From: an uncultured Bordetella sp.
GTDB lineage: Bacteria; Pseudomonadota; Gammaproteobacteria; Burkholderiales; SG8-39
Assembly (NCBI GenBank): GCA_964616875.1
Contig: CAZTSJ010000201.1
Coordinates: 1 to 48,629, forward strand
Direction of reading: 5' to 3'
Length of the DNA stretch: 48,629 bases
Shown here: piece by piece, positions 1-48,629 of the stretch
How positions within the stretch are numbered: the stretch's first letter is position 1
How the letters are laid out: every line of letters starts with the position of its first letter
Made by a program: the position numbers and the translations under genes
Notes under the pieces: model-generated
What the model was told of the DNA's origin: nothing
What the model saw: only the letters and a program-made list of their open reading frames with translations
The model's database searches: none

Positions 1-1
1 C

Positions 2-574
2 GGCCTCGAGCAGCCGGGGCGCGAGGAGCGCACCGGGCTTATCCTGCCGCCGCACATCGATCTCAAATCAATTGCGCCGGGAAAGACGTTATCGGCGATG
101 CTGGAGGCGGGCGAGCTCGACGGCGTGGCCGCGGCGCGGCCGCCGTCGTGCTTCCTGCGCGGTGCGCCCAACGTGGCCCGCCTGTTTCCCGACTTCCGCA
201 AGGCCGAGCAGGAGTACTTCAAGCGCACCCGCATCTTTCCAGTGATGCACGCCATCGGCATCCGCAAGCCGCTGCTGGAGAAGCATCCGTGGCTCGCGGT
301 CAACGTTATGAAGGCTTTCGCGCGTGCCAGGGAACTGTGCTGGCACGCGCTCGGGCAGATCGGCCACCTGTACAACAGCCTTCCCTGGGGCGTGGCCGAC
401 TTCGCCGAAGCCCGAGCGTTGATGGGCGAGGACTACTGGAGCTACGGCCTCCAGGCGAACCGCCACGTGCTGGACGCGTTCACCCGCTACCACCAGGAGC
501 AGGGCCTCTCTGCGCGGAGGGTCTCGCCCGAAGAGATGTTTGCGCCTTCGGCCTGCGACCTCAGCCGGATCTGA
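2..574 (+). CDS. PhtD-like / NMT1-THI5-fold protein (family annotated as 4,5-dihydroxyphthalate decarboxylase or ABC substrate-binding protein); C-terminal fragment, 5' end outside window
   Basis: The frame of ORF 98..574 stays open to the window start. The C-terminal part matches the full-length paralog at 8677..9669 in pattern (RTRIFPVMH/RTRIFPIMH, DYWSYGL/DWWSYGL, RYHQEQGLS/RYHREQGLS). Confidence 0.75.
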   Translation, partial: GLEQPGREERTGLILPPHIDLKSIAPGKTLSAMLEAGELDGVAAARPPSCFLRGAPNVARLFPDFRKAEQEYFKRTRIFPVMHAIGIRKPLLEKHPWLAVNVMKAFARARELCWHALGQIGHLYNSLPWGVADFAEARALMGEDYWSYGLQANRHVLDAFTRYHQEQGLSARRVSPEEMFAPSACDLSRI

Positions 575-589
575 CTACTGCAGGAGATA

Positions 590-615
590 GGAAACCTGGT
601 TCATCCGGGTTTTCC
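590..615. terminator. Candidate hairpin between convergent genes (GGAAACC...GGGTTTTCC)
   Basis: Imperfect stem of about 7-8 bp with one bulge, located in the 61-nt gap between the convergent stops at 574 and 636. There is no clean U-tract. Confidence 0.25.
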
Positions 616-635
616 GTGGGTCACCGGATCCTCCG

Positions 636-983
636 CTAGATTGACCTGGGCGACGCGCCGGCGGCTGGGCCCGTCGCCGCGAAGCGCAGCCACCAGCCGC
701 GCGCGCCGTGGTACAGGCGCCACAGCGACCAGCCCCGGGCGAGCCAGGTGAGCGCACGCCTCGGGCGCAGGGCGGCGAGCAGCGCCACGCCCGCAATGGC
801 GATCAACGGCTGCCGCTGGGCCGCTTCCATCGCGCGGCGCACGGTGCGCAGCAGCGTCATCGCGAGGGCGCTTGCGCCGTCGGCGGGCGCGAGCAGCGCG
901 GCGAGAGTTGCGCGTTCGGCCTGCGCGCGCGCTGCGAGGCGCGCGCGGTGCTCGGCAAGGGCCAGGAGGCGCTCTCGCATCAT
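636..983 (-). CDS. YqjK-like family protein
   Basis: Small protein with an Arg/Leu-rich coiled N-terminus, one hydrophobic segment and a WxRRGWSLWRL-type C-terminus like E. coli YqjK. ATGA overlap with the upstream yqjE-like gene. Synteny with the DUF883 and YqjE genes. Confidence 0.65.
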   Translation of the reverse strand: MMRERLLALAEHRARLAARAQAERATLAALLAPADGASALAMTLLRTVRRAMEAAQRQPLIAIAGVALLAALRPRRALTWLARGWSLWRLYHGARGWWLRFAATGPAAGASPRSI

Positions 984-1336
984 GGCTGGCCCAGCGTGTC
1001 GCGGTCGCGCTCGAGTTCGGCGAGCGTCGCGGCGAGCAGTTTCGGCCGCTCGCGCAGGCGCATGCGCGCCATCAGCGCGGCGCCGGCGCCGATGGCGATG
1101 AACAGCGCCGCGAGCAATCCGGCTGCGAGCAGGCGGTTCGAGTCCCAGAAGAGCAGGACCACCAATATCGCGATGAACACGATCGCGATGCCGAGGAAGA
1201 AGAGTGCCGCCGCGAGCCAGATCAGGATTTCGATCAGCCGCAGCCCCTGCTCTTCGAGCTCGGTGGCGGCGAGCCGCGTCCGCGTCAGGGCGAATGACAG
1301 CAGCGTGCGTGCGAATTCCCTGACCGGGCCGAGCAT
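980..1336 (-). CDS. YqjE-like membrane protein (phage holin family / DUF1469)
   Basis: 118 aa with two long hydrophobic helices (IWLAAALFFLGIAIVFIAILVVLLF; LLAAGLLAALFIAIGAGAAL). Sits between the ElaB/YqjD-like and YqjK-like genes, as in the E. coli yqjDEK module. Confidence 0.7.
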   Translation of the reverse strand: MLGPVREFARTLLSFALTRTRLAATELEEQGLRLIEILIWLAAALFFLGIAIVFIAILVVLLFWDSNRLLAAGLLAALFIAIGAGAALMARMRLRERPKLLAATLAELERDRDTLGQP

Positions 1337-1397
1337 CGATTGTCTTTCGCCGCCGTTGGCAGGACGGGCCGAGGCCCGTCGCTGCGCGGGCGCCGGA

Positions 1398-1718
1398 TCA
1401 GCGGCGGCTGATCAGGATGCCGAGCAGCACGCCGGCCATGGCGGCGATGCCGACCGCCTGCCAGGGGTTCTCGTGCACGTATTCGTCGGTCACCTTGGCG
1501 GCCTGCTTGGTTTTCTCGACCAGCACGCGCTCGGCTTCGGTGAGCTTCACCTTGGCGCTTGCGAGGGAGGCCGTGATGCGCTCGCGCGCGGCGGAGACTT
1601 TTTCGCCCGCCTGCGCGGCGGTGGCGCGCAGCAGTTCTTCTGCATCGGCGACCACCACTTTCAGGTCGGCGACCAGTTTTTCCTTGCTCACATCGTTGCT
1701 TGCGGATTGGGTATTCAT
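1398..1718 (-). CDS. DUF883 family membrane-anchored ribosome-binding protein (ElaB/YqjD/YgaM-like)
   Basis: 106 aa with the typical pattern L..DLK.V..DAEELL... followed by C-terminal ENPWQAVGIAAMAGVLLGILISRR. Confidence 0.85.
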   Translation of the reverse strand: MNTQSASNDVSKEKLVADLKVVVADAEELLRATAAQAGEKVSAARERITASLASAKVKLTEAERVLVEKTKQAAKVTDEYVHENPWQAVGIAAMAGVLLGILISRR

Positions 1719-1835
1719 TTCGGACTTCCTGACGGTACTTGGGGGAGGGGGAGGCTACCGGTTTTTGCACCTCATGGCAACGGCATGGCGCACCGTGACG
1801 GTGCCCATTCACGGGGCGGGTAAGATGGCGCCCCG

Positions 1836-3080
1836 ATGGCGCTCGCCGACTACGCCGCAGCGTTCCGCAGCCGCAAAATTGGGCTGCTGTTGCTACTGGG
1901 ATTCGCCTCCGGCCTGCCGCTCGCGCTCACCGCGGGCACCTTGCAGGCCTGGCTCGCCGCCGAGAACGTGGACATCGTCGCCATCGGCTGGTTCGCGCTG
2001 GTCGGGCAGCCTTATACCTACAAGTTTTTCTGGGCGCCGTTCATGGACCGCTATGTGCCGCCGTTCCTCGGCCGGCGGCGGGGCTGGCTGCTCGTGACCC
2101 AGCTCGCTCTGGCGGCGGCGATCGCGTTCATGGGCACGCTCTCGCCTGTGGACTCGGCGTGGTTGCTGGGCGGCGCTGCGCTGACAGTCGCGTTCCTTTC
2201 GGCCTCGCAGGACATCGTGTTCGATGCCTTGCGCGCCGACTGGTTGGAGCGCGACGAACGCGGTGCCGGCGCGGCGGTGTCGGTGCTCGGCTACCGCATC
2301 GCGATGCTGATCTCGGGCGCGGGCGCGCTGATCCTCGCCGACCAGTGGCTCGGCTGGCAGGCGACCTACTGGCTGATGGCCGCGCTGATGGGCGTGGGCA
2401 TGGTGGCGACCTGGTTCGTGCTCGAGCCCGAAGTAAAAGGCGGCGCGCCGAAAACGCTCGATGCCGCCGTGGTGCAGCCCTTTGCCGAATTCTTCACGCG
2501 CAAAGGCGCGATAGCGCTGCTGGTGCTGGTCGTGCTCTACAAGCTGGGCGATGCCTTCGCCGGCAACCTCACCACCACCTTCCTCCTGCGCGGCCCGGGT
2601 TTTTCGCTCACCGAGGTCGGCGCCATCCACAAGTGCTTCGGCCTTGCTGCCACCATCCTCGGCGCGCTCGCCGGTGGTGCGCTGATGGCGAAGATGCGCC
2701 TGTACCGCGCGTTGCTCATCTTCGGCGTGCTGCAGGCGATCACCAACCTGGGCTTCATGCTGCTCGCCGCGAGCGGCAAGAGCTACGCGCTCATGGTCAC
2801 GGTCATCGGCCTGGAGAACCTCTGCGGCGGCATGGGCACCGCCGCCTACGTCGCGCTCCTGATGGCGCTCTGCGACCGGCGTTTCTCCGCGACGCAGTAC
2901 GCGCTCCTGAGCGCGCTTTCCGCCGTCGGGCGCGTCTACGTCGGCCCCGCCGCCGGCTACCTCGTCGCCGGTTTCGGCTGGATTCAGTTCTTCTTCTTCA
3001 CCTTCCTCATCGCCCTGCCGGGCTTGGCGCTGCTGGTCTGGATGCGCAAACGCATCGACCAACTGGATAGCACCACTTAG
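1836..3080 (+). CDS. ampG: AmpG family muropeptide MFS transporter
   Basis: 414 aa polytopic MFS protein. N-terminal LLLLGFASGLPLALT..TLQAW and YKFFWAPFMDRY motifs are typical of AmpG. Confidence 0.9.
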   Translation: MALADYAAAFRSRKIGLLLLLGFASGLPLALTAGTLQAWLAAENVDIVAIGWFALVGQPYTYKFFWAPFMDRYVPPFLGRRRGWLLVTQLALAAAIAFMGTLSPVDSAWLLGGAALTVAFLSASQDIVFDALRADWLERDERGAGAAVSVLGYRIAMLISGAGALILADQWLGWQATYWLMAALMGVGMVATWFVLEPEVKGGAPKTLDAAVVQPFAEFFTRKGAIALLVLVVLYKLGDAFAGNLTTTFLLRGPGFSLTEVGAIHKCFGLAATILGALAGGALMAKMRLYRALLIFGVLQAITNLGFMLLAASGKSYALMVTVIGLENLCGGMGTAAYVALLMALCDRRFSATQYALLSALSAVGRVYVGPAAGYLVAGFGWIQFFFFTFLIALPGLALLVWMRKRIDQLDSTT

Positions 3081-3085
3081 AGTCC

Positions 3086-3111
3086 GTCGTTCCCGCGAAA
3101 GCGGGAACCCA
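3086..3111 (+). repeat. REP-like hairpin element, copy 1 (GTCGTTCCCGCGAAAGCGGGAACCCA)
   Basis: Perfect 8-bp stem GTTCCCGC/GCGGGAAC with a GAAA loop, 6 nt after the ampG stop. Matches the copy at 26866..26891 at 25 of 26 positions on the opposite strand, and is related to 5404..5429. Confidence 0.7.
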
Positions 3112-3120
3112 CATGTAGTA

Positions 3121-3471
3121 TCAGCTTGCGCGAGCCGATTTCACGCGCGCGCGGGCCGGGCGCGAGGCCGGACGCGAAGATCGCTTCGCCAGCCATTTGC
3201 CGAACGAGGCCCGGCTTTCTCCGGACGGCTTGCCCGCCAGCAAGCCTTCGACGCTGATGTCTTCGTCGAGATCCGTCCAGTGGATACCCAGACCGCGGCC
3301 GATCAGCCGCCAGCGCTTGCGCTCTGCCGGGGTGGCGCGCAACAGCCGCGGGTACCACGCGAGCGGCGCCGAAATGCTTCGCCCGTCGCTCAAATCGACG
3401 CGAAGCGTGTCGTCCGAGACGGTCACGTCTTCGGCAAATGGCACTTCCATCTCAATGGCCGAAGTACTCAT
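3121..3471 (-). CDS. DUF2442 domain-containing protein
   Basis: Pattern V.V.DD.L.V.L.DGR.I..PL.WYPRL..ATP.ER..W.LIG.G.GIHW.DLDEDISVEGLL is typical of DUF2442. ATG at 3471 chosen (MSTSAIEMEV); it overlaps the end of the DUF4160 gene. Confidence 0.75.
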   Translation of the reverse strand: MSTSAIEMEVPFAEDVTVSDDTLRVDLSDGRSISAPLAWYPRLLRATPAERKRWRLIGRGLGIHWTDLDEDISVEGLLAGKPSGESRASFGKWLAKRSSRPASRPARARVKSARAS

Positions 3472-3688
3472 TCCAGGCCTCCATGAGTTCAACCTGTCGA
3501 TCACCAATCAGTCTCTCAAGCCGGATGATTTCCACCCGCGAAAAGCCGCCAATACGCTGTAGCCGAACTGGATCGAGCCAGAATTTCGCGATCCTATCAT
3601 CCCGCTCGACGTGGACATGCGGCGGCTCGCCACGGTCCCCGGCGTAGAAGAACAGGCGATATGGGCCGGACCTCAATACTGTTGGCAC
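3452..3688 (-). CDS. DUF4160 domain-containing protein
   Basis: 78 aa. Y.F.FY..D.GEPPHVHV......AKFWL.PV is the hallmark of DUF4160. Paired with a downstream DUF2442 gene. Confidence 0.8.
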   Translation of the reverse strand: MPTVLRSGPYRLFFYAGDRGEPPHVHVERDDRIAKFWLDPVRLQRIGGFSRVEIIRLERLIGDRQVELMEAWNEYFGH

Positions 3689-3785
3689 GGCACGGCTCGG
3701 AAACCGGCGCTTGTCGCTTCACGCATGCCTCCTTCAACGACGATCCATCGGCCAAGGTTGACCGCCCGAACTGCGGGCCGGTCGG

Positions 3786-4172
3786 TCAGCCAAGCTTCGC
3801 GCCGCGCTCCTTCAGCAACCGGCGCAGCACCGAACGGTGACAGCGCGCCTCATCCTCGCAATAGCAGCCGACCGAAAAGTCCGCTTCGTGCGAGAGCGCC
3901 GCAAGCAGATCGAGCGTCCGGCTCGCCTCCGGGCTGGACATTTCCTTCTTGTAGCGATTCTCGAACACGCTCCATTCGCGATCCGTTTCCGCCTTGCGGC
4001 CGAGATTTACCGTCACTTTGCTCGGCGCCAGGTTGGGAAACCACACGTCGTACCAGTTCCCCGACGCGAACTTCTCTTTCGGCACCCCGCGCGGCGGATG
4101 CCGCACCGTACCGATGCGCAGGCCCTCACCGCGCAGTCTTGGCGTGCCGAGGCGGACGATTCTTGCTGTCAT
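3786..4172 (-). CDS. DUF488 family protein (YeaO-like)
   Basis: Pattern RLGTPR..GEGLRIGTVR.PPRGVPK ... W...LAPS ... LLCYCEDE..CHR is typical of DUF488. ATG at 4172 preferred over the TTG at 4256. Confidence 0.7.
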   Translation of the reverse strand: MTARIVRLGTPRLRGEGLRIGTVRHPPRGVPKEKFASGNWYDVWFPNLAPSKVTVNLGRKAETDREWSVFENRYKKEMSSPEASRTLDLLAALSHEADFSVGCYCEDEARCHRSVLRRLLKERGAKLG

Positions 4173-4248
4173 TAACGTGGAGCCCACCGGCGCGCGCCGC
4201 GCCTCATTGCGCGCGTCCGCATGCGGCGCAAAGTTGGGCAGCGGTCCA

Positions 4249-5232
4249 TCATTCAATTACTTGGTCGGCTCGCAGCAGCAGGGACTGTGGGATCCTGAGC
4301 CCGAGCGCTCTAGCCGTTTTCATGTTGATGACGTACTCGAAGCGCGTCGGCTGCTCGACGGGAAGGTCGGCGGGCTTTGCTCCTTTGAGGATCTTGTCCA
4401 CGTAGGTCGCCGCCTTTCGGTAGGACTCCTCGATGTTCGCGCCGTACGACATCAGGCCTCCTTCGTCCGTGAAATTCTTGAAAAAGTAGATGGCGGGCAG
4501 GCGCTTACTCGCTGCGAACGAAACCAACTTTGATCGAGCGACAAAAAGAAACGGGTCGGTCGACACGATTATCCCCTGCGCGCCGCTTGCGGCGATGGCG
4601 GCAAGCGCCCGTTCCAGCTCCGCAGGATTGCCGGCGTCGAAGATGTCGATCCGGACGTTCATGCGCGGCGCGGCGGCCTCGATGCCCTTGAAATACGGCG
4701 AATTGGATCGGTTCGATCGATTCGCCAGCACCGCAACGTGCGCGATGCCGGGCACTGCGTCCTTGAGCAGTTCCAGCCACTTGCCGCCGAAGGACGGGTC
4801 GCTCACGCCGACCGCGCTGCCAGTGACGTTGCCGCCGGGCCGCGCGAGGCTTGTCACGATTCCCGACGCCACCGGATCCCCCACACCGGCGAATACGATC
4901 GGGACCGTGGTGCTCGCCCTCTTTGCGGCGGCGGCGACCGCGGGCGACCCGGCAACCAGCACGTCGACCCTCAATCCGACCAGCTCGGCGACGAGATCCG
5001 GAATCTTATTGAGCTGGCCTCCGGCAAAGCGAGCTTCGAGGACGACATTCTTGCCCTCGACGTAGCCCAAGTCCCTGAGTCCCTGGCGAAACGCCCGCGT
5101 TGCAGAACTGTCCGAAGCCTGGCTTGCCGCAACGAACCCCACACGAGGCACCTTCGCCGCCTGCTGAGCCTCGGCTGCGATCGCCGTCGCGAGCACGAGA
5201 GCTGCGGCAGCGAAGCGGACGATGGTCTTCAC
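4249..5232 (-). CDS. ABC transporter substrate-binding protein (ABC_sub_bind family), secreted
   Basis: GTG at 5232 gives the signal peptide VKTIVRFAAAALVLATAIAAEAQ followed by KVPRVGFV. The C-terminal ILKGAKPADLPVEQPTRFEYVINMKTARALGLRIPQSLLLRADQVIE is nearly identical in pattern to the paralog at 47473..48447. Confidence 0.8.
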   Translation of the reverse strand: MKTIVRFAAAALVLATAIAAEAQQAAKVPRVGFVAASQASDSSATRAFRQGLRDLGYVEGKNVVLEARFAGGQLNKIPDLVAELVGLRVDVLVAGSPAVAAAAKRASTTVPIVFAGVGDPVASGIVTSLARPGGNVTGSAVGVSDPSFGGKWLELLKDAVPGIAHVAVLANRSNRSNSPYFKGIEAAAPRMNVRIDIFDAGNPAELERALAAIAASGAQGIIVSTDPFLFVARSKLVSFAASKRLPAIYFFKNFTDEGGLMSYGANIEESYRKAATYVDKILKGAKPADLPVEQPTRFEYVINMKTARALGLRIPQSLLLRADQVIE

Positions 5233-5349
5233 GCGGCACCAATCCAATTCTGTTCTACCAGATCTCGCGCCGTCATTGCTGCGAATTGCGTGCACTGACT
5301 GCCTAACTAGGAGTAGACCGCACGTTGCGGCCTGGGAAAGCATATACCT

Positions 5350-5387
5350 GTAGATGCAAACATCCAATTCTGGATGCATACATCTGC
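5350..5387. promoter_or_regulatory. AT-rich imperfect palindrome (candidate operator or promoter element upstream of the 4249..5232 binding-protein gene)
   Basis: GTAGATGCAAACATCCA-ATTC-TGGATGCATACATCTGC. The core CATCCA/TGGATG is perfect and the arms match at 11 of 14 positions. The composition is unusually AT-rich for this window. Confidence 0.25.
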
Positions 5388-5403
5388 CGGCACATATTTG
5401 AAA

Positions 5404-5429
5404 TGGACCCCCGCTTCCGCGGGGGCGAC
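5404..5429 (-). repeat. REP-like hairpin element, copy 2 (minus strand GTCGCCCCCGCGGAAGCGGGGGTCCA)
   Basis: Same architecture as 3086..3111, with TT>CC and AA>GG compensatory changes that keep the stem. Lies 16 nt downstream of the metW stop. Confidence 0.6.
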
Positions 5430-5444
5430 GGCGACTGTTTTTAC

Positions 5445-6020
5445 CTAGGCGCTGACGCGGTAGACGGCGAGACTGCCGAGGAGATTGGGGAGAACGGAAA
5501 CGGGATCGCCGTTGGTGAGGACGACGCGCTCGAGGATGCGCAGGCCGAGCTTGGCGCAAAGGGCTTCGAAATCCACCAGGGTGCAGTGGTGCACGTTGGG
5601 CGTGTCGTACCACTGGTAGGGGAGTTCCTTCGACACGGGCATGTGGCCGGCGAAGGCGATCTGGATGCGCGCGCGCCAGTAGCCGAAGTTGGGGAAGGAG
5701 ACGATGGCTTCGCGGCCGACGCGAAGCATTTCCTTCATGAGCGGTTCCTGGCGGTGGATGGTCTGCAGGGTTTCCGAGAGGATCACGTAGTCGAAGGAAC
5801 GGTCGGCGAAGGCGGCGAGGCCGTCTTCAAGGTCCATCTGCAGGACGTTGACGTCGTTGCGGATGCACTCGATCACTTTGGCGTCGTCGATCTCGACGCC
5901 GTAGCCGGGCGCCTGGCGCGTCTGCCACAGGTGCTTGAGCAGGACGCCGTCGCCGCAGCCCAGGTCCAGCACCCGCGACCCGGGCGCGACCCAATGCGCA
6001 ATGGTTTCGCTGTCAGTCAT
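5445..6020 (-). CDS. metW: Methionine biosynthesis protein MetW
   Basis: 191 aa. [12 protein letters not shown] methyltransferase-like motif and SFPNFGYW...G.MPV...LPY.WYDTPN.H..T..DF are characteristic of MetW. 4-nt overlap with metX. Confidence 0.95.
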
Positions 6021-7123
6021 AGCACGATGTTGCCGAAGTAAGCGCGCAGGGCGCCGAAGTAACGCGCGTCATCCATGAGGAAGGCGTCGTGCCCCTGCGG
6101 CGCATCGATCTCGAGGTAGGACACCACGCGCCGGTTGTCGAGCAGCGCGCGCACGATTTCGCGCGAGCGCGCCGACGAGAAGCGCCAGTCGGAGGTGAAG
6201 GAGACGACGAGGAAATCGGCCTGCGCGCGCGCGAAGGCTTTCGACAGGTCGCCGCCGAACTGCGCCGCCGGGTCGTAGTAGTCGAGCGCCTTGGTGATGC
6301 GCAGGTAGGTATTGGCGTCGAAGTAGGTCGAGAACTTGTCGCCCTGGTGGCGCAGGTAGGACTCGATCTCGAAGTCGATGTCGAAATCGTAGCCCGGCGT
6401 CGCGCGCCGCAGCACGCGGCCGAATTTCTCCATCATCGCGTCGTCCGACAGGTAGGTGATGTGCCCGATCATGCGCGCGATGCGCAGCCCGCGCACCGGC
6501 ACCACGCCTTTTTCGTAGTAGTGCCCGCCGTGGAAATCCGGGTCGGTCATGATCGCCTGGCGCGCGACTTCGTTGAAGGCGATGTTCTGCGCCGAGAGGC
6601 GCGGCGTGGCGGCGATGACGATGGAGTTGCGCACCCGCGCCGGGTAGGAGAGGGCCCACTGCAGCGCCTGCATGGCGCCCAGGCTGCCGCCCATCACCGC
6701 GGCGAAGCTCTCGATGCCCAGGTGATCGGCGAGGCGCGCCTGCGCCGCGACCCAGTCCTCCACCGTCACCAACGGGAAATCCGCGCCCCAGGGCTTGCCG
6801 GTGGCGCGATTGGTCGAGGTGGGCCCGGTCGAGCCGAAGCAGGAGCCGATGTAGTTGTTGCCGATGACGAAGAAGCGGTCGGTGTCGAGCGGCTTGCCGG
6901 GTCCCACCATGTTGTCCCACCAGCCGAGGTTTTCCGGTTCGCTGGCGTAGGTGCCGGCGACGTGGTGCGAGGCGTTCAACGCATGGCAGACCAGAACCGC
7001 GTTCGAGCGCGCGGCGTTCAGCTTGCCGTAGGTCTCGAAGGCGATGTCGAATTCGGGCAGCACGGCGCCGCTCTGCAGCTTGAGCGGCTCGGTGAAGCTT
7101 GCCATTTGCGGCGCAACGATCAC
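6017..7123 (-). CDS. metX: Homoserine O-acyltransferase MetX (acetyl- or succinyl-transferase; specificity not decidable from sequence alone)
   Basis: Alpha/beta-hydrolase with the [13 protein letters not shown] nucleophile elbow, and VCHAL..SHHVAG and ...D..FP... patterns. Followed by metW. The start is GTG at 7123, or alternatively ATG at 7105. Confidence 0.95.
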
Positions 7124-7245
7124 GGCGGTTCCTGTAAACGAAAAGCCCGTTCAGCTTGCGCAGAAACGGGCTTCGGCAACCGGTCTCTTTAGCGGTATTT
7201 GTAGAGCGCCCGCAAGCTGAACTTCAAATCGGCGCTGAAAGGCTA
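7124..7245 (-). promoter_or_regulatory. Structured metXW leader (candidate riboswitch or attenuator)
   Basis: P1-like hairpin AGCGCC(7236..7231)/GGCGCT(7210..7205). Its loop carries GTTCAGCTTGCG (7222..7211), which is perfectly complementary to CGCAAGCTGAAC (7160..7149). That second segment overlaps the loop and the 3' arm of the terminator hairpin. Confidence 0.4.
7134..7173 (-). terminator. Intrinsic-terminator-like hairpin inside the metX 5' leader (attenuator candidate)
   Basis: Minus strand AAGCCCGTT-(13 nt loop)-AACGGGCTT followed by TTCGTTTAC, ending about 10 nt before the metX GTG. It lies between divergent genes, so it cannot be terminating an upstream minus-strand gene. Confidence 0.4.
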
Positions 7246-7275
7246 GTGTAGCATTTCCATACCAAGGGGGAGCGT

Positions 7276-7932
7276 ATGAGCCCATTAGCACGGCTGGCCC
7301 TTATTTTTGCACTGCTTGTTCCGTTGACGTCGGCAGCACAGGTCGCGCCCGCCTGGGAGGCGGCACGCGCGGAAATCCTCAAGGATTACGCCAAGCAGCA
7401 ACCCGGTGACAAAGTGCTCGAAGTGACGGGCCCCGAGAGGCGCGAAGCGATCATCATCGCGATCCGCTACTACGGCTCGGCGCTGGTGCAGCGCAAGGAT
7501 GGTTCCAAGAGCCGCGACAGGGTGCTGGTCGAATACCGGCTCGTGGGCAGCCGCTGGGAGCTCGAACGGGTGCACGTCTACGAGCAGCAGGCGCTCGCGG
7601 ATCTCGCGCCGCCCTCGGCGCAGGAAGCGCAGAAAATCCTGCTCGCCGCCTGGCAGGGCGCCAAGTGCGAGGCTTTCGACGGCCTCGCGGTGGCGATCGA
7701 CGGCGAGCCGAAGTACCAACTGGAAACCACCGCGGACCGCGCCAATGCCAAGCGCTGGTTCGTCTACAGCGTGAAGGTGTCCGCGAAAGGCAACGGCAAG
7801 TTCCGCCTGAGCGAGGACGGCACGGCCTACGTCAACGCGACCCAGAACATGCTGCTGTGGAACCCGGTGCAGAAATCCTGGTCGGTGGAAGCGCGCCATC
7901 TACGTTGCACTGGTTTTACCAAGGGAAATTAA
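7276..7932 (+). CDS. Hypothetical secreted protein
   Basis: Signal peptide MSPLARLALIFALLVPLTSAAQ. No recognised family. Distant paralog of the convergent neighbour. Confidence 0.6.
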   Translation: MSPLARLALIFALLVPLTSAAQVAPAWEAARAEILKDYAKQQPGDKVLEVTGPERREAIIIAIRYYGSALVQRKDGSKSRDRVLVEYRLVGSRWELERVHVYEQQALADLAPPSAQEAQKILLAAWQGAKCEAFDGLAVAIDGEPKYQLETTADRANAKRWFVYSVKVSAKGNGKFRLSEDGTAYVNATQNMLLWNPVQKSWSVEARHLRCTGFTKGN

Positions 7933-7934
7933 TT

Positions 7935-8660
7935 TTATTTTGCAAGAGAACAATCCCGCGTCTCGTTCATGTCGCGGATCATGTTGGCGTCGGGTACCCA
8001 GTTGCCGCCCTCGAGCTTGAGCACCGAGGAATAGTCCTCGGGCGTGCAGCGGTATTTCTTCTGGTACATGGAGCGGCTGCCCTTGTCGGTGCCGGTGGCG
8101 GTGATCGCCAGCTTGTAGGTGATCCAGCGACGGTCCTGCGACTGCTTGGGCTCGCTCTTGAGCACCTCGATCGAGTGCACGTCGAAGTCCGGCCGGATTT
8201 TTTTCCATGCCGCGGTGAAGATCGCCACAGCCTGCGCGCCGGTGGGCAGGTCGCCCGCCTTGGCGGCGCTCAAGTCCTCGGACTTGCCCACCACCACCTG
8301 CTTGAAGCGCCAGGCGCCGCCGATGTTCTCGAACAGCGACGCCATCTGGAAGCGCGCCTGGGTCTTGTTGGCGCGCTCCACCGTGACGTCGGCCACCTGG
8401 CGCGCGAACGCGCCCTGGCGCTCGATGACGCGCGTCTCCCAGACCCAGCCCCAGGAAGCGTCCACCTCGGTGGTGCGTTCGCTGCTGTAATACTGCACCG
8501 GCCCCTTCTGCTCGATCTTGATGATTTTTTCCGCAGGATAGGTCTTCTTCCAGTGCGCTTCGAGCTGCCCCCGCACCGTTGGCCAACTGATGGCGCTGCC
8601 CTGGGCGTTCGCCGCGGCACAAAATCCGGCGCAGAAGATTGCGATGGCAAGGTGAATCAT
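7935..8660 (-). CDS. Hypothetical secreted protein (distant paralog of 7276..7932)
   Basis: ATG at 8660 is preceded by AGGAGG and gives the signal peptide MIHLAIAIFCAGFCAAANAQ. The upstream 63 codons of the track ORF were rejected. Confidence 0.6.
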   Translation of the reverse strand: MIHLAIAIFCAGFCAAANAQGSAISWPTVRGQLEAHWKKTYPAEKIIKIEQKGPVQYYSSERTTEVDASWGWVWETRVIERQGAFARQVADVTVERANKTQARFQMASLFENIGGAWRFKQVVVGKSEDLSAAKAGDLPTGAQAVAIFTAAWKKIRPDFDVHSIEVLKSEPKQSQDRRWITYKLAITATGTDKGSRSMYQKKYRCTPEDYSSVLKLEGGNWVPDANMIRDMNETRDCSLAK

Positions 8661-8676
8661 GGCTCCTCCTTCGGGT

Positions 8677-9669
8677 TCAGATCCTGAACGATTCCATGGT
8701 TTCGGGTGCGAACAGCGCCGCGGGTGAAATCCGTTTCCTGGACAAGCCCTGCTCGCGGTGATAGCGCAGGAAGGTCTCGAGCACGTGGCGGTTGGGTTCA
8801 AGGCCATAGCTCCACCAATCGGCGCCCATTTCGCGCTTCGCCTCTTCAACGTGCGCCACGAGCCAGGGCAGCATGGCTTTGAGCGCCGCGGTCTCGCCCA
8901 AATCGGCGTAGGTTTTTTTCTGCGCGGCCGCGAAAGCCTTCATGAGTGAGCCCGCGATCCACGGGTGCTTGCGGTACAGCTCGCGTCGGATCACCACCGT
9001 ATGCATGATCGGGAAAATGCGCGTGCGCCGGTAATAGTCCAGCTCCACCGCGGCGAAATCCTTGAACAGGCGCCGCACCGCCTTCGGGCGCGAATGAAGA
9101 GTGGAGGGCGCGCGCGCGCTGTGCAGCGCATCAATATCGCCATCTTCGAGCATGCTTGCGAGCGTCTGCCGCGGGCCGATCGGCTTGACGCGGAATTTCG
9201 CCGGCAGGCTGAGTTTCAGTTTCTCCACGCGGCCCGTTTCTTCCAGCCCGCCGCTCAGGTAGCGCGGGCTGTGCGGCGCGACGCCGAATTCATCGGCCAG
9301 CATGCCGCGGATCCAGACCGCTGCGGTCATCTGGTACTCGGGCACGCCGATGCGCTTCTTCGCGAGCTGTTCAGGGCGCGTGATGCCGCTCCTGGCCGAG
9401 ACGAAGATGCACGAGTGACGGAAAAAACGCGACGGGAACACAGGAATGGCGATAAAGGGGGGATCCTTTTGCTGCAGCGAGAGCACGTAGGAGGAAAGCG
9501 ACATCTCGGCGCAGTCGAACTCGCGCTGGCGCAGCATGCGAAAGAACGTCTCCTCGACCGGCAGGTTGAGGTACGCGAGGTCGATGCCCTCGGCTCGCAC
9601 GCTGCCGTCCGCAAGCGCGCGCGTGCGGTCATAGTCCCAGCAAGCGAGAGAGAGCTTGAGCTTTGCCAT
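8677..9669 (-). CDS. PhtD-like / NMT1-THI5-fold protein (4,5-dihydroxyphthalate decarboxylase family); no signal peptide
   Basis: The N-terminus MAKLKLSLACWDYDRTRALADGSV..EGIDL.YL is typical of this family. 330 aa. Paralog of the fragment at 2..574. Confidence 0.8.
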   Translation of the reverse strand: MAKLKLSLACWDYDRTRALADGSVRAEGIDLAYLNLPVEETFFRMLRQREFDCAEMSLSSYVLSLQQKDPPFIAIPVFPSRFFRHSCIFVSARSGITRPEQLAKKRIGVPEYQMTAAVWIRGMLADEFGVAPHSPRYLSGGLEETGRVEKLKLSLPAKFRVKPIGPRQTLASMLEDGDIDALHSARAPSTLHSRPKAVRRLFKDFAAVELDYYRRTRIFPIMHTVVIRRELYRKHPWIAGSLMKAFAAAQKKTYADLGETAALKAMLPWLVAHVEEAKREMGADWWSYGLEPNRHVLETFLRYHREQGLSRKRISPAALFAPETMESFRI

Positions 9670-9709
9670 CGGGGAAATTAGTATACTTTTCCGCTAAGAG
9701 GCCGCGACG

Positions 9710-10663
9710 ATGAAAATACTGCTGGTATTCATGCTGGTTCTGTCGGGTTCTGCCAGCGCGCAGGAATGGCCGGCCAAACCCATCAGAATGGTGGTGCCCT
9801 ATGCCGCGGGCGGGCTGCCCGACACCATGACGCGGATTCTCGGCGTGCGCCTGAGCGAGGCGATCGGGCAGCAGGTGGTGGTGGAGAATCGCGGCGGCGC
9901 CGGCGGCATATCGGGCACCGAGGCGGTGGCGAAATCCCTACCGGACGGTTACACCCTTCTGGTGGCAGATGTCGGGCAGGTGGCCATCAACCCGCATCTG
10001 TACGCGAATCTTCCCTACGACCCGCAGAAGGATCTCGCCGCGGTCACGCTGCTCGGCACGACTTCGCTTTTCCTCGTAGCGCACCCCGGCGTTCCGGCCA
10101 CGAGCTTCAATGAACTGGTCGCGCTGGCACGTTCGCGTCCCGGGCAGCTCAACTATGGTTCTTCGGGCAGCGGCAGCATCCACCACCTCGCCACCGAGGC
10201 GCTCAAGGCCGCGCTCAAGCTTGAAATCGTTCACGTGCCCTACAAGGGCATGGGCCAGGCGGTGCCGGCGCTGCTCGGCGGGCAGGTGTCGTTCCTCTTT
10301 TCCGCGCTGCCGGCGATCGATTCGCACGTCAAGGCGGGCAAGCTGAAGCTGCTCGCGATCAGCACGCCGAAGCGCTCGGCGCAGGCGCCGGATGTGCCCA
10401 CGGTCGCCGAGCTCGGCGTGCCGGGCTACGATTTCGGGCCCGAAATCGGCGTGCTCGCGCCCGCGGGGACGCCGCCCGCCCTGGTCGCCAGGATCTCGGC
10501 CGAAATCGCCAAGGCGGTGAGGGCGCAGGATGTCTCGCAGCGCTTTGTGCAGCTGGGCATCGAACCCGTCGGCTCGACGCCCGAGCGTTACAACACGATG
10601 ATTCGCGCCGCCTACGATCGTTACGCGCAGGTGGTGAAGACTTCGGGGGCGAAGGCGGAATGA
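9710..10663 (+). CDS. Bug family tripartite tricarboxylate transporter substrate-binding protein (TctC-like)
   Basis: Signal peptide followed by WPAKPIRMVVPYAAGG..D...R, plus the ...NYGSSGSGS.HH and VPYKG... motifs. Confidence 0.9.
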   Translation: MKILLVFMLVLSGSASAQEWPAKPIRMVVPYAAGGLPDTMTRILGVRLSEAIGQQVVVENRGGAGGISGTEAVAKSLPDGYTLLVADVGQVAINPHLYANLPYDPQKDLAAVTLLGTTSLFLVAHPGVPATSFNELVALARSRPGQLNYGSSGSGSIHHLATEALKAALKLEIVHVPYKGMGQAVPALLGGQVSFLFSALPAIDSHVKAGKLKLLAISTPKRSAQAPDVPTVAELGVPGYDFGPEIGVLAPAGTPPALVARISAEIAKAVRAQDVSQRFVQLGIEPVGSTPERYNTMIRAAYDRYAQVVKTSGAKAE

Positions 10664-11475
10664 AGGCGGTCCACTCTGAACTCAAGCGCCTGATCGACGC
10701 GGCCGCGCCCTACTGGGCGGGCGAAGCGGAAGTGTTTCGCAGCTACTGGAACTGGGAGCGGCGCAGCCGCGAGTCCGACCGCCGCTGGCTCGCATTGCAG
10801 TGTTCGAAGGAAATCTGGGGCTCCGGCCTCGCGCCGCTGGACAAGGGTATTTTCCTCGGCCCCGCCGAAGCGCTGGTGGCCGCGTTTCCGCGCATCGACA
10901 TCGAGCTCGACCGCCACGCCGTGCTCGACATCGCCGAAGGCCTGCGCGCCGAGTTCGCGCACTACTGCGCCTTTGCCGACGCCCACGATGCGCTGGCGCT
11001 GCCCGGCGAGCCCAGGCTCAACCCGCACGCGGTGAAGACCGCCTGGAAGGAAGACCTCGAACTCTCGGCGCTGCGCTTTGCGCACAAGAAAGAGAATGCG
11101 AAGCTCGGCGACCGGGCAACCCGTTTCACCGAGGGTGGCTACTGCACGCTGTTTTCCGAAGGCCAGAAACTGAAGCACAGCACGCAAGGGCCGCATGGCC
11201 GGGCCAACGCGCTGATTGCAGAAGCTTGCGCGAGCGTCTACGAGGATGAATTCGGCCACATGCTGAAGGGCATCATCGGCCTGGAGGCCGACGGGCTCGC
11301 CGCGGCGGACTGGTCCACGCTCCAGCGCATGGCGATCGACCAGCTGCGCGCCCGCATCCACATGCGCAACGCGCAGTTCGGCGCTCCGCTTGCAGGCGCC
11401 GCGCTCGAGCGCGCGCTGGCGGGCCGCTGCAATCCGGTCGTGTTCGACTACGGCAAGGCGCGGCTGGCGGCCTAG
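10660..11475 (+). CDS. Hypothetical protein with two E...ExxH motifs (possible ferritin-like diiron-carboxylate fold)
   Basis: 271 aa. RAEFAHY and EDEFGHM, each preceded about 30-40 residues upstream by a Glu (PAEAL; FTEGG). ATGA overlap with the Bug gene. Confidence 0.5.
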   Translation: MKAVHSELKRLIDAAAPYWAGEAEVFRSYWNWERRSRESDRRWLALQCSKEIWGSGLAPLDKGIFLGPAEALVAAFPRIDIELDRHAVLDIAEGLRAEFAHYCAFADAHDALALPGEPRLNPHAVKTAWKEDLELSALRFAHKKENAKLGDRATRFTEGGYCTLFSEGQKLKHSTQGPHGRANALIAEACASVYEDEFGHMLKGIIGLEADGLAAADWSTLQRMAIDQLRARIHMRNAQFGAPLAGAALERALAGRCNPVVFDYGKARLAA

Positions 11476-12194
11476 CTCTGCTGGTCGAGCTGGAGTTGCG
11501 CGCTCAACGTCGCTTCCCTGGGCAGTGCGAGAGACAGCACGCGGCCGCCTTTCGCCTGCGAAAGGCACTGGCAGCGGGGAAAATTCAGGTACTGGCCGAC
11601 CCAGGATCCGTCGGCTGCGGCGCGGATGTCGCTCAGCGAAAACACGTCCAGAGGGCTGTTCAATCCGGTCTGCAATGACTTTCCCAGCGCTTCGCGCGCG
11701 GTCCACAGGACACAGCAGGCCGTCGCATCATCCACGCCGCCCGTCGCGAGCCAGGTCAGTTCCGGGGGCGAGGCCCCCAGTTCGCCGATGATGGTTGCGG
11801 CGGAGACGGCAGCGACGGTTTCCAGGTCGATGCCCATCGGGTACTGCGCCGGAAACGCCAGCGCCACCGCGAGACCGTGCGAGTGGCTCACGCTCACCTG
11901 CGTGGCGCCCGCGTGTGGATGCTGCACGAGCGGCTGGCCGTAGATGCCGGAGCGGATTTCGATCCGCCGCAGGTCGGGCTCCTCGAGCAGCGCGCCGAGC
12001 GCGCGCTTGGCGGCCAGGCGGCCCAGCAGGAAGGACTCCTGTTTCGCGGCGAACTTGAAGCCCGCGAGTTGCGCTTTTTCATTCGCGCTGAGGAATTCTT
12101 CTGCCGCTGTCGCCTCCACCGCGGCAAAGCAGATCCGCTGCTCGCTGCCGCCATGGCGCAGTAGCAAAGACTGCACGCCGGATTTCACGCTCAT
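11472..12194 (-). CDS. 4'-phosphopantetheinyl transferase (Sfp type)
   Basis: ATG at 12194 (ATGA overlap with the oleD stop). Motifs GIDLE and WTAREALGK. About 240 aa. Last gene of the pfa-ole run. Confidence 0.85.
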   Translation of the reverse strand: MSVKSGVQSLLLRHGGSEQRICFAAVEATAAEEFLSANEKAQLAGFKFAAKQESFLLGRLAAKRALGALLEEPDLRRIEIRSGIYGQPLVQHPHAGATQVSVSHSHGLAVALAFPAQYPMGIDLETVAAVSAATIIGELGASPPELTWLATGGVDDATACCVLWTAREALGKSLQTGLNSPLDVFSLSDIRAAADGSWVGQYLNFPRCQCLSQAKGGRVLSLALPREATLSAQLQLDQQS

Positions 12195-13180
12195 GGCTTC
12201 CCCGACGCGGCACGCAGGAGTTCCAGGCCCTCGGCGATGGAGATGCGGGGCGAGTATCCGAGGTCGCGGCGCGCCGCCGAGATGTCGAACCAGTGCGCGG
12301 TGGACAGTTCGTGCACCACGAAGCGCGTCAGGCGCGGCTCGTTCTGGTTGCCGGTAATGCGATGCGCGGTTTCGAGGCCCCAGGCCAGCGCCAGCGCGAG
12401 CCAGACGGGCACGGTGCGCGTGACGGGCGGAGCGCCGGCCGCAGCGAGGAGCCGATTCACCATCTCCCACATCGGCACCGGTTCGCCCTGGGAGATGAAG
12501 TAGACCTTGCCCGCGACCGGCGATCCCGGGGCAAGACGGTCCGCTGCAAGCAGATGCGCTTCGGCGGCGTTGTCCACGTAGACGGTATCGATGAGTCTCG
12601 CGCGCGAGCCGATTTTTCTTAGCTGGCCCGCCTTGGCGCGCGCGGCGAGGCGCGGCAGCAGGTGGTTGTCGCCCGGTCCCCAGACCAGGTGCGGCCGCAG
12701 GCTCACGGTTGCGAGTTGCGCATCGTTGGCTGCGCGCACCAGTTGCTCGGCGATCGCCTTGGTCATGGGGTAGTGGGCTTCGAAATTCCGCGGGTAGGGC
12801 GCGGATTCATCCACGCCCTCCATGTCGCGGCCGTCGAAGACGACGCTGGGCGAGCTCGTATAGACCAGGCGCCGCACGCCGTTCTGCCGGCAGGCGGCAA
12901 TCACGTTCTGCGTGCCGGTAACGTTCGGCAGGTGGTAGTCCTCGTAGTTGCCCCAGATGCCGGGCTTCGCGGCGACGTGAAACACGATGTCGCAGCCCTG
13001 CACTGCCGCGGCCACCGCCGCGGGATCGGCGACGTCGCCGCGCACTTGTTCGACGCCGAGCGCTTGCAATCCATCATGCGCCTGGCGCGAGAAGCTGCGC
13101 ACGCTCGCGCCGCGCTCGAGCAGGCCGCGCACGATCGCCTGACCTATGAATCCCCCGCCGCCGGTGACCAGTGCCTTCAT
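12191..13180 (-). CDS. oleD: OleD: NAD(P)H-dependent 2-alkyl-3-ketoalkanoate reductase (3-beta-HSD / SDR-extended family)
   Basis: ATG at 13180 (ATGA overlap with the oleC stop). TGGGGFIG Rossmann motif and YPMTK (YxxxK). Position after oleABC. Confidence 0.85.
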   Translation of the reverse strand: MKALVTGGGGFIGQAIVRGLLERGASVRSFSRQAHDGLQALGVEQVRGDVADPAAVAAAVQGCDIVFHVAAKPGIWGNYEDYHLPNVTGTQNVIAACRQNGVRRLVYTSSPSVVFDGRDMEGVDESAPYPRNFEAHYPMTKAIAEQLVRAANDAQLATVSLRPHLVWGPGDNHLLPRLAARAKAGQLRKIGSRARLIDTVYVDNAAEAHLLAADRLAPGSPVAGKVYFISQGEPVPMWEMVNRLLAAAGAPPVTRTVPVWLALALAWGLETAHRITGNQNEPRLTRFVVHELSTAHWFDISAARRDLGYSPRISIAEGLELLRAASGKP

Positions 13181-14829
13181 TGCAGCTGCCGGCTCGCCCA
13201 CAGCGCGAGTTTGTCGCGAAAGATCTTGGCGTTGTGGCGCACATCCACCGGAAAGGCGGGGTGGAAGAGGAAAGTCTGGATCTGCCGCGTGAGTTCGTGC
13301 TGCGAGCCCAGTTGGCGCAGCTCGGCGCGAATCGCCTCTTTCGACTCGCTGCGCGCAGCGGCCTCCAGCTCCACGCACAGCACCGGCTCGGTCGCGCCGT
13401 TGCGCTGTACGCCGACGAGCGCGGTGCGCAGGACCTTGGGGCAGGTGTTGAACACGCCTTCGCAGGGGTCCGTGAAGCGGGTGCCCTGCGGCGTGATGAC
13501 GCGGTGCGCCTTGCGGCCGCAGAACCACAGGCGGCCCTGCGCGTCGAAATAACCCACGTCGCCCATGCGATGGTAGAAGCCGCCGCTCTCCGGATCCTGG
13601 ATTTTCGCCAGCGCGGTCGCCTCCGGCAGGTTGAAGTACGTCCGCGTCGCGTGCGCCGCCTGCACCGCGATTTCGCCGATTTCGCCGGTGGGCAGTACCA
13701 GCGCCTCGTCCCAGGTTGCGATCGCCTCGTCCGAAATACGGATGATCTTCGCCTTCAACCCGGCCACCGGGCGGCCGACGCATACGCCCGCGCCAAGGTC
13801 ACTAAGCCTGCGCGTTTCGCCGAGGATCTCGTCGCTGCCGATGGAGGCGACCGGCAGGCACTCGGTCGCGCCGTAGGGCGTGAAAACCTGGGCGCCGCGC
13901 GGCAGCATCGCGGCGAAGCGCTCGAGCACTTTTGCCGACATCGGCGCGCCCGCCGAAATGGTGCGGCGAAGCGTGGGCAGCTTGAGCCCTTTCGCCTCGC
14001 CGTAGCGCCCGACGCGATCGAGCAGCGCGGGCGAGCCGAACATGTTGGTGATGCCGAATTTGTGGATCGCGCTGACGATATGCGCCGGATCCGCGCTCGC
14101 CGGACGCGAGGCGTCCATCTCTGGCACCACCGCCGTCATGCCGAGCGCGGGGCCGAAGAGCGCGAAGAGCGGAAAAGTCGCGAGGTCCATTTCCCCCGGC
14201 TCGATGCCGTACAGGCTGCGGATGTGCGCCACCTGCGCGTTGAAGATTTCGTGCGTGTAGACGGCGCCTTTCGGCGTGCCGGTGCTGCCGCTGGTGAAAA
14301 GTATCGCGGCGGTCTCGTCTGGCGAGGGTTCGATGGCAGTGAGCGGTTGGTCGGGCGGGATCCGCTCGCGCAGTGCGCGCAGGGTGTCGCCGCGCCAGAA
14401 CCATTTCGCGCCCACCGTGACATTGATGCGCACGCTCGCGCGCGCCCAACCAAGCAGCACGCGCGCGGCGTGGGCCTTCGGAATCCCGACGAAGGCTTCG
14501 GGCTGCGCATGGGCCAAGCACCCACCGAGGTTGCGCACGCCGATGCCGGGGTCGATCAGCACCGGAACTGCGCCGGCCTTGAAGAGCGCGAAGGTGAGCG
14601 TAAAAAATTCCAGGCCCGGAGGCACCATCAGCGCGGTTCGCATGCCGCGCCGGATGCCGGCCGCATTGAGGGCGAGCGCGGTGCGGTTGCTGGCGTCTTC
14701 GAGCTCGCGAAAGCTGAGTTGTGCGTAGGCGACCGCGCCGCTCGCATCGCGCCCATGCGCGCAGATGACCGCCGGGCGCGACCCTTGCAGCCGCGCCATG
14801 GGCGCGAGGTGCCCCGCGATGTTAGGCAT
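13177..14829 (-). CDS. oleC: OleC: beta-lactone synthetase (AMP-dependent synthetase/ligase family)
   Basis: 550 aa. FTSGSTGTPKG AMP-binding motif. 8-nt overlap with oleB. Synteny oleA-B-C-D. Confidence 0.9.
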   Translation of the reverse strand: MPNIAGHLAPMARLQGSRPAVICAHGRDASGAVAYAQLSFRELEDASNRTALALNAAGIRRGMRTALMVPPGLEFFTLTFALFKAGAVPVLIDPGIGVRNLGGCLAHAQPEAFVGIPKAHAARVLLGWARASVRINVTVGAKWFWRGDTLRALRERIPPDQPLTAIEPSPDETAAILFTSGSTGTPKGAVYTHEIFNAQVAHIRSLYGIEPGEMDLATFPLFALFGPALGMTAVVPEMDASRPASADPAHIVSAIHKFGITNMFGSPALLDRVGRYGEAKGLKLPTLRRTISAGAPMSAKVLERFAAMLPRGAQVFTPYGATECLPVASIGSDEILGETRRLSDLGAGVCVGRPVAGLKAKIIRISDEAIATWDEALVLPTGEIGEIAVQAAHATRTYFNLPEATALAKIQDPESGGFYHRMGDVGYFDAQGRLWFCGRKAHRVITPQGTRFTDPCEGVFNTCPKVLRTALVGVQRNGATEPVLCVELEAAARSESKEAIRAELRQLGSQHELTRQIQTFLFHPAFPVDVRHNAKIFRDKLALWASRQLQ

Positions 14830-15721
14830 GCGGGTGGCGTGCGAAGAAATCGTCGATCAGGGGCAGGATTTCCTTGCCCGCATCCTCCAGCACGTAATGC
14901 CCCGCGTTCGGGAAGTGGTGCACCTCGGCGCCGGGCAGGAAAGTCTGCCACTCGCGCAGGAAGTGATGGTCGAAGACGAAATCCCGGTCGCCCCAGAGGA
15001 TCAGCGTCGGCGTGTTCCGGAACGAGGGCAGCTTGGCCTGCACTTCGCTCACCAGGTCGTAGCTGGGGTCACCGGGTTGGAGCGGAATATCCTGCACGAA
15101 ACGCAGCAGGCCGGTGCGGTCCTGCGGTGCCCGGTAGGGGAGCAGGTAGGCCTCGCGCACGCGCTGCTCCATCGGCCGGCAGACCGCCCAGCGCGCGAGC
15201 AGGCTGGTAAAGAGCCCCGTATCGCGGATGAGCAGTTCGCCCAGAGGCGTCCTGCGGCACAGCCACAGCGTCGCGGGCAGCTTCTTCGTCTTGGGCAGAT
15301 GAAACGCGGCGCTGTTGAGCAGCACCAGGCGGCCGATTTTTTCGGGATAGCGCGTCGCGTAGGCCATGCCGATCATGCCGCCCCAGTCGTGCATCAGCAG
15401 CGTGATCGGTCCGCGCACGTCGGCCTGCTCGATCAGCGCGGCGAGATCGTCGACGCGGCGGCGCAGCGTGTAGTTGTAGCTCTTCTCATCGGGCTTGTCC
15501 GAGAGTCCGCAGCCGATGTAGTCGGGCGCGATGACGCGGTGCCGGTTGCGCAGGCCGAGCACCAGGTCACGGTAGTAGAACGACCAGGTCGGATTGCCAT
15601 GCAGCATCACCACCGTGTCGCCGCGGCCTTCGTCCAGCACATGCAGCTGGTGACCATTCACGTTCCGGTAGGAACCGGTGAACGGATACAGGTCGTGCTG
15701 GAAACGCACGCCCGTCACCAT
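14822..15721 (-). CDS. oleB: OleB: beta-lactone decarboxylase (alpha/beta-hydrolase, haloalkane-dehalogenase-like)
   Basis: ATG at 15721 (MVTGVRFQ...; 7-nt overlap with the oleA end). HGNPTWSFYYR and the HDWGG nucleophile-Asp motif. Confidence 0.85.
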   Translation of the reverse strand: MVTGVRFQHDLYPFTGSYRNVNGHQLHVLDEGRGDTVVMLHGNPTWSFYYRDLVLGLRNRHRVIAPDYIGCGLSDKPDEKSYNYTLRRRVDDLAALIEQADVRGPITLLMHDWGGMIGMAYATRYPEKIGRLVLLNSAAFHLPKTKKLPATLWLCRRTPLGELLIRDTGLFTSLLARWAVCRPMEQRVREAYLLPYRAPQDRTGLLRFVQDIPLQPGDPSYDLVSEVQAKLPSFRNTPTLILWGDRDFVFDHHFLREWQTFLPGAEVHHFPNAGHYVLEDAGKEILPLIDDFFARHPHA

Positions 15722-16758
15722 TCCAGGCCCATCATGAGACAGGTCAGGCCGCTGCCGATGCCCAGGAAACCGACGCGCTCGCCGGCCTTGAGCGCGCCGC
15801 GTTCGGCGGCGATGGCCGCCGTCACGGGCAGCGCAGCGGTGCCCATGTTGCCGAGAAACCGGTAGGTGGTGTAGTCCTTCTCCTTCGGCAGCTGCAGCGA
15901 CTTGAGGATCGCGTCCTGGTGTCCGCTGCCCACCTGGTGGCAGATGACGCGTTCCACCTGCGCCGGAGTCCAGCCCAGTTCGTCGAGGAATACGCGCCAG
16001 GTCTGCTGGCCGAGTTGCACGCCGTATTTCAGCACCGACACCGAATCGGTGGCCATGAACTGCGACTGCTGCAGCCCGGCGGCGGGCGCGAGGCCCCAGC
16101 GGCACAGCGCATGATGCTCCGGCGCGACCTGCGATACGGCGCCGAGCAGGCGATGACCCGGCGGGCCTGAAAACGATCCGTCGGTCAGCAGCATCGCCAC
16201 CGCGCCGGATCCGCCCGTAAAGGTCGCAATCGCCTCGGCGAACTGGTCCATCTCCACGCCCTGCAGCAGGCGCTCGAGCATGATTTCGTTTATTTCCCGC
16301 GCCGATTCGCAGGACACGACGAAGCCGGCGCGGATCTGCCCCAGTTCGATGCGGTTGGCGATCTCGAGCATGCCGTTCAACACGCCCAGGCAGGCGTTGC
16401 TCAGGTCGTAGACCGACGCCGCGCCCTTCACGCCGAGCGCGTCAGCCACCGCGCAGGCGGTCGCCGGCTCGAAGTTTTCACGGCAGACTCCGGCGTAGAT
16501 CACCACCCCGAGGTCGGCGGCCCGGACCGAAGTCTTCGCCATCGCCTTGCGCGCGGCGGCGGTGGCGCCGGCCGAGAGGCGCGCGTCGGGCTGCCACCAG
16601 CGGCGCTCCGCGATGCCGGTCCAGGCTTCGAGCTGGCCGGGCTGGATGCTCAGGCGCTTGTACACCGGCGCGAGCCGCACCTCCAGTTCTGCCGAAGTGA
16701 CGACCTGAGGTCCGAGCTCGTAGCCCAGGGCGGTGAGGAAAACGCGTCTGTATTTCAA
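15715..16758 (-). CDS. oleA: OleA: head-to-head (non-decarboxylative Claisen) acyl-CoA condensing thiolase, FabH-like
   Basis: 347 aa. SNACLG active-site Cys context and a FabH-like fold pattern. TTG start, with an in-frame TGA two codons upstream. Directly followed by oleBCD. Confidence 0.85.
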   Translation of the reverse strand: MKYRRVFLTALGYELGPQVVTSAELEVRLAPVYKRLSIQPGQLEAWTGIAERRWWQPDARLSAGATAAARKAMAKTSVRAADLGVVIYAGVCRENFEPATACAVADALGVKGAASVYDLSNACLGVLNGMLEIANRIELGQIRAGFVVSCESAREINEIMLERLLQGVEMDQFAEAIATFTGGSGAVAMLLTDGSFSGPPGHRLLGAVSQVAPEHHALCRWGLAPAAGLQQSQFMATDSVSVLKYGVQLGQQTWRVFLDELGWTPAQVERVICHQVGSGHQDAILKSLQLPKEKDYTTYRFLGNMGTAALPVTAAIAAERGALKAGERVGFLGIGSGLTCLMMGLEW

Positions 16759-16761
16759 TGG

Positions 16762-16902
16762 TCAGGCCTTCATCCCGCCTGGCGGTTGCCGTGCTTGAAA
16801 ATCTTGGCTGTCTTCATCGACCGCTCCGGACGAATAGATACCGATCAGATCGCCCGCCTGCGCGTGGGCGACAACCGCCAGGAGGGTGAGCAGGAGCGTC
16901 AT
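16762..16902 (-). CDS. Candidate 46-codon micro-ORF with a signal-peptide-like N-terminus (MTLLLTLLAVVAHAQA/GD...)
   Basis: Own translation; the ORF is below the track size cut-off. Its ATG overlaps the lipoprotein stop (ATGA), and its TGA lies 3 nt before the oleA TTG. It fills the whole gap between the two genes. Confidence 0.25.
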   Translation of the reverse strand: MTLLLTLLAVVAHAQAGDLIGIYSSGAVDEDSQDFQARQPPGGMKA

Positions 16903-18053
16903 GGTTTAGAGGTCCGGCACAGATCGGCCGCTAGCGTGCGCTTGGCTTGATGGACGACGACCCGGCAACCGTCGTTGCCGCTTACCAAAGCGGGCGCCTC
17001 TTCGCCAGCATAGCGCATCAGCAGTACCCATTTCCCGTCCCGCAGTGCGTAGAGCCCTCTCGCCTGGGCGCCGACAAGCTTCCCCCAGACGCTGATCAAC
17101 ATCCGTCCGCCAACCAGGAACAGCTTCATGTGGGTGTAGCAGGAGATGCCGCAGGAGAATCCATGGAGCTGGTCCAAAAATCCGTATTCGACCACCCAGG
17201 GACCTGGGGGTACGGAGAGTTCCCGGAAGTTGTCGTCTTCGAGGCTGAAGAGATAAGCGGTCAGGGGCCAGGGGCCTTTGAGCTTCTCAAAATCGCTTGC
17301 CTGCTGGTAGAGCAGATATTTCTTCGCAGCAGCATCGAAAGCGATGCCGTACTTGATGCGGAACCGGGAATTCGCCACCGGGTAGAAACTTCCCTTGCCG
17401 CCCCGCTCCAGATACAGGAGGCGGGAGGTCTCATTCACCCCATTGGGTTTGTCCAGGAGGAAAAGGCTGCCGTGGGTATCGCGCAGGAGGTTGGTGAAAG
17501 TGTAGTGGTAGTCGGAAGCGGTCTGCCAGGTCTCCCCGAGGTATTCCTTTTGGAGCTTCTCGTGTTTCTGGCGCTTCTCTTTGGCTTTGTAATTGAAGTG
17601 GCGCCGGCAGTTGAATTCCCCGCTCCAGGCGGATTCGTCCTCGGGGAGTTGTCCGAGCGACAGCGCCTTCGAGTCCCAGTAGGCGCCGTGTTCGTAGTTC
17701 GTGCTGCCGTTCCGCTCCTTGAGCCGGGCGAAATGGACCACGCCGTTGTCGAGGTCCACGCAATTGATCGAGATGCGGCCGGACTTGACGCGCGGCCCGG
17801 CGCTCTTTTTGCGTAGGTCGTAAGTGAAGAAGGAGTCCTGGTCGTTGAACAGCACGACGTCATCGCCGATCCAGTGGAGGGGGACCCACGAGGGGTCCAG
17901 CGTCACCGCGCCCGGCAGGAGGGCTTCAGGGTCCAGGCTTCTCGAGCAGCCGCAAGCGCCGACGAGGAAGAAGGCCAGCAACAGTCGGCGCAAGTTTTTT
18001 ACCAATGGCGGCTCGCGATGCGACATAAGCACCATTGTGCGCCGTGCGGTCAC
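16899..18053 (-). CDS. Hypothetical lipoprotein (no recognised family)
   Basis: Lipobox FFLVGAC|GCS after a basic n-region (KNLRRLLLAF). GTG at 18053 overlaps the pfaC stop (GTGA); ATGs at 18035 and 18026 are alternative starts. GC content is visibly lower than the flanks. Confidence 0.65.
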   Translation of the reverse strand: MTARRTMVLMSHREPPLVKNLRRLLLAFFLVGACGCSRSLDPEALLPGAVTLDPSWVPLHWIGDDVVLFNDQDSFFTYDLRKKSAGPRVKSGRISINCVDLDNGVVHFARLKERNGSTNYEHGAYWDSKALSLGQLPEDESAWSGEFNCRRHFNYKAKEKRQKHEKLQKEYLGETWQTASDYHYTFTNLLRDTHGSLFLLDKPNGVNETSRLLYLERGGKGSFYPVANSRFRIKYGIAFDAAAKKYLLYQQASDFEKLKGPWPLTAYLFSLEDDNFRELSVPPGPWVVEYGFLDQLHGFSCGISCYTHMKLFLVGGRMLISVWGKLVGAQARGLYALRDGKWVLLMRYAGEEAPALVSGNDGCRVVVHQAKRTLAADLCRTSKP

Positions 18054-21000
18054 GCGTGGATAGATTGTCCTATCCGTTGACGCAGCGTGAAGTCTTTCAT
18101 GCTGTAGATGACGCGGCCATCCACTGAGAGGTAACCGTCGGCGCGCAGCAGGCGCCGCGCTTCATCCACTTCGGTCACTACTGCTTCGACGGTGACCTCG
18201 CGGTCTGTTGGGATAACCTGCCCGCGATACACCCATTCGTGCCGCTCATTGGTCGCGACCGCCTCGTAGTGACCGGCTCCCCAGCGCTCGACGGCGATAA
18301 ACCTGAGCAGCTGCAGGAAGGACTCCAGCCCAAGCGAGCCCGGCACCACCGGGTCCTGGTGGAAGTGCGCCTTGAAGAACCATTCCTCCGGCAGCACGCG
18401 CCGCGTGGCGCGAATGAACCCCAATCCTTTCGGTCCGCCGTCCGGAATCCAGGCATCGATGCGATCGAGCAGGCGCAGCCGGCCGGCGGGAAATGGCGAG
18501 ACCTGCGGGAAATCCAGCGCGCGGCTGCGCGCGAGCTCCTGCGGCGACGGAAGATAGAGCTTCGCGTCCTTCAGGCCTTCCTGCTTCAACAGCGCGACCT
18601 TCGGGAAAAAGCCGAAGTAGGTGTCGCCCTTGTACAGGGATACGCGGCCGGCGAGCACCTCGTAGTCGAAGAACTGGATGATCATGCCCGCGGAACTGGA
18701 GGCGCGCGTGAGTTTCGCGCGCACCGTGAGCGTGCCGCTCTGCGGAACCACGCGCGCCAGCTGCGTCGCGGTGCCGCCCAGATTGCGGAACGACACGTCC
18801 ACCTCGCTCGTCAGCGCCGAGCCCATGTAGGCCGCGAGCCAGCCGCAGGGCTGCAGGGCGATTTCGAGCAGCACCGCGAAGGGCATCTCATCTTGGTGGT
18901 TGGCGGCGAAATACCAGGCGTCCGCGGGCACGTCGTATTGGGTTTCGCACTCGCCGCCGGGAAGAATTTTCCAGGCTTCGGCACGGATCGCGGTGACGCG
19001 GTCGAGGAACTGGTAGGGTGGCCCGGGCAGGCGCGCGATGACGCGACCGGAATCGAAAATCCGGTAGGGCTCGCCAAAAGCTTCGGAGGGCTTGCCCACG
19101 GCGAATGCAAGAATGCGATCGGTGTCGAAGAGCGCCTTTTTCCTGCCTGGGACCGCCCACAGCGCCCTGAAGCTCTCCTGCGTCGCGCCCGCGTAGCGCA
19201 GGCTCATGTTCGTGATCTCGACGATTGGCTTGCCGTCGGCAAGCATCAGCGCGTCGGCGATGACGTAGGGCTCGGGCCGGTAGCCGATTTCCTTGATCGA
19301 GATTTCATAGGTCACGAGCCGCGTCGTGTCGAGCACCTGGCCGCGGCATTTGAGCTGGCTGGCGATGCCCGGCACCGGCTCGAGCACCACCTGGCCCTCT
19401 TCGGCCACCCAGCCCTGGCGCAGCAGGAACACGCGCAAGGTGTGCAGGCAGCACTCGAACATCAGCGTGCCCGGCATGACGCGATCGTCGAAGAAGTGGC
19501 AGGTGAGGAACCAGTCCTCCGGGTGAATATCCGCTTCGCCAGTGATGCTGCCGATGCCGAAGCGCCCCCCAATCGGATCAAGGCGGGCGATGCGATGCAC
19601 CAGCTTCATCCTGCCGCTGGGCAGCGTGACCGGCTTCGCCACCGGCAGCCCGGCAAAGGCCGCGCCAAAGCATCCGGCCAGGTCCCCCGCGCGCAAAGCC
19701 TCGAGCTGCGCCTCCGAATAGCTCTCGACACCGCCGGCGGTGAAATGCTCCCAGTCGGCCGCGCGCTTTCCCGGCGCCGGTTGCATGTCCAGCGCGGTGC
19801 GCACGATGCCTTTGCCGGTCGCCAGTGCTGCAGCGGAGAAGAAGCCCGCGCAGCCCTCGGTCATGGTGAGCAGCGGCGCGCCGTTCACGGTCGCCTCGAA
19901 ACCGAAGCGGAACAGCCAGGTGTCGCTCTGGCGGAAGAAACCGTCGATGCGGATGTCGTAGCGGATCACCTCGCCCGGGCCGGGCAGGCCGCGGTGGAAG
20001 CAGACCTTGGCGTCGAGCAGGCGGTACATGGCGCGGCCGCGCGTCTGAAAATCGATGCCGAGAAAACCCGACAGGAAGAGATCCGCCTGTCCGGCTTCGA
20101 CCGCGATGCAGGTCGGAATGCGCCCGCAGTCGAGATACCAGGCGTCCGGGCGCACGTCGTGCTCGGTCAGCACGCGGCCCTGCGTCATCGACAGCGGTTC
20201 GCCCTCGACGTCGAGAATCCGGTCCACCAGCATGAGCGGCTCATCGGGCAGGCGCACGCGCGTGGGGAAGGAATCGGCCGCGGCGAATTCCGGGCCCAGC
20301 ACGCGGCCGACCGAACCGCGCGCAAATTCGAGACAAGCCGCACGATCAAGTGAACGGATCGGCGCGCTGATTTCAGCCACGGCGACGCTGGCAGAAGCTG
20401 ATTGCGCCGCGATGGCTTGCGCCAATGTTTGCGAGAGGTTTTGCGAAAAGCGCAGATAGGCTTCATGCGCTTCGACGGTCGCTCGTTCTGTTTCGACCAT
20501 CGAGCGGTAAAGGGCAACGGTAAAATCATCTTCCGGCTTCACCCGCGCAGGAATCGCAGGAGCCGTGAACGGCGCTCCGGTGATGGACACGGTGACGCAT
20601 TTGCCGGCGGGCTTTGCCACAGCTGCAGGCGTATCTCGGCGGCGGAGCATTTCTGCGTTCAGCGGCACGCCCGCGGCGTGCAGTTCGGCCAGCGTCCTGA
20701 GGAAATGCCCGACCGGGTCCGGTCCGGCAACCGCGAGCGACCGGGCGAGATGCGGCCGGCCATCGAGGATCCTGTCGATCATGCGGCTGCAGGAATTGCC
20801 GGGACCCATTTCGATGAAGGTGCGCACGCCGGCGTCGTAGGCAGCGCGGATCACGCGCGGGAAATCGATCGAGTCCATCGCCTGCGCCTCGATCGCGTCG
20901 GCGGCGGTTTCGCGCTCCGGCACGTAGGCGCGGCCCCAGGCGCAACTGTAGAACTCCACGCCCGCCGGCGGCAGCGTGTCGAAGCGGTGGAGCTCGCGGT

Positions 21001-24000
21001 AGGCCTGGCGCACCGGGTGCGCGAGTTCGCAATGCACCGTGCTGATGCCCTGGAGGGGGAAGCAGTGACAGCCGAGCGCGGCGATCACTTCCTCGACCAC
21101 GCCGCGCCTGCCGCCGATGACGCACTCATCGGGCGTGTTCGAGATGAGCAGATACACGTGCTTGCGCTTGCCGATGGCGGCGCGCACTTTTTCCGCCGAG
21201 CGGTCGACCACGCCGGTGGCCCATTCCGGGCCGCCCGCCAGGTCCCGCTCGAAAAGCGGCGAGGCGCGCAGCCGCTCGAGCATGGCGTCGCGCTGGCGCC
21301 AGGCGCGCAGCGCCATCAGCGCGGTGGATTCGCCCAGGCTGTAGCCGATCGCAGCGTCGGGCTTCAAGCCGAAGTGCGTCGCGAGGTCGGACAGCATGGC
21401 GCCGAAACAAAGCTGGCCGCAAATCAGGGCGCGATGGTCGCGCAGCACTTCCGGCGCGAGCGGGTTCTGCCAGAACCCGTCGGCATGCATCTGGCTCGCG
21501 AGCTGTGTGTTCTCCGCGTCCTGCCGGCGCAAAATCTCCGGCCACTGCAGCGCGAGCGCGCGGCCCATGTCGCCGAACTGGTTGCCCGAGCCCGGGAATA
21601 CGAAGGCGACGCGCCCTGGCGAAGGGGAATTTTTCGATTTTTCTGTTTGAAAAGCTTTTATATCCAGGTCGGGAAGCGGTCGTGCAGCGTGCGCATGTCC
21701 GCTCTCGTGACTTTCGAGAACCACCTGCACGCGGTCACCCGCCACTCCGGTCGAGTGCACGCTGGTGCGGCGCGGGCCGTCGGCGCGGTTGCGGATCCAG
21801 TAGCGCGGCGCAAGCCCATCGTGCTCGCCCGGCAGTACTTCGTGGTAGAGGCACAGGCTCGCTTTGACGAGCGAGACCAGCCCGGAGGCGGCGCCGGTGT
21901 GCCCGACATCGGCGGCCGCGTCTTCAATGTGTTGCAACGGGGCGGAGCTTGCGGCGCCAGGGTCGCGGATCACGGCGTAGATGCGGTCGCCGTCGCGCTT
22001 GGCATCGCCCAGGCGCTTGAGAAGCACGCAGGCGGCACCTTCACCGGGGATCGTGCCATCGAGAGAATCGGGCTGCAGCGCCTGCGTCGCGAGCAGCGTG
22101 CGCAGGTCGCCGTTCAGGTCCACGCCGCCGGCGAGCGCGGCATCGAGTTCGCGCTTTTGGAGGGCGTGCACGGCCACCTGCAGCGCGCGCAGGCTGGAGG
22201 TTTCTTCGCTCGAAATGCCGTGGCTCGGGCCGCCGATGTGGAATTCGCGCGCCACGCGGCTGGCGACAATGCCGCCCAGCGCGCCCAGGGTGCGGTCGGC
22301 GCTCAGGGGCGGGCCCGCGCCATCGCAGAGTTGCGCCATCCACTGCGCCGCTGCGCTGCTCCCGGCATCGAGGCCGGCCCTGCGCGCCCACTCGGGCGCG
22401 CGTTGCTTCATGGCCCAGCGGAAATGGAAATCGGTGGCGCGCAGGTCAAGGCCGATGCCGATGAACACGCCGCTGCGCGCGGCGTCGAGTTTCGGCTTGC
22501 CGGCGTCTTCCAGCGCGGCCCTGGCGACCTCCAGCATGAGCAGCTGCTGCGGCAGCATCTCCGCCAGCTCGCGCGGCGCGATGTGGAAGCGCTCGATCGG
22601 AATCGACAGGTCGTCGAGGTAATACCCCGGCGAGCCGCCGCCCCAGACGCGCCGGATCTCCTCGGCGCCGAGGCCGCGCCAGCTTTTGCGTTCCGCCGGT
22701 GCAGCAGCGTCCTCTCCGTACAACACTCGCTTCTGGAAAGATTCCAGGTCCGGCCAGCGGCCCACCTGCGCTGCCATGCCAACGACCGCTACGGGTTCAG
22801 GTGAAGGTCTTGAGTGTGCGGTTTGGGGGATCGATTGGCCGAGCCACTCCTCGATCAGCAGGTGGGCGTTGATGCCGCCAAAGCCGAAACCATTGATCGC
22901 GGCGCGGCGCGGCACATCGGCGCCGCGCCGTTCCCACGGCCGGCTTTGCTTGAGTATTTCGAACGGGCTGCCCTCGAGCCCCAGCTTCGCGGCGGGCTGT
23001 TCGTAGTTCGCCACCGGCGGCAGCTTGCCGTGCTGCATCGCGAGCAGCGTCTTGATGAGTCCGGCGCTGCCCGCTGCGGTGAGCAGGTGGCCGATGTTCG
23101 ACTTCACCGCGCTCAGCACGCATTTGGCCTGTTGGCGCTGGCCGCCTTGCCAGAGCTGCTGCAGGCTGTCGAACTCGACTGCGTCGCCCACCGGCGTTCC
23201 CGTGGCATGGCATTCGATCAGGTCCACCATCTGCGGCGTCCAGCCGGCCTGCGCGTAGGCCATGCGCAGGGCGCGCAACTGCCCCTCGGAACTCGGCGAC
23301 AGCAGCTTGCCCTCGAGGTCGTTCGAGAGGCCGACGCCGCGGATCAGGGCGAGGATCCGGTCGCCGTCGCGCCGCGCGTCCGCGAGGCGCTTGAGCACCA
23401 CCACGCCCGCGCCTTCGCCGACGATGAGGCCATCGCCGTTGCGGTCGAAAGGGGCGCAGCGCCCGGTCGGGGAAAGGGCGCGCAACTGCGAGAAACCCAT
23501 TTGCGTGTAGAGCGAGTCCGGGCGCGACAGCCCGCCCGCGAGCATCGCGTCGGCGCGTTGCGCGAGCAGCTCGTCGCAGGCGAGCTTCACCGCGTAGAGC
23601 GACGAGGCGCAGGCCGCATCGAGCGTGTAGCAGGTGCCGCCCAGGCCGAGCGAGCGCGCGAGCAGGCCGGCCGGCAGGCCGGTGACGTAGCGGTTGAGCG
23701 CACTGGTGGCGAAAGACGGCCTTTGGTGCACCCGGCCGAAGACCTTCTGCTCGAAGAGCGGCAGCAGGATTTCGTCGCACAGTGCGGATGCGCCCGCGGT
23801 GGGCAGCGCGATGTTGCCGAGAATGACGCCGACCTTGCCGCGCTCGAGCTTGTCGGTGCGCGCATCGGCGAAGGCCGCCTGCCCGGCGCGCAGCAACAGC
23901 TGGAACATCGGATCGAGTTCGCCCGCAAGCGTTGGATCTTCGATGAAGCAGCCGCGATCGGTGAGGACCGAGTCGGGCGTGCCCGGAATTTGTCCCTGGT

Positions 24001-24190
24001 TTGCCTGCGCATCGAGCAGCCAGCGGCCCGCCGGCACCGCGCGGCAGGCATCGCGGCCCGCTTCGATCAGGCGCCAGAAATCTTCCAGCGAAGACGCGCC
24101 GGGAAAGACGCCGCCCATGCCGACGATGGCGATGGGCTCGGGGAAATTGGCGTTGCCGCCGCCGGGGGACGGCGTGGAATTACTTTTCAA
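18050..24190 (-). CDS. pfaC: PfaC-like PUFA/secondary-lipid synthase subunit with embedded acyltransferase: KS-CLF-AT-DH(FabA-like)-DH(FabA-like)
   Basis: Approximate domain map, with aa numbered from the TTG start at 24190:
- KS, nt 22841..24139 (DAACASS, Cys194).
- CLF, nt 21701..22798 (SEETSS in place of the Cys motif).
- AT, nt 20651..21610 (FPGSGNQ, GYSLGE Ser951).
- Two FabA-type DH modules, each a double hot-dog: nt 19151..20353 (HFFDDRVMPGTLMFE) and nt 18053..19123 (HFHQDPVVPGSLGLE). Confidence 0.9.
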   Translation of the reverse strand: MKSNSTPSPGGGNANFPEPIAIVGMGGVFPGASSLEDFWRLIEAGRDACRAVPAGRWLLDAQANQGQIPGTPDSVLTDRGCFIEDPTLAGELDPMFQLLLRAGQAAFADARTDKLERGKVGVILGNIALPTAGASALCDEILLPLFEQKVFGRVHQRPSFATSALNRYVTGLPAGLLARSLGLGGTCYTLDAACASSLYAVKLACDELLAQRADAMLAGGLSRPDSLYTQMGFSQLRALSPTGRCAPFDRNGDGLIVGEGAGVVVLKRLADARRDGDRILALIRGVGLSNDLEGKLLSPSSEGQLRALRMAYAQAGWTPQMVDLIECHATGTPVGDAVEFDSLQQLWQGGQRQQAKCVLSAVKSNIGHLLTAAGSAGLIKTLLAMQHGKLPPVANYEQPAAKLGLEGSPFEILKQSRPWERRGADVPRRAAINGFGFGGINAHLLIEEWLGQSIPQTAHSRPSPEPVAVVGMAAQVGRWPDLESFQKRVLYGEDAAAPAERKSWRGLGAEEIRRVWGGGSPGYYLDDLSIPIERFHIAPRELAEMLPQQLLMLEVARAALEDAGKPKLDAARSGVFIGIGLDLRATDFHFRWAMKQRAPEWARRAGLDAGSSAAAQWMAQLCDGAGPPLSADRTLGALGGIVASRVAREFHIGGPSHGISSEETSSLRALQVAVHALQKRELDAALAGGVDLNGDLRTLLATQALQPDSLDGTIPGEGAACVLLKRLGDAKRDGDRIYAVIRDPGAASSAPLQHIEDAAADVGHTGAASGLVSLVKASLCLYHEVLPGEHDGLAPRYWIRNRADGPRRTSVHSTGVAGDRVQVVLESHESGHAHAARPLPDLDIKAFQTEKSKNSPSPGRVAFVFPGSGNQFGDMGRALALQWPEILRRQDAENTQLASQMHADGFWQNPLAPEVLRDHRALICGQLCFGAMLSDLATHFGLKPDAAIGYSLGESTALMALRAWRQRDAMLERLRASPLFERDLAGGPEWATGVVDRSAEKVRAAIGKRKHVYLLISNTPDECVIGGRRGVVEEVIAALGCHCFPLQGISTVHCELAHPVRQAYRELHRFDTLPPAGVEFYSCAWGRAYVPERETAADAIEAQAMDSIDFPRVIRAAYDAGVRTFIEMGPGNSCSRMIDRILDGRPHLARSLAVAGPDPVGHFLRTLAELHAAGVPLNAEMLRRRDTPAAVAKPAGKCVTVSITGAPFTAPAIPARVKPEDDFTVALYRSMVETERATVEAHEAYLRFSQNLSQTLAQAIAAQSASASVAVAEISAPIRSLDRAACLEFARGSVGRVLGPEFAAADSFPTRVRLPDEPLMLVDRILDVEGEPLSMTQGRVLTEHDVRPDAWYLDCGRIPTCIAVEAGQADLFLSGFLGIDFQTRGRAMYRLLDAKVCFHRGLPGPGEVIRYDIRIDGFFRQSDTWLFRFGFEATVNGAPLLTMTEGCAGFFSAAALATGKGIVRTALDMQPAPGKRAADWEHFTAGGVESYSEAQLEALRAGDLAGCFGAAFAGLPVAKPVTLPSGRMKLVHRIARLDPIGGRFGIGSITGEADIHPEDWFLTCHFFDDRVMPGTLMFECCLHTLRVFLLRQGWVAEEGQVVLEPVPGIASQLKCRGQVLDTTRLVTYEISIKEIGYRPEPYVIADALMLADGKPIVEITNMSLRYAGATQESFRALWAVPGRKKALFDTDRILAFAVGKPSEAFGEPYRIFDSGRVIARLPGPPYQFLDRVTAIRAEAWKILPGGECETQYDVPADAWYFAANHQDEMPFAVLLEIALQPCGWLAAYMGSALTSEVDVSFRNLGGTATQLARVVPQSGTLTVRAKLTRASSSAGMIIQFFDYEVLAGRVSLYKGDTYFGFFPKVALLKQEGLKDAKLYLPSPQELARSRALDFPQVSPFPAGRLRLLDRIDAWIPDGGPKGLGFIRATRRVLPEEWFFKAHFHQDPVVPGSLGLESFLQLLRFIAVERWGAGHYEAVATNERHEWVYRGQVIPTDREVTVEAVVTEVDEARRLLRADGYLSVDGRVIYSMKDFTLRQRIGQSIHA

Positions 24191-27100
24191 GCCCCAGCCG
24201 GTTCAAGCGGAAGGCGTCGCGCAGCGCGGCGTCCACGACGAATTCGCAGCCTTCGGCGGAGGCGAGCAAATTACCCTGGCGGTCAAAAAACTGGATCGTC
24301 GCCACGGCGATGGTGCTGATGCCCAGGGCGACCGCGATCACCGCGCGGCAACCGCCCTTCGGAAATACCGAAACGAACTGGCGGTAGCGTGCGAACGCGC
24401 TGGGCAGCGACGGCGCGCCGCGCTGCGCCGCGCTCCACAGGATCATCATCTGGAAGGCGCTGTCCAGCGCCAGCGGATCGGCGATCCAGGTACCGCGCAG
24501 CGGGTGCGTCATCCACTTGATGGGCGCGGAGGCCGCCTTGAGAATCGCGGCGATGCCGCGCTCGGCGAGGCCTTCGACGCGCTCAATCCCGTGCAGTGCC
24601 GCGCCGTGGAACAGCACGCCGATCGAGTAGGCGTCGGCGAAGCCGCCGCCGGGAATGTCGACCAGTACGGGTTCGGGCGCGGCGGGCAGGTTTTCGGTGG
24701 TGAGCAGCACGTCGGCGGCGGCGTGAAGTATCTCGCGGCCATTCAGCTGGCTCGTCATGCGCACCGGCACCGCATGCAGCCTGTCGCGCGGCGTGGCGGC
24801 CCCGGTGCGCAGGCTCACCATGATGGTCTGCCGCGCATCGAGCACGATGCCCTTCAGGACCTTGAAATTATCGAGGCCGTGGAACGCCATGCCCGGATTG
24901 CCGTGCAGCGCGGCTTGCGCGAGCCACTCCACCATCAACGCCGCGGGCAGCACGGCGCGGCCGTTGAAAACGTGGGACTCGAGGAAAGGCAGCGTCGCGA
25001 CGCTGACCTCGCGCACGAAGGCAACGCTGTCTTCGCGCGCGAGCGCGAGTTCTTGAACTGGTTCAACCTTGATTGCAACGGGGGGAGCGAGTGCGAGTAT
25101 TTCAACTGCATTTTTAGCGGTAGAACAAAGCTCCCGCACGAGGAATTCGGCGCCCGCCGCCGGTTCGATGAGTCCGATGCCTTCCTGTTCGAAGAGCTTG
25201 CGCACGCCGGGCGTCGCCATGCCGCCGTTCCAGGGGCCCCAGTTGATCGAAACCACGCGGCAGGCCGGGCGGCGGCGCGATTCGAGTTGCGCGAGCTTGT
25301 TGAGGACTTCGTTGGCCGCGGCGTAGTCCGCCTGGCCGACGCGCCCTACGCGCCCGCTGTAGGAGGAAAAGAGCGCGATCGCCTTCAATTCGTCCTGCGC
25401 GAGCGCGGCTAGCAGATTGCGCAGGCCCGCCACCTTGGTGCCGTAGACGAGGTCGAACTGCTCAGCGGTCTTGTCTTCGATGCGCCGGTCGGCGAGCACG
25501 CCGGCGCCGTGGATGAGGCCGCGTATCGCGCCGTGGCGCCGGCGCACCTCGGCCAGCACCCGCGCCACCGCGGCGCCGTCGCGTACGTCGAGCGCGTGAT
25601 AGAACGCCCGCGCGCCGGCGGCTTCGAGCCGGCCGAGCTGTGCGCGTATTTCCCGCCCGGCGATGACCTCGCGGTATTTCGCCTCCACCGCCTTGGGCGA
25701 GCCGCCGCTGCCCTGCCTCGCGGCAAACGCCTTCTTGATGCCGGCTTCGGTTTGCAGGTCCTGCAGCCAGGCCGGTTCGCTTTCACCCAGCTCGCTGCGC
25801 CCCAGAAGGATCAGCGTCGGGCGCCAGGCGCGCGCGAGCGCGAGCGCCGCGTCGCCGGTGACACCGCGCGCACCGCCGGAGACGACGACCACGTCGCCCT
25901 CTGAGAGAGGCGGCCGCAGGCCCTGCTGTTGGCCGTCATGGGCCGCGACGGCAACTTCGAGCGCCAAGCGCTTGCCTGCCGAGAGGCCGACCTCGACAGG
26001 ACCGGCGCGGAACATTTCGGCCACGACTTGTTCAGCAGCTGCGCCGGCGACGATCGAGGCCGGATTCAGGTCGAGCGCCTTGCAGTGGACTTGCGGCCAT
26101 TCGTGGCGCGCCGTCTTGAGCAGTCCGGCGAGTCCGCCGCTGACCGGGTCGCTTTTCTCGCTCAGCGCGCCGAAACCGAACGCGCCGTCGAGCCGCGATA
26201 CCGTGACGAGAATCGCGGCGCCCGCCTGGCGCAGCACGGGTCCGGTGCGCTGGATGAGGGTGAATGCCTGCCGGATGAAGGCGTCGTCGCTGCCGCCGGC
26301 CGGCGCGACGATGACCAGCGCGGCGAGCGACGCAGGAACAGTGCCGGGAAATCCCCGGCGCGGATCGCCGCGCTGCACGTTGAGGCGCAGCGCGCGCAAG
26401 CGCTCCTCGATGCGCAGGCAAAGCTCCGAGCCGTCGTCGCTGAGCCAGACCAGGGCGCCGGCGGGCAGGCTGATCGCATCCCGCTCTTCGACACCGGGCA
26501 ATTCGACCGCACGGATGAGCTGGCGCAGCACGCCGCTCGCTGCTTCCGGTTTCAAAATCACGGCTGGTACTGCCGGCGCTGCAGGCGCCGCGGCTGATGC
26601 CGGGACGCTGGCGGGCTCCGCGGCCTGGCCGAGGAGGAAGTCGGCGACCTGCTGCAGTGTGCGCAGCGAACCGAGATGCTCGGGCTTGATTTCCGGCGAG
26701 CCGGGCAGCTTGCCGCGCAGCGCAGCCATGATTTCGACGCGCTTGATGGAGTCGATGCCGAGGTCCGAATCCATGCCCATGCCCAGGTTCAGCATTTCGA
26801 CCGGGTAGCCGGTTTTCTCTGAGACTACGGCGAGCAGGGTTTCGCTGATTAAGCTCTGATCTTTCTGGATTCCCGCTTTCGCGGGAACGACAGGTTGACC
26901 ATTGGCAAGGAACGCAACGACCTGCTCGAGCGTCTGCAGCGAGCCCAGGTGTTCGGGCTTGATTTCCGGCGCTTCGGGCAGCCTGGCGCGCAACGCGGCC
27001 ATGATTTCGACGCGCTTGATGGAGTCGATGCCGAGGTCCGAGTCCATGCCCATGCCGAGGTTGAGCATCTCGACCGGGTAGCCGGTCTTGTCGCATACGA

Positions 27101-30100
27101 CTTCGAGCACGGCGCTTGTGTAAAGGTCGAGCACTGGGCGCTCGGAGCGGCTGCGGTCCATTGCAGGCGCCTCGCGAACTATTTGAGGAACTGCCACAAC
27201 AGCCATAGGCGCAGCAAGCGCCTGCGCGACCGGCGCGCCGCTGCGCTGCTCGAGCAGCGCCTGGATGCTGCGCCGGGCGGATTCCTGGCCTTCGAGGAAT
27301 TGCTTGTGCAGCTGCGCAGTCTGTTCCTGCAGGCGCTGCAGCGCGAGGATGCCATCCTGCGTGGCGCTCAACGCCGCAGGCGCTTTTGCCGGAATCCTGT
27401 TTTCAACCGGAGTTGAAGACAAAACAGCGGGCGGCCGCGGCGCGGCCGGCGCGCGGTAGTTGGCGCCCGAGAGCGGCACGGTGAGCGCGGGCTTGAGCGC
27501 GCTCGCGTCCGCTTCCGGCGGCGCGTTTTCCCATTTTTCGAGGGCGACTTCATGCCCCAGCGCTGCAAGGCGGGCCAGCACCAGCGCGAGGTCGAAGATG
27601 CCGGAGCGGCCGCCCTTCGAGGCGTCGAGCGCGATGGTTTCCACTTCGCCGCCGGGCAGGATCGATTGCACCAGGTCGGAGAGCACGTGTCCGGGTCCGA
27701 CTTCGATGAAGGTCCGCACCTCGTCGGCGTGCATGGCCTGGACCTGTTCCATGAAATTCACCGGCCGCACGATCTGGCTGGCGAGGACTTCGCGCGCCTG
27801 CTCGGCGGTCTTGGGATACTCGCGGCCGGTGGCGTTGGCGTACACCGGCATGCGGCCCTCGTCGAATGCCACTGCTTCGAGCGCTTTCGCGAACGGCGCG
27901 CGCGCATCGGCCACCAGCGGGCTGTGAAACGCCGCCGACACCTGCAGCATGCGGCTGCGCACCGCGCGCTGGGTGAGTTTGCCCAGCGCCCGCTTGATCT
28001 GTTCCAGCGGGCCCGACAGCACGTACTGCGTCGGCGAATTGCGGTTCGCCACCACGAGCTCGCCCGCCTCTTCGCGCAGGAAGTCCTGCACCGCCTTTTC
28101 GTCCGCCTGCACCGCGAGCATCGCGCCGCGCTCGGAACCTTGGCCACTGGCCATCAGCCGGCCGCGCAAGTTGGAGAGCTGGTGCAGCGCAGTTGCTTCG
28201 ATGCGCCCGGCGCCGCAAAGCGCAAGCAGCTCGCCGTAGCTGTGGCCGCAGGCCGCCTGCGCCGCGACGCCGAAATAGTTGAGCACGCTGAACGCGCCCA
28301 GGCTCACCGCGCCGAGGGCGGGCTGTGCCACGTCCGTCGCTTTGAGCGCCTCGGCTTGCTGCTGACGGGCCGCATCGGTAAAGACCGGGTGCGGATAGAT
28401 GAAGTCACTCAGGCGTTGCGAGCTGTTTCCGGCGGGTTCCCGCGCGAAGGCCTCGTCCGCTTCGGCGAGCGCCTGCAGCATGCCGGGGAACTGGCAGGCG
28501 AGATCGCGCAGCATCCCGGTGTATTGCGAGCCCTGCCCGGGGAAGAGTGCGCCGAGCTTGCCGCGCTGCTTGCCTGAACCGAAGGCGATGCCTGCGGGCG
28601 CGGTCCAGCTGGTCCTGCCGGGGTTCTTCTCCAGCATCTTGAGCGCGGCGTCTTTCAGGCCCGCGCGGTCGGATTCCTTCGTCACCACCATGAGCAGGCG
28701 GAGTTCGGCGTCGCGGCGGAACTGCGCTCGCGACGCGCGCGCAGCGCGCCTGAAATCCAGCCAGGAGGAATCCGTGCGCTGCGCGCCTAACGCGGCCCTC
28801 AGTTCGTCAATCCGGTCGCTGCAGAGGGCGAGAATTTCGATGTCGCCGTCCCAGGCCGCGTCGGTCTTGCCCGCACTATGCTCTTCCAGCACGCAATGGA
28901 AATTCGTGCCGCCAAAACCGAGCGCGCTGACGCCGGCGCGGCGCGGATGTCCCGCCGCGGGCAGCCAGGGGCGCTTGCCGGTATTGAGGTAGAACGGTGA
29001 GCGGCCCGGCGCGGCTTCCTCGATGGGCTGCTTGACCTTGATGGTGGGCGGCAGGACTTTCTCGTGCAGCGCCATCGCCGCCTTGATCAGGCCCGCCACG
29101 CCCGCGGCCGCCTTGGTGTGGCCGATCTGCGATTTCACCGAGCCGAGCGCGCACCAGGTGCCGTTGGGCTGCGCGGCACGGAACACCTCGATCAGAGAGG
29201 AGAGTTCGGTCGCGTCGCCGACCTTGGTGCCGGTACCATGCGCTTCGATCAGGCCGATGGTCTCGGGCGCGGTGCCGGCGTCCTCGTAGGCCCGTTGCAG
29301 TGCCAGCTTCTGGCCGCCGGCGCGTGGCGCGTAGATGCCGCTGGAGCGCCCGTCGCTCGACGACCCGATGCCCTTCAACACCGCATAGATGCGGTCCCCG
29401 TCGCGCTCGGCATCCGCCAAGCGCTTGAGCACCACCACGCCGAGTCCTTCGCCCAGCACCGTGCCGTCGCAATCGCGATCGAAGGGCTTCGCGTCGCCCG
29501 TGGGCGAGAGCGCGGGAGTCTTGCTGAAGCACATGTACATGAAAATGTCGTTGAAGGTATCCACGCCGCCGGTGATCACCATGTCCGAGCGGCCCGCGGC
29601 GAGCTCCAGGCTGGCGAGGTGGATCGCCGCGAGCGAGCTCGCGCAAGCCGCGTCGACGACGCAATTGGTGCCGCCCAGATCGAGGCGGTTGGCGATACGC
29701 CCGGCCGCGACGTTGCCGAGCAATCCCGGGAAGGAATTTTCCTGCCAGCCGACGTAGGAATCCGAGATGCGCTGCACCACGTCCTCGGCGACTGCGCCAT
29801 CGACGCCCGCTTCCTTCAGCGCGCGGCGCCAGATCGGATGGCCGAGCCGCGCACCGAGTGGGATCACCAGTTCCAGCGCGCCGGTAACGCCGAGGATCAC
29901 GCTCGTGCGCTCGCGGTCGAACTTGCGGCCTGCATTTCCCCCTCCGGCGTTACCCGTGGCGTAGCCGGCATCGGCCAGCGCGCGCTGCGCGGCCACCAGG
30001 CTGAGCAGCTGCGCTGTGTCGGTGGCCTCGATGTCCTTGGGCGCGATGCCGAACTCCATCGGGTTGAAATTCACCGGCGCCAGAAACCCACCGCTCTGCG

Positions 30101-30287
30101 CATAGGTGCGGTCCGGGGATTTCGGGTCGGCGTCGAAATACTCCGCCGCGTTCCAGTGCGTCGCGGGCACCGGCGTGATCGCGTCGACGCCGTTCTTGAT
30201 GTTGGCCCAATAGGCCTGCAGGCCGTCGGCCTTGGGAAAAAGGCAGCTGATGCCGACGATCGCCAGCGGTTGTGAACGGGTGCTCAT
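24180..30287 (-). CDS. pfaA: PfaA-like PUFA/secondary-lipid synthase subunit: KS-AT-ACP-ACP-KR-DH(PKS type)
   Basis: ATG at 30287 (ATGA overlap with the pfaD stop); 2035 aa. Approximate domain map:
- KS, nt 28878..30272 (DAACASS, Cys215 codon 29643..29645; EAHGTGT; SQIGHTK).
- AT, nt 27648..28556 (GQGSQ; GHSYGE).
- ACP1, Ser codon 27021..27023.
- ACP2, Ser codon 26748..26750 (both in LGIDSIKRVE).
- KR, nt 25218..25862 (VVSGGARGVTG).
- DH, nt 24198..25055 (HVFNGRAVLP = HxxxGxxxxP). Confidence 0.9.
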   Translation of the reverse strand: MSTRSQPLAIVGISCLFPKADGLQAYWANIKNGVDAITPVPATHWNAAEYFDADPKSPDRTYAQSGGFLAPVNFNPMEFGIAPKDIEATDTAQLLSLVAAQRALADAGYATGNAGGGNAGRKFDRERTSVILGVTGALELVIPLGARLGHPIWRRALKEAGVDGAVAEDVVQRISDSYVGWQENSFPGLLGNVAAGRIANRLDLGGTNCVVDAACASSLAAIHLASLELAAGRSDMVITGGVDTFNDIFMYMCFSKTPALSPTGDAKPFDRDCDGTVLGEGLGVVVLKRLADAERDGDRIYAVLKGIGSSSDGRSSGIYAPRAGGQKLALQRAYEDAGTAPETIGLIEAHGTGTKVGDATELSSLIEVFRAAQPNGTWCALGSVKSQIGHTKAAAGVAGLIKAAMALHEKVLPPTIKVKQPIEEAAPGRSPFYLNTGKRPWLPAAGHPRRAGVSALGFGGTNFHCVLEEHSAGKTDAAWDGDIEILALCSDRIDELRAALGAQRTDSSWLDFRRAARASRAQFRRDAELRLLMVVTKESDRAGLKDAALKMLEKNPGRTSWTAPAGIAFGSGKQRGKLGALFPGQGSQYTGMLRDLACQFPGMLQALAEADEAFAREPAGNSSQRLSDFIYPHPVFTDAARQQQAEALKATDVAQPALGAVSLGAFSVLNYFGVAAQAACGHSYGELLALCGAGRIEATALHQLSNLRGRLMASGQGSERGAMLAVQADEKAVQDFLREEAGELVVANRNSPTQYVLSGPLEQIKRALGKLTQRAVRSRMLQVSAAFHSPLVADARAPFAKALEAVAFDEGRMPVYANATGREYPKTAEQAREVLASQIVRPVNFMEQVQAMHADEVRTFIEVGPGHVLSDLVQSILPGGEVETIALDASKGGRSGIFDLALVLARLAALGHEVALEKWENAPPEADASALKPALTVPLSGANYRAPAAPRPPAVLSSTPVENRIPAKAPAALSATQDGILALQRLQEQTAQLHKQFLEGQESARRSIQALLEQRSGAPVAQALAAPMAVVAVPQIVREAPAMDRSRSERPVLDLYTSAVLEVVCDKTGYPVEMLNLGMGMDSDLGIDSIKRVEIMAALRARLPEAPEIKPEHLGSLQTLEQVVAFLANGQPVVPAKAGIQKDQSLISETLLAVVSEKTGYPVEMLNLGMGMDSDLGIDSIKRVEIMAALRGKLPGSPEIKPEHLGSLRTLQQVADFLLGQAAEPASVPASAAAPAAPAVPAVILKPEAASGVLRQLIRAVELPGVEERDAISLPAGALVWLSDDGSELCLRIEERLRALRLNVQRGDPRRGFPGTVPASLAALVIVAPAGGSDDAFIRQAFTLIQRTGPVLRQAGAAILVTVSRLDGAFGFGALSEKSDPVSGGLAGLLKTARHEWPQVHCKALDLNPASIVAGAAAEQVVAEMFRAGPVEVGLSAGKRLALEVAVAAHDGQQQGLRPPLSEGDVVVVSGGARGVTGDAALALARAWRPTLILLGRSELGESEPAWLQDLQTEAGIKKAFAARQGSGGSPKAVEAKYREVIAGREIRAQLGRLEAAGARAFYHALDVRDGAAVARVLAEVRRRHGAIRGLIHGAGVLADRRIEDKTAEQFDLVYGTKVAGLRNLLAALAQDELKAIALFSSYSGRVGRVGQADYAAANEVLNKLAQLESRRRPACRVVSINWGPWNGGMATPGVRKLFEQEGIGLIEPAAGAEFLVRELCSTAKNAVEILALAPPVAIKVEPVQELALAREDSVAFVREVSVATLPFLESHVFNGRAVLPAALMVEWLAQAALHGNPGMAFHGLDNFKVLKGIVLDARQTIMVSLRTGAATPRDRLHAVPVRMTSQLNGREILHAAADVLLTTENLPAAPEPVLVDIPGGGFADAYSIGVLFHGAALHGIERVEGLAERGIAAILKAASAPIKWMTHPLRGTWIADPLALDSAFQMMILWSAAQRGAPSLPSAFARYRQFVSVFPKGGCRAVIAVALGISTIAVATIQFFDRQGNLLASAEGCEFVVDAALRDAFRLNRLGLEK
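26631..27131 (-). repeat. Tandem duplication encoding the two ACP domains (period 273 nt = 91 codons)
   Basis: 26725..26768 and 26998..27041 are identical over 44 nt (GCCATGATTTCGACGCGCTTGATGGAGTCGATGCCGAGGTCCGA). The flanks are highly similar. Confidence 0.85.
26866..26891 (-). repeat. REP-like hairpin element, copy 3, inside the pfaA coding sequence (inter-ACP linker)
   Basis: Minus strand GTCGTTCCCGCGAAAGCGGGAATCCA matches copy 1 (3086..3111) at 25 of 26 positions. It is translated in-frame as VVPAKAGIQ between ACP1 and ACP2. Confidence 0.65.
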
Positions 30288-31720
30288 GAATTCATTACAG
30301 CTCGCAAATCGTCCGGCTCCAAAGGTTGCGCTCCGGCTGGCGCCTGCATGCCCTGGGCGCGGAGATACTGCTGGCCCAGCTGCTGCGCTGCGCCGACCAT
30401 CAGGTTCTGGGCTACCACCACCACGCGCCGGTGCTCCGGTTTCTCGAGGAAGCTGCCGCGCGCCCATTCATTGAACGCCCCCATCGCCGGACCGCACCAG
30501 ACCTGGTAATCCATCTGGCGCGACGCTTCGCCGGCATTCGCCCAGCGCGAACTCAGGCCGAGATAACTGCGGAAAACGAGCGCCATCCGGTGCTTCGGAT
30601 CGCGCTCGGCGCGCTCGACCTGACTCGCATCGCGCCGGAGGAAAAACTGCCGCGTCTCGCGCCAGGCTTCCTCGACCGTGGCGCGCAGAAGTTGCTTTTC
30701 AATGAATGCCTTATCCGCTTCCGGGAGCGATTCCAGGCCTGCGTTCACCCGGTACAGATCATACAGCTTGGCGGCGCGCATTGGGAACATCGTGCCCCGC
30801 TTGAGCACCTGTACCCGCACCCCCATTTCGAACATGTCCGCCGCCGGCGCCATGGCGACATCGGCCTGCTCGGCCTGCGCGAGCATCTGGCGTACCGCAT
30901 CCGATGATCCCGACTCGACGCAGGCCTGGTTCACGGTGCCGGTGAGAACGTAGGCGGCGCCCATCGCAAAGGCCGCGGCCAGTCCGGAGGGCGTCGACAG
31001 GCCGCCCGCCGCCCCCACGCGCAAGCCCTCGGCGTAGCCGAATTGCTGCTGCAGCCGATCGCGCAGCGCGATGAGCGTCGGCAGCAAGGTCACCAGCGGG
31101 CGGTTGTCGGTGTGGCCGCCGGAATCGGCTTCCGCGGTCACGTCCTGCGCCATCGGGATCGCGCTCGCGAGCGCCGCCTGCGCGGCGGTTATCTCTCCCG
31201 TCTTCACGAGCTGATCGAGCAATTCCTGCGGCGGCGGTGAGAAGAACTGCGTCGCGACTTCGACCCGCGAAACCTTGGCGATGATGCGATTGGGCGTGAC
31301 GATGCGTCCCGCGGCATCGCGCTTGATGCCGTTCACCCGGTAGCGCACGACAGGCAGCGTGAGCCGCAGATAGGCGGAGGCTTCCACCAGCCGGATGCCG
31401 CGCCGCAAATACAGATCCACCAGCTGCGCTTCGAGATCCGGCTCGTTGGGGCTGTGAATGAGGTTGAAGCCATAGGGCGCGCCCGGAATCGCGCCGGCCA
31501 GCTCGTCGATCGCCGCTTCGATGCGCTCCAGACCCAGGCCCGCGGCGCCGAAAAAACTCAGCATTCCCGCGCGCGCCATTTCCGCCACGAGCCGGGTAGA
31601 GCCGATGCCGTTCGCCATCGCGCCCGCGACGTACGCGTAGCGCACGCAATGGTCGCGGCGGAAGGATGCGTCGCCCAGGTGCTCCGGCTTCAACGCCGGA
31701 ATGCCGGCGGCTGCGTTCAT
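30284..31720 (-). CDS. pfaD: PfaD-type enoyl reductase (nitronate monooxygenase / 2-nitropropane dioxygenase-like, FMN)
   Basis: ATG at 31720 (ATGA overlap with the CoA-transferase stop). Pattern YAYVAGAMANGIGS..LV.EMARAGMLSFFGAAGL and the rest of the protein are typical of the PfaD family. Confidence 0.9.
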   Translation of the reverse strand: MNAAAGIPALKPEHLGDASFRRDHCVRYAYVAGAMANGIGSTRLVAEMARAGMLSFFGAAGLGLERIEAAIDELAGAIPGAPYGFNLIHSPNEPDLEAQLVDLYLRRGIRLVEASAYLRLTLPVVRYRVNGIKRDAAGRIVTPNRIIAKVSRVEVATQFFSPPPQELLDQLVKTGEITAAQAALASAIPMAQDVTAEADSGGHTDNRPLVTLLPTLIALRDRLQQQFGYAEGLRVGAAGGLSTPSGLAAAFAMGAAYVLTGTVNQACVESGSSDAVRQMLAQAEQADVAMAPAADMFEMGVRVQVLKRGTMFPMRAAKLYDLYRVNAGLESLPEADKAFIEKQLLRATVEEAWRETRQFFLRRDASQVERAERDPKHRMALVFRSYLGLSSRWANAGEASRQMDYQVWCGPAMGAFNEWARGSFLEKPEHRRVVVVAQNLMVGAAQQLGQQYLRAQGMQAPAGAQPLEPDDLRAVMNS

Positions 31721-32943
31721 GCTGCGGCCTGCGCGGCGCCGCTCGCGAGCAGCTGTTCGATCGCGCTCTCGGCGAGCCCGGCCTCGCGCAGCACTTCGCG
31801 CGTATGCTCGCCCAGGCGCGGCGCGTGGCGGCGGTATTCGGGCGCCGACTCGGACCATTCCGAGGGCACGGCCATGCTGCGGATGCGGCCTTCGCTCGGG
31901 TGCTCGACTTCGCGGAAGTAGCCGATCGCCGCGAGGTGCGGATCCGCGACGATGTCCTCGAGGCTGTTCATGCGCTGCACCGGGATGTCGGCGGCCTCGA
32001 GCGCGGCGATCCACTCCGCGGTGCTGCGCGTGCGCATCGCTTCGGCGACGAGGCGGTTGGACTCATCGAAATTCCGGCTGCGCGCGGTCGGCGTGGCATA
32101 GCGCGGATCGGCGAGCAGCTCGGGCCGGCCGATCAACGCGAAGAACGCGCGCCATTGCTTGTCGTTGTAGACCAGCACGCAGACGTAGCCGTCCTTGGTC
32201 GCGTAAGGAAGGCGTTCTTTGGCCAGCATGCGAGCGTAGCCGGTGGCGCCGCGCTTTTCACCGGCTCCCGGCACGTAGGTGTAGCCGCCCATGTGTTCGC
32301 CCATGACGGTCTGCAGCAGGCTTTCGAACATCGGCACATCGATGCGCTGACCGAGGCCGCCGCCAGAGCGATCGCTTTTTTCCCTCCTGTACAGCGCCGC
32401 GCACACCGCATTGACGATGTGCAGGCCGACGGTGCGATCGGCCATGGTCGCGGGCACATAGCGCGGCGATTCCGCGCCGGCTTCCTTCAGCAGCCAGGGC
32501 AGGCCGGCCGCGCCCTGGATCAGGTCGTCGTACGCCGCCTTCGCGGCGTAGGGCCCGCGCTGCGAATAGCCGAAGGCGCCGACGTATATGATTCGCGGGT
32601 TCACCGCGCGCACTGCGTCATAGGAGAGCTTCAGGCGCGCCATCGCCTGCGGCCGGATGTTGTAGACCAGCACGTCCGCGCCCCTGGCGATGGCGAGGCA
32701 GGCCTCGCGGCCCGCGTCCTGCTTCAGGTCGAGCACCACCGAGCGCTTGTTGCGGTTGGCGTTCATGAAGATGTGCCCCATGCCCTTGGAGCGCAGCGGC
32801 GCGTTGTGGCGCATCACGTCGCCCTCGGGCGGCTCGACCTTGATCACCTCGGCGCCAAAGTCGCCGAGGATCTGGGTCGCGTACGGACCCATCACCACCG
32901 TGGTGAGATCGAGGACGCGTACGCCGTCGAGCGGGCCGGCCAC
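31717..32943 (-). CDS. CaiB/BaiF family (class III) CoA-transferase
   Basis: 408 aa. GPLDGVRVLDLT.V..GPYATQILGDFGAEVIKVE N-terminus. GTG start 5 nt after the upstream Bug stop. Confidence 0.9.
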   Translation of the reverse strand: MAGPLDGVRVLDLTTVVMGPYATQILGDFGAEVIKVEPPEGDVMRHNAPLRSKGMGHIFMNANRNKRSVVLDLKQDAGREACLAIARGADVLVYNIRPQAMARLKLSYDAVRAVNPRIIYVGAFGYSQRGPYAAKAAYDDLIQGAAGLPWLLKEAGAESPRYVPATMADRTVGLHIVNAVCAALYRREKSDRSGGGLGQRIDVPMFESLLQTVMGEHMGGYTYVPGAGEKRGATGYARMLAKERLPYATKDGYVCVLVYNDKQWRAFFALIGRPELLADPRYATPTARSRNFDESNRLVAEAMRTRSTAEWIAALEAADIPVQRMNSLEDIVADPHLAAIGYFREVEHPSEGRIRSMAVPSEWSESAPEYRRHAPRLGEHTREVLREAGLAESAIEQLLASGAAQAAA

Positions 32944-32948
32944 GTCAG

Positions 32949-33893
32949 TTATTCAGGTTGTATGCCGGCGAGCTTGACGAGTCTGGCCCAGTGCGCGATC
33001 TCGCTCTGGATGAACTTGCCCAGCTGTTCCGGATTCATCGGCGCGACATCGGTGCCGATGACCGCGAATTTGTCGGCGATTTCTTTTTTCCTTATTGCTT
33101 TCAGGGTATTTTCAGAAAGCAAAGTCACGATTTCCTTCGGCGTGCCGGCCGGGGCCATGAGCGCGAACCAGGCGATCAGCTCGTAGCCTTTCAACTCTTC
33201 GGCGATCGCCGGCACATCCGGCGCGAGCGGCGTGCGCGTGGCGGAGGTCACGGCGAGTCCCCGCAATTTGCCGCCCTTCTGCTGCGCCAGCGCGTTGCCC
33301 AGGTCGACGAAGGTGAACGACAGCGTGCCGCCGAGCACGTCGGTGACGGTCTGCGGGATGCCCTGGTAGGGGACTTCCAGCACGTCCAGCTTGCCCATCG
33401 AGTTGAGCATCGCCAGCGACACCCGCGAGCCTGCCGAGCCGTGACCCGAGGAAAGCTTGCCGGGCTTGGCGCGCGCGTCGGCGAGGAACTCCTTGAAGTT
33501 CTTGATCGGCGAATCGGATTTGAGCATTAGCATGAAGGAGGTGGTGCCGATGCGCGCCACCGGCGAGAAATCCTTCATCGGGTCGTAGGACAGTTTCTTG
33601 AACAGGCTCACGTTCGCGGCCTGCGGCGTGTTGGTGGTGAGGAGCAGCGTGTAACCGTCGGGCGCGGCCCTCGCCACTTCGCTCGCGCCGATGGCGCCCG
33701 AGGCGCCGGGCTTGCTCTCGACGACGAACGGCTGCTTGAGTTCCTCCTGCAGCTGCTGGCCGACCAGCCGCGCTACCTGGTCGGTGGCGCTGCCGGCGGG
33801 GAAAGGCACGACCAGCTTGACCGGTTTCGAAGGGTAACTTTGAGCATTTGCCTGGAAACTCAGAACCAAAGAAAAAAGCAGAATAAATTTCAT
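32949..33893 (-). CDS. Bug family tripartite tricarboxylate transporter substrate-binding protein
   Basis: ATG at 33893 with GGAG 6 nt upstream. Signal peptide MKFILLFSLVLSFQANAQ followed by YPSKPVKLVVPFPAGSATD. The rest of the 789-aa track ORF is a shadow of ptsI. Confidence 0.9.
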   Translation of the reverse strand: MKFILLFSLVLSFQANAQSYPSKPVKLVVPFPAGSATDQVARLVGQQLQEELKQPFVVESKPGASGAIGASEVARAAPDGYTLLLTTNTPQAANVSLFKKLSYDPMKDFSPVARIGTTSFMLMLKSDSPIKNFKEFLADARAKPGKLSSGHGSAGSRVSLAMLNSMGKLDVLEVPYQGIPQTVTDVLGGTLSFTFVDLGNALAQQKGGKLRGLAVTSATRTPLAPDVPAIAEELKGYELIAWFALMAPAGTPKEIVTLLSENTLKAIRKKEIADKFAVIGTDVAPMNPEQLGKFIQSEIAHWARLVKLAGIQPE

Positions 33894-33901
33894 CAGATCT
33901 C

Positions 33902-35629
33902 CTATGAATTCAGTTTTGCCAGCAATTCTCTGGTTTTCGCCGGATCGGACTGGCGCAGCACGCGCTGCGCGAGCGGCTTCGCTTCGGCGAGGTTGGTGCG
34001 CAGCACGCGCTCCTTGATCGCGAGCAGCTGCTGCGCGTGCATGGAGAAATTGCGCAGGCCGAAGCCGAGCAGCAGGCGCGTGAGGCCGGGCTCGCCCGCC
34101 ATCTCGCCGCACACCGCGATCGGCGTGCCGCCGCGGTTGGCCGCCTGGATGGTGTGCGCAATGAGGTGCAGCACCGCCGGATGCAACGGGTCGTATAAGT
34201 GGGCAACTGCATCGTCGGTGCGATCGATCGCGAGCGTGTACTGGATCAGGTCGTTGGTGCCGATGGAGAGGAAATCCAGCCGCCGCATGAACATCGGCAG
34301 CGCCAGGGCCGCCGCCGGCACCTCGATCATGCCGCCGATTTCCACCGCCGCGTCGTAGCCGATGCCCTTGTCGTCGAGCTGCTGTTTCGCCTGCTTGACC
34401 ATGTTGAGCGACTGGTCGATCTCGTGCGCGTGCGCGAGCATCGGCAGCAGGATCCGGACGCGCCCGTACTTCGAGGCGCGCAGGATGGCGCGCAATTGCG
34501 CGAGAAAAAGCTGCGGTTCGGCCAGGCAATAACGGATCGCGCGCAGGCCGAGTGCCGGGTTGGGCATATCCATCGGCCCGCCTTCCGAGAGGCCCTTGTC
34601 GGCGCCAAGATCCAGGGTGCGGATCACGACCGGGCGGCCATCGAGCGCCTTCGCCACTTCGCGGTAGGCCTCGAACTGCTCGTCCTCGGTCGGCAGGACC
34701 TTGCGGTTCATGAACAGGAACTCGGTGCGAAAAAGGCCCACGCCCTGCGCGCCCGATTCCTGCACGTCGCCCAGATCCTGCGGCAGTTCGATGTTGGCGA
34801 ACAGTTCCACCGGCGTGCCATCGAGCGTCGCCGAGGGCGTGGACTTGAGGCGCTTGAGTTTCTGCCGCTCCAGGCCGTGCTGCGACTGGCGCAGGCGGTA
34901 CTCGCCCAGCACCACCGGGTCCGGATCCACCACCAGCACGCCCTGGATGCCATCCACGATCAGCACGTCGTTCTCGCGGATCATCTGGCGCGCGTGGTGC
35001 AGGCCCACCAGCGCCGGAATGTTGAGGCCGCGCGCGACAATCGCGGTGTGCGAGGTCACGCCGCCGACATCCGTCACGAAGCCGCCGAACTTGTGGCGCT
35101 TGAAGAGAATCATGTCCGCGGGCGAGAGATCGTGCGCAACGACGATCAGGTCGCCTTCGGCCGAGGGCGGCGGCTCGGGCGCGGCGGCGCCGCCGGAAAG
35201 AGCCTTGAGCACGCGCTCGACCACCTGTTCGATGTCCTGGCGTCGTTCCCTCAGGTAGGGGTCCTCGATCTCCTCGAACTGCGCCACCAGTATTTCCATC
35301 TGCTGCACCAGCGCCCACTCGGCGTTGGTGCGGCGCTCGCGGATGAGTTCGCGCGGCGCGTGCGACAGTGACGAGTCCGCCAGGATCATGCGATGCAGGT
35401 TGATGAAGGCGCCGAACTCGGCCGGCGCATCCGCCGCCACCTGGGTCTCGAGCGCGGAGAGTTCCTGGCGCGCGCGCGCGATGGCGGCGTCGAACCTGAA
35501 AATCTCCGCGGGTACGGCGGCCTCCGCAATCTCGTAGTGCGCGGCTTCGAGCCGGGCGCTCGAGACCAGGTGCGCGTGGCCGATGGTGATGCCGGCGGAC
35601 ACGGCGACGCCGTGCAGCACGAAATTCAC
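33902..35629 (-). CDS. ptsI: Phosphoenolpyruvate-protein phosphotransferase (PTS Enzyme I)
   Basis: 575 aa. GGVTSHTAIVARGLNIPA phospho-His motif and the C-terminal PEP-utilising domain pattern. Confidence 0.9.
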   Translation of the reverse strand: MNFVLHGVAVSAGITIGHAHLVSSARLEAAHYEIAEAAVPAEIFRFDAAIARARQELSALETQVAADAPAEFGAFINLHRMILADSSLSHAPRELIRERRTNAEWALVQQMEILVAQFEEIEDPYLRERRQDIEQVVERVLKALSGGAAAPEPPPSAEGDLIVVAHDLSPADMILFKRHKFGGFVTDVGGVTSHTAIVARGLNIPALVGLHHARQMIRENDVLIVDGIQGVLVVDPDPVVLGEYRLRQSQHGLERQKLKRLKSTPSATLDGTPVELFANIELPQDLGDVQESGAQGVGLFRTEFLFMNRKVLPTEDEQFEAYREVAKALDGRPVVIRTLDLGADKGLSEGGPMDMPNPALGLRAIRYCLAEPQLFLAQLRAILRASKYGRVRILLPMLAHAHEIDQSLNMVKQAKQQLDDKGIGYDAAVEIGGMIEVPAAALALPMFMRRLDFLSIGTNDLIQYTLAIDRTDDAVAHLYDPLHPAVLHLIAHTIQAANRGGTPIAVCGEMAGEPGLTRLLLGFGLRNFSMHAQQLLAIKERVLRTNLAEAKPLAQRVLRQSDPAKTRELLAKLNS

Positions 35630-35630
35630 C

Positions 35631-35903
35631 TTACTCCCCCTCGTCGAACTTGCTCGCGATCAGTTTTTGCAGCGCTGCGAGCGCTGCGTCGGCGTCTTCG
35701 CCTTCGGCCTCGATGACGAGCAGGGCGCCCTTGCCCGCGGCGAGCATCATCACGCCCATGATGCTCTTGGCGTTCACGCGGCGGCCGTTGCGCGTGAGCC
35801 AGAGCTCGCACTTGTAGCCGCTCGCGACCTGGGTGAGCTTGGCCGAGGCCCTGGCGTGCAGGCCGAGTTTGTTGGTGATCTGGACTTCAGCGCGCGCCAT
35901 CAC
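35631..35903 (-). CDS. ptsH: HPr family phosphocarrier protein
   Basis: 90 aa. I.NKLGLHARAS (His15 context) and ...AKSIMGVMML. Confidence 0.9.
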   Translation of the reverse strand: MMARAEVQITNKLGLHARASAKLTQVASGYKCELWLTRNGRRVNAKSIMGVMMLAAGKGALLVIEAEGEDADAALAALQKLIASKFDEGE

Positions 35904-36337
35904 AGTCCCTGTGATCCTTGCCCAGGGGCTCCGTGATCCTTGCCGCAGGAATCCATGGTCATGTGTATCACGCCCTCGGTGCCGCCCGAAAGCGCCTTCT
36001 CGACCGCGAGCGCGAGCCCCTTGTCGCGGTAGGTGAGGGCGCGCACCAGCATCGGCAGGTTGACGCCCGACACGCCTTCGACGCGGCCCGGCTGCAGGAG
36101 CTTGAGCGCGATATTGCCCGGCGTCGCGCCGTAAATGTCGGTCAGCACCAGCACGCCGTCGCCTTCGTCGAGCTGGCGCACCAGGTCGATCGCCTGCGGC
36201 AGGATCGCCGCGGGGTCGTCGTGGATGGTGACGCCGACCTGGCGCACGCGCAGCGGTCGCTTGCCGAGCACGTGGCTCGCCGAGTGGATCAGCGCCTCGC
36301 CGAAAGCGCCGTGCGCGACGATCAGGATCCCGATCAT
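35900..36337 (-). CDS. PTS EIIA component, mannose/fructose family
   Basis: MIGILIVAHG N-terminus (phospho-His) and ...LTDIYGATP. Position between gshB and ptsH, as in other Betaproteobacteria. Confidence 0.85.
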   Translation of the reverse strand: MIGILIVAHGAFGEALIHSASHVLGKRPLRVRQVGVTIHDDPAAILPQAIDLVRQLDEGDGVLVLTDIYGATPGNIALKLLQPGRVEGVSGVNLPMLVRALTYRDKGLALAVEKALSGGTEGVIHMTMDSCGKDHGAPGQGSQGL

Positions 36338-37284
36338 GGCGCGTTGCCTTTTATTTCTTTCTCCAAGGAATCCAGAAAAAAGCCGGAGACATCGAAGCCG
36401 GTCTGGTCCTGGATCTCGCGGAAGCAGGTCGGGCTGGTGACGTTGACCTCGGTGAGGTAGTCGCCGATTATGTCCAGACCGACCAGCAGCAGGCCGCGCG
36501 CGGCGAGCACTGGCCCGAGCGTCTCGGCGATTTTGCGGTCCTGCGCCGAGAGTAGTTGTGCTACGCCGCGGCCGCCGGCAGCGAGGTTGGCGCGCGTTTC
36601 GCCCGGCTTGGCAATGCGCGCGAGCGAGTGCGGCACCGGCTTGCCGCCGATCAGCAGCACGCGCTTGTCGCCGTCGGCGATTTCGGGAATGTAGCGCTGC
36701 GCCATGATCGAGCGCGCGCCGCCCTGCACCATGGTTTCCACGATCACGTAGCGGTTCGGATCGCCCACCCGCACGCGAAAGATGCTTTCGCCGCCCATGC
36801 CGTCGAGGCGCTTGAGAATCACGTCCTGCTGCTCGTCGATGAAGGCGTGCACGCGCTCCGGGTCGCTCGAGGCCAGCGTCGGCGCGACGAACTGCGCGAA
36901 CTCGAGGATGCCGAGTTTCTCGTTGTGGTCGCGCACCGCGGCGGGCCGGTTGAACACGCGCGCGCCCTCGCGCTCGGCCTGCGCCAGCAGCCAGCTCGCG
37001 CTCAGGTACTCGAGATCGAAGGGCGGGTCCTTGCGGTTGAGCACCGCATCGAAATCCGAAAGCGCGGTCTGCTTCGGCTCCTGCGCGCGATACCAGTCGT
37101 CGTCGCTGGCGGTCAGCGTCAGGCCGCCCGCGAACGCGAATACGCGCTGCTTCCAGTGCAGCCCGCCCTGGCTGCAGAAAAAAATCTGGTGGCCGCGCTC
37201 CTGCGCCGCGCGCATGATCGCCACGCTCGTGTCCTTGTAGGCCTTGAGCGAATCCAGCGGATCGAGAATGAAGAGAAACTTCAT
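36334..37284 (-). CDS. gshB: Glutathione synthase
   Basis: 316 aa, collinear with E. coli GshB (RKDPPFD, LDGMGG.SIFRV, GDKRVLL.GG.PVP..LARI, NLAAGG, EVNVTSPTC). Confidence 0.95.
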   Translation of the reverse strand: MKFLFILDPLDSLKAYKDTSVAIMRAAQERGHQIFFCSQGGLHWKQRVFAFAGGLTLTASDDDWYRAQEPKQTALSDFDAVLNRKDPPFDLEYLSASWLLAQAEREGARVFNRPAAVRDHNEKLGILEFAQFVAPTLASSDPERVHAFIDEQQDVILKRLDGMGGESIFRVRVGDPNRYVIVETMVQGGARSIMAQRYIPEIADGDKRVLLIGGKPVPHSLARIAKPGETRANLAAGGRGVAQLLSAQDRKIAETLGPVLAARGLLLVGLDIIGDYLTEVNVTSPTCFREIQDQTGFDVSGFFLDSLEKEIKGNAP

Positions 37285-37321
37285 TCTGCAGGGGCGGTTT
37301 TATCCAGCTCTAGCCCTACTC

Positions 37322-37834
37322 CTACTTTTTCTTGTCGGAAGCTGCGGGCTTCGCCGCCGGCTCCTTCAGTTTGCCGCCGGCCTGGTTGGCCATGAAGACG
37401 ACCGCGCTGGCGAGTTCCTGATCGGTGAGGCTGGTGCCCGCGCGCGGCGCCATCGCACCCTTGCCCTTGATCACCGTTTGCAGCATGCCATCGAGACCCA
37501 GCTTGAGGCGCGGGGCCCAGGCCGCCTTGTCGCCCAGCTTGGGCGCATTGGCGACGCCGGCCTGGTGGCAGGCGGCGCAGACTTCCTTCACCGTCTCCTC
37601 GGCGCTTTTCGCTGCCGCGGCCCCGGCGGCGCCGAACTCGACCTTGGCGACCGGCTGGATGCGCGCGGCCACGGACTCGGGCATGAGCGCCGCCGGGTCG
37701 GCGTGCGGGCGGCTCAACACCAGCTGCACCATCAGCACGATACCGATAATCGGCACCACAAACGCAAGCACCACGATCGTGAGCAGTTGCTGAGGCGTCT
37801 TGATGAAGGAGGAGTGCTCGTCGTGCTCGGCCAT
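37322..37834 (-). CDS. Membrane-anchored c-type cytochrome (cytochrome c5 family)
   Basis: N-terminal TM helix (LLTIVVLAFVVPIIGIVLMV), a single CAACH heme-binding motif, and a distal Met (GKGAMAPRAG). Confidence 0.8.
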   Translation of the reverse strand: MAEHDEHSSFIKTPQQLLTIVVLAFVVPIIGIVLMVQLVLSRPHADPAALMPESVAARIQPVAKVEFGAAGAAAAKSAEETVKEVCAACHQAGVANAPKLGDKAAWAPRLKLGLDGMLQTVIKGKGAMAPRAGTSLTDQELASAVVFMANQAGGKLKEPAAKPAASDKKK

Positions 37835-37901
37835 GCGCAGGTCCCCGTGATTTGTGCTGGTAAAATGCTGATTTTAGCGTGAAACTCGCGGTGTCAGGGA
37901 T

Positions 37902-37978
37902 GCGCCCGTAGCTCAGCGGATTAGAGTATTGGCCTCCGAAGCCAAGGGTCGTGGGTTCGAATCCCGCCGGGCGCGCCA
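37902..37978 (+). tRNA. tRNA-Arg (anticodon CCG)
   Basis: Cloverleaf folded by hand. Acceptor GCGCCCG/CGGGCGC; D-arm GCTC..GAGT; anticodon stem TTGGC/GCCAA with loop CTCCGAA; T-arm GTGGG-TTCGAAT-CCCGC; discriminator G and encoded CCA. Total 77 nt. Confidence 0.9.
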
Positions 37979-38051
37979 GACTTGCGGTTTCATCAGGCCG
38001 GGTGCGGGAATCTCCGGCCCGCCGCGCAAAGCGTGCGAATATTCGACCCCC

Positions 38052-39143
38052 ATGAGTGAAACGCGCGACCTCGTCCGCGAGGCGGCAGAGCGCCTGTTCG
38101 AGAAGCACTGCAACGCGGAAACCATGCGCCGCGCCGATGGCGGCGAGTTCCCGCAGGCGCTATGGCGTGCCCTGACCGAAGCGGGCTACACCTCCGCGCT
38201 GGTGCCCGAGAGCGCCGGTGGCGCCGGGCTGGAGATGGCCGACGCGCTATCGCTGCTGGTGAGCGCCGGGCGGCACGCGCTGCCTGCGCCGCTCGCCGAA
38301 ACCATGCTCGCGGGCTGGCTGCTCTCCAGCGCCGGCATCGCAGTACCGGAAGGACCGCTTGCAGGGGAAGGACCGCTTGCAGCGGTGGGCCCGCTCACGG
38401 TGGCGCCGGTGCGCGAGGAAGATAACTTGATCGCGAAACGCGACGGCGCGGCTTGGCGTATCGATGGCAAGGCGACCCGCATTCCCTGGGCACGCCAGTG
38501 CCGCACGATTGCGGTCCTCGCGCAGGCGGACGGCAAAAGCATCGTTGCGCTCGTAGCTACTGCCGATTGCGCCATCAAGGACGGCCACAACCTCGCGGGG
38601 GAACCGCGCGACGAACTGGTTTTTTCCGGCACGAAATCGCTGCGGGCGGGCGCCTCGCCGGTTTCTGCCGATGCGTTGCGCGCGCTCGGCGCGGTGATGC
38701 GCAGCGCGCAGATGGCCGGGGCGCTGCAAAGCGTACTCGAGACGAGCGTGCAGTACGCGCGCGAGCGCGTGCAGTTCGGCCGCCCGATCGGCCGCTTCCA
38801 GGCGATCCAGCAGAATCTCGCCGTACTCGCCGGGCAGGCGGCGGCGGCGACCGCGGCGGCCGAGGCCGGCATCGAGGCCGCGGCGCGCGGCTTCGATCCG
38901 CTGGCGGTGGCGGCGGCGAAAATCCGCGCCGGCGAGGCGGCCGGCATCGGCGCGGCGATTGCGCACCAGGTCCACGGGGCGATCGGTTTCACGCAGGAGC
39001 ATCGCCTGCACTATCTGACGCGGCGCCTGTGGTCCTGGCGCGACGAGTTCGGCAACGAAGCCTACTGGGCGCGGCGCCTGGGCGGCGAGGTCGCGGCGGC
39101 GGGCGCCGACCGCCTCTGGCACGGCATCACCGCGGTGGGCTAG
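38052..39143 (+). CDS. Acyl-CoA dehydrogenase family protein
   Basis: ATG at 38052; the upstream part of the track ORF overlaps the tRNA. ACAD C-terminal pattern R.QFGRPIG.FQAIQ..LA and ...AKI.A.EAA... Confidence 0.85.
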   Translation: MSETRDLVREAAERLFEKHCNAETMRRADGGEFPQALWRALTEAGYTSALVPESAGGAGLEMADALSLLVSAGRHALPAPLAETMLAGWLLSSAGIAVPEGPLAGEGPLAAVGPLTVAPVREEDNLIAKRDGAAWRIDGKATRIPWARQCRTIAVLAQADGKSIVALVATADCAIKDGHNLAGEPRDELVFSGTKSLRAGASPVSADALRALGAVMRSAQMAGALQSVLETSVQYARERVQFGRPIGRFQAIQQNLAVLAGQAAAATAAAEAGIEAAARGFDPLAVAAAKIRAGEAAGIGAAIAHQVHGAIGFTQEHRLHYLTRRLWSWRDEFGNEAYWARRLGGEVAAAGADRLWHGITAVG

Positions 39144-39148
39144 CGATC

Positions 39149-40321
39149 ATGGCGCGAATCGAAAACCTGGGTTTTGCGGCGCCGCCACCGTTTCCCGAGG
39201 CCGAAGTGCTGCGCGGCGAAGTGCGCGCCTTTCTCGCCGAGCACCTGCCAAAGCGCGCCAGCACGAAGGGCGTGGGCTCCTGGGGCGGACACGATCGCGA
39301 GTTCAGCCGCAAGATGGGCGCGCGCGGCTGGATCGGCATGACTTGGCCCAAGCGCTACGGCGGCCACGAGCGCGGCGCGCTCGAGCGCTACGTGGTGCTC
39401 GAGGAAATGCTAGCAGCGGGCGCGCCCGTGACCGGCCACTGGGTAGCCGACCGGCAAAGCGGGCCGCTCATCCTGCGCGTCGGCACCGAGCAGCAGAAGC
39501 AGGCGATCCTGCCGCGCATCGCGGCCGGTGAATGCGCGTTCTGCATCGGCATGAGCGAACCCGATTCCGGTTCGGACCTCGCCTCGGTGCGCACGCGCGC
39601 CGCCGCGATAGAGGGAAAAAGCGGGGGCGGCTTCCTGGTCAACGGCACGAAACTCTGGACCTCGAACGCGCATTGCTCCGAATACATGATTCTCCTCGCC
39701 CGTACCGGCGAAGCCGGAGAACAGCGCCACGGCGGCCTCACGCAGTTCCTCGTCGACCTGAAAGCGACGCAGGGAATTTCGATCCGCCCGGTGCACAACC
39801 TGGCCGGTGAGCATCATTTCAACGAGGTCGTGTTCCAGGACGTGTTCCTGCCCGCGGGCAACGTGCTGGGCGAGGTGGGCGGCGGCTGGCGGCAGGTGAC
39901 GAGCGAGCTCGCCTTCGAGCGCTCCGGGCCGGAGCGCTTTCTTTCCTCGTTCACGCTGCTGGTGGAACTCACGCGCGCGCTGGGCGCCGATCCCTCGGAG
40001 CGGGCGCGCATTGCGCTCGGTCGCGTCGTCGCGCACATCATCACGCTGCGCCGCCTGTCGCGCTCGGTCGCCGGCATGCTGCAGGCGGGCGCGAATCCGG
40101 CCCAGCAGGCGGCTCTCGTGAAGGACCTCGGCACCACGCTCGAGCAGGAGATTCCCGAAATCGCGCGCCAGCTCCTCGACGCGGAACCCGACCGCGCCTC
40201 GACACAGGACTTTGTCACGGTTCTCGCGCACACCATGATGAACGCGCCCTCCTTCAGCATCCGCGGCGGCACGCGCGAGATCCTGCGGGGCATGATCGCG
40301 CGCGGTCTCGGTTTGCGCTGA
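39149..40321 (+). CDS. Acyl-CoA dehydrogenase family protein
   Basis: ATG at 39149, 5 nt after the previous stop. GW.G...P..YGG, CIGMSEPDSGSDLAS, NG.K.W.SNA patterns. Confidence 0.85.
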   Translation: MARIENLGFAAPPPFPEAEVLRGEVRAFLAEHLPKRASTKGVGSWGGHDREFSRKMGARGWIGMTWPKRYGGHERGALERYVVLEEMLAAGAPVTGHWVADRQSGPLILRVGTEQQKQAILPRIAAGECAFCIGMSEPDSGSDLASVRTRAAAIEGKSGGGFLVNGTKLWTSNAHCSEYMILLARTGEAGEQRHGGLTQFLVDLKATQGISIRPVHNLAGEHHFNEVVFQDVFLPAGNVLGEVGGGWRQVTSELAFERSGPERFLSSFTLLVELTRALGADPSERARIALGRVVAHIITLRRLSRSVAGMLQAGANPAQQAALVKDLGTTLEQEIPEIARQLLDAEPDRASTQDFVTVLAHTMMNAPSFSIRGGTREILRGMIARGLGLR

Positions 40322-40351
40322 TTCGAGATACGACGGGAGTAAAACCTTGCC

Positions 40352-41152
40352 ATGAATGCACCGCTCGACTACGCACAGGACGGCGCCATCGTCACGCTGA
40401 CGATGAATGCGCCCGGGATTCGCAACGCCATCTCCGGCGACGACATGATCGACGCGCTCGAAGCTGCCTGCGACCGCCTCAATGCGGACATGAGCGCGCG
40501 CGTCGCCATCCTGACCGGCGCCGGCAGCGCCTTTTCCTCGGGCGGCAACGTCAAGAAGATGCACGACGGCGGCGGTCTGGGCGGCGGCCTGCCGGCGCAG
40601 ACGCGGCGCAATTACAAGCTCGGCATCCAGCGCATCCCGCTCGCCTTCGACCGGCTCGAAGTGCCGATCATCGCCGCCGTCAACGGACCGGCCATCGGCG
40701 CGGGCTGCGACCTCGCCTGCATGTGCGACATGCGCATCGCCGCCGCGAGCGCGCGCTTCGCCGAGAGCTTCGTGAAACTCGGCATCATTCCCGGCGACGG
40801 CGGCGCCTGGCTGCTGCCGCGCGTGGTCGGCTATTCGAAGGCCTGCGAAATGGCTTTTACCGGCGACACGCTGGGCGCCGCGGAGGCTCTCGCCTGCGGC
40901 CTGGTCTCCAAAGTCGTTCCCGACGCCGAACTGATGGCGGAGGCGCGCAAGCTTGCCGAACGCATCGCGGCCAATCCGCCGCACGCGGTAAGGATGACCA
41001 AGCGGCTGATCCGCGAAGGGCGGCATGTGCAACTCGGGAGCCTGCTCGAACTCTCGGCGGCGATGCAGTCGCTCGCGCACGCCACCGCCGACCACAAGGA
41101 AGCGGTGGCTGCGTTTCTCGAGAAAAGAAAACCGGAATTCGGCGGAACCTGA
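40352..41152 (+). CDS. Enoyl-CoA hydratase/isomerase (crotonase) family protein
   Basis: 266 aa. LTGAGSAFSSGGNV, AAVNGPAIGAGCDLACMCDMRIA, FLEKR C-terminus. Confidence 0.9.
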   Translation: MNAPLDYAQDGAIVTLTMNAPGIRNAISGDDMIDALEAACDRLNADMSARVAILTGAGSAFSSGGNVKKMHDGGGLGGGLPAQTRRNYKLGIQRIPLAFDRLEVPIIAAVNGPAIGAGCDLACMCDMRIAAASARFAESFVKLGIIPGDGGAWLLPRVVGYSKACEMAFTGDTLGAAEALACGLVSKVVPDAELMAEARKLAERIAANPPHAVRMTKRLIREGRHVQLGSLLELSAAMQSLAHATADHKEAVAAFLEKRKPEFGGT

Positions 41153-41159
41153 GCCGGCC

Positions 41160-42059
41160 ATGACGCGATTGTGCGAAGGCAGGGTTGCGATCGTCACCGG
41201 CGCCGGGCGCGGCCTCGGCCGGGAACACGCGCTGCTGCTCGCGGCGAACGGCGCAAAAGTGGTGGTCAACGACCTTGGCGCGAACGTGGACGGCACGGGA
41301 CGCGACGCCTCGTTCGCGGCGCAGACCGTCGCCGCCATCAAAAAAGCGGGTGGCGACGCTGTCGTCAACGGCGACGACGTCGGTTCCTGGGCGGGCGCCA
41401 AGCACATGATCGACCACGCGCTCGAGGCCTGGGGCAGGCTCGACATCGTCGTCAACAACGCCGGCATCCTGCGCGACCGGATGCTGGTGAACATGAGCGA
41501 GGAGGAATGGGATGCGGTCATCCAGGTGCACCTGAAGGGCACCTTCGCGCCGTCGCGGCACGCCGCCGCCCACTGGCGCGAGCTGCACAAGAAAACCGGC
41601 GAGCCGGTCATGGGCCGCATCATCAACACCACTTCGACTTCCGGCATCTACGGCAACGTCGGGCAGAGCAACTACGGCGCGGCCAAGGCGGGCATCGCCG
41701 CGTTCACCATCATCGCGGCGCGCGAATTGAAGCGCATCGGCGTCACCGTGAACGCGGTCTCGCCTTCGGCGCAGACGCGCATGACCGAGGGCCTGCGCGC
41801 GGTGACCGACGAGCAGCGCGCCATGCGCGACCCGAAATGGGTTTCGCCGGTGGTCACCTATCTCGCGAGCGAGGTGGCCCAAGACATCACCGGGCGCGTG
41901 ATCCAGGCCGGCGTCGGACGCATCGCGGTGTGCGAAGGCTGGCGGCGCGGCGCGGAAGTGGCGCAGGTGGCCGACCCGCTCGAGGCCGGCCGGCTGCTGC
42001 GCGAGATGCTGCCGAAAGTGCGCCGCAACTCGGGCATGGACGGCATGGAACTGGACTGA
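41160..42059 (+). CDS. SDR family oxidoreductase (MFE-2-type 3-hydroxyacyl-CoA dehydrogenase-like)
   Basis: ATG at 41160. GRVAIVTGAGRGLGR, NNAGI, and YGAAK (YxxxK). Confidence 0.85.
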   Translation: MTRLCEGRVAIVTGAGRGLGREHALLLAANGAKVVVNDLGANVDGTGRDASFAAQTVAAIKKAGGDAVVNGDDVGSWAGAKHMIDHALEAWGRLDIVVNNAGILRDRMLVNMSEEEWDAVIQVHLKGTFAPSRHAAAHWRELHKKTGEPVMGRIINTTSTSGIYGNVGQSNYGAAKAGIAAFTIIAARELKRIGVTVNAVSPSAQTRMTEGLRAVTDEQRAMRDPKWVSPVVTYLASEVAQDITGRVIQAGVGRIAVCEGWRRGAEVAQVADPLEAGRLLREMLPKVRRNSGMDGMELD

Positions 42060-42066
42060 GGGCGAT

Positions 42067-42924
42067 ATGCCATTGAACTACGACCACCTGATGGGCCTGA
42101 AGCGCGAAGGCGATCGCTTCAAGTACACCGATCGTGAAACGATGCTCTACGCGATCGGCATCGGCATGGGCGCCGATCCGCTGGATGAGAACGAACTGCC
42201 GTTCGTGTTCGAGCAAGCTTTGCTGAAAACGGTGCCCAGCATGGCGACGGTGCTGACGCGGATCCCGTTGCTGAAAGACTGCGGCTTCGATTACACCAAG
42301 GTTGTGCACGGCGAACAGCGCCTCACCCTGCACCGGCCGCTGCCCCCCGCAGGCGAGCTGATCGCGAGTGCGCGCGTTACGGAGGCTTACGACAAGGGCG
42401 TTGGCAAGGGCGCGGTCATCTACACCGAGACCGCCGCGCGCTCGGCCGCGGACGGTCAACCGATGTTCACGCTGCACTCGGTCACCTTCGCGCGGGGCGA
42501 TGGTGGTTTCGGCGGTCCTTCGGGCTCAGGACCCGCGCCGCACGCGCTGCCGGACCGGAAGCCCGATGTCACCGTCACGCTCGCGACACGAAGGGATCAG
42601 GCGCTGCTCTACCGGCTGAACGGCGACCGCAATCCCCTGCACGCCGATCCGGAGCTTGCCCGGCGCGTGGGTTTTTCCGCGCCGATCCTGCATGGCCTGT
42701 GCACTTACGGCGTGGCCTGCCGCGCGATCCTGCAATCGGTCGCGGCCTACGACCACACGCGCATCACGAAGTTCGACGTGCGCTTCTCCGCGCCGGTCTA
42801 TCCGGGCGATTCAATCGCGACCGACCTCTGGGTCGATGGCACAATTGTCGCCTTCCGCTGTCGCATTCCGGCGCGCGATAATGTCGTGGTGATCAATAAC
42901 GGCAGGTGTATGCTTGCCGCATAG
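42067..42924 (+). CDS. MaoC-like (R)-specific enoyl-CoA hydratase, double hot-dog
   Basis: 285 aa. YRLNGDRNPLHADPE..... GF..PILHGLCT motif in the C-terminal hot-dog. Confidence 0.85.
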   Translation: MPLNYDHLMGLKREGDRFKYTDRETMLYAIGIGMGADPLDENELPFVFEQALLKTVPSMATVLTRIPLLKDCGFDYTKVVHGEQRLTLHRPLPPAGELIASARVTEAYDKGVGKGAVIYTETAARSAADGQPMFTLHSVTFARGDGGFGGPSGSGPAPHALPDRKPDVTVTLATRRDQALLYRLNGDRNPLHADPELARRVGFSAPILHGLCTYGVACRAILQSVAAYDHTRITKFDVRFSAPVYPGDSIATDLWVDGTIVAFRCRIPARDNVVVINNGRCMLAA

Positions 42925-42935
42925 GAGGAGTTGAC

Positions 42936-43907
42936 ATGAAGAATCGAATTATTCATGCGGCGCTTGCCGCGTTTCTGTTTTCCGCGGGCAACGCGATGGC
43001 GCAGTACCCGAACCGCAACGTCACCATGCTGGTGCCCTACGCGGCTGGCGGCCCCACCGACACGGTGGCCCGCGTCACGGCCCAGGCCATGGGCAAGCCG
43101 CTCGGCCAGACCATCGTGGTCGAGAACCGGCCGAGCGCGGGCGGAATTCTCGCTCCGGAGACGGTCAAGAATGCCAAACCCGACGGCTACACCATCCTGA
43201 TCCACCACATCGGCATGGCCACCACGCCGGCGCTGTACCGCCAGCTGCGCTTCAATCCGCTCACCGATTTCGATTACATCGGCCTGATCAACGACGTGCC
43301 GATGACCATCATCGCGCGGCAGAATTTCCCGGCCAAGGACTTCAAGGAATTCCTCGCCTACATCAAGGCCAACAAGGACAAGGTCACCTACGCCAACGCC
43401 GGCATCGGCGCGGCCTCGCACCTGTGCGGCATGCTGTTCATGAGCGCGATCCAGACCGACGTGCTGACCGTGCCGTACAAGGGCACCGCGCCGGCAATGA
43501 ACGACCTGCTGGGCGGCACCGTCGACTTCATGTGCGACCAGACCACCAACACCACCACGCAGATCAAGGCCGGCAAGGTGAAAGTGTACGGCGTGACTTC
43601 CGCCAAGCGCGTGCCGTCGCTGCCCGATGTGCCGACGATGATCGAGCAGGGGCTGAAGGACTTCGAAGTCGGCATCTGGCACGGCCTGTACGCGCCGAAA
43701 GGCACGCCCAAGCCGGTGATCGACAGGCTTGTGGCGGCGTTGCAGGAGGCGGTCAAGGATCCGACCGTCAACCAGCGCTTCGCCGATCTGGGCGCCACCG
43801 CCTATCCTGCGGACAAGGCGACTCCCGCCGCGCTCGCCGCGCACGTCAAGGCCGAGATCGACAAGTGGGGTCCGATCATCAAGAAGGCCGGCGTGTACGC
43901 CGACTAG
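42936..43907 (+). CDS. Bug family tripartite tricarboxylate transporter substrate-binding protein
   Basis: ATG at 42936 preceded by AGGAGG. Signal peptide followed by YPNRNVTMLVPYAAGGPTD, and VPYKGTAPAMNDLLGG. Confidence 0.9.
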   Translation: MKNRIIHAALAAFLFSAGNAMAQYPNRNVTMLVPYAAGGPTDTVARVTAQAMGKPLGQTIVVENRPSAGGILAPETVKNAKPDGYTILIHHIGMATTPALYRQLRFNPLTDFDYIGLINDVPMTIIARQNFPAKDFKEFLAYIKANKDKVTYANAGIGAASHLCGMLFMSAIQTDVLTVPYKGTAPAMNDLLGGTVDFMCDQTTNTTTQIKAGKVKVYGVTSAKRVPSLPDVPTMIEQGLKDFEVGIWHGLYAPKGTPKPVIDRLVAALQEAVKDPTVNQRFADLGATAYPADKATPAALAAHVKAEIDKWGPIIKKAGVYAD

Positions 43908-45322
43908 CCGGTCGCGATGGCGGGCCGCTGCTGCCAGATCATGGTCGCCTGTTCGAAGGCGTGCGCGAGCTGCAGCACGCCGAAGTCGTCCCGGTAACGG
44001 CCGACGATCTGCAGGCCGACCGGCAGCGGCACGGGATCGCTCGTGAATCCGGCCGGCACGGAAATCGCCGGGTGGCTGGTGATGGTGATGTAGTAGCAGC
44101 TTTTCATCCAGTCCAGGTAGTTGTTCATTTTCGTCGCCGCGATCTCGACCGGATACTCCTGCGAAACCGGATAAGGCGGCAACTGGTTCACCGGGCAGAG
44201 CAGGAAATCGTAGCGCCCGAGGAATTCGCGCATGCGGTTGAACAGCTGCGTGCGCAGCGTCTCGGCGCGCGCGATTGCTTCGGGCGTGAGTTTGAGCCCC
44301 TGCTCGATGTTCCAGATCAACGTCTGCTTCAGCTGGGCGCGCTGATCCTTGTACAACTGGCCGTGCTTTTGCAGGAAGGCGAGCGCGCACAGCGTCTCGA
44401 AGGACTCGGTGGCGCCGGAAAAATCGGGTTCGGCCTCCTCGATGCTGCAGCCCAAGTCCGAGAAAATCCCGCGCTGTTTCTCCAGCACCGCCGTAACGCG
44501 CGGATCCATCGGCAGACCACCCAGGTTCCGGCTCCAGGCAATTCTGGTTTTCCTGAAGTCGCGCGCCAAAGCAGAAGAAAAAGTTTTTCCCGGCTCTGTT
44601 ATCGAGGTCGGCACCCGCGGGTCGGGCCCCGCCATGGCCGAGAGCAGAAACGCCGCGTCCGCCACTGTGCGTGCAACCGGGCCCAGCACCGCGAGCGTGT
44701 CCCAGGCGTTGGACGCAGGCCAGCCCGGTACGCGCCCCGGCGTTGGCCGGAAGCCGACTACGTTGCAGTAGTTGCCGGGATTGCGCAGGCTTGCGGCGAG
44801 ATCGGAGCCGTCGGCGAAAGGCAGCATGCCGGTCGCCACCGCGACCGCCGCGCCGCCCGAAGATCCGCCGCAGGTCTTGGTGAGGTCGTAGGGATTCCTG
44901 GTCGCGCCGAATACCGCGTTGAAAGTCTGGCTGCCGGCGCCGAACTCCGGCGTGTTGGTCTTGCCGAGCGTGATTGCGCCGGCGGCCGCGAGGCGCTCGA
45001 CGATCGCGTCGTCCGCGGCGGGCACATGGTCGCGAAACAGCGGCGAACCCCGCGTCGTGCGGATGCCCTTGGTCGCGACGAGGTCCTTGTAGGCAATCGG
45101 CAGGCCCGCCAGGGGTTTGGATTTGTTTGTTTTGAAATTTTTATCGAACTTTTTTGCTTCGGAAATTGCAAGTTCGGGCAAGAACGTCACGATCGCGTTG
45201 ACTTTCGGGTTTACGCGCTCGATCTGCGCGATGAAGGCCCGCATCACCTCGGTGGCCGAGAGCTTGCGGCTGCGGATGAGTTGCGCGAGTTTTTTCGCGG
45301 GCGTAAAGCAGATGTCGTTCAT
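43904..45322 (-). CDS. Amidase (amidase-signature family)
   Basis: ATG at 45322 (ATGA overlap with the rng stop). GGSSGGAAVAVA... signature and KD...T.G..TT.GS. Confidence 0.9.
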   Translation of the reverse strand: MNDICFTPAKKLAQLIRSRKLSATEVMRAFIAQIERVNPKVNAIVTFLPELAISEAKKFDKNFKTNKSKPLAGLPIAYKDLVATKGIRTTRGSPLFRDHVPAADDAIVERLAAAGAITLGKTNTPEFGAGSQTFNAVFGATRNPYDLTKTCGGSSGGAAVAVATGMLPFADGSDLAASLRNPGNYCNVVGFRPTPGRVPGWPASNAWDTLAVLGPVARTVADAAFLLSAMAGPDPRVPTSITEPGKTFSSALARDFRKTRIAWSRNLGGLPMDPRVTAVLEKQRGIFSDLGCSIEEAEPDFSGATESFETLCALAFLQKHGQLYKDQRAQLKQTLIWNIEQGLKLTPEAIARAETLRTQLFNRMREFLGRYDFLLCPVNQLPPYPVSQEYPVEIAATKMNNYLDWMKSCYYITITSHPAISVPAGFTSDPVPLPVGLQIVGRYRDDFGVLQLAHAFEQATMIWQQRPAIATG

Positions 45323-46791
45323 AGCAGCACGATGTCGTATTGTTCCGGCGCATAGTTGGATTCGACCTGCACCGACACGGGTTTGCCGATGAAGTCGGAG
45401 AGCATCGCCAGCGCGCCCGACTCCTCCTCCTGGAACAGGTCGCAGACCGGCTGCGAGGCGAGGACGCGGAACTCGCGCGCGTTGAAGGCGCGCGCCTCGC
45501 GCAGGATCTCGCGCAGCACCTCGTAGCAGACGGTGCGCGCGGTTTTCACCTGGCCGCGCCCGCTGCAGGCCTGGCAGGGCTCGCACAGCACGTGGGCGAG
45601 CGATTCGCGCGTGCGCTTGCGCGTCATTTCCACCAGCCCGAGCGCGGTGAAGCCGCTCAGCGTCACGCGCGTCGGGTCGCGCGCGAGCGCGCGGCGGAAT
45701 TCCTCCAGCACCGCGGCGCGATGCTCGTCGCTATCCATGTCGATGAAGTCCACCACGATGATGCCGCCCAGGTTGCGCAGCCGCAGCTGGCGCGCGATCG
45801 CCTGCGCCGCCTCGAGGTTGGTCTTGAACACGGTCTCGCCGAAATTGCGCCTGCCGACGAAGCCGCCAGTGTTGACGTCCACGGTGGTCATCGCCTCGGT
45901 CTGGTCGATTACGAGCGTGCCGCCCGACTTGAGCTCGACGCGTCGCGCCAGGGCCTTCTCTATCTCCTGCTCGACGTTGTACAACTCAAACAGCGGCCGC
46001 TCCCCGGTGTAGTGCTGCAGCTTGGCGAGGAGCGCGGGCATGTAGGCGCGTGCGAAGGCGCTCAGCAGCTGGTGGTTCTCGCGCGAATCCACGCGCACCG
46101 CAGTGGTGCCCGCCGAGACCATGTCGCGCAGCACGCGTTGTGCGAGCGACAGGCCCTGGTAGACCAGCTTGGGCGGCGGCGCGCCCAGCGCGCTTGCGCG
46201 AATATCGCGCCACAGGTTGCGCAGGTACTCGATATCGGCGCGCAGTTCGTCGTCGCTTGCGCCCTCGGCGAGCGTGCGCAGGATGAAGCCGCCGGTTTCG
46301 CCCTCGGGCATCAGTTGCTTCAATTTCTCGCGCAGTGCCGCGCGCCCGGCCTCGTCCTCGATGCGCTGCGAGATGCCGATGTGCGGATCCTGCGGCAGGT
46401 ACACGAGCAGCCGGCCGGCGACCGAGAGCTGGGTCGAGAGCCGCGCGCCCTTGCTGCCGAGCGGATCCTTTAGCACCTGCACCGTGAGGGGCTGGCCTTC
46501 GGCGAGCATTTTCTCGATCGGCTTGCCGGGATCGGCCTTGCCGTTTTCGCCGTTCGTTTTCCGGTTCTCCCAGATGTCCGCGACATGCAGGAAAGCGGCA
46601 CGTTCCAGGCCGATCTCGACGAAGGCCGACTGCATGCCGGGGAGCACGCGCGCGACGCGCCCGACGTAGATGTTGCCCACCAGTCCCCGGTTCGCTTCGC
46701 GCTCGACCACCAGTTCCTGCACCTGGCCCGCGGCGAGCACCGCGACACGCGTTTCCTGCGGCGTGAAGTTGACGAGGATTTCCTCGCTCAC
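45319..46791 (-). CDS. rng: Ribonuclease G
   Basis: GTG at 46791 gives VSEEILVNFTPQETRVAVL..., the canonical RNase G/E N-terminus with an S1 domain (GNIYVGRV..VLPGMQSAFVEIG). 490 aa. GTGA overlap with the maf stop. Confidence 0.9.
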   Translation of the reverse strand: MSEEILVNFTPQETRVAVLAAGQVQELVVEREANRGLVGNIYVGRVARVLPGMQSAFVEIGLERAAFLHVADIWENRKTNGENGKADPGKPIEKMLAEGQPLTVQVLKDPLGSKGARLSTQLSVAGRLLVYLPQDPHIGISQRIEDEAGRAALREKLKQLMPEGETGGFILRTLAEGASDDELRADIEYLRNLWRDIRASALGAPPPKLVYQGLSLAQRVLRDMVSAGTTAVRVDSRENHQLLSAFARAYMPALLAKLQHYTGERPLFELYNVEQEIEKALARRVELKSGGTLVIDQTEAMTTVDVNTGGFVGRRNFGETVFKTNLEAAQAIARQLRLRNLGGIIVVDFIDMDSDEHRAAVLEEFRRALARDPTRVTLSGFTALGLVEMTRKRTRESLAHVLCEPCQACSGRGQVKTARTVCYEVLREILREARAFNAREFRVLASQPVCDLFQEEESGALAMLSDFIGKPVSVQVESNYAPEQYDIVLL

Positions 46792-47420
46792 TTGCGCCGC
46801 TCCCTTTGCGCATCCATGCGTTCCAGCAGCTGCGTTGTCTCGTAGAGCGGCAGGCCCATGACGCCCGAGTAGCTGCCGTGCAGCGCGACGACGAACTGCG
46901 CGGCGCGGCCCTGGATGGCATAGCCGCCCGCCTTGTCGTCGCACTCGCCGGTGGCGACGTAGCGCTTTATATCGTCCGCGGAGAGAGCCCTGAACTCGAC
47001 CTCCGAGATCGACAGGGCGCACTCCAGTTTTTCCTCGTAGCGCAACGCGATCGCGCTGAGCACCTGGTGGCGGCGTCCCGAGAGCGCGGCGAGCATGGTC
47101 GCCGCGGCGCGCCGGTCGGCGGGTTTGCCGAAAATGCGATCGTCCACCGCCACAGTGGTATCGGCGGCAAGCACCGCGGCGCGCGGCAGGTTGCGCTCCA
47201 CCACGCGCTGCCAGCCCGCCTGCGCCTTGGCGCGCGCGATGCGCTCGACGTAGATGCGCGGCGTTTCCCCGGCGAGCGCGGTTTCGTCCAGGCCGGGTTC
47301 GGTCTCGGGCTTGCCGCGGAACGCGAGCACCTGGAAACGCACCCCGATCTGCGTCAGCAGTTCGCGCCGCCTGGGGCTGCGCGACGCAAGATAAATCGGC
47401 CGGTCGAATTGCTCGCTCAC
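46788..47420 (-). CDS. maf: Maf-like nucleoside triphosphate pyrophosphatase
   Basis: 210 aa. LASRSPRRRELL N-terminus and ...KAGGYAIQG... Conserved maf-rng gene order. Confidence 0.9.
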   Translation of the reverse strand: MSEQFDRPIYLASRSPRRRELLTQIGVRFQVLAFRGKPETEPGLDETALAGETPRIYVERIARAKAQAGWQRVVERNLPRAAVLAADTTVAVDDRIFGKPADRRAAATMLAALSGRRHQVLSAIALRYEEKLECALSISEVEFRALSADDIKRYVATGECDDKAGGYAIQGRAAQFVVALHGSYSGVMGLPLYETTQLLERMDAQRERRK

Positions 47421-47472
47421 TCCGCACCCCCTGGGAGCGGCGAAGTTTAGCAGGCGGTCGCGCGCTCAAACG

Positions 47473-48447
47473 CTACCGGATCACCTCATCCGCCCGCGCC
47501 AGCAGCGATTGCGGGATCGTCAGGCCGAGCGTCCTGGCAGTATTCATGTTGATCACAAGCTCGAACTTTGTGGGCTGCTCGACCGGCAGATCAGCGGGCT
47601 TCGCGCCTTTGAAGATCCGGTCCACATAGTGCGCGGCGCGGCGGAATATCTCTGGGAGGCTCGGCCCATAGGAAATGAGCCCGCCCGCTTCCACGAAGCC
47701 GCGAGATCCGTAGATCGACGGCAGGCGCTGCTGCGCGACGAGCTCCACGATACGCTGGCGGTTGGCGTTGGTGAACGTACCGTGCTGCACGATGAGCGCC
47801 TGGACGCGCGCGCGTCGCATGGCGGCAAACGCAGTTGCAAGCGCCTCGCGTTTGTTCACCCGTTCGACGACAAGCGCAATGCCCATTTTCTTCGTTGCCG
47901 TCCGGATTTGCTCAATGAATAGTAAGGACGTGACACTCTGGCCCCCGGTGAGTACCGCTACCTGCGTCGCATTGGGAGCGAGCTCGCGCAGCAGTTGGAG
48001 ATCCTTGCCGGCGAGGTCCGTAGACTGGATGCTCATACCCGTGACGTTCCCGCCCGGACGGGCAAGGCTGGCAACTAGGCCCGAGCCAACCGGGTCGGAG
48101 GGGCCGGTCATGACGATGGGGATGGTGCTCGTTGCGCGCTTGGCCGCCGCTATGGGTTCAGTGGCCTGCGTGGCAATGAGATCAACCTTGAGCCGCACCA
48201 GCTCCGCGGCCATCTCCGGCAAGCGCTCGACATTTCCGGCCGCCCATCGGTACTCTATCGAGAGGTTGCGGCCTTCGACGTATCCCAGGGTGTGGAGTTG
48301 GTCGAGGAAGGCTTCGATATATTCGTTCGGACCAGCCGTCTGCGACAGGAAGCCGATGCGCCAGACCTTGCCCGCCGGCTGAGCGAAGGCGAAATGCGGC
48401 GCGGCGCCGAGGGCAAGGAGTGTCAGTACCGTGTCGCGCCTGTTCAT
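47473..48447 (-). CDS. ABC transporter substrate-binding protein (ABC_sub_bind family), secreted
   Basis: ATG at 48447 (MNRRDTVLTLLALGAAPHFAFAQ) followed by KVWRIGFL. The C-terminus IFKGAKPADLPVEQPTKFELVINMNTARTLGLTIPQSLLARADEVIR is paralogous to 4249..5232. Confidence 0.8.
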   Translation of the reverse strand: MNRRDTVLTLLALGAAPHFAFAQPAGKVWRIGFLSQTAGPNEYIEAFLDQLHTLGYVEGRNLSIEYRWAAGNVERLPEMAAELVRLKVDLIATQATEPIAAAKRATSTIPIVMTGPSDPVGSGLVASLARPGGNVTGMSIQSTDLAGKDLQLLRELAPNATQVAVLTGGQSVTSLLFIEQIRTATKKMGIALVVERVNKREALATAFAAMRRARVQALIVQHGTFTNANRQRIVELVAQQRLPSIYGSRGFVEAGGLISYGPSLPEIFRRAAHYVDRIFKGAKPADLPVEQPTKFELVINMNTARTLGLTIPQSLLARADEVIR

Positions 48448-48509
48448 CTCATTGACCTTGAATTTGGCCCCAATTTTCGCCAGCAGCTCAGGCCGTGTGC
48501 GGCTACAGG

Positions 48510-48629
48510 TTAGAGCGAGGCATCCTTGAACGCCTTCAGTACGGCGTTTATGCGCGTCTGGTATCCAGGGCCCTGGGCCTGAAACCACGCGAGCACTTCC
48601 GCGTCCACACGAAGAGAGATGGACCTCTT
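48510..48629 (-). CDS. BrnA-antitoxin-like / DUF4415-like protein, C-terminal 39 codons only (gene runs off the window end)
   Basis: Own translation of the minus strand: KRSISLRVDAEVLAWFQAQGPGYQTRINAVLKAFKDASL*. The I.LR.D.DVL.WF...G.GYQTRIN.VLR.. pattern is typical of BrnA-type antitoxins. Not in the ORF track because it is short and partial. Confidence 0.5.
   Translation of the reverse strand, partial: KRSISLRVDAEVLAWFQAQGPGYQTRINAVLKAFKDASL

Follow-up and report, generated by a model that had tools for sequence, protein, structure and literature searches.

A Geobacter-type pfa-ole gene cluster, probably for polyene synthesis, in an uncultured betaproteobacterium

We report a minus-strand gene block that, judged by its genes, their domains, the catalytic residues and the conserved gene order, is very probably a Geobacter-type secondary-lipid cluster, pfaD-pfaA-pfaBC-oleA-oleB-oleC-oleD-pfaE, making a C31:9-type polyene. 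The block occupies positions 11472-32943 of the window (the whole 48,629-nucleotide stretch of DNA that was analysed) and comprises genes for a CoA-transferase, pfaD, pfaA, a fused pfaBC, a lipoprotein, oleA, oleB, oleC, oleD and a phosphopantetheinyl transferase (PPTase), densely packed with overlaps or tiny gaps throughout (Table 1). We term it "Type I-like", a label suggested by architecture and synteny only. The block belongs to an uncultured member of the Betaproteobacteria that is closely related to a MAG with the label Nitrosomonadales/Burkholderiales, in agreement with the betaproteobacterial context recognized in an initial annotation. Features specific to this genome, namely the lipoprotein gene, a vapBC scar and a CoA-transferase/Bug pair, are secondary and lie at the edges of the cluster or at the pfaC-oleA joint.

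Table 1. Features of the pfa-ole region and its upstream edge, in order of transcription, with the junction to the next gene downstream
Feature	Positions	Strand	Description	Junction
Bug/TctC-family periplasmic binding protein	32949..33893	-	Pfam TctC 202 bits	5-nt gap
Family III CoA-transferase	31717..32943	-	Pfam CoA_transf_3 372 bits	ATGA
pfaD	30284..31720	-	Enoyl reductase subunit of Pfa-type synthase	ATGA
pfaA	24180..30287	-	KS-AT-ACP-ACP-KR-DH	11-nt overlap; TTG start at 24190
pfaC (pfaBC)	18050..24190	-	KS-CLF-AT-DH(FabA)-DH(FabA), pfaB-type acyltransferase fused in	
Lipoprotein gene	16899..18053	-	384 aa; rare inserted gene, not a conserved cluster part	
vapBC deletion scar ("micro-ORF", 46 codons)	16762..16902	-	DNA alignment with relatives	
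oleA	15715..16758	-	Thiolase, head-to-head Claisen condensation; TTG start	7-nt overlap
oleB	14822..15721	-	Haloalkane-dehalogenase-like alpha/beta hydrolase (beta-lactone decarboxylase)	8-nt overlap
oleC	13177..14829	-	AMP-dependent beta-lactone synthetase	ATGA
oleD	12191..13180	-	NAD(P)H-dependent 2-alkyl-3-oxoalkanoate reductase	ATGA
pfaE-type 4'-phosphopantetheinyl transferase	11472..12194	-	Pfam ACPS + 4PPT_N	

Domain and family searches (Pfam and NCBIfam) located the predicted domains in each of the ten protein-coding frames and upheld every gene assignment of the initial annotation, including its central observation of a PUFA-synthase-type module (PfaD, PfaA, PfaC) followed by oleABCD and a PPTase in one same-strand block. 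PfaD matched TIGR02814 (pfaD_fam) at 646.5 bits against a cut-off of 449, with further Pfam matches to NMO and FabD_helical_ins. PfaA scored 1496 bits with TIGR02813 (omega_3_PfaA; cut-off 1010) and contains the Pfam domains ketoacyl-synt, Acyl_transf_1, two copies of PP-binding, KR and PKS_DH_N/PS-DH, with the motifs DAACASS (KS, at 212), GHSYG (AT, at 681) and LGIDS (ACP, at 1086 and 1177). The presence of just two ACP domains, as opposed to four to six in EPA synthases, counts against the polyene assignment. In PfaC, two ketoacyl-synt domains, Acyl_transf_1 (863-1130) and three stretches of FabA were found, along with a single KS cysteine motif (DAACASS at 191), the AT motif GYSLG at 949 and the FabA histidine motif at 1942. 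The TTG at 24190 is the sole pfaC start that retains the KS N-terminus, as the next ATG falls within the conserved IAIVGM motif. Residues 852-1142 of PfaC match TIGR02816 (pfaB_fam), and this fused AT domain accounts for the missing separate pfaB. Residues 1-2037 are collinear with homologues from Desulfuromonadales, Verrucomicrobiota, Elusimicrobia and Phycisphaerae.

The question of whether the condensing enzyme is OleA or a housekeeping FabH was answered in favor of OleA. It scored 474 bits with NF006720 (cut-off 285) as opposed to 87 bits with the FabH model TIGR00747, and its top PDB matches were structures of Xanthomonas campestris OleA (3ROW etc.; 188 bits), while any FabH reached at most 77 bits. 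All four catalytic residues are present: E97-P98, C123, H274 and N304 align to E117, C143, H285 and N315 of X. campestris OleA. Close homologues carry the JGI name acyl-CoA:acyl-CoA alkyltransferase. OleB matched Pfam Abhydrolase_1, with haloalkane dehalogenases as its nearest models and structures, and contains the nucleophile Asp112 (in HDWGG) and His275; in related loci its gene always comes after oleA. OleC scored 678 and 671 bits with the olefin beta-lactone synthetase models NF045786 and NF045785, and 752 bits with PRK09274 (cut-off 478), compared to 169 bits for the next unrelated family. OleD, a Pfam 3Beta_HSD protein with the motifs GGGGFIG and Y137xxxK141, scored 442 bits with NF042422 and 414 bits with NF042423, the next family reaching 170 bits. 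The Ole-specific scores thus exceed those of any other named family fourfold for OleC and 2.5-fold for OleD. Both proteins fall short of the strict NCBIfam equivalog cut-offs (900 and 850 for OleC, 580 for OleD), a point against the polyene assignment.

In Geobacter bemidjiensis, a producer of hentriacontanonaene (C31:9), the genes pfaD, A, B, C, oleA, B, C, D and pfaE follow one another in tandem (PMC4882568). The cluster of strain Bem (Type I of Shulse & Allen 2011) matches ours in gene order and orientation from pfaD through the PPTase gene, and in both pfaB and pfaC are fused and a thioesterase is absent (PMC4882568, PMC3098273). Our cluster differs in that its host is an uncultured betaproteobacterium, its product is predicted, pfaC is separated from oleA by a lipoprotein gene of foreign origin and the vapBC scar, and pfaD overlaps at its start with a CoA-transferase gene. 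Type I clusters are characterized by the pfaBC fusion and have been proposed to feed olefin synthesis; pfa-like clusters and ole genes are described as "often linked" (PMC3098273). The Desulfuromonadales loci of our survey share the common synteny, a collinear PfaC and an OleA of 59-63% identity. Shewanella oneidensis and Photobacterium profundum (Type A pfaABCDE plus oleABCD) possess the same enzyme set with the same proposed chemistry, in which C31:9 is built from 16:4n-3 and OleA draws Pfa ACP-bound chains; the catalytic cysteine is at position 123 here and in S. pealeana OleA (PMC6463001). Their pfa and ole operons are separate, without linkage in Shewanella but side by side in P. profundum, where pfaT lies between them, and they have a separate pfaB, pfaD in last position, a PfaA with 4-6 ACPs and the accessory thioesterase PfaT, whereas our cluster has a PfaA with two ACPs, pfaB fused to pfaC and pfaD in first position, and lacks PfaT. 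The X. campestris oleABCD system shares the OleA fold, the equivalents of the four catalytic residues and the OleB, OleC and OleD families, but has no Pfa synthase and uses FAS II acyl-CoA substrates; OleA identity is 36%. Gemperlein et al. in 2014 reportedly described myxobacterial pfa1-pfa2-pfa3 PUFA clusters with an ER-first order and an AT domain in the third synthase gene, both of which recall our cluster; pfa3 is said to end with an AGPAT domain, the products to be PUFAs and no ole genes to follow.

Of 78 species-level genomes that could be evaluated, 55 have the end of pfaC at most 300 nt upstream of oleA, and 64 have it at a distance of 2 kb or less. This adjacency spans Verrucomicrobiota, Planctomycetota, Desulfuromonadales, Elusimicrobia and 14 of 15 MAGs labelled Betaproteobacteria. 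Almost all of 80 metagenome loci retain the pfaD-pfaA order, oleBCD lie downstream of oleA in nearly all surveyed loci, and the PPTase is the sole gene family conserved downstream of oleD (27/48 loci with enough downstream sequence). As the adjacency is conserved in many phyla, we argue for a functional link between pfa and ole. It is highly improbable that the Ole enzymes instead use FAS II acyl-CoAs to form mono- or di-unsaturated C27-C31 olefins while the Pfa-like synthase makes an unrelated secondary lipid. The closest solved structure, X. campestris OleA, does belong to an enzyme that uses FAS II-derived acyl-CoAs (PMC7064751); however, OleA homologues are specialized, each for chains from FAS II or for chains from Pfa (PMC6463001), and Geobacter with the identical gene order makes C31:9. 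The initial annotation had regarded the fused arrangement as new unless a survey were to find it common and characterized. It has been published for G. bemidjiensis (PMC4882568), and it is the majority arrangement in our survey, which is the result that the annotation had named as refuting its claim of novelty; that claim fails.

Each junction was read directly from the sequence, and those from CoA-transferase/pfaD to pfaA/pfaC and from oleA/oleB to oleD/PPTase agreed with the initial annotation, which took the overlaps as hard-wiring eleven translationally coupled frames. Dense packing extends upstream past 32943, however, where equally tight junctions join unrelated genes (gshB/EIIA, ATGA; EIIA/HPr, GTGA; HPr/ptsP, 1-nt gap; ptsP/Bug, 8-nt gap), so the overlaps are a trait of a compact, high-GC genome and no specific evidence of hard-wiring. 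Ten of the frames are real, but the micro-ORF is a deletion scar, the lipoprotein gene a foreign insert and the CoA-transferase not conserved. We therefore find it very unlikely that all eleven form one dedicated, novel unit, in which the CoA-transferase would provide OleA with new or recycled acyl-CoA and replace a thioesterase/ligase pair. Such a role could draw on the real ATGA overlap with pfaD and on the lack of a thioesterase gene in the cluster, as annotated; OleA, though, uses Pfa products without an acyl-CoA synthetase or thioesterase (PMC6463001). Of eight close relatives with enough sequence, four have a CoA-transferase upstream of pfaD (L081, L084, L089, L090), a point in its favor, yet the spacing is 0.5-1 kb in three of these, and the gene is missing upstream of pfaD in the other four and in all more distant loci. 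The CoA-transferase, which reached no NCBIfam equivalog cut-off, is probably a lineage-specific upstream neighbour outside the pathway. The Bug gene is also a neighbour and no part of the pfa-ole system; L081 lacks it, and ptsP there directly abuts the CoA-transferase gene.

The lipoprotein gene is a rare foreign insert, a secondary event at the pfaC-oleA joint. Its product had no Pfam or NCBIfam match and no tblastn match across 160 related pfa/ole loci, and homologues occur in only 5 clusters among 5.8 billion proteins, encoded after a dCache_1/AAA_22 gene without nearby pfa or ole genes. The gene has a GC content of 0.603, compared to 0.65-0.69 in adjoining genes. The protein carries a conserved lipobox and a GFSCGISCYT motif, and its fold is probably all-beta, as suggested by a poor AF2 model (pLDDT 55) whose Foldseek matches were generic beta-propellers only. 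The annotated GTGA overlap with pfaC is doubtful, since the lipoprotein start likely lies further downstream: the database gene call begins at ATG 18035 (378 aa), 18045-17996 is homologous to non-coding DNA of L003 and L006, and the conserved signal peptide begins near TTG 17993. Translation probably begins at 18035 or ~17993.

The supposed micro-ORF, with a GC3 of just 0.68, is the scar of a vapBC toxin-antitoxin pair still intact in close relatives, and is a secondary event peculiar to this genome. When the DNA was aligned to that of L003, L005 and L006, 16775-16841 proved to be the vapB upstream region and first ~15 antitoxin codons, fused to the final vapC codons with the ~620-nt remainder of the pair deleted; blastn gave 87-94% identity to these three loci. 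The joint of the relatives holds an intact MazE/AbrB-type antitoxin and PIN toxin, the toxin ending 3 nt upstream of oleA; the annotated 3-nt gap before oleA exists, but is inherited from this vapC/oleA junction. A lower-GC insert of 1.3 kb exactly at the joint might suggest that pfa and ole are adjacent yet uncoupled, with the insert interrupting expression, ole silent or driven by a vapB promoter, and Pfa serving mainly membrane-lipid PUFA. Promoters of toxin-antitoxin pairs are normally located upstream of the antitoxin gene, and the scar, flanked by an 18-nt inverted repeat, retains DNA upstream of vapB. Even so, we consider uncoupling very unlikely: every ole frame is intact with a normal GC3 (0.85-0.87), neither a terminator-like site nor a sigma-70-like promoter was found on the minus strand at 16700-18100, the insert runs in the direction of the operon, a vapBC pair at this very site is tolerated in relatives, and the cluster encodes no acyltransferase that would load PUFA into phospholipids. 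The insert could nonetheless be polar on ole expression, which weighs against the Geobacter-type reading.

For the Geobacter-type cluster, homology and published work together suggest co-transcription and the following route. The PPTase would prime the two ACP domains of PfaA, and PfaA, PfaBC and PfaD would iteratively assemble a polyunsaturated acyl chain. OleA would condense two such chains head to head, probably drawn directly from the Pfa ACPs; OleD would reduce the beta-keto acid, OleC would close the beta-lactone and OleB would decarboxylate it to a cis-olefin. The direct hand-off predicted by the initial annotation is not new, having been proposed from experiments in 2019, with OleA taking acyl chains straight from the Pfa ACPs and PfaT being an accessory enzyme only (PMC6463001). 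The presence of oleB favors an olefin over a beta-lactone end product (PMC7064751). We predict a very-long-chain polyene akin to hentriacontanonaene (C31:9) as the product, its chain length and double-bond number not being legible from sequence. The betaproteobacterial relatives compared here are all MAGs, and Betaproteobacteria as a class find no mention in the 2011 survey of Shulse & Allen. The cluster is a betaproteobacterial example of an already known system.

The stretch carries ten solid minus-strand genes within 11472-32943, which were delimited by ORF listing and start-codon inspection and assigned with Pfam and NCBIfam models. Homology and synteny lend good support to the core reading of the initial annotation, namely a polyolefin operon of pfa and ole genes with a PPTase at its end, and the annotation's observations were essentially right as to the minus-strand genes, their families and most of the junctions.

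Minus-strand genes of the pfa-ole region, with coordinates and supporting matches
Gene	Coordinates	Strand	Evidence
Family III CoA-transferase	31717-32943	-	CoA_transf_3 372 bits; no equivalog cut-off reached
PfaD	30284-31720	-	TIGR02814 646 bits (cut-off 449)
PfaA	24180-30287	-	TIGR02813 1496 bits (cut-off 1010); KS-AT-ACP-ACP-KR-DH
PfaC-like with internal AT	18050-24190	-	KS-CLF-AT-FabA-FabA; pfaB_fam match at 852-1142
384-aa protein	16899-18053	-	no family match
OleA	15715-16758	-	NF006720 474 bits
OleB	14822-15721	-	dehalogenase-like alpha/beta hydrolase
OleC	13177-14829	-	beta-lactone synthetase models NF045786 678 bits (cut-off 900) and NF045785 671 bits (cut-off 850), under strict cut-offs; PRK09274 752 bits (cut-off 478)
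OleD	12191-13180	-	NF042422 442 bits (cut-off 580); next family 170 bits
PPTase	11472-12194	-	ACPS

The pfa genes encode the parts of a Pfa-type synthase: a PfaD-family ER, a PfaA with KS, AT, tandem ACP and KR domains, and a PfaC with KS-CLF and two FabA-type DH domains. Motifs are intact both in PfaA (KS Cys, AT GHSYG and two LGIDS ACP motifs) and in PfaC, in which one KS Cys is followed by a Cys-less KS-like domain (the CLF), the AT carries GYSLG and the FabA His motifs are present. The initial remark that a separate pfaB is lacking holds, and Pfam, NCBIfam and motif evidence place an AT domain inside PfaC, forming a pfaBC fusion. PfaA contains just two tandem ACP domains (residues ~1059-1230) with near-identical 45-residue cores, in contrast to the 4-6 ACPs of EPA/DHA synthases in the literature.

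The possibility that the OleA-like protein is a housekeeping FabH was weighed against structural and profile matches. In a PDB search, the twelve best matches were X. campestris OleA entries at ~183-188 bits, whereas the best FabH reached 77 bits; likewise, the OleA profile NF006720 outscored the FabH model TIGR00747 (474 versus 87 bits), and the protein does not group with FabH. Residues E97-P98, C123, H274 and N304 align with 3ROW chain residues 103-104, 129, 271 and 301, whose numbering runs uniformly 14 below that of the published X. campestris E117, C143, H285 and N315. The alignment thus recovers equivalents of the catalytic Cys143, His285 and Asn315 together with the Glu117-Pro pair, a hallmark of OleA (PMC7064751), at an overall identity of 36% to the X. 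campestris enzyme. Judged from its sequence, the protein is a true OleA, for which head-to-head Claisen condensation is predicted.

OleB is an Abhydrolase_1 protein with a dehalogenase-like fold, its best structure matches being dehalogenases. It has an Asp nucleophile within HDWGG (D112) and a C-terminal His (H275), and its gene lies next to oleA and oleC, a synteny kept in related loci. The roles of these OleB Asp and His residues are reportedly covered by Christenson et al. 2017. OleC misses both equivalog cut-offs but falls within the broader PRK09274 family, with the next unrelated family at 169 bits, and is therefore OleC-like and outside the two calibrated clades. OleD, also under its cut-off, has the SDR Rossmann motif GGGGFIG and Y137xxxK141. 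Searching the PDB by sequence returned no Ole orthologues of OleB, OleC or OleD, the matches being dehalogenases, adenylating enzymes and SDRs.

To see how common the fused arrangement is, one genome per GTDB species was scanned with OleA, giving 236 relatives, the best 80 of which were kept and compared by tblastn with all proteins of the window. Among these best 80 of 236, PfaC is encoded on the same strand as oleA and ends no more than 300 nt before it in 55 of the 78 evaluable loci, and no more than 2 kb before it in 64 of the 78 with enough upstream sequence; oleB, oleC and oleD come after oleA in nearly all of the 80. Sixteen of the same best 80 are labelled Betaproteobacteria, Burkholderiales or Nitrosomonadales (PfaC upstream in 14 of 15 evaluable), and other labels include Verrucomicrobiota (30), Planctomycetota, Phycisphaerae, Desulfuromonadales, Desulfobacterales, Elusimicrobia and Lentisphaerales. 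PfaC is collinear across residues 1-2037, AT included, in representatives of the surveyed groups. In a PfaD scan of metagenome contigs, almost all of 80 loci had the order pfaD-pfaA. Past oleD, the PPTase is the only conserved gene family (27 of 48 loci), and no conserved thioesterase was found there in those 48. The survey shows that the fused pfa-ole arrangement is the common one and that the split Shewanella arrangement is not.

Within Schlesneria, seven loci (L056, L057, L068, L071, L074, L076 and L079) carry planctomycete OleA homologues of ~387 aa and 57-58% identity; pfaC is missing upstream, as are oleB, oleC and oleD within 10 kb, and these homologues may represent a paralogue or a split arrangement. 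Four other Schlesneria loci (L055, L059, L062 and L067) have pfaC 0.5-1.8 kb upstream of the OleA gene.

The window cluster has the layout of a Type I, Geobacter-type cluster, with a pfaBC fusion, pfaD at the 5' end, and oleABCD and a PPTase directly downstream. Type I clusters were defined by the pfaBC fusion (Shulse & Allen 2011; PMC3098273), the same pfa-ole order has been described in G. bemidjiensis (PMC4882568) and recurs in the Desulfuromonadales loci of our survey, and the link between pfa and ole has been shown to be mediated by OleA (Allemann et al. 2019; PMC6463001). Earlier work therefore already covers the fused operon, the product to be expected from it and the direct hand-off, and the novelty initially claimed for the arrangement is refuted by this literature and by the adjacency counts alike. 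Betaproteobacteria go unmentioned in the 2011 survey (PMC3098273), so the host class is a modest new element. We infer that the cluster is co-transcribed and that its product would be a C31:9-type polyene.

The tight packing of the genes was proposed initially as evidence of one coupled unit. Reading the sequence confirmed the ATGA overlaps at CoA-transferase/pfaD, pfaD/pfaA, oleC/oleD and oleD/PPTase, as well as the overlaps of 11 nt at pfaA/pfaC, 7 nt at oleA/oleB and 8 nt at oleB/oleC. The TTG of pfaC is the sole start that keeps the KS N-terminus, and the TTG start of oleA is common to its closest relatives (L003, L005 and L006). Packing goes on upstream into unrelated genes: a gshB, EIIA(Man-type), HPr and ptsP string at 33902-37299 on the minus strand runs directly into the TctC-family Bug gene, the CoA-transferase gene and pfaD, with spacings of 5 nt (Bug/CoA-transferase), 8 nt (ptsP/Bug) and 1 nt (HPr/ptsP), a GTGA at EIIA/HPr and an ATGA at gshB/EIIA. 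This makes ~15 consecutive same-strand genes with almost no intergenic space. Since junctions among the unrelated upstream genes are equally tight, the overlaps are a general genome trait and do not mark the pathway boundary. Across 10500-20000 and 29500-37000, intrinsic terminators and sigma-70 promoters were no more frequent than in shuffled sequence, and their counts are uninformative for operon structure; neither kind of element was found on the coding strand between pfaC and oleA.

Conservation was used to judge the 5' edge. The CoA-transferase occurs upstream of pfaD solely in four close relatives (L081, L084, L089 and L090), with a gap of 0.5-1 kb in three of them, and is missing there in four further close relatives as well as in every more distant locus; it was rejected as a pathway member on these grounds. 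In L081, ptsP abuts the CoA-transferase gene with no Bug between. Pairs of Bug/TctC and family III CoA-transferase genes are common carboxylate-utilization neighbors in Betaproteobacteria, and both genes are treated here as neighbors and not as pathway parts. As a weaker variant of the co-option reading given below, which we think very unlikely, the ATGA-coupled CoA-transferase would join chain hand-off in clusters that have no thioesterase.

The pfaC-oleA joint departs from that of most relatives, in which the spacing is 5-60 nt versus 1.29 kb here. The three closest relatives, with OleA identities of 86-91%, hold an intact vapB-vapC pair in this gap (L003:2074-3750, L005:2868-3564 and L006:1-2064, compared with window 16759-18049). 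These vapB (MazE/AbrB-type) and vapC (PIN) genes are in operon orientation and end 3 nt before the oleA TTG; the undisrupted genes of L005 and L006 match the MazE_antitoxin and PIN families, and L003 and L006 have an additional IS91-family transposase on the opposite strand. DNA alignment and blastn identified window 16775-16841 as the vapB upstream region and first ~15 codons (MKTAKIFKHGNRQAG-stop), fused to the terminal codons of vapC. With only these codons left and intact antitoxin and PIN toxin genes lacking, the window has a vapBC remnant and is not a member of the family. Shortly before oleA, the vapB remnant is flanked by an 18-nt inverted repeat (16774-16791 and 16869-16886; 89% complementarity, 77 nt between the arms), whose upstream arm is not conserved in relatives.

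The 46-codon micro-ORF initially counted as a frame of the operon crosses this scar in another frame, with a GC3 of 0.68. A role as a small coupling peptide was rejected in view of the scar alignment with the vapBC of relatives, and we regard the frame as a relic. Of the eleven coupled frames first proposed, the CoA-transferase gene, the 384-aa lipoprotein gene and the micro-ORF are not conserved pathway members, and the last is no gene.

The lipoprotein gene is best read as a foreign insert. Homologues are absent from all 160 related loci by tblastn (80 from the OleA scan and 80 metagenome loci from the PfaD scan), the family has only 5-6 clusters among 5.8 billion proteins, and the gene's GC is 0.603 versus 0.65-0.69 in its neighbors. 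Its homologues in other metagenomes (L161-L167) share 4 nt with the end of the preceding gene, which encodes a ~695-aa dCache_1/AAA_22 protein, and have neither pfa nor ole genes nearby. No direct repeats were found around the insert. The family has a conserved lipobox and the Cys-rich motifs GFSCGISCYT and, C-terminally, DGCR...DLC. An AF2 model built from 6 sequences is all-beta at low confidence (pLDDT 55), and Foldseek against the PDB matched it to generic beta-propellers only (TM 0.2-0.33). The protein is tentatively an all-beta lipoprotein, and we draw no functional conclusion past that. Its frame is present, but the GTGA reported with pfaC depends on a start at 18053; which of 18053, 18035 and ~17993 is the true start is uncertain, since blastn shows 18045-17996 to be homologous to non-coding DNA in L003 and L006.

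In this lineage the pfaC-oleA joint seems to have taken up insertions repeatedly. It is conceivable, though we think it very unlikely, that, as a repeated target of selfish or foreign DNA (vapBC, an IS91-family transposase and, in the window, the orphan lipoprotein gene), it has had its inserts or the retained putative vapB promoter/operator co-opted, uncoupling or regulating ole relative to pfa. The oleA start is only a few nucleotides from the inserts, and such co-option, if true, would adjust how output is divided between polyunsaturated fatty acids and hydrocarbon.

The betaproteobacterial context initially suggested was borne out: two TctC-family genes and the gshB-EIIA(Man)-HPr-ptsI string fit such a chromosome, and the closest OleA homologues (among the best 80 of 236) and PfaD homologues are from MAGs labelled Betaproteobacteria, Burkholderiales or Nitrosomonadales. 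The genes that follow the PPTase gene recur in L003 with amino-acid identities of 88-92%, and L081 shares ptsP, the CoA-transferase gene and pfaD. Among the best 80 of 236, OleA identity to the window is 81-91% in Betaproteobacteria, 65-79% in Verrucomicrobiota and 57-64% in Planctomycetota, Desulfuromonadales and Elusimicrobia, a gradient that fits the horizontal spread already proposed in the literature. Several MAGs with a pfa-ole cluster and an OleA 70-84% identical to that of the window (L008, L011, L021, L022, L030, L032, L033, L042 and L050) are named Bordetella parapertussis, Akkermansia muciniphila, Klebsiella pneumoniae or Klebsiella sp.; these names look like mislabels from automated submission.

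Elsewhere in the window, an Rfam SAM-II (SAM_alpha) riboswitch at 7168-7245 (minus strand; 43.9 bits against a gathering score of 36) immediately precedes an alpha/beta-hydrolase gene (6017-7150, minus strand), which is probably a metX-type homoserine acyltransferase. A tRNA-Arg(CCG) at 37902-37978 (plus strand), ~4 kb upstream of the cluster, adjoins a cytochrome c gene at 37322-37873 (minus strand).

Because the pathway, gene order and ACP-to-OleA hand-off are already published, the cluster raises no new question. The vapBC scar and the foreign insert provide a small, clear example of relics within what, in raw sequence, passed for an operon made up of overlapping ORFs. Uncultured Betaproteobacteria of soil and fresh water are now added to the hosts of the known pfa-ole polyolefin cluster, with 16 species-level genomes so labelled, an extension that is of use in reading C31:9-type hydrocarbons in environmental lipid profiles and in picking compact single-operon sources for heterologous polyene production.

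What the first reader, a model, noticed from the sequence alone, without database searches (positions are those of the whole stretch)
16762..18053. Lower-GC orphan lipoprotein plus a coupled 46-codon micro-ORF wedged exactly between pfaC and oleA
Seen in sequence:
- A 384-codon ORF with a clear lipobox (LVGAC) and no family I can recognise occupies the junction between the synthase half and the Ole half.
- Its start overlaps the pfaC stop.
- Its stop overlaps the ATG of a 46-codon ORF (MTLLLTLLAVVAHAQA-GDLIGIYSSGAVDEDSQDFQARQPPGGMKA). That micro-ORF ends 3 nt before the oleA TTG.
- A hand count of a 120-nt sample (about 17115..17235) gives roughly 57% GC, against visibly about 70% GC in the flanking ole and pfa DNA.

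Inference:
- This is a later insertion that has nevertheless been kept in perfect translational register.
- A periplasm- or outer-membrane-facing lipoprotein in a cytoplasmic hydrocarbon pathway suggests a role in trafficking, localisation or envelope deposition of the hydrophobic product, or a role as a scaffold.
- Neither a lipoprotein nor a secreted peptide is part of the canonical Pfa or Ole systems.
Basis: partly seen in the sequence, partly recalled or inferred. Interest (0 to 1): 0.7.

Follow-up and report, generated by a model that had tools for sequence, protein, structure and literature searches.

The report
Inserted propeller lipoprotein plus deletion scar
The gene wedged between the fatty-acid synthase and olefin genes is a real but unrelated, horizontally mobile lipoprotein that landed in an insertion-prone spot, and the tiny 46-codon "gene" after it is only the scar left by deletion of a toxin-antitoxin pair.

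Summary
The sequence features are real; all lie on the minus strand.

- **Lipoprotein gene (16899-18053):** it lies between pfaC and oleA and has about 60% GC against about 68% in the flanks. It encodes an exported, cysteine-rich, roughly seven-bladed beta-propeller (AlphaFold pLDDT 88) with a family-conserved lipobox. It matches no Pfam, NCBIfam, PHROGs, PADLOC or PDB sequence family.
- **It is an insertion:** in 45 of 80 related pfa-ole loci pfaC abuts oleA directly, including the closest ones (92-93% OleA identity). None of the 80 carries this gene.
- **No link to pfa/ole elsewhere:** homologues are rare. Every context recovered lacks pfa/ole genes, no neighbour recurs, and each copy has lower GC than its flanks. 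Two copies with 96% DNA identity share no flanking DNA.
- **Micro-ORF (16762-16902):** it is not a gene. Bases 16841-16775 are 97% identical to the 5' end of a vapB antitoxin gene that sits upstream of oleA in relatives, read in another frame. Its last three sense codons (one differs) and its stop are vapC's. A 572-nt deletion joined the two.
- **Hot spot:** the junction carries varied cargo in relatives (vapBC, an ISL3 transposase, methyltransferases, efflux genes).

Verdict: a passenger gene plus a scar, with no evidence of a Pfa/Ole role.

The parts
16899..18053 (-). Gene for an exported, lipid-anchored, cysteine-rich beta-propeller protein of an undescribed family. This is the longest ORF (GTG start). 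Alternative starts are ATG 18035, ATG 18026 and TTG 18005.
   Evidence: ORF. Homologues at 48-63% identity have an invariant lipobox Cys and invariant C301, C305, C363 and C379. AlphaFold2 with 35 sequences gives pLDDT 87.8 and pTM 0.83, all-beta. Foldseek finds only generic WD40-type propellers. No Pfam, NCBIfam, PHROGs, PADLOC or PDB sequence hit.
17946..18053 (-). Signal peptide with lipobox: n-region K19, R22, R23; h-region LLLAFFL; then VGAC34-GC36|S. C36 (17948-17946) aligns with the invariant lipidated Cys of the family.
   Evidence: Alignment A1 and N-terminal comparison. The pattern was read from sequence; SignalP and LipoP were not available.
16762..16902 (-). 46-codon 'micro-ORF'. 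It is not a gene. It is a chimeric open frame running across window-unique DNA, a vapB 5' relic read out of frame, and the last codons plus stop of vapC.
   Evidence: for the homology. GC3 is 0.68 against 0.83-0.87 in real genes. 27% of shuffles stay open in this frame. No homologue lies downstream of any lipoprotein homologue.
16775..16841 (-). Relic of the 5' UTR and first ~13 codons of an AbrB/MazE-type vapB antitoxin gene. The relic ORF at 16817-16770 reads MKTAKIFKHGNRQAG*.
   Evidence: 97% identity over 67 nt to L023 9345-9411 and 94% over 70 nt to L027. L023 9372-9590 matches Pfam MazE_antitoxin. Frame translation.
16759..16774 (-). Relic of the vapC (PIN toxin) 3' end: its last codons and stop codon (window ATGAAGGCCTGA; L023 GTGAAGGCCTGA), plus the 3-nt spacer. 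It contains the SD-like GAAGG for the oleA TTG start. The deletion junction is at about 16775/16774.
   Evidence: Window 16775-16600 continues at L023 9984-10159, so 572 nt of L023 are missing. The vapC end sequence is compared. L023 9587-9997 matches Pfam PIN. The AAGGCCTGA-N3-TTG motif is shared by L022, L023, L025, L026, L029 and L030, with a variant (AAGGCCTGTGCATTG) in L031.
16842..18082 (-). Window-specific inserted DNA (~1.24 kb): the last ~9 codons of pfaC (QRIGQSIHA*), the lipoprotein gene, and 57 nt downstream of it.
   Evidence: Homology to other pfa-ole loci ends at ...KDFTLR on the pfaC side (A3) and resumes at 16841-16844. Collinearity with L020, L018, L028 and L034 breaks exactly here.
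18050..24190 (-). pfaC-type PUFA synthase subunit (KS, KS-like, AT, two FabA-type DH domains); the upstream flank.
   Evidence: Pfam and NCBIfam hits.
15715..16758 (-). oleA (thiolase-type condensing enzyme, TTG start); the downstream flank.
   Evidence: NCBIfam PRK09258 full-length match, 474 bits; Pfam ACP_syn_III_C.

Best explanation
The pfaC|oleA boundary of this pfa-ole cluster is a spot where foreign DNA has repeatedly been inserted and deleted. The cluster probably belongs to a Rokubacteria-like bacterium. That taxon is inferred from where the lipoprotein homologues occur; it was not tested for the window.

**Ancestral state and history.** Ancestrally the two genes overlap or abut and are translationally coupled. 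In the lineage of the window, a vapBC toxin-antitoxin module once sat immediately upstream of oleA. Later, 572 nt of it were deleted. What remains is the vapB 5' end fused to the last codons of vapC. That fusion, together with 57 nt of adjoining DNA, happens to stay open in one frame and reads as the '46-codon micro-ORF'. The short retained vapC tail carries the Shine-Dalgarno-like GAAGG and the spacing that oleA's TTG start now uses. This explains why it survives in all insertion-type alleles.

**The lipoprotein gene.** It is separate, horizontally acquired cargo of about 1.2 kb. No promoter-like or terminator-like site was found on its strand within it, so it is presumably transcribed by read-through from the pfa genes (inferred). 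It would be translated by coupling to the pfaC stop or by re-initiation a few codons downstream (inferred). By the usual lipoprotein pathway (inferred), its product would be exported by Sec and lipidated at the conserved lipobox cysteine. It would be held together by up to three disulfides from six conserved cysteines. It would sit on the periplasmic side of a membrane as a roughly seven-bladed beta-propeller, most likely a binding platform rather than an enzyme. Its ligand is unknown. Nothing ties it to Pfa/Ole chemistry, so it is a passenger.
For: **Insertion**
- The window is collinear with L020 except for ~18085-16738.
- pfaC abuts oleA (50 nt or less) in 45 of 80 loci and lies 51-200 nt away in 12 more. 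No locus has a lipoprotein homologue.
- The same pfaC-lipoprotein-spacer-oleA junctions appear in two independent public assemblies (L013, L014). An assembly chimera is therefore unlikely.

**Scar**
- Window 16841-16775 is 97% identical to the vapB 5' end of L023. The alignment then jumps 572 nt to the vapC end and oleA (alignments).
- Pfam identifies L023 VapB as MazE_antitoxin and VapC as PIN.
- The vapB relic peptide MKTAKIFKHGN... is visible in a different frame from the micro-ORF.

**Hot spot**
- L023 carries 6.4 kb at the junction: DLH, MFS, HlyD, a MetA-like outer-membrane protein, a 2-hydroxyacid dehydrogenase and vapBC.
- L027 carries an ISL3 transposase, vapBC and a TylF methyltransferase.
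- L025 and L026 carry methyltransferases, and L037 a methyltransferase. L022 carries sugar-nucleotide genes. L031 carries an ABC binding protein and a chalcone-isomerase-like gene.

**Mobility of the lipoprotein gene**
- Only 5 homologue clusters exist among 5.8 billion proteins, plus 3 GTDB loci.
- Every context differs and no neighbour is shared.
- Each copy has lower GC than its flanks by 4-17 points.
- L001 and L015 share 95.9% DNA identity from the lipobox exactly to the stop codon, and nothing outside it.
- L015 and L017 share homology from ATG-4 to the stop codon only.

**Real exported propeller**
- Conserved lipobox and cysteines.
- Eighty-five longer family members were inspected. Most begin with a hydrophobic signal- or anchor-like N-terminus, and 19 have a lipobox-like motif.
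- Confident AlphaFold model and propeller matches.

**No internal signals**
- The consensus scan found no promoter-like site. Its only terminator-like hit lies on the opposite strand and is within chance. No Rfam match was found.
Against: - Function was never tested. Co-transcription with pfa/ole could still expose the protein to selection for a pathway-related role in this one lineage.
- Only gene neighbourhoods were examined. Whether genomes carrying homologues also carry pfa-ole clusters elsewhere was not tested.
- The consensus promoter scan does not cover non-sigma-70 promoters.
- The order of events (lipoprotein gain versus vapBC loss) is not resolved.
- Closely related OleA sequences (92-93% identity) carry the uninterrupted junction, while the vapBC-bearing loci are at 85-88% OleA identity. 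The history therefore involves recombination or repeated events, not a simple tree.
- The start codon, and hence translational coupling to pfaC, is uncertain.
Confidence: 0.8

Rival explanations
1. The lipoprotein has been recruited as an accessory component of the Pfa/Ole pathway. It would handle, localise or deposit the hydrophobic product in the envelope, and is kept in the operon for co-expression.
For: - It sits inside an otherwise tightly coupled operon, with a possible GTGA overlap with pfaC and no terminator-like site on its strand.
- The gene is intact.
- There is a precedent for an accessory gene between pfa and ole operons: pfaT in Photobacterium profundum (PMC6463001).
- Some homologue neighbourhoods contain lipid-related genes. 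Examples are a PlsC-type acyltransferase in L001, UbiA/UbiE in L015, an alpha/beta hydrolase in L010 and a thiolase in L098. Such genes are common, so this is weak.
Against: - None of the 80 related pfa-ole loci has it.
- None of the homologue loci examined carries pfa or ole genes.
- The same junction carries unrelated cargo in relatives.
- The Pfa and Ole enzymes are cytoplasmic, whereas this protein is exported.
- The gene shows the signature of a mobile, compositionally foreign gene.
Confidence: 0.08
2. The 46-codon ORF is a genuine, translationally coupled small secreted peptide.
For: - ATGA overlap with the lipoprotein stop.
- A hydrophobic N-terminus with an AxA-like motif (AHA-QA).
- The public gene caller called it in L013.
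Against: - Residues 22-46 are encoded by vapB 5' sequence read in the wrong frame, plus the last codons of vapC.
- No Shine-Dalgarno sequence and no positively charged n-region.
- GC3 is 0.68, against 0.83-0.87 for the neighbouring pfaC, pfaA and ole genes, and another frame of the spacer scores higher (0.74).
- Open frames of this size occur at 6.4 per kb in the window, and 27% of shuffles are open.
- No homologue lies downstream of any lipoprotein homologue.
- No hit in any profile library.
Confidence: 0.03
3. The pfaC-lipoprotein-oleA arrangement is ancestral, and the lipoprotein gene was lost in the other lineages.
For: None specific. Gene loss is common in principle.
Against: - It would need dozens of independent precise deletions that restore an overlapping pfaC/oleA junction across 54-93% OleA divergence.
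- The gene is compositionally foreign.
- The vapB/vapC relic shows that the region downstream of the gene is itself secondary.
Confidence: 0.02
4. The arrangement is an assembly chimera that joins a low-GC gene from another organism into the cluster.
For: There is an abrupt GC drop and no flanking homology with other copies.
Against: - Two independent assemblies of different sequencing runs (L013 from SRR9952632, L014 from SRR9952630) are 100% identical across the gene. L013 spans all the junctions (pfaC end, lipoprotein gene, spacer, oleA start). L014 spans the gene and the spacer.
- All reading frames are intact across the junctions.
Confidence: 0.02

Closest known systems
PfaT (Orf6) thioesterase gene between the pfa and ole operons of Photobacterium profundum SS9 (PMC6463001)
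   Same: It is a non-core gene located between the PUFA-synthase genes and the ole genes.
   Different: - PfaT is a small cytoplasmic thioesterase. It is genetically linked to pfa and/or ole in many lineages, and mutants show reduced EPA or hydrocarbon.
- The gene here is an exported beta-propeller lipoprotein found at this junction only in this window. No linkage exists elsewhere, and there is no thioesterase domain.
Beta-propeller lipoproteins of the bacterial envelope, e.g. BamB (comparison from general knowledge)
   Same: An N-terminal lipobox signal peptide followed by a single beta-propeller domain of about 350 residues. The likely role is as a periplasmic binding platform.
   Different: - No sequence match to any Pfam family, including PQQ-like/BamB repeats, at E<=1.
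- BamB is not among the top 50 PDB fold matches. The best matches are eukaryotic G-beta WD40 chains, with TM-scores of only 0.3-0.45.
- About seven blades are predicted.
- It has six conserved cysteines in the mature domain, including a CxxxC motif (GFSCGISCY).
- The family is rare and patchy rather than a conserved housekeeping component.
VapBC (AbrB/MazE-type antitoxin plus PIN toxin) modules
   Same: The spacer downstream of the lipoprotein gene holds the 5' UTR and first ~13 codons of vapB, and the last codons and stop of vapC. These are near-identical to the intact modules in L023 and L027, and the intact vapC 3' end is also seen in L029.
   Different: Only a 67-nt and a ~12-nt fragment remain. 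No functional toxin or antitoxin can be made.
Genomic-island or integration hot spots with variable cargo, and integron-type gene cassettes
   Same: One chromosomal position carries different accessory genes in close relatives, including an IS element and a TA module. The lipoprotein gene itself moves as a roughly gene-sized unit.
   Different: - No integrase, tRNA, attC-like element or flanking direct or inverted repeats were found.
- The site lies inside a biosynthetic operon.
- The boundaries of the exchanged lipoprotein segment coincide with the ORF itself. This is not how integron cassettes are delimited.

Membership tests
Bacterial lipoprotein (Lgt/LspA substrate) | N-terminal signal peptide with a positively charged n-region and a hydrophobic h-region, ending in a lipobox [LVI][ASTVI][GAS]C | tested here: met
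   The window reads KNLRRLLLAFFLVGAC34GC36S. The homologues have canonical LAGC|S or LAAC|S, and the cysteine is invariant. This is a pattern and conservation test only; SignalP and LipoP were not available.
Beta-propeller fold | Toroidal arrangement of 4-stranded antiparallel beta-sheet blades | tested here: met
   The AlphaFold2 model has pLDDT 87.8 and pTM 0.83, with about 28 strands grouped in blade-like sets. Foldseek gives probability 1.0 to WD40 and other propellers in the PDB and BFVD libraries. The blade count of ~7 was inferred from the strand list, not from coordinates.
WD40 repeat family (sequence family) | Recognisable WD40 repeat motifs matching the Pfam WD40 models | tested here: not met
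   The window protein has no Pfam hit at E<=1. One of 35 family members gave a marginal WD40_CDC20-Fz hit at E=0.0038.
BamB | Eight-bladed propeller with PQQ-like repeats; a conserved component of the BAM complex | tested here: not met
   No Pfam or NCBIfam hit. BamB chains are absent from the top 50 PDB fold matches. The family is rare: 111 representatives at E<=0.001 among 1.84 billion.
Pfa/Ole pathway component | Recurrent genomic linkage with pfa or ole genes across lineages | tested here: not met
   0 of 80 pfa-ole or ole loci carry a homologue. None of the homologue loci carries pfa or ole genes. These are L001-L012 and L015-L017 by tblastn, and L098-L100 by the called-gene tables.
PfaT thioesterase | Hot-dog-fold acyl-CoA thioesterase domain | tested here: not met
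   No Pfam or NCBIfam domain of any kind. The predicted fold is a propeller.
Protein-coding gene (applied to the 46-codon ORF) | Conservation of the reading frame in relatives, a coding-type composition, and a translation start signal | tested here: not met
   The homologous DNA in L023 and L027 is coding in a different frame, as vapB. GC3 is 0.68 against 0.83-0.87. No Shine-Dalgarno sequence is visible. The ORF is within chance expectation.
VapBC toxin-antitoxin module (applied to the spacer) | An intact AbrB/MazE-type antitoxin gene followed by an intact PIN-domain toxin gene | tested here: not met
   Only the first ~13 vapB codons and the last ~3 vapC codons remain. 572 nt are missing relative to L023. 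It is a relic, not a module.
Integron gene cassette | An ORF followed by an attC recombination site, arrayed next to an integron integrase | tested here: not met
   No conserved element lies downstream or upstream of the homologues. No notable flanking repeats were found in the window. No integrase was seen in the neighbourhoods annotated.

The most novel reading that the evidence does not exclude
This undescribed family of cysteine-rich beta-propeller lipoproteins may be exchanged between Rokubacteria genomes as an ORF-precise unit.
- Homology at 96% DNA identity begins at the lipobox, or 4 nt before the ATG in another pair, and ends exactly at the stop codon.
- The surrounding contexts are completely different, and GC is 15-17 points below the host.
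- This would imply a gene-sized transfer or replacement mechanism with no recognisable mobile-element hallmarks. One possibility is recombination anchored on the near-universal lipobox DNA (CTCGCCGGCTGC).

The tandem GAC-GC cysteines in the window copy could be a scar of such an event. The pfaC|oleA junction would then be one of its landing sites, within a broader insertion hot spot.
Probability: 0.2. Interest if true: 0.55.

Novelty: new member of a known kind. Interest (0 to 1): 0.25.

Why it matters
- **It removes a tempting false lead.** Neither the lipoprotein nor the 'secreted micro-peptide' is evidence for an envelope-trafficking step in PUFA-derived olefin biosynthesis.
- **It gives a worked example of a misleading ORF.** A deletion scar of a toxin-antitoxin module can look like a translationally coupled small ORF in high-GC DNA. 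Its spacing to the next gene is preserved because that gene's ribosome-binding site now lies in the scar.
- **It shows unexpected plasticity.** The pfaC|oleA boundary is normally an overlapping, coupled junction, yet it is variable in one clade.
- **It adds a protein family.** It defines an uncharacterised, rare, compositionally foreign family of exported beta-propeller proteins. The unusually sharp exchange boundaries of this family may merit a separate look.

Tried and rejected
- **Profile libraries.** Pfam, NCBIfam, PHROGs and PADLOC gave no hit for either ORF.
- **PDB sequence searches.** Neither the single sequence nor the 35-sequence profile gave anything significant.
- **First AlphaFold run.** With only 6 sequences it was unusable (pLDDT 51). 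It was replaced by the 35-sequence run.
- **Second word-indexed protein search.** Using the family profile, it added only one protein.
- **Rfam scan and RNA folding of the spacer.** No family matched. The folding z-score was -1.5, which is not significant. I therefore rejected a structured RNA or riboswitch reading. I also treat the inverted repeat at 16774-16791 / 16869-16886 as a probable coincidence.
- **Promoter/terminator scan of 16500-18400.** No promoter-like site was found. The single terminator-like hit lies on the opposite strand and is within chance.
- **Search for repeats flanking the insertion.** Only short, chance-level matches were found.
- **Search for a conserved cassette boundary upstream of the homologues.** None was found.
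- **Is the alpha/beta hydrolase next to the closest homologue (L010) an OleB?** It is 37% identical to OleB over 118 residues. However, it scores as a generic haloalkane-dehalogenase/epoxide-hydrolase-type N-terminus, is truncated, and has no oleA, oleC or oleD nearby. I rejected it as evidence of Ole linkage.
- **A recurring partner gene.** The dCache/AAA_22 gene that overlaps the start in L001 is not found next to any other homologue.
- **A weak 47-nt match** between window 18050-18005 and L023 7122-7168 (E = 7e-4) was not pursued.
Full report
**1. Observation**

All features lie on the minus strand.
- The gene order is pfaD (~30284-32014), pfaA (24180-30467), pfaC (18050-24190), the 384-codon ORF (16899-18053) and the 46-codon ORF (16762-16902).
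- It continues with oleA (15715-16758, TTG start), oleB (to ~15724), oleC (13177-14829), oleD (~12191-13180) and a phosphopantetheinyl transferase (11472-12470).
- The GTG at 18053 overlaps the pfaC TGA as GTGA. The lipoprotein TGA overlaps the micro-ORF ATG as ATGA. The micro-ORF stop lies 3 nt before the oleA TTG.
- The gene is 60.3% GC (300-nt minimum 56.3%), against 67.6-68.1% for pfaC, pfaA and oleA. GC3 is 0.78 against 0.83-0.87.

So the description is accurate, with two caveats.
- The start codon is ambiguous. GTG 18053, ATG 18035 (the public gene caller's choice, P0001), ATG 18026 and TTG 18005 all precede a normal lipoprotein signal peptide.
- The family-invariant cysteine is C36 in ...VGAC-GC|S, not the C34 of 'LVGAC'.

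**2. The 384-aa protein is real, exported, and belongs to an undescribed family**

- It has no Pfam, NCBIfam, PHROGs or PADLOC match, and no PDB sequence match.
- A search of 5.8 billion proteins found only five homologue clusters, at 48-63% identity. A scan of GTDB genomes found three loci. Two are in Rokubacteria MAGs and one is in a MAG labelled Thermoanaerobaculia.
- A full HMMER profile search of 1.84 billion representatives found 111 relatives at E<=0.001. Six score below 1e-30.
- Most members are 300-420 residues long. Most of the 85 longer members inspected begin with a hydrophobic signal- or anchor-like N-terminus, and 19 have a lipobox-like motif. Most carry 6-10 cysteines.
- The close homologues have a canonical LAGC|S lipobox. 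They also share invariant C301-x3-C305 (GFSCGISCY), C363 and C379. Across the wider family P282, G284, P285, W286, C363 and C379 are invariant.
- AlphaFold2 with six sequences failed (pLDDT 51). With 35 family members it gave a confident all-beta model (pLDDT 87.8, pTM 0.83).
- Foldseek matches only generic beta-propellers (G-beta and other WD40 chains, galactose-oxidase-type) with low TM-scores. No specific relative appears in the PDB or the viral library.
- I read it as a lipid-anchored, disulfide-bonded periplasmic propeller of about seven blades. It is most likely a binding platform. This is inference from fold and composition, not a test.

**3. It is an insertion**

A metagenome scan with OleA returned 80 loci at 54-93% OleA identity. 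Mapping the window's proteins onto them gave the following.

| Junction state | Loci |
|---|---|
| pfaC C-terminus within 50 nt of the oleA start, often overlapping (e.g. ATGGGTTATAA in L020 and L028) | 45 |
| Gap of 51-200 nt | 12 |
| Insertion of 1.9-6.4 kb with pfaC visible upstream | 3 |
| No pfaC within at least 1 kb upstream | 13 |
| Too short to tell | 7 |

- No locus contains a homologue of the lipoprotein.
- At the DNA level the window is collinear with L020 at 86-88% identity, from pfaA through pfaC (28051-18086) and from oleA through oleD (16737-12203). The intervening ~1.35 kb corresponds to 28 nt in L020.
- On the pfaC side, homology among loci stops after ...KDFTLR. The last nine pfaC codons of the window (QRIGQSIHA*) are therefore part of the junction DNA.
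- Two independent public assemblies (L013, L014) are 100% identical to the window across the gene. L013 spans all the junctions, from the pfaC end to the oleA start, which argues against a chimera.

**4. The micro-ORF is a deletion scar**

- tblastn of the 46-residue peptide hit only L023 and L027, with residues 22-46.
- In L023 an AbrB/MazE-type vapB (Pfam MazE_antitoxin) and a PIN-domain vapC sit immediately upstream of oleA. The vapC stop lies 3 nt before the oleA TTG.
- blastn shows window 16841-16775 is 97% identical to L023 9345-9411, the vapB 5' UTR plus its first 13 codons. Window 16775-16600 then continues at L023 9984-10159, the last vapC codons, the stop, the 3-nt spacer and oleA (alignments).
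- The window therefore lacks 572 nt of vapBC.
- The vapB relic reads MKTAKIFKHGNRQAG* (16817-16770) in a frame different from the micro-ORF. The micro-ORF's final MKA* corresponds to vapC's VKA*.
- The 5' 57 nt of the micro-ORF lie in window-unique DNA.
- The motif AAGGCCTGA-N3-TTG is shared by the insertion-type alleles, including L022, L023, L025, L026, L029 and L030; L031 has the variant AAGGCCTGTGCATTG. It holds an SD-like GAAGG eight nt before the oleA TTG. Its preservation is best explained by oleA translation, which is an inference.
- Independent tests agree that the micro-ORF is not coding:
  - GC3 is 0.68, and another frame scores higher.
  - No Shine-Dalgarno sequence is visible.
  - 27% of shuffled spacers stay open in this frame, and the window has 6.4 ORFs of at least 46 codons per kb.
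  - No homologue lies downstream of any lipoprotein homologue.

**5. The junction is a hot spot**

Relatives at 83-89% OleA identity carry different cargo at the same place.
- L023: dienelactone hydrolase, MFS and HlyD efflux genes, a MetA-like outer-membrane protein, a 2-hydroxyacid dehydrogenase and vapBC.
- L027: an ISL3 transposase, vapBC and a TylF-type methyltransferase.
- L025 and L026: methyltransferases.
- L037: a methyltransferase whose start overlaps the pfaC end.
- L022: sugar-nucleotide enzymes plus a diverged vapBC scar.
- L031: an ABC substrate-binding protein and a chalcone-isomerase-like protein.

**6. The lipoprotein gene is mobile and unlinked to pfa/ole**

The homologue contexts are as follows.

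| Locus | Neighbours |
|---|---|
| L001-L008, L016 (24 contigs) | Lhr helicase, DUF488, dCache/AAA_22, then the lipoprotein, DUF6306 ... PlsC-type acyltransferase |
| L015 | UbiA, UbiE, a 258-aa ORF, then the lipoprotein, REP-like repeats, PTPS, radical SAM |
| L009 | Na/H exchanger and HlyD |
| L010 | a truncated generic alpha/beta hydrolase |
| L098 | thiolase and Glu-tRNA synthetase |
| L099 | hypothetical proteins |

- No neighbour recurs, and none of these loci has pfa or ole genes.
- Every close copy has lower GC than its flanks: L001 51.9 vs 67.4%, L015 50.9 vs 68.3%, L017 54.0 vs 66.4%, L010 57.6 vs 63.7%, L012 59.0 vs 65.5%, L011 61.6 vs 66.7%, L009 66.7 vs 70.5%.
- Distant members sit in genomes of 37-52% GC.
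- L001 and L015 are 95.9% identical over 1059 nt, from the lipobox codons exactly to the stop codon. They are unrelated outside that span. L001 and L017 (84.9%) show the same limits. L015 and L017 (84.6%) match from 4 nt before the ATG to the stop.
- I found no repeats, attC-like element or integrase that would explain this. It remains unexplained and forms the basis of the novel case.

**7. Mechanism and comparison with known systems**

What is shown:
- the insertion;
- the scar;
- the hot spot;
- the lack of linkage to pfa/ole;
- the propeller fold;
- the conserved lipobox.

What is inferred:
- read-through transcription, since no promoter-like site and no same-strand terminator-like site was found;
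- translational coupling or re-initiation after pfaC;
- Sec export, lipidation and disulfide formation;
- a binding rather than a catalytic role;
- the Rokubacteria origin of the window.

The nearest precedent for a gene between pfa and ole is pfaT of Photobacterium profundum (PMC6463001). However, pfaT is a cytoplasmic thioesterase with recurrent linkage and a phenotype. BamB-type propeller lipoproteins resemble this protein in architecture only.

**8. Verdict**

- The finding is a real gene of an uncharacterised family that is a passenger in the operon, followed by a pseudo-ORF that is a toxin-antitoxin deletion scar.
The functional inference and the micro-ORF reading are not supported.
- Interest is low to moderate.
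- The remaining curiosity is the ORF-precise, compositionally foreign exchange of this lipoprotein gene among Rokubacteria.

Noticed in passing
L001 10052-11110 vs L015 10043-11101; L015 10000-11101 vs L017 53-1154: Copies of the lipoprotein gene in unrelated genomic contexts share 96% and 85% DNA identity. The homology begins at the lipobox (or 4 nt before the ATG) and ends exactly at the stop codon, with no flanking homology and 15-17 points lower GC than the host. The mechanism of such ORF-precise exchange is unknown.
   Followed up: partly
window 17946-17960 (minus strand): The window's lipobox region reads VGAC-GC|S, with two cysteines two residues apart. All close homologues have a single LAGC|S. 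This could be a recombination scar at the lipobox or simply a substitution.
   Followed up: no
L022-L031 and L037, immediately upstream of oleA: The pfaC|oleA junction is an insertion hot spot in relatives at 83-89% OleA identity. It carries vapBC, an ISL3 transposase, TylF-type and other methyltransferases, an MFS/HlyD efflux set, sugar-nucleotide genes and an ABC binding protein. Relatives of similar identity elsewhere keep an overlapping pfaC/oleA junction.
   Followed up: partly
window 16759-16772 and the equivalent positions in L022, L023, L025, L026, L029, L030, L031: All insertion-type alleles keep AAGGCCTGA-N3-TTG (the vapC tail) directly before oleA, with a variant in L031, and use a TTG start. 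Uninterrupted alleles use ATG or GTG starts that overlap or closely follow the pfaC stop. The vapC tail seems to have become oleA's ribosome-binding region.
   Followed up: partly
window 11477-12202 and 8264-11490: Further indel polymorphism lies downstream of oleD. The phosphopantetheinyl-transferase segment (11477-12202) is absent from L020 but present in L023 and L028. Window ~11490-8264 is present in L020 but absent from L023 and L028. The cluster's surroundings are mosaic among close relatives.
   Followed up: no
window 18058-18075: A perfect 6-bp palindromic hairpin (GGATAG-N6-CTATCC) lies in the window-specific last codons of pfaC, just upstream of the lipoprotein start. Its significance is unknown.
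   Followed up: no
window 16774-16791 and 16869-16886: An 18-nt inverted repeat (16 of 18 complementary) links the vapB relic to the window-unique DNA after the lipoprotein stop. The spacer's RNA fold is not significantly more stable than shuffles (z = -1.5).
   Followed up: yes
L015 11116-11197, 11722-11806, 13360-13465, 8792-8834; L001 1125-1174, 3159-3213: GC-rich palindromic REP-like repeats (GGGGAGAGGG... / ...CCCTCTCCCC) are scattered in intergenic regions of two different Rokubacteria contigs. One cluster lies directly after the lipoprotein stop in L015.
   Followed up: no
L001 7926-10004 and 10001-11110 (also L002-L008, L016): In the Rifle Rokubacteria population the lipoprotein gene's TTG start overlaps by 4 nt the stop of a 692-aa dCache_1/AAA_22 gene. 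Its signal-peptide region is unrelated to that of the 88%-identical L015 protein. The mature domain therefore appears grafted behind a different N-terminus.
   Followed up: partly
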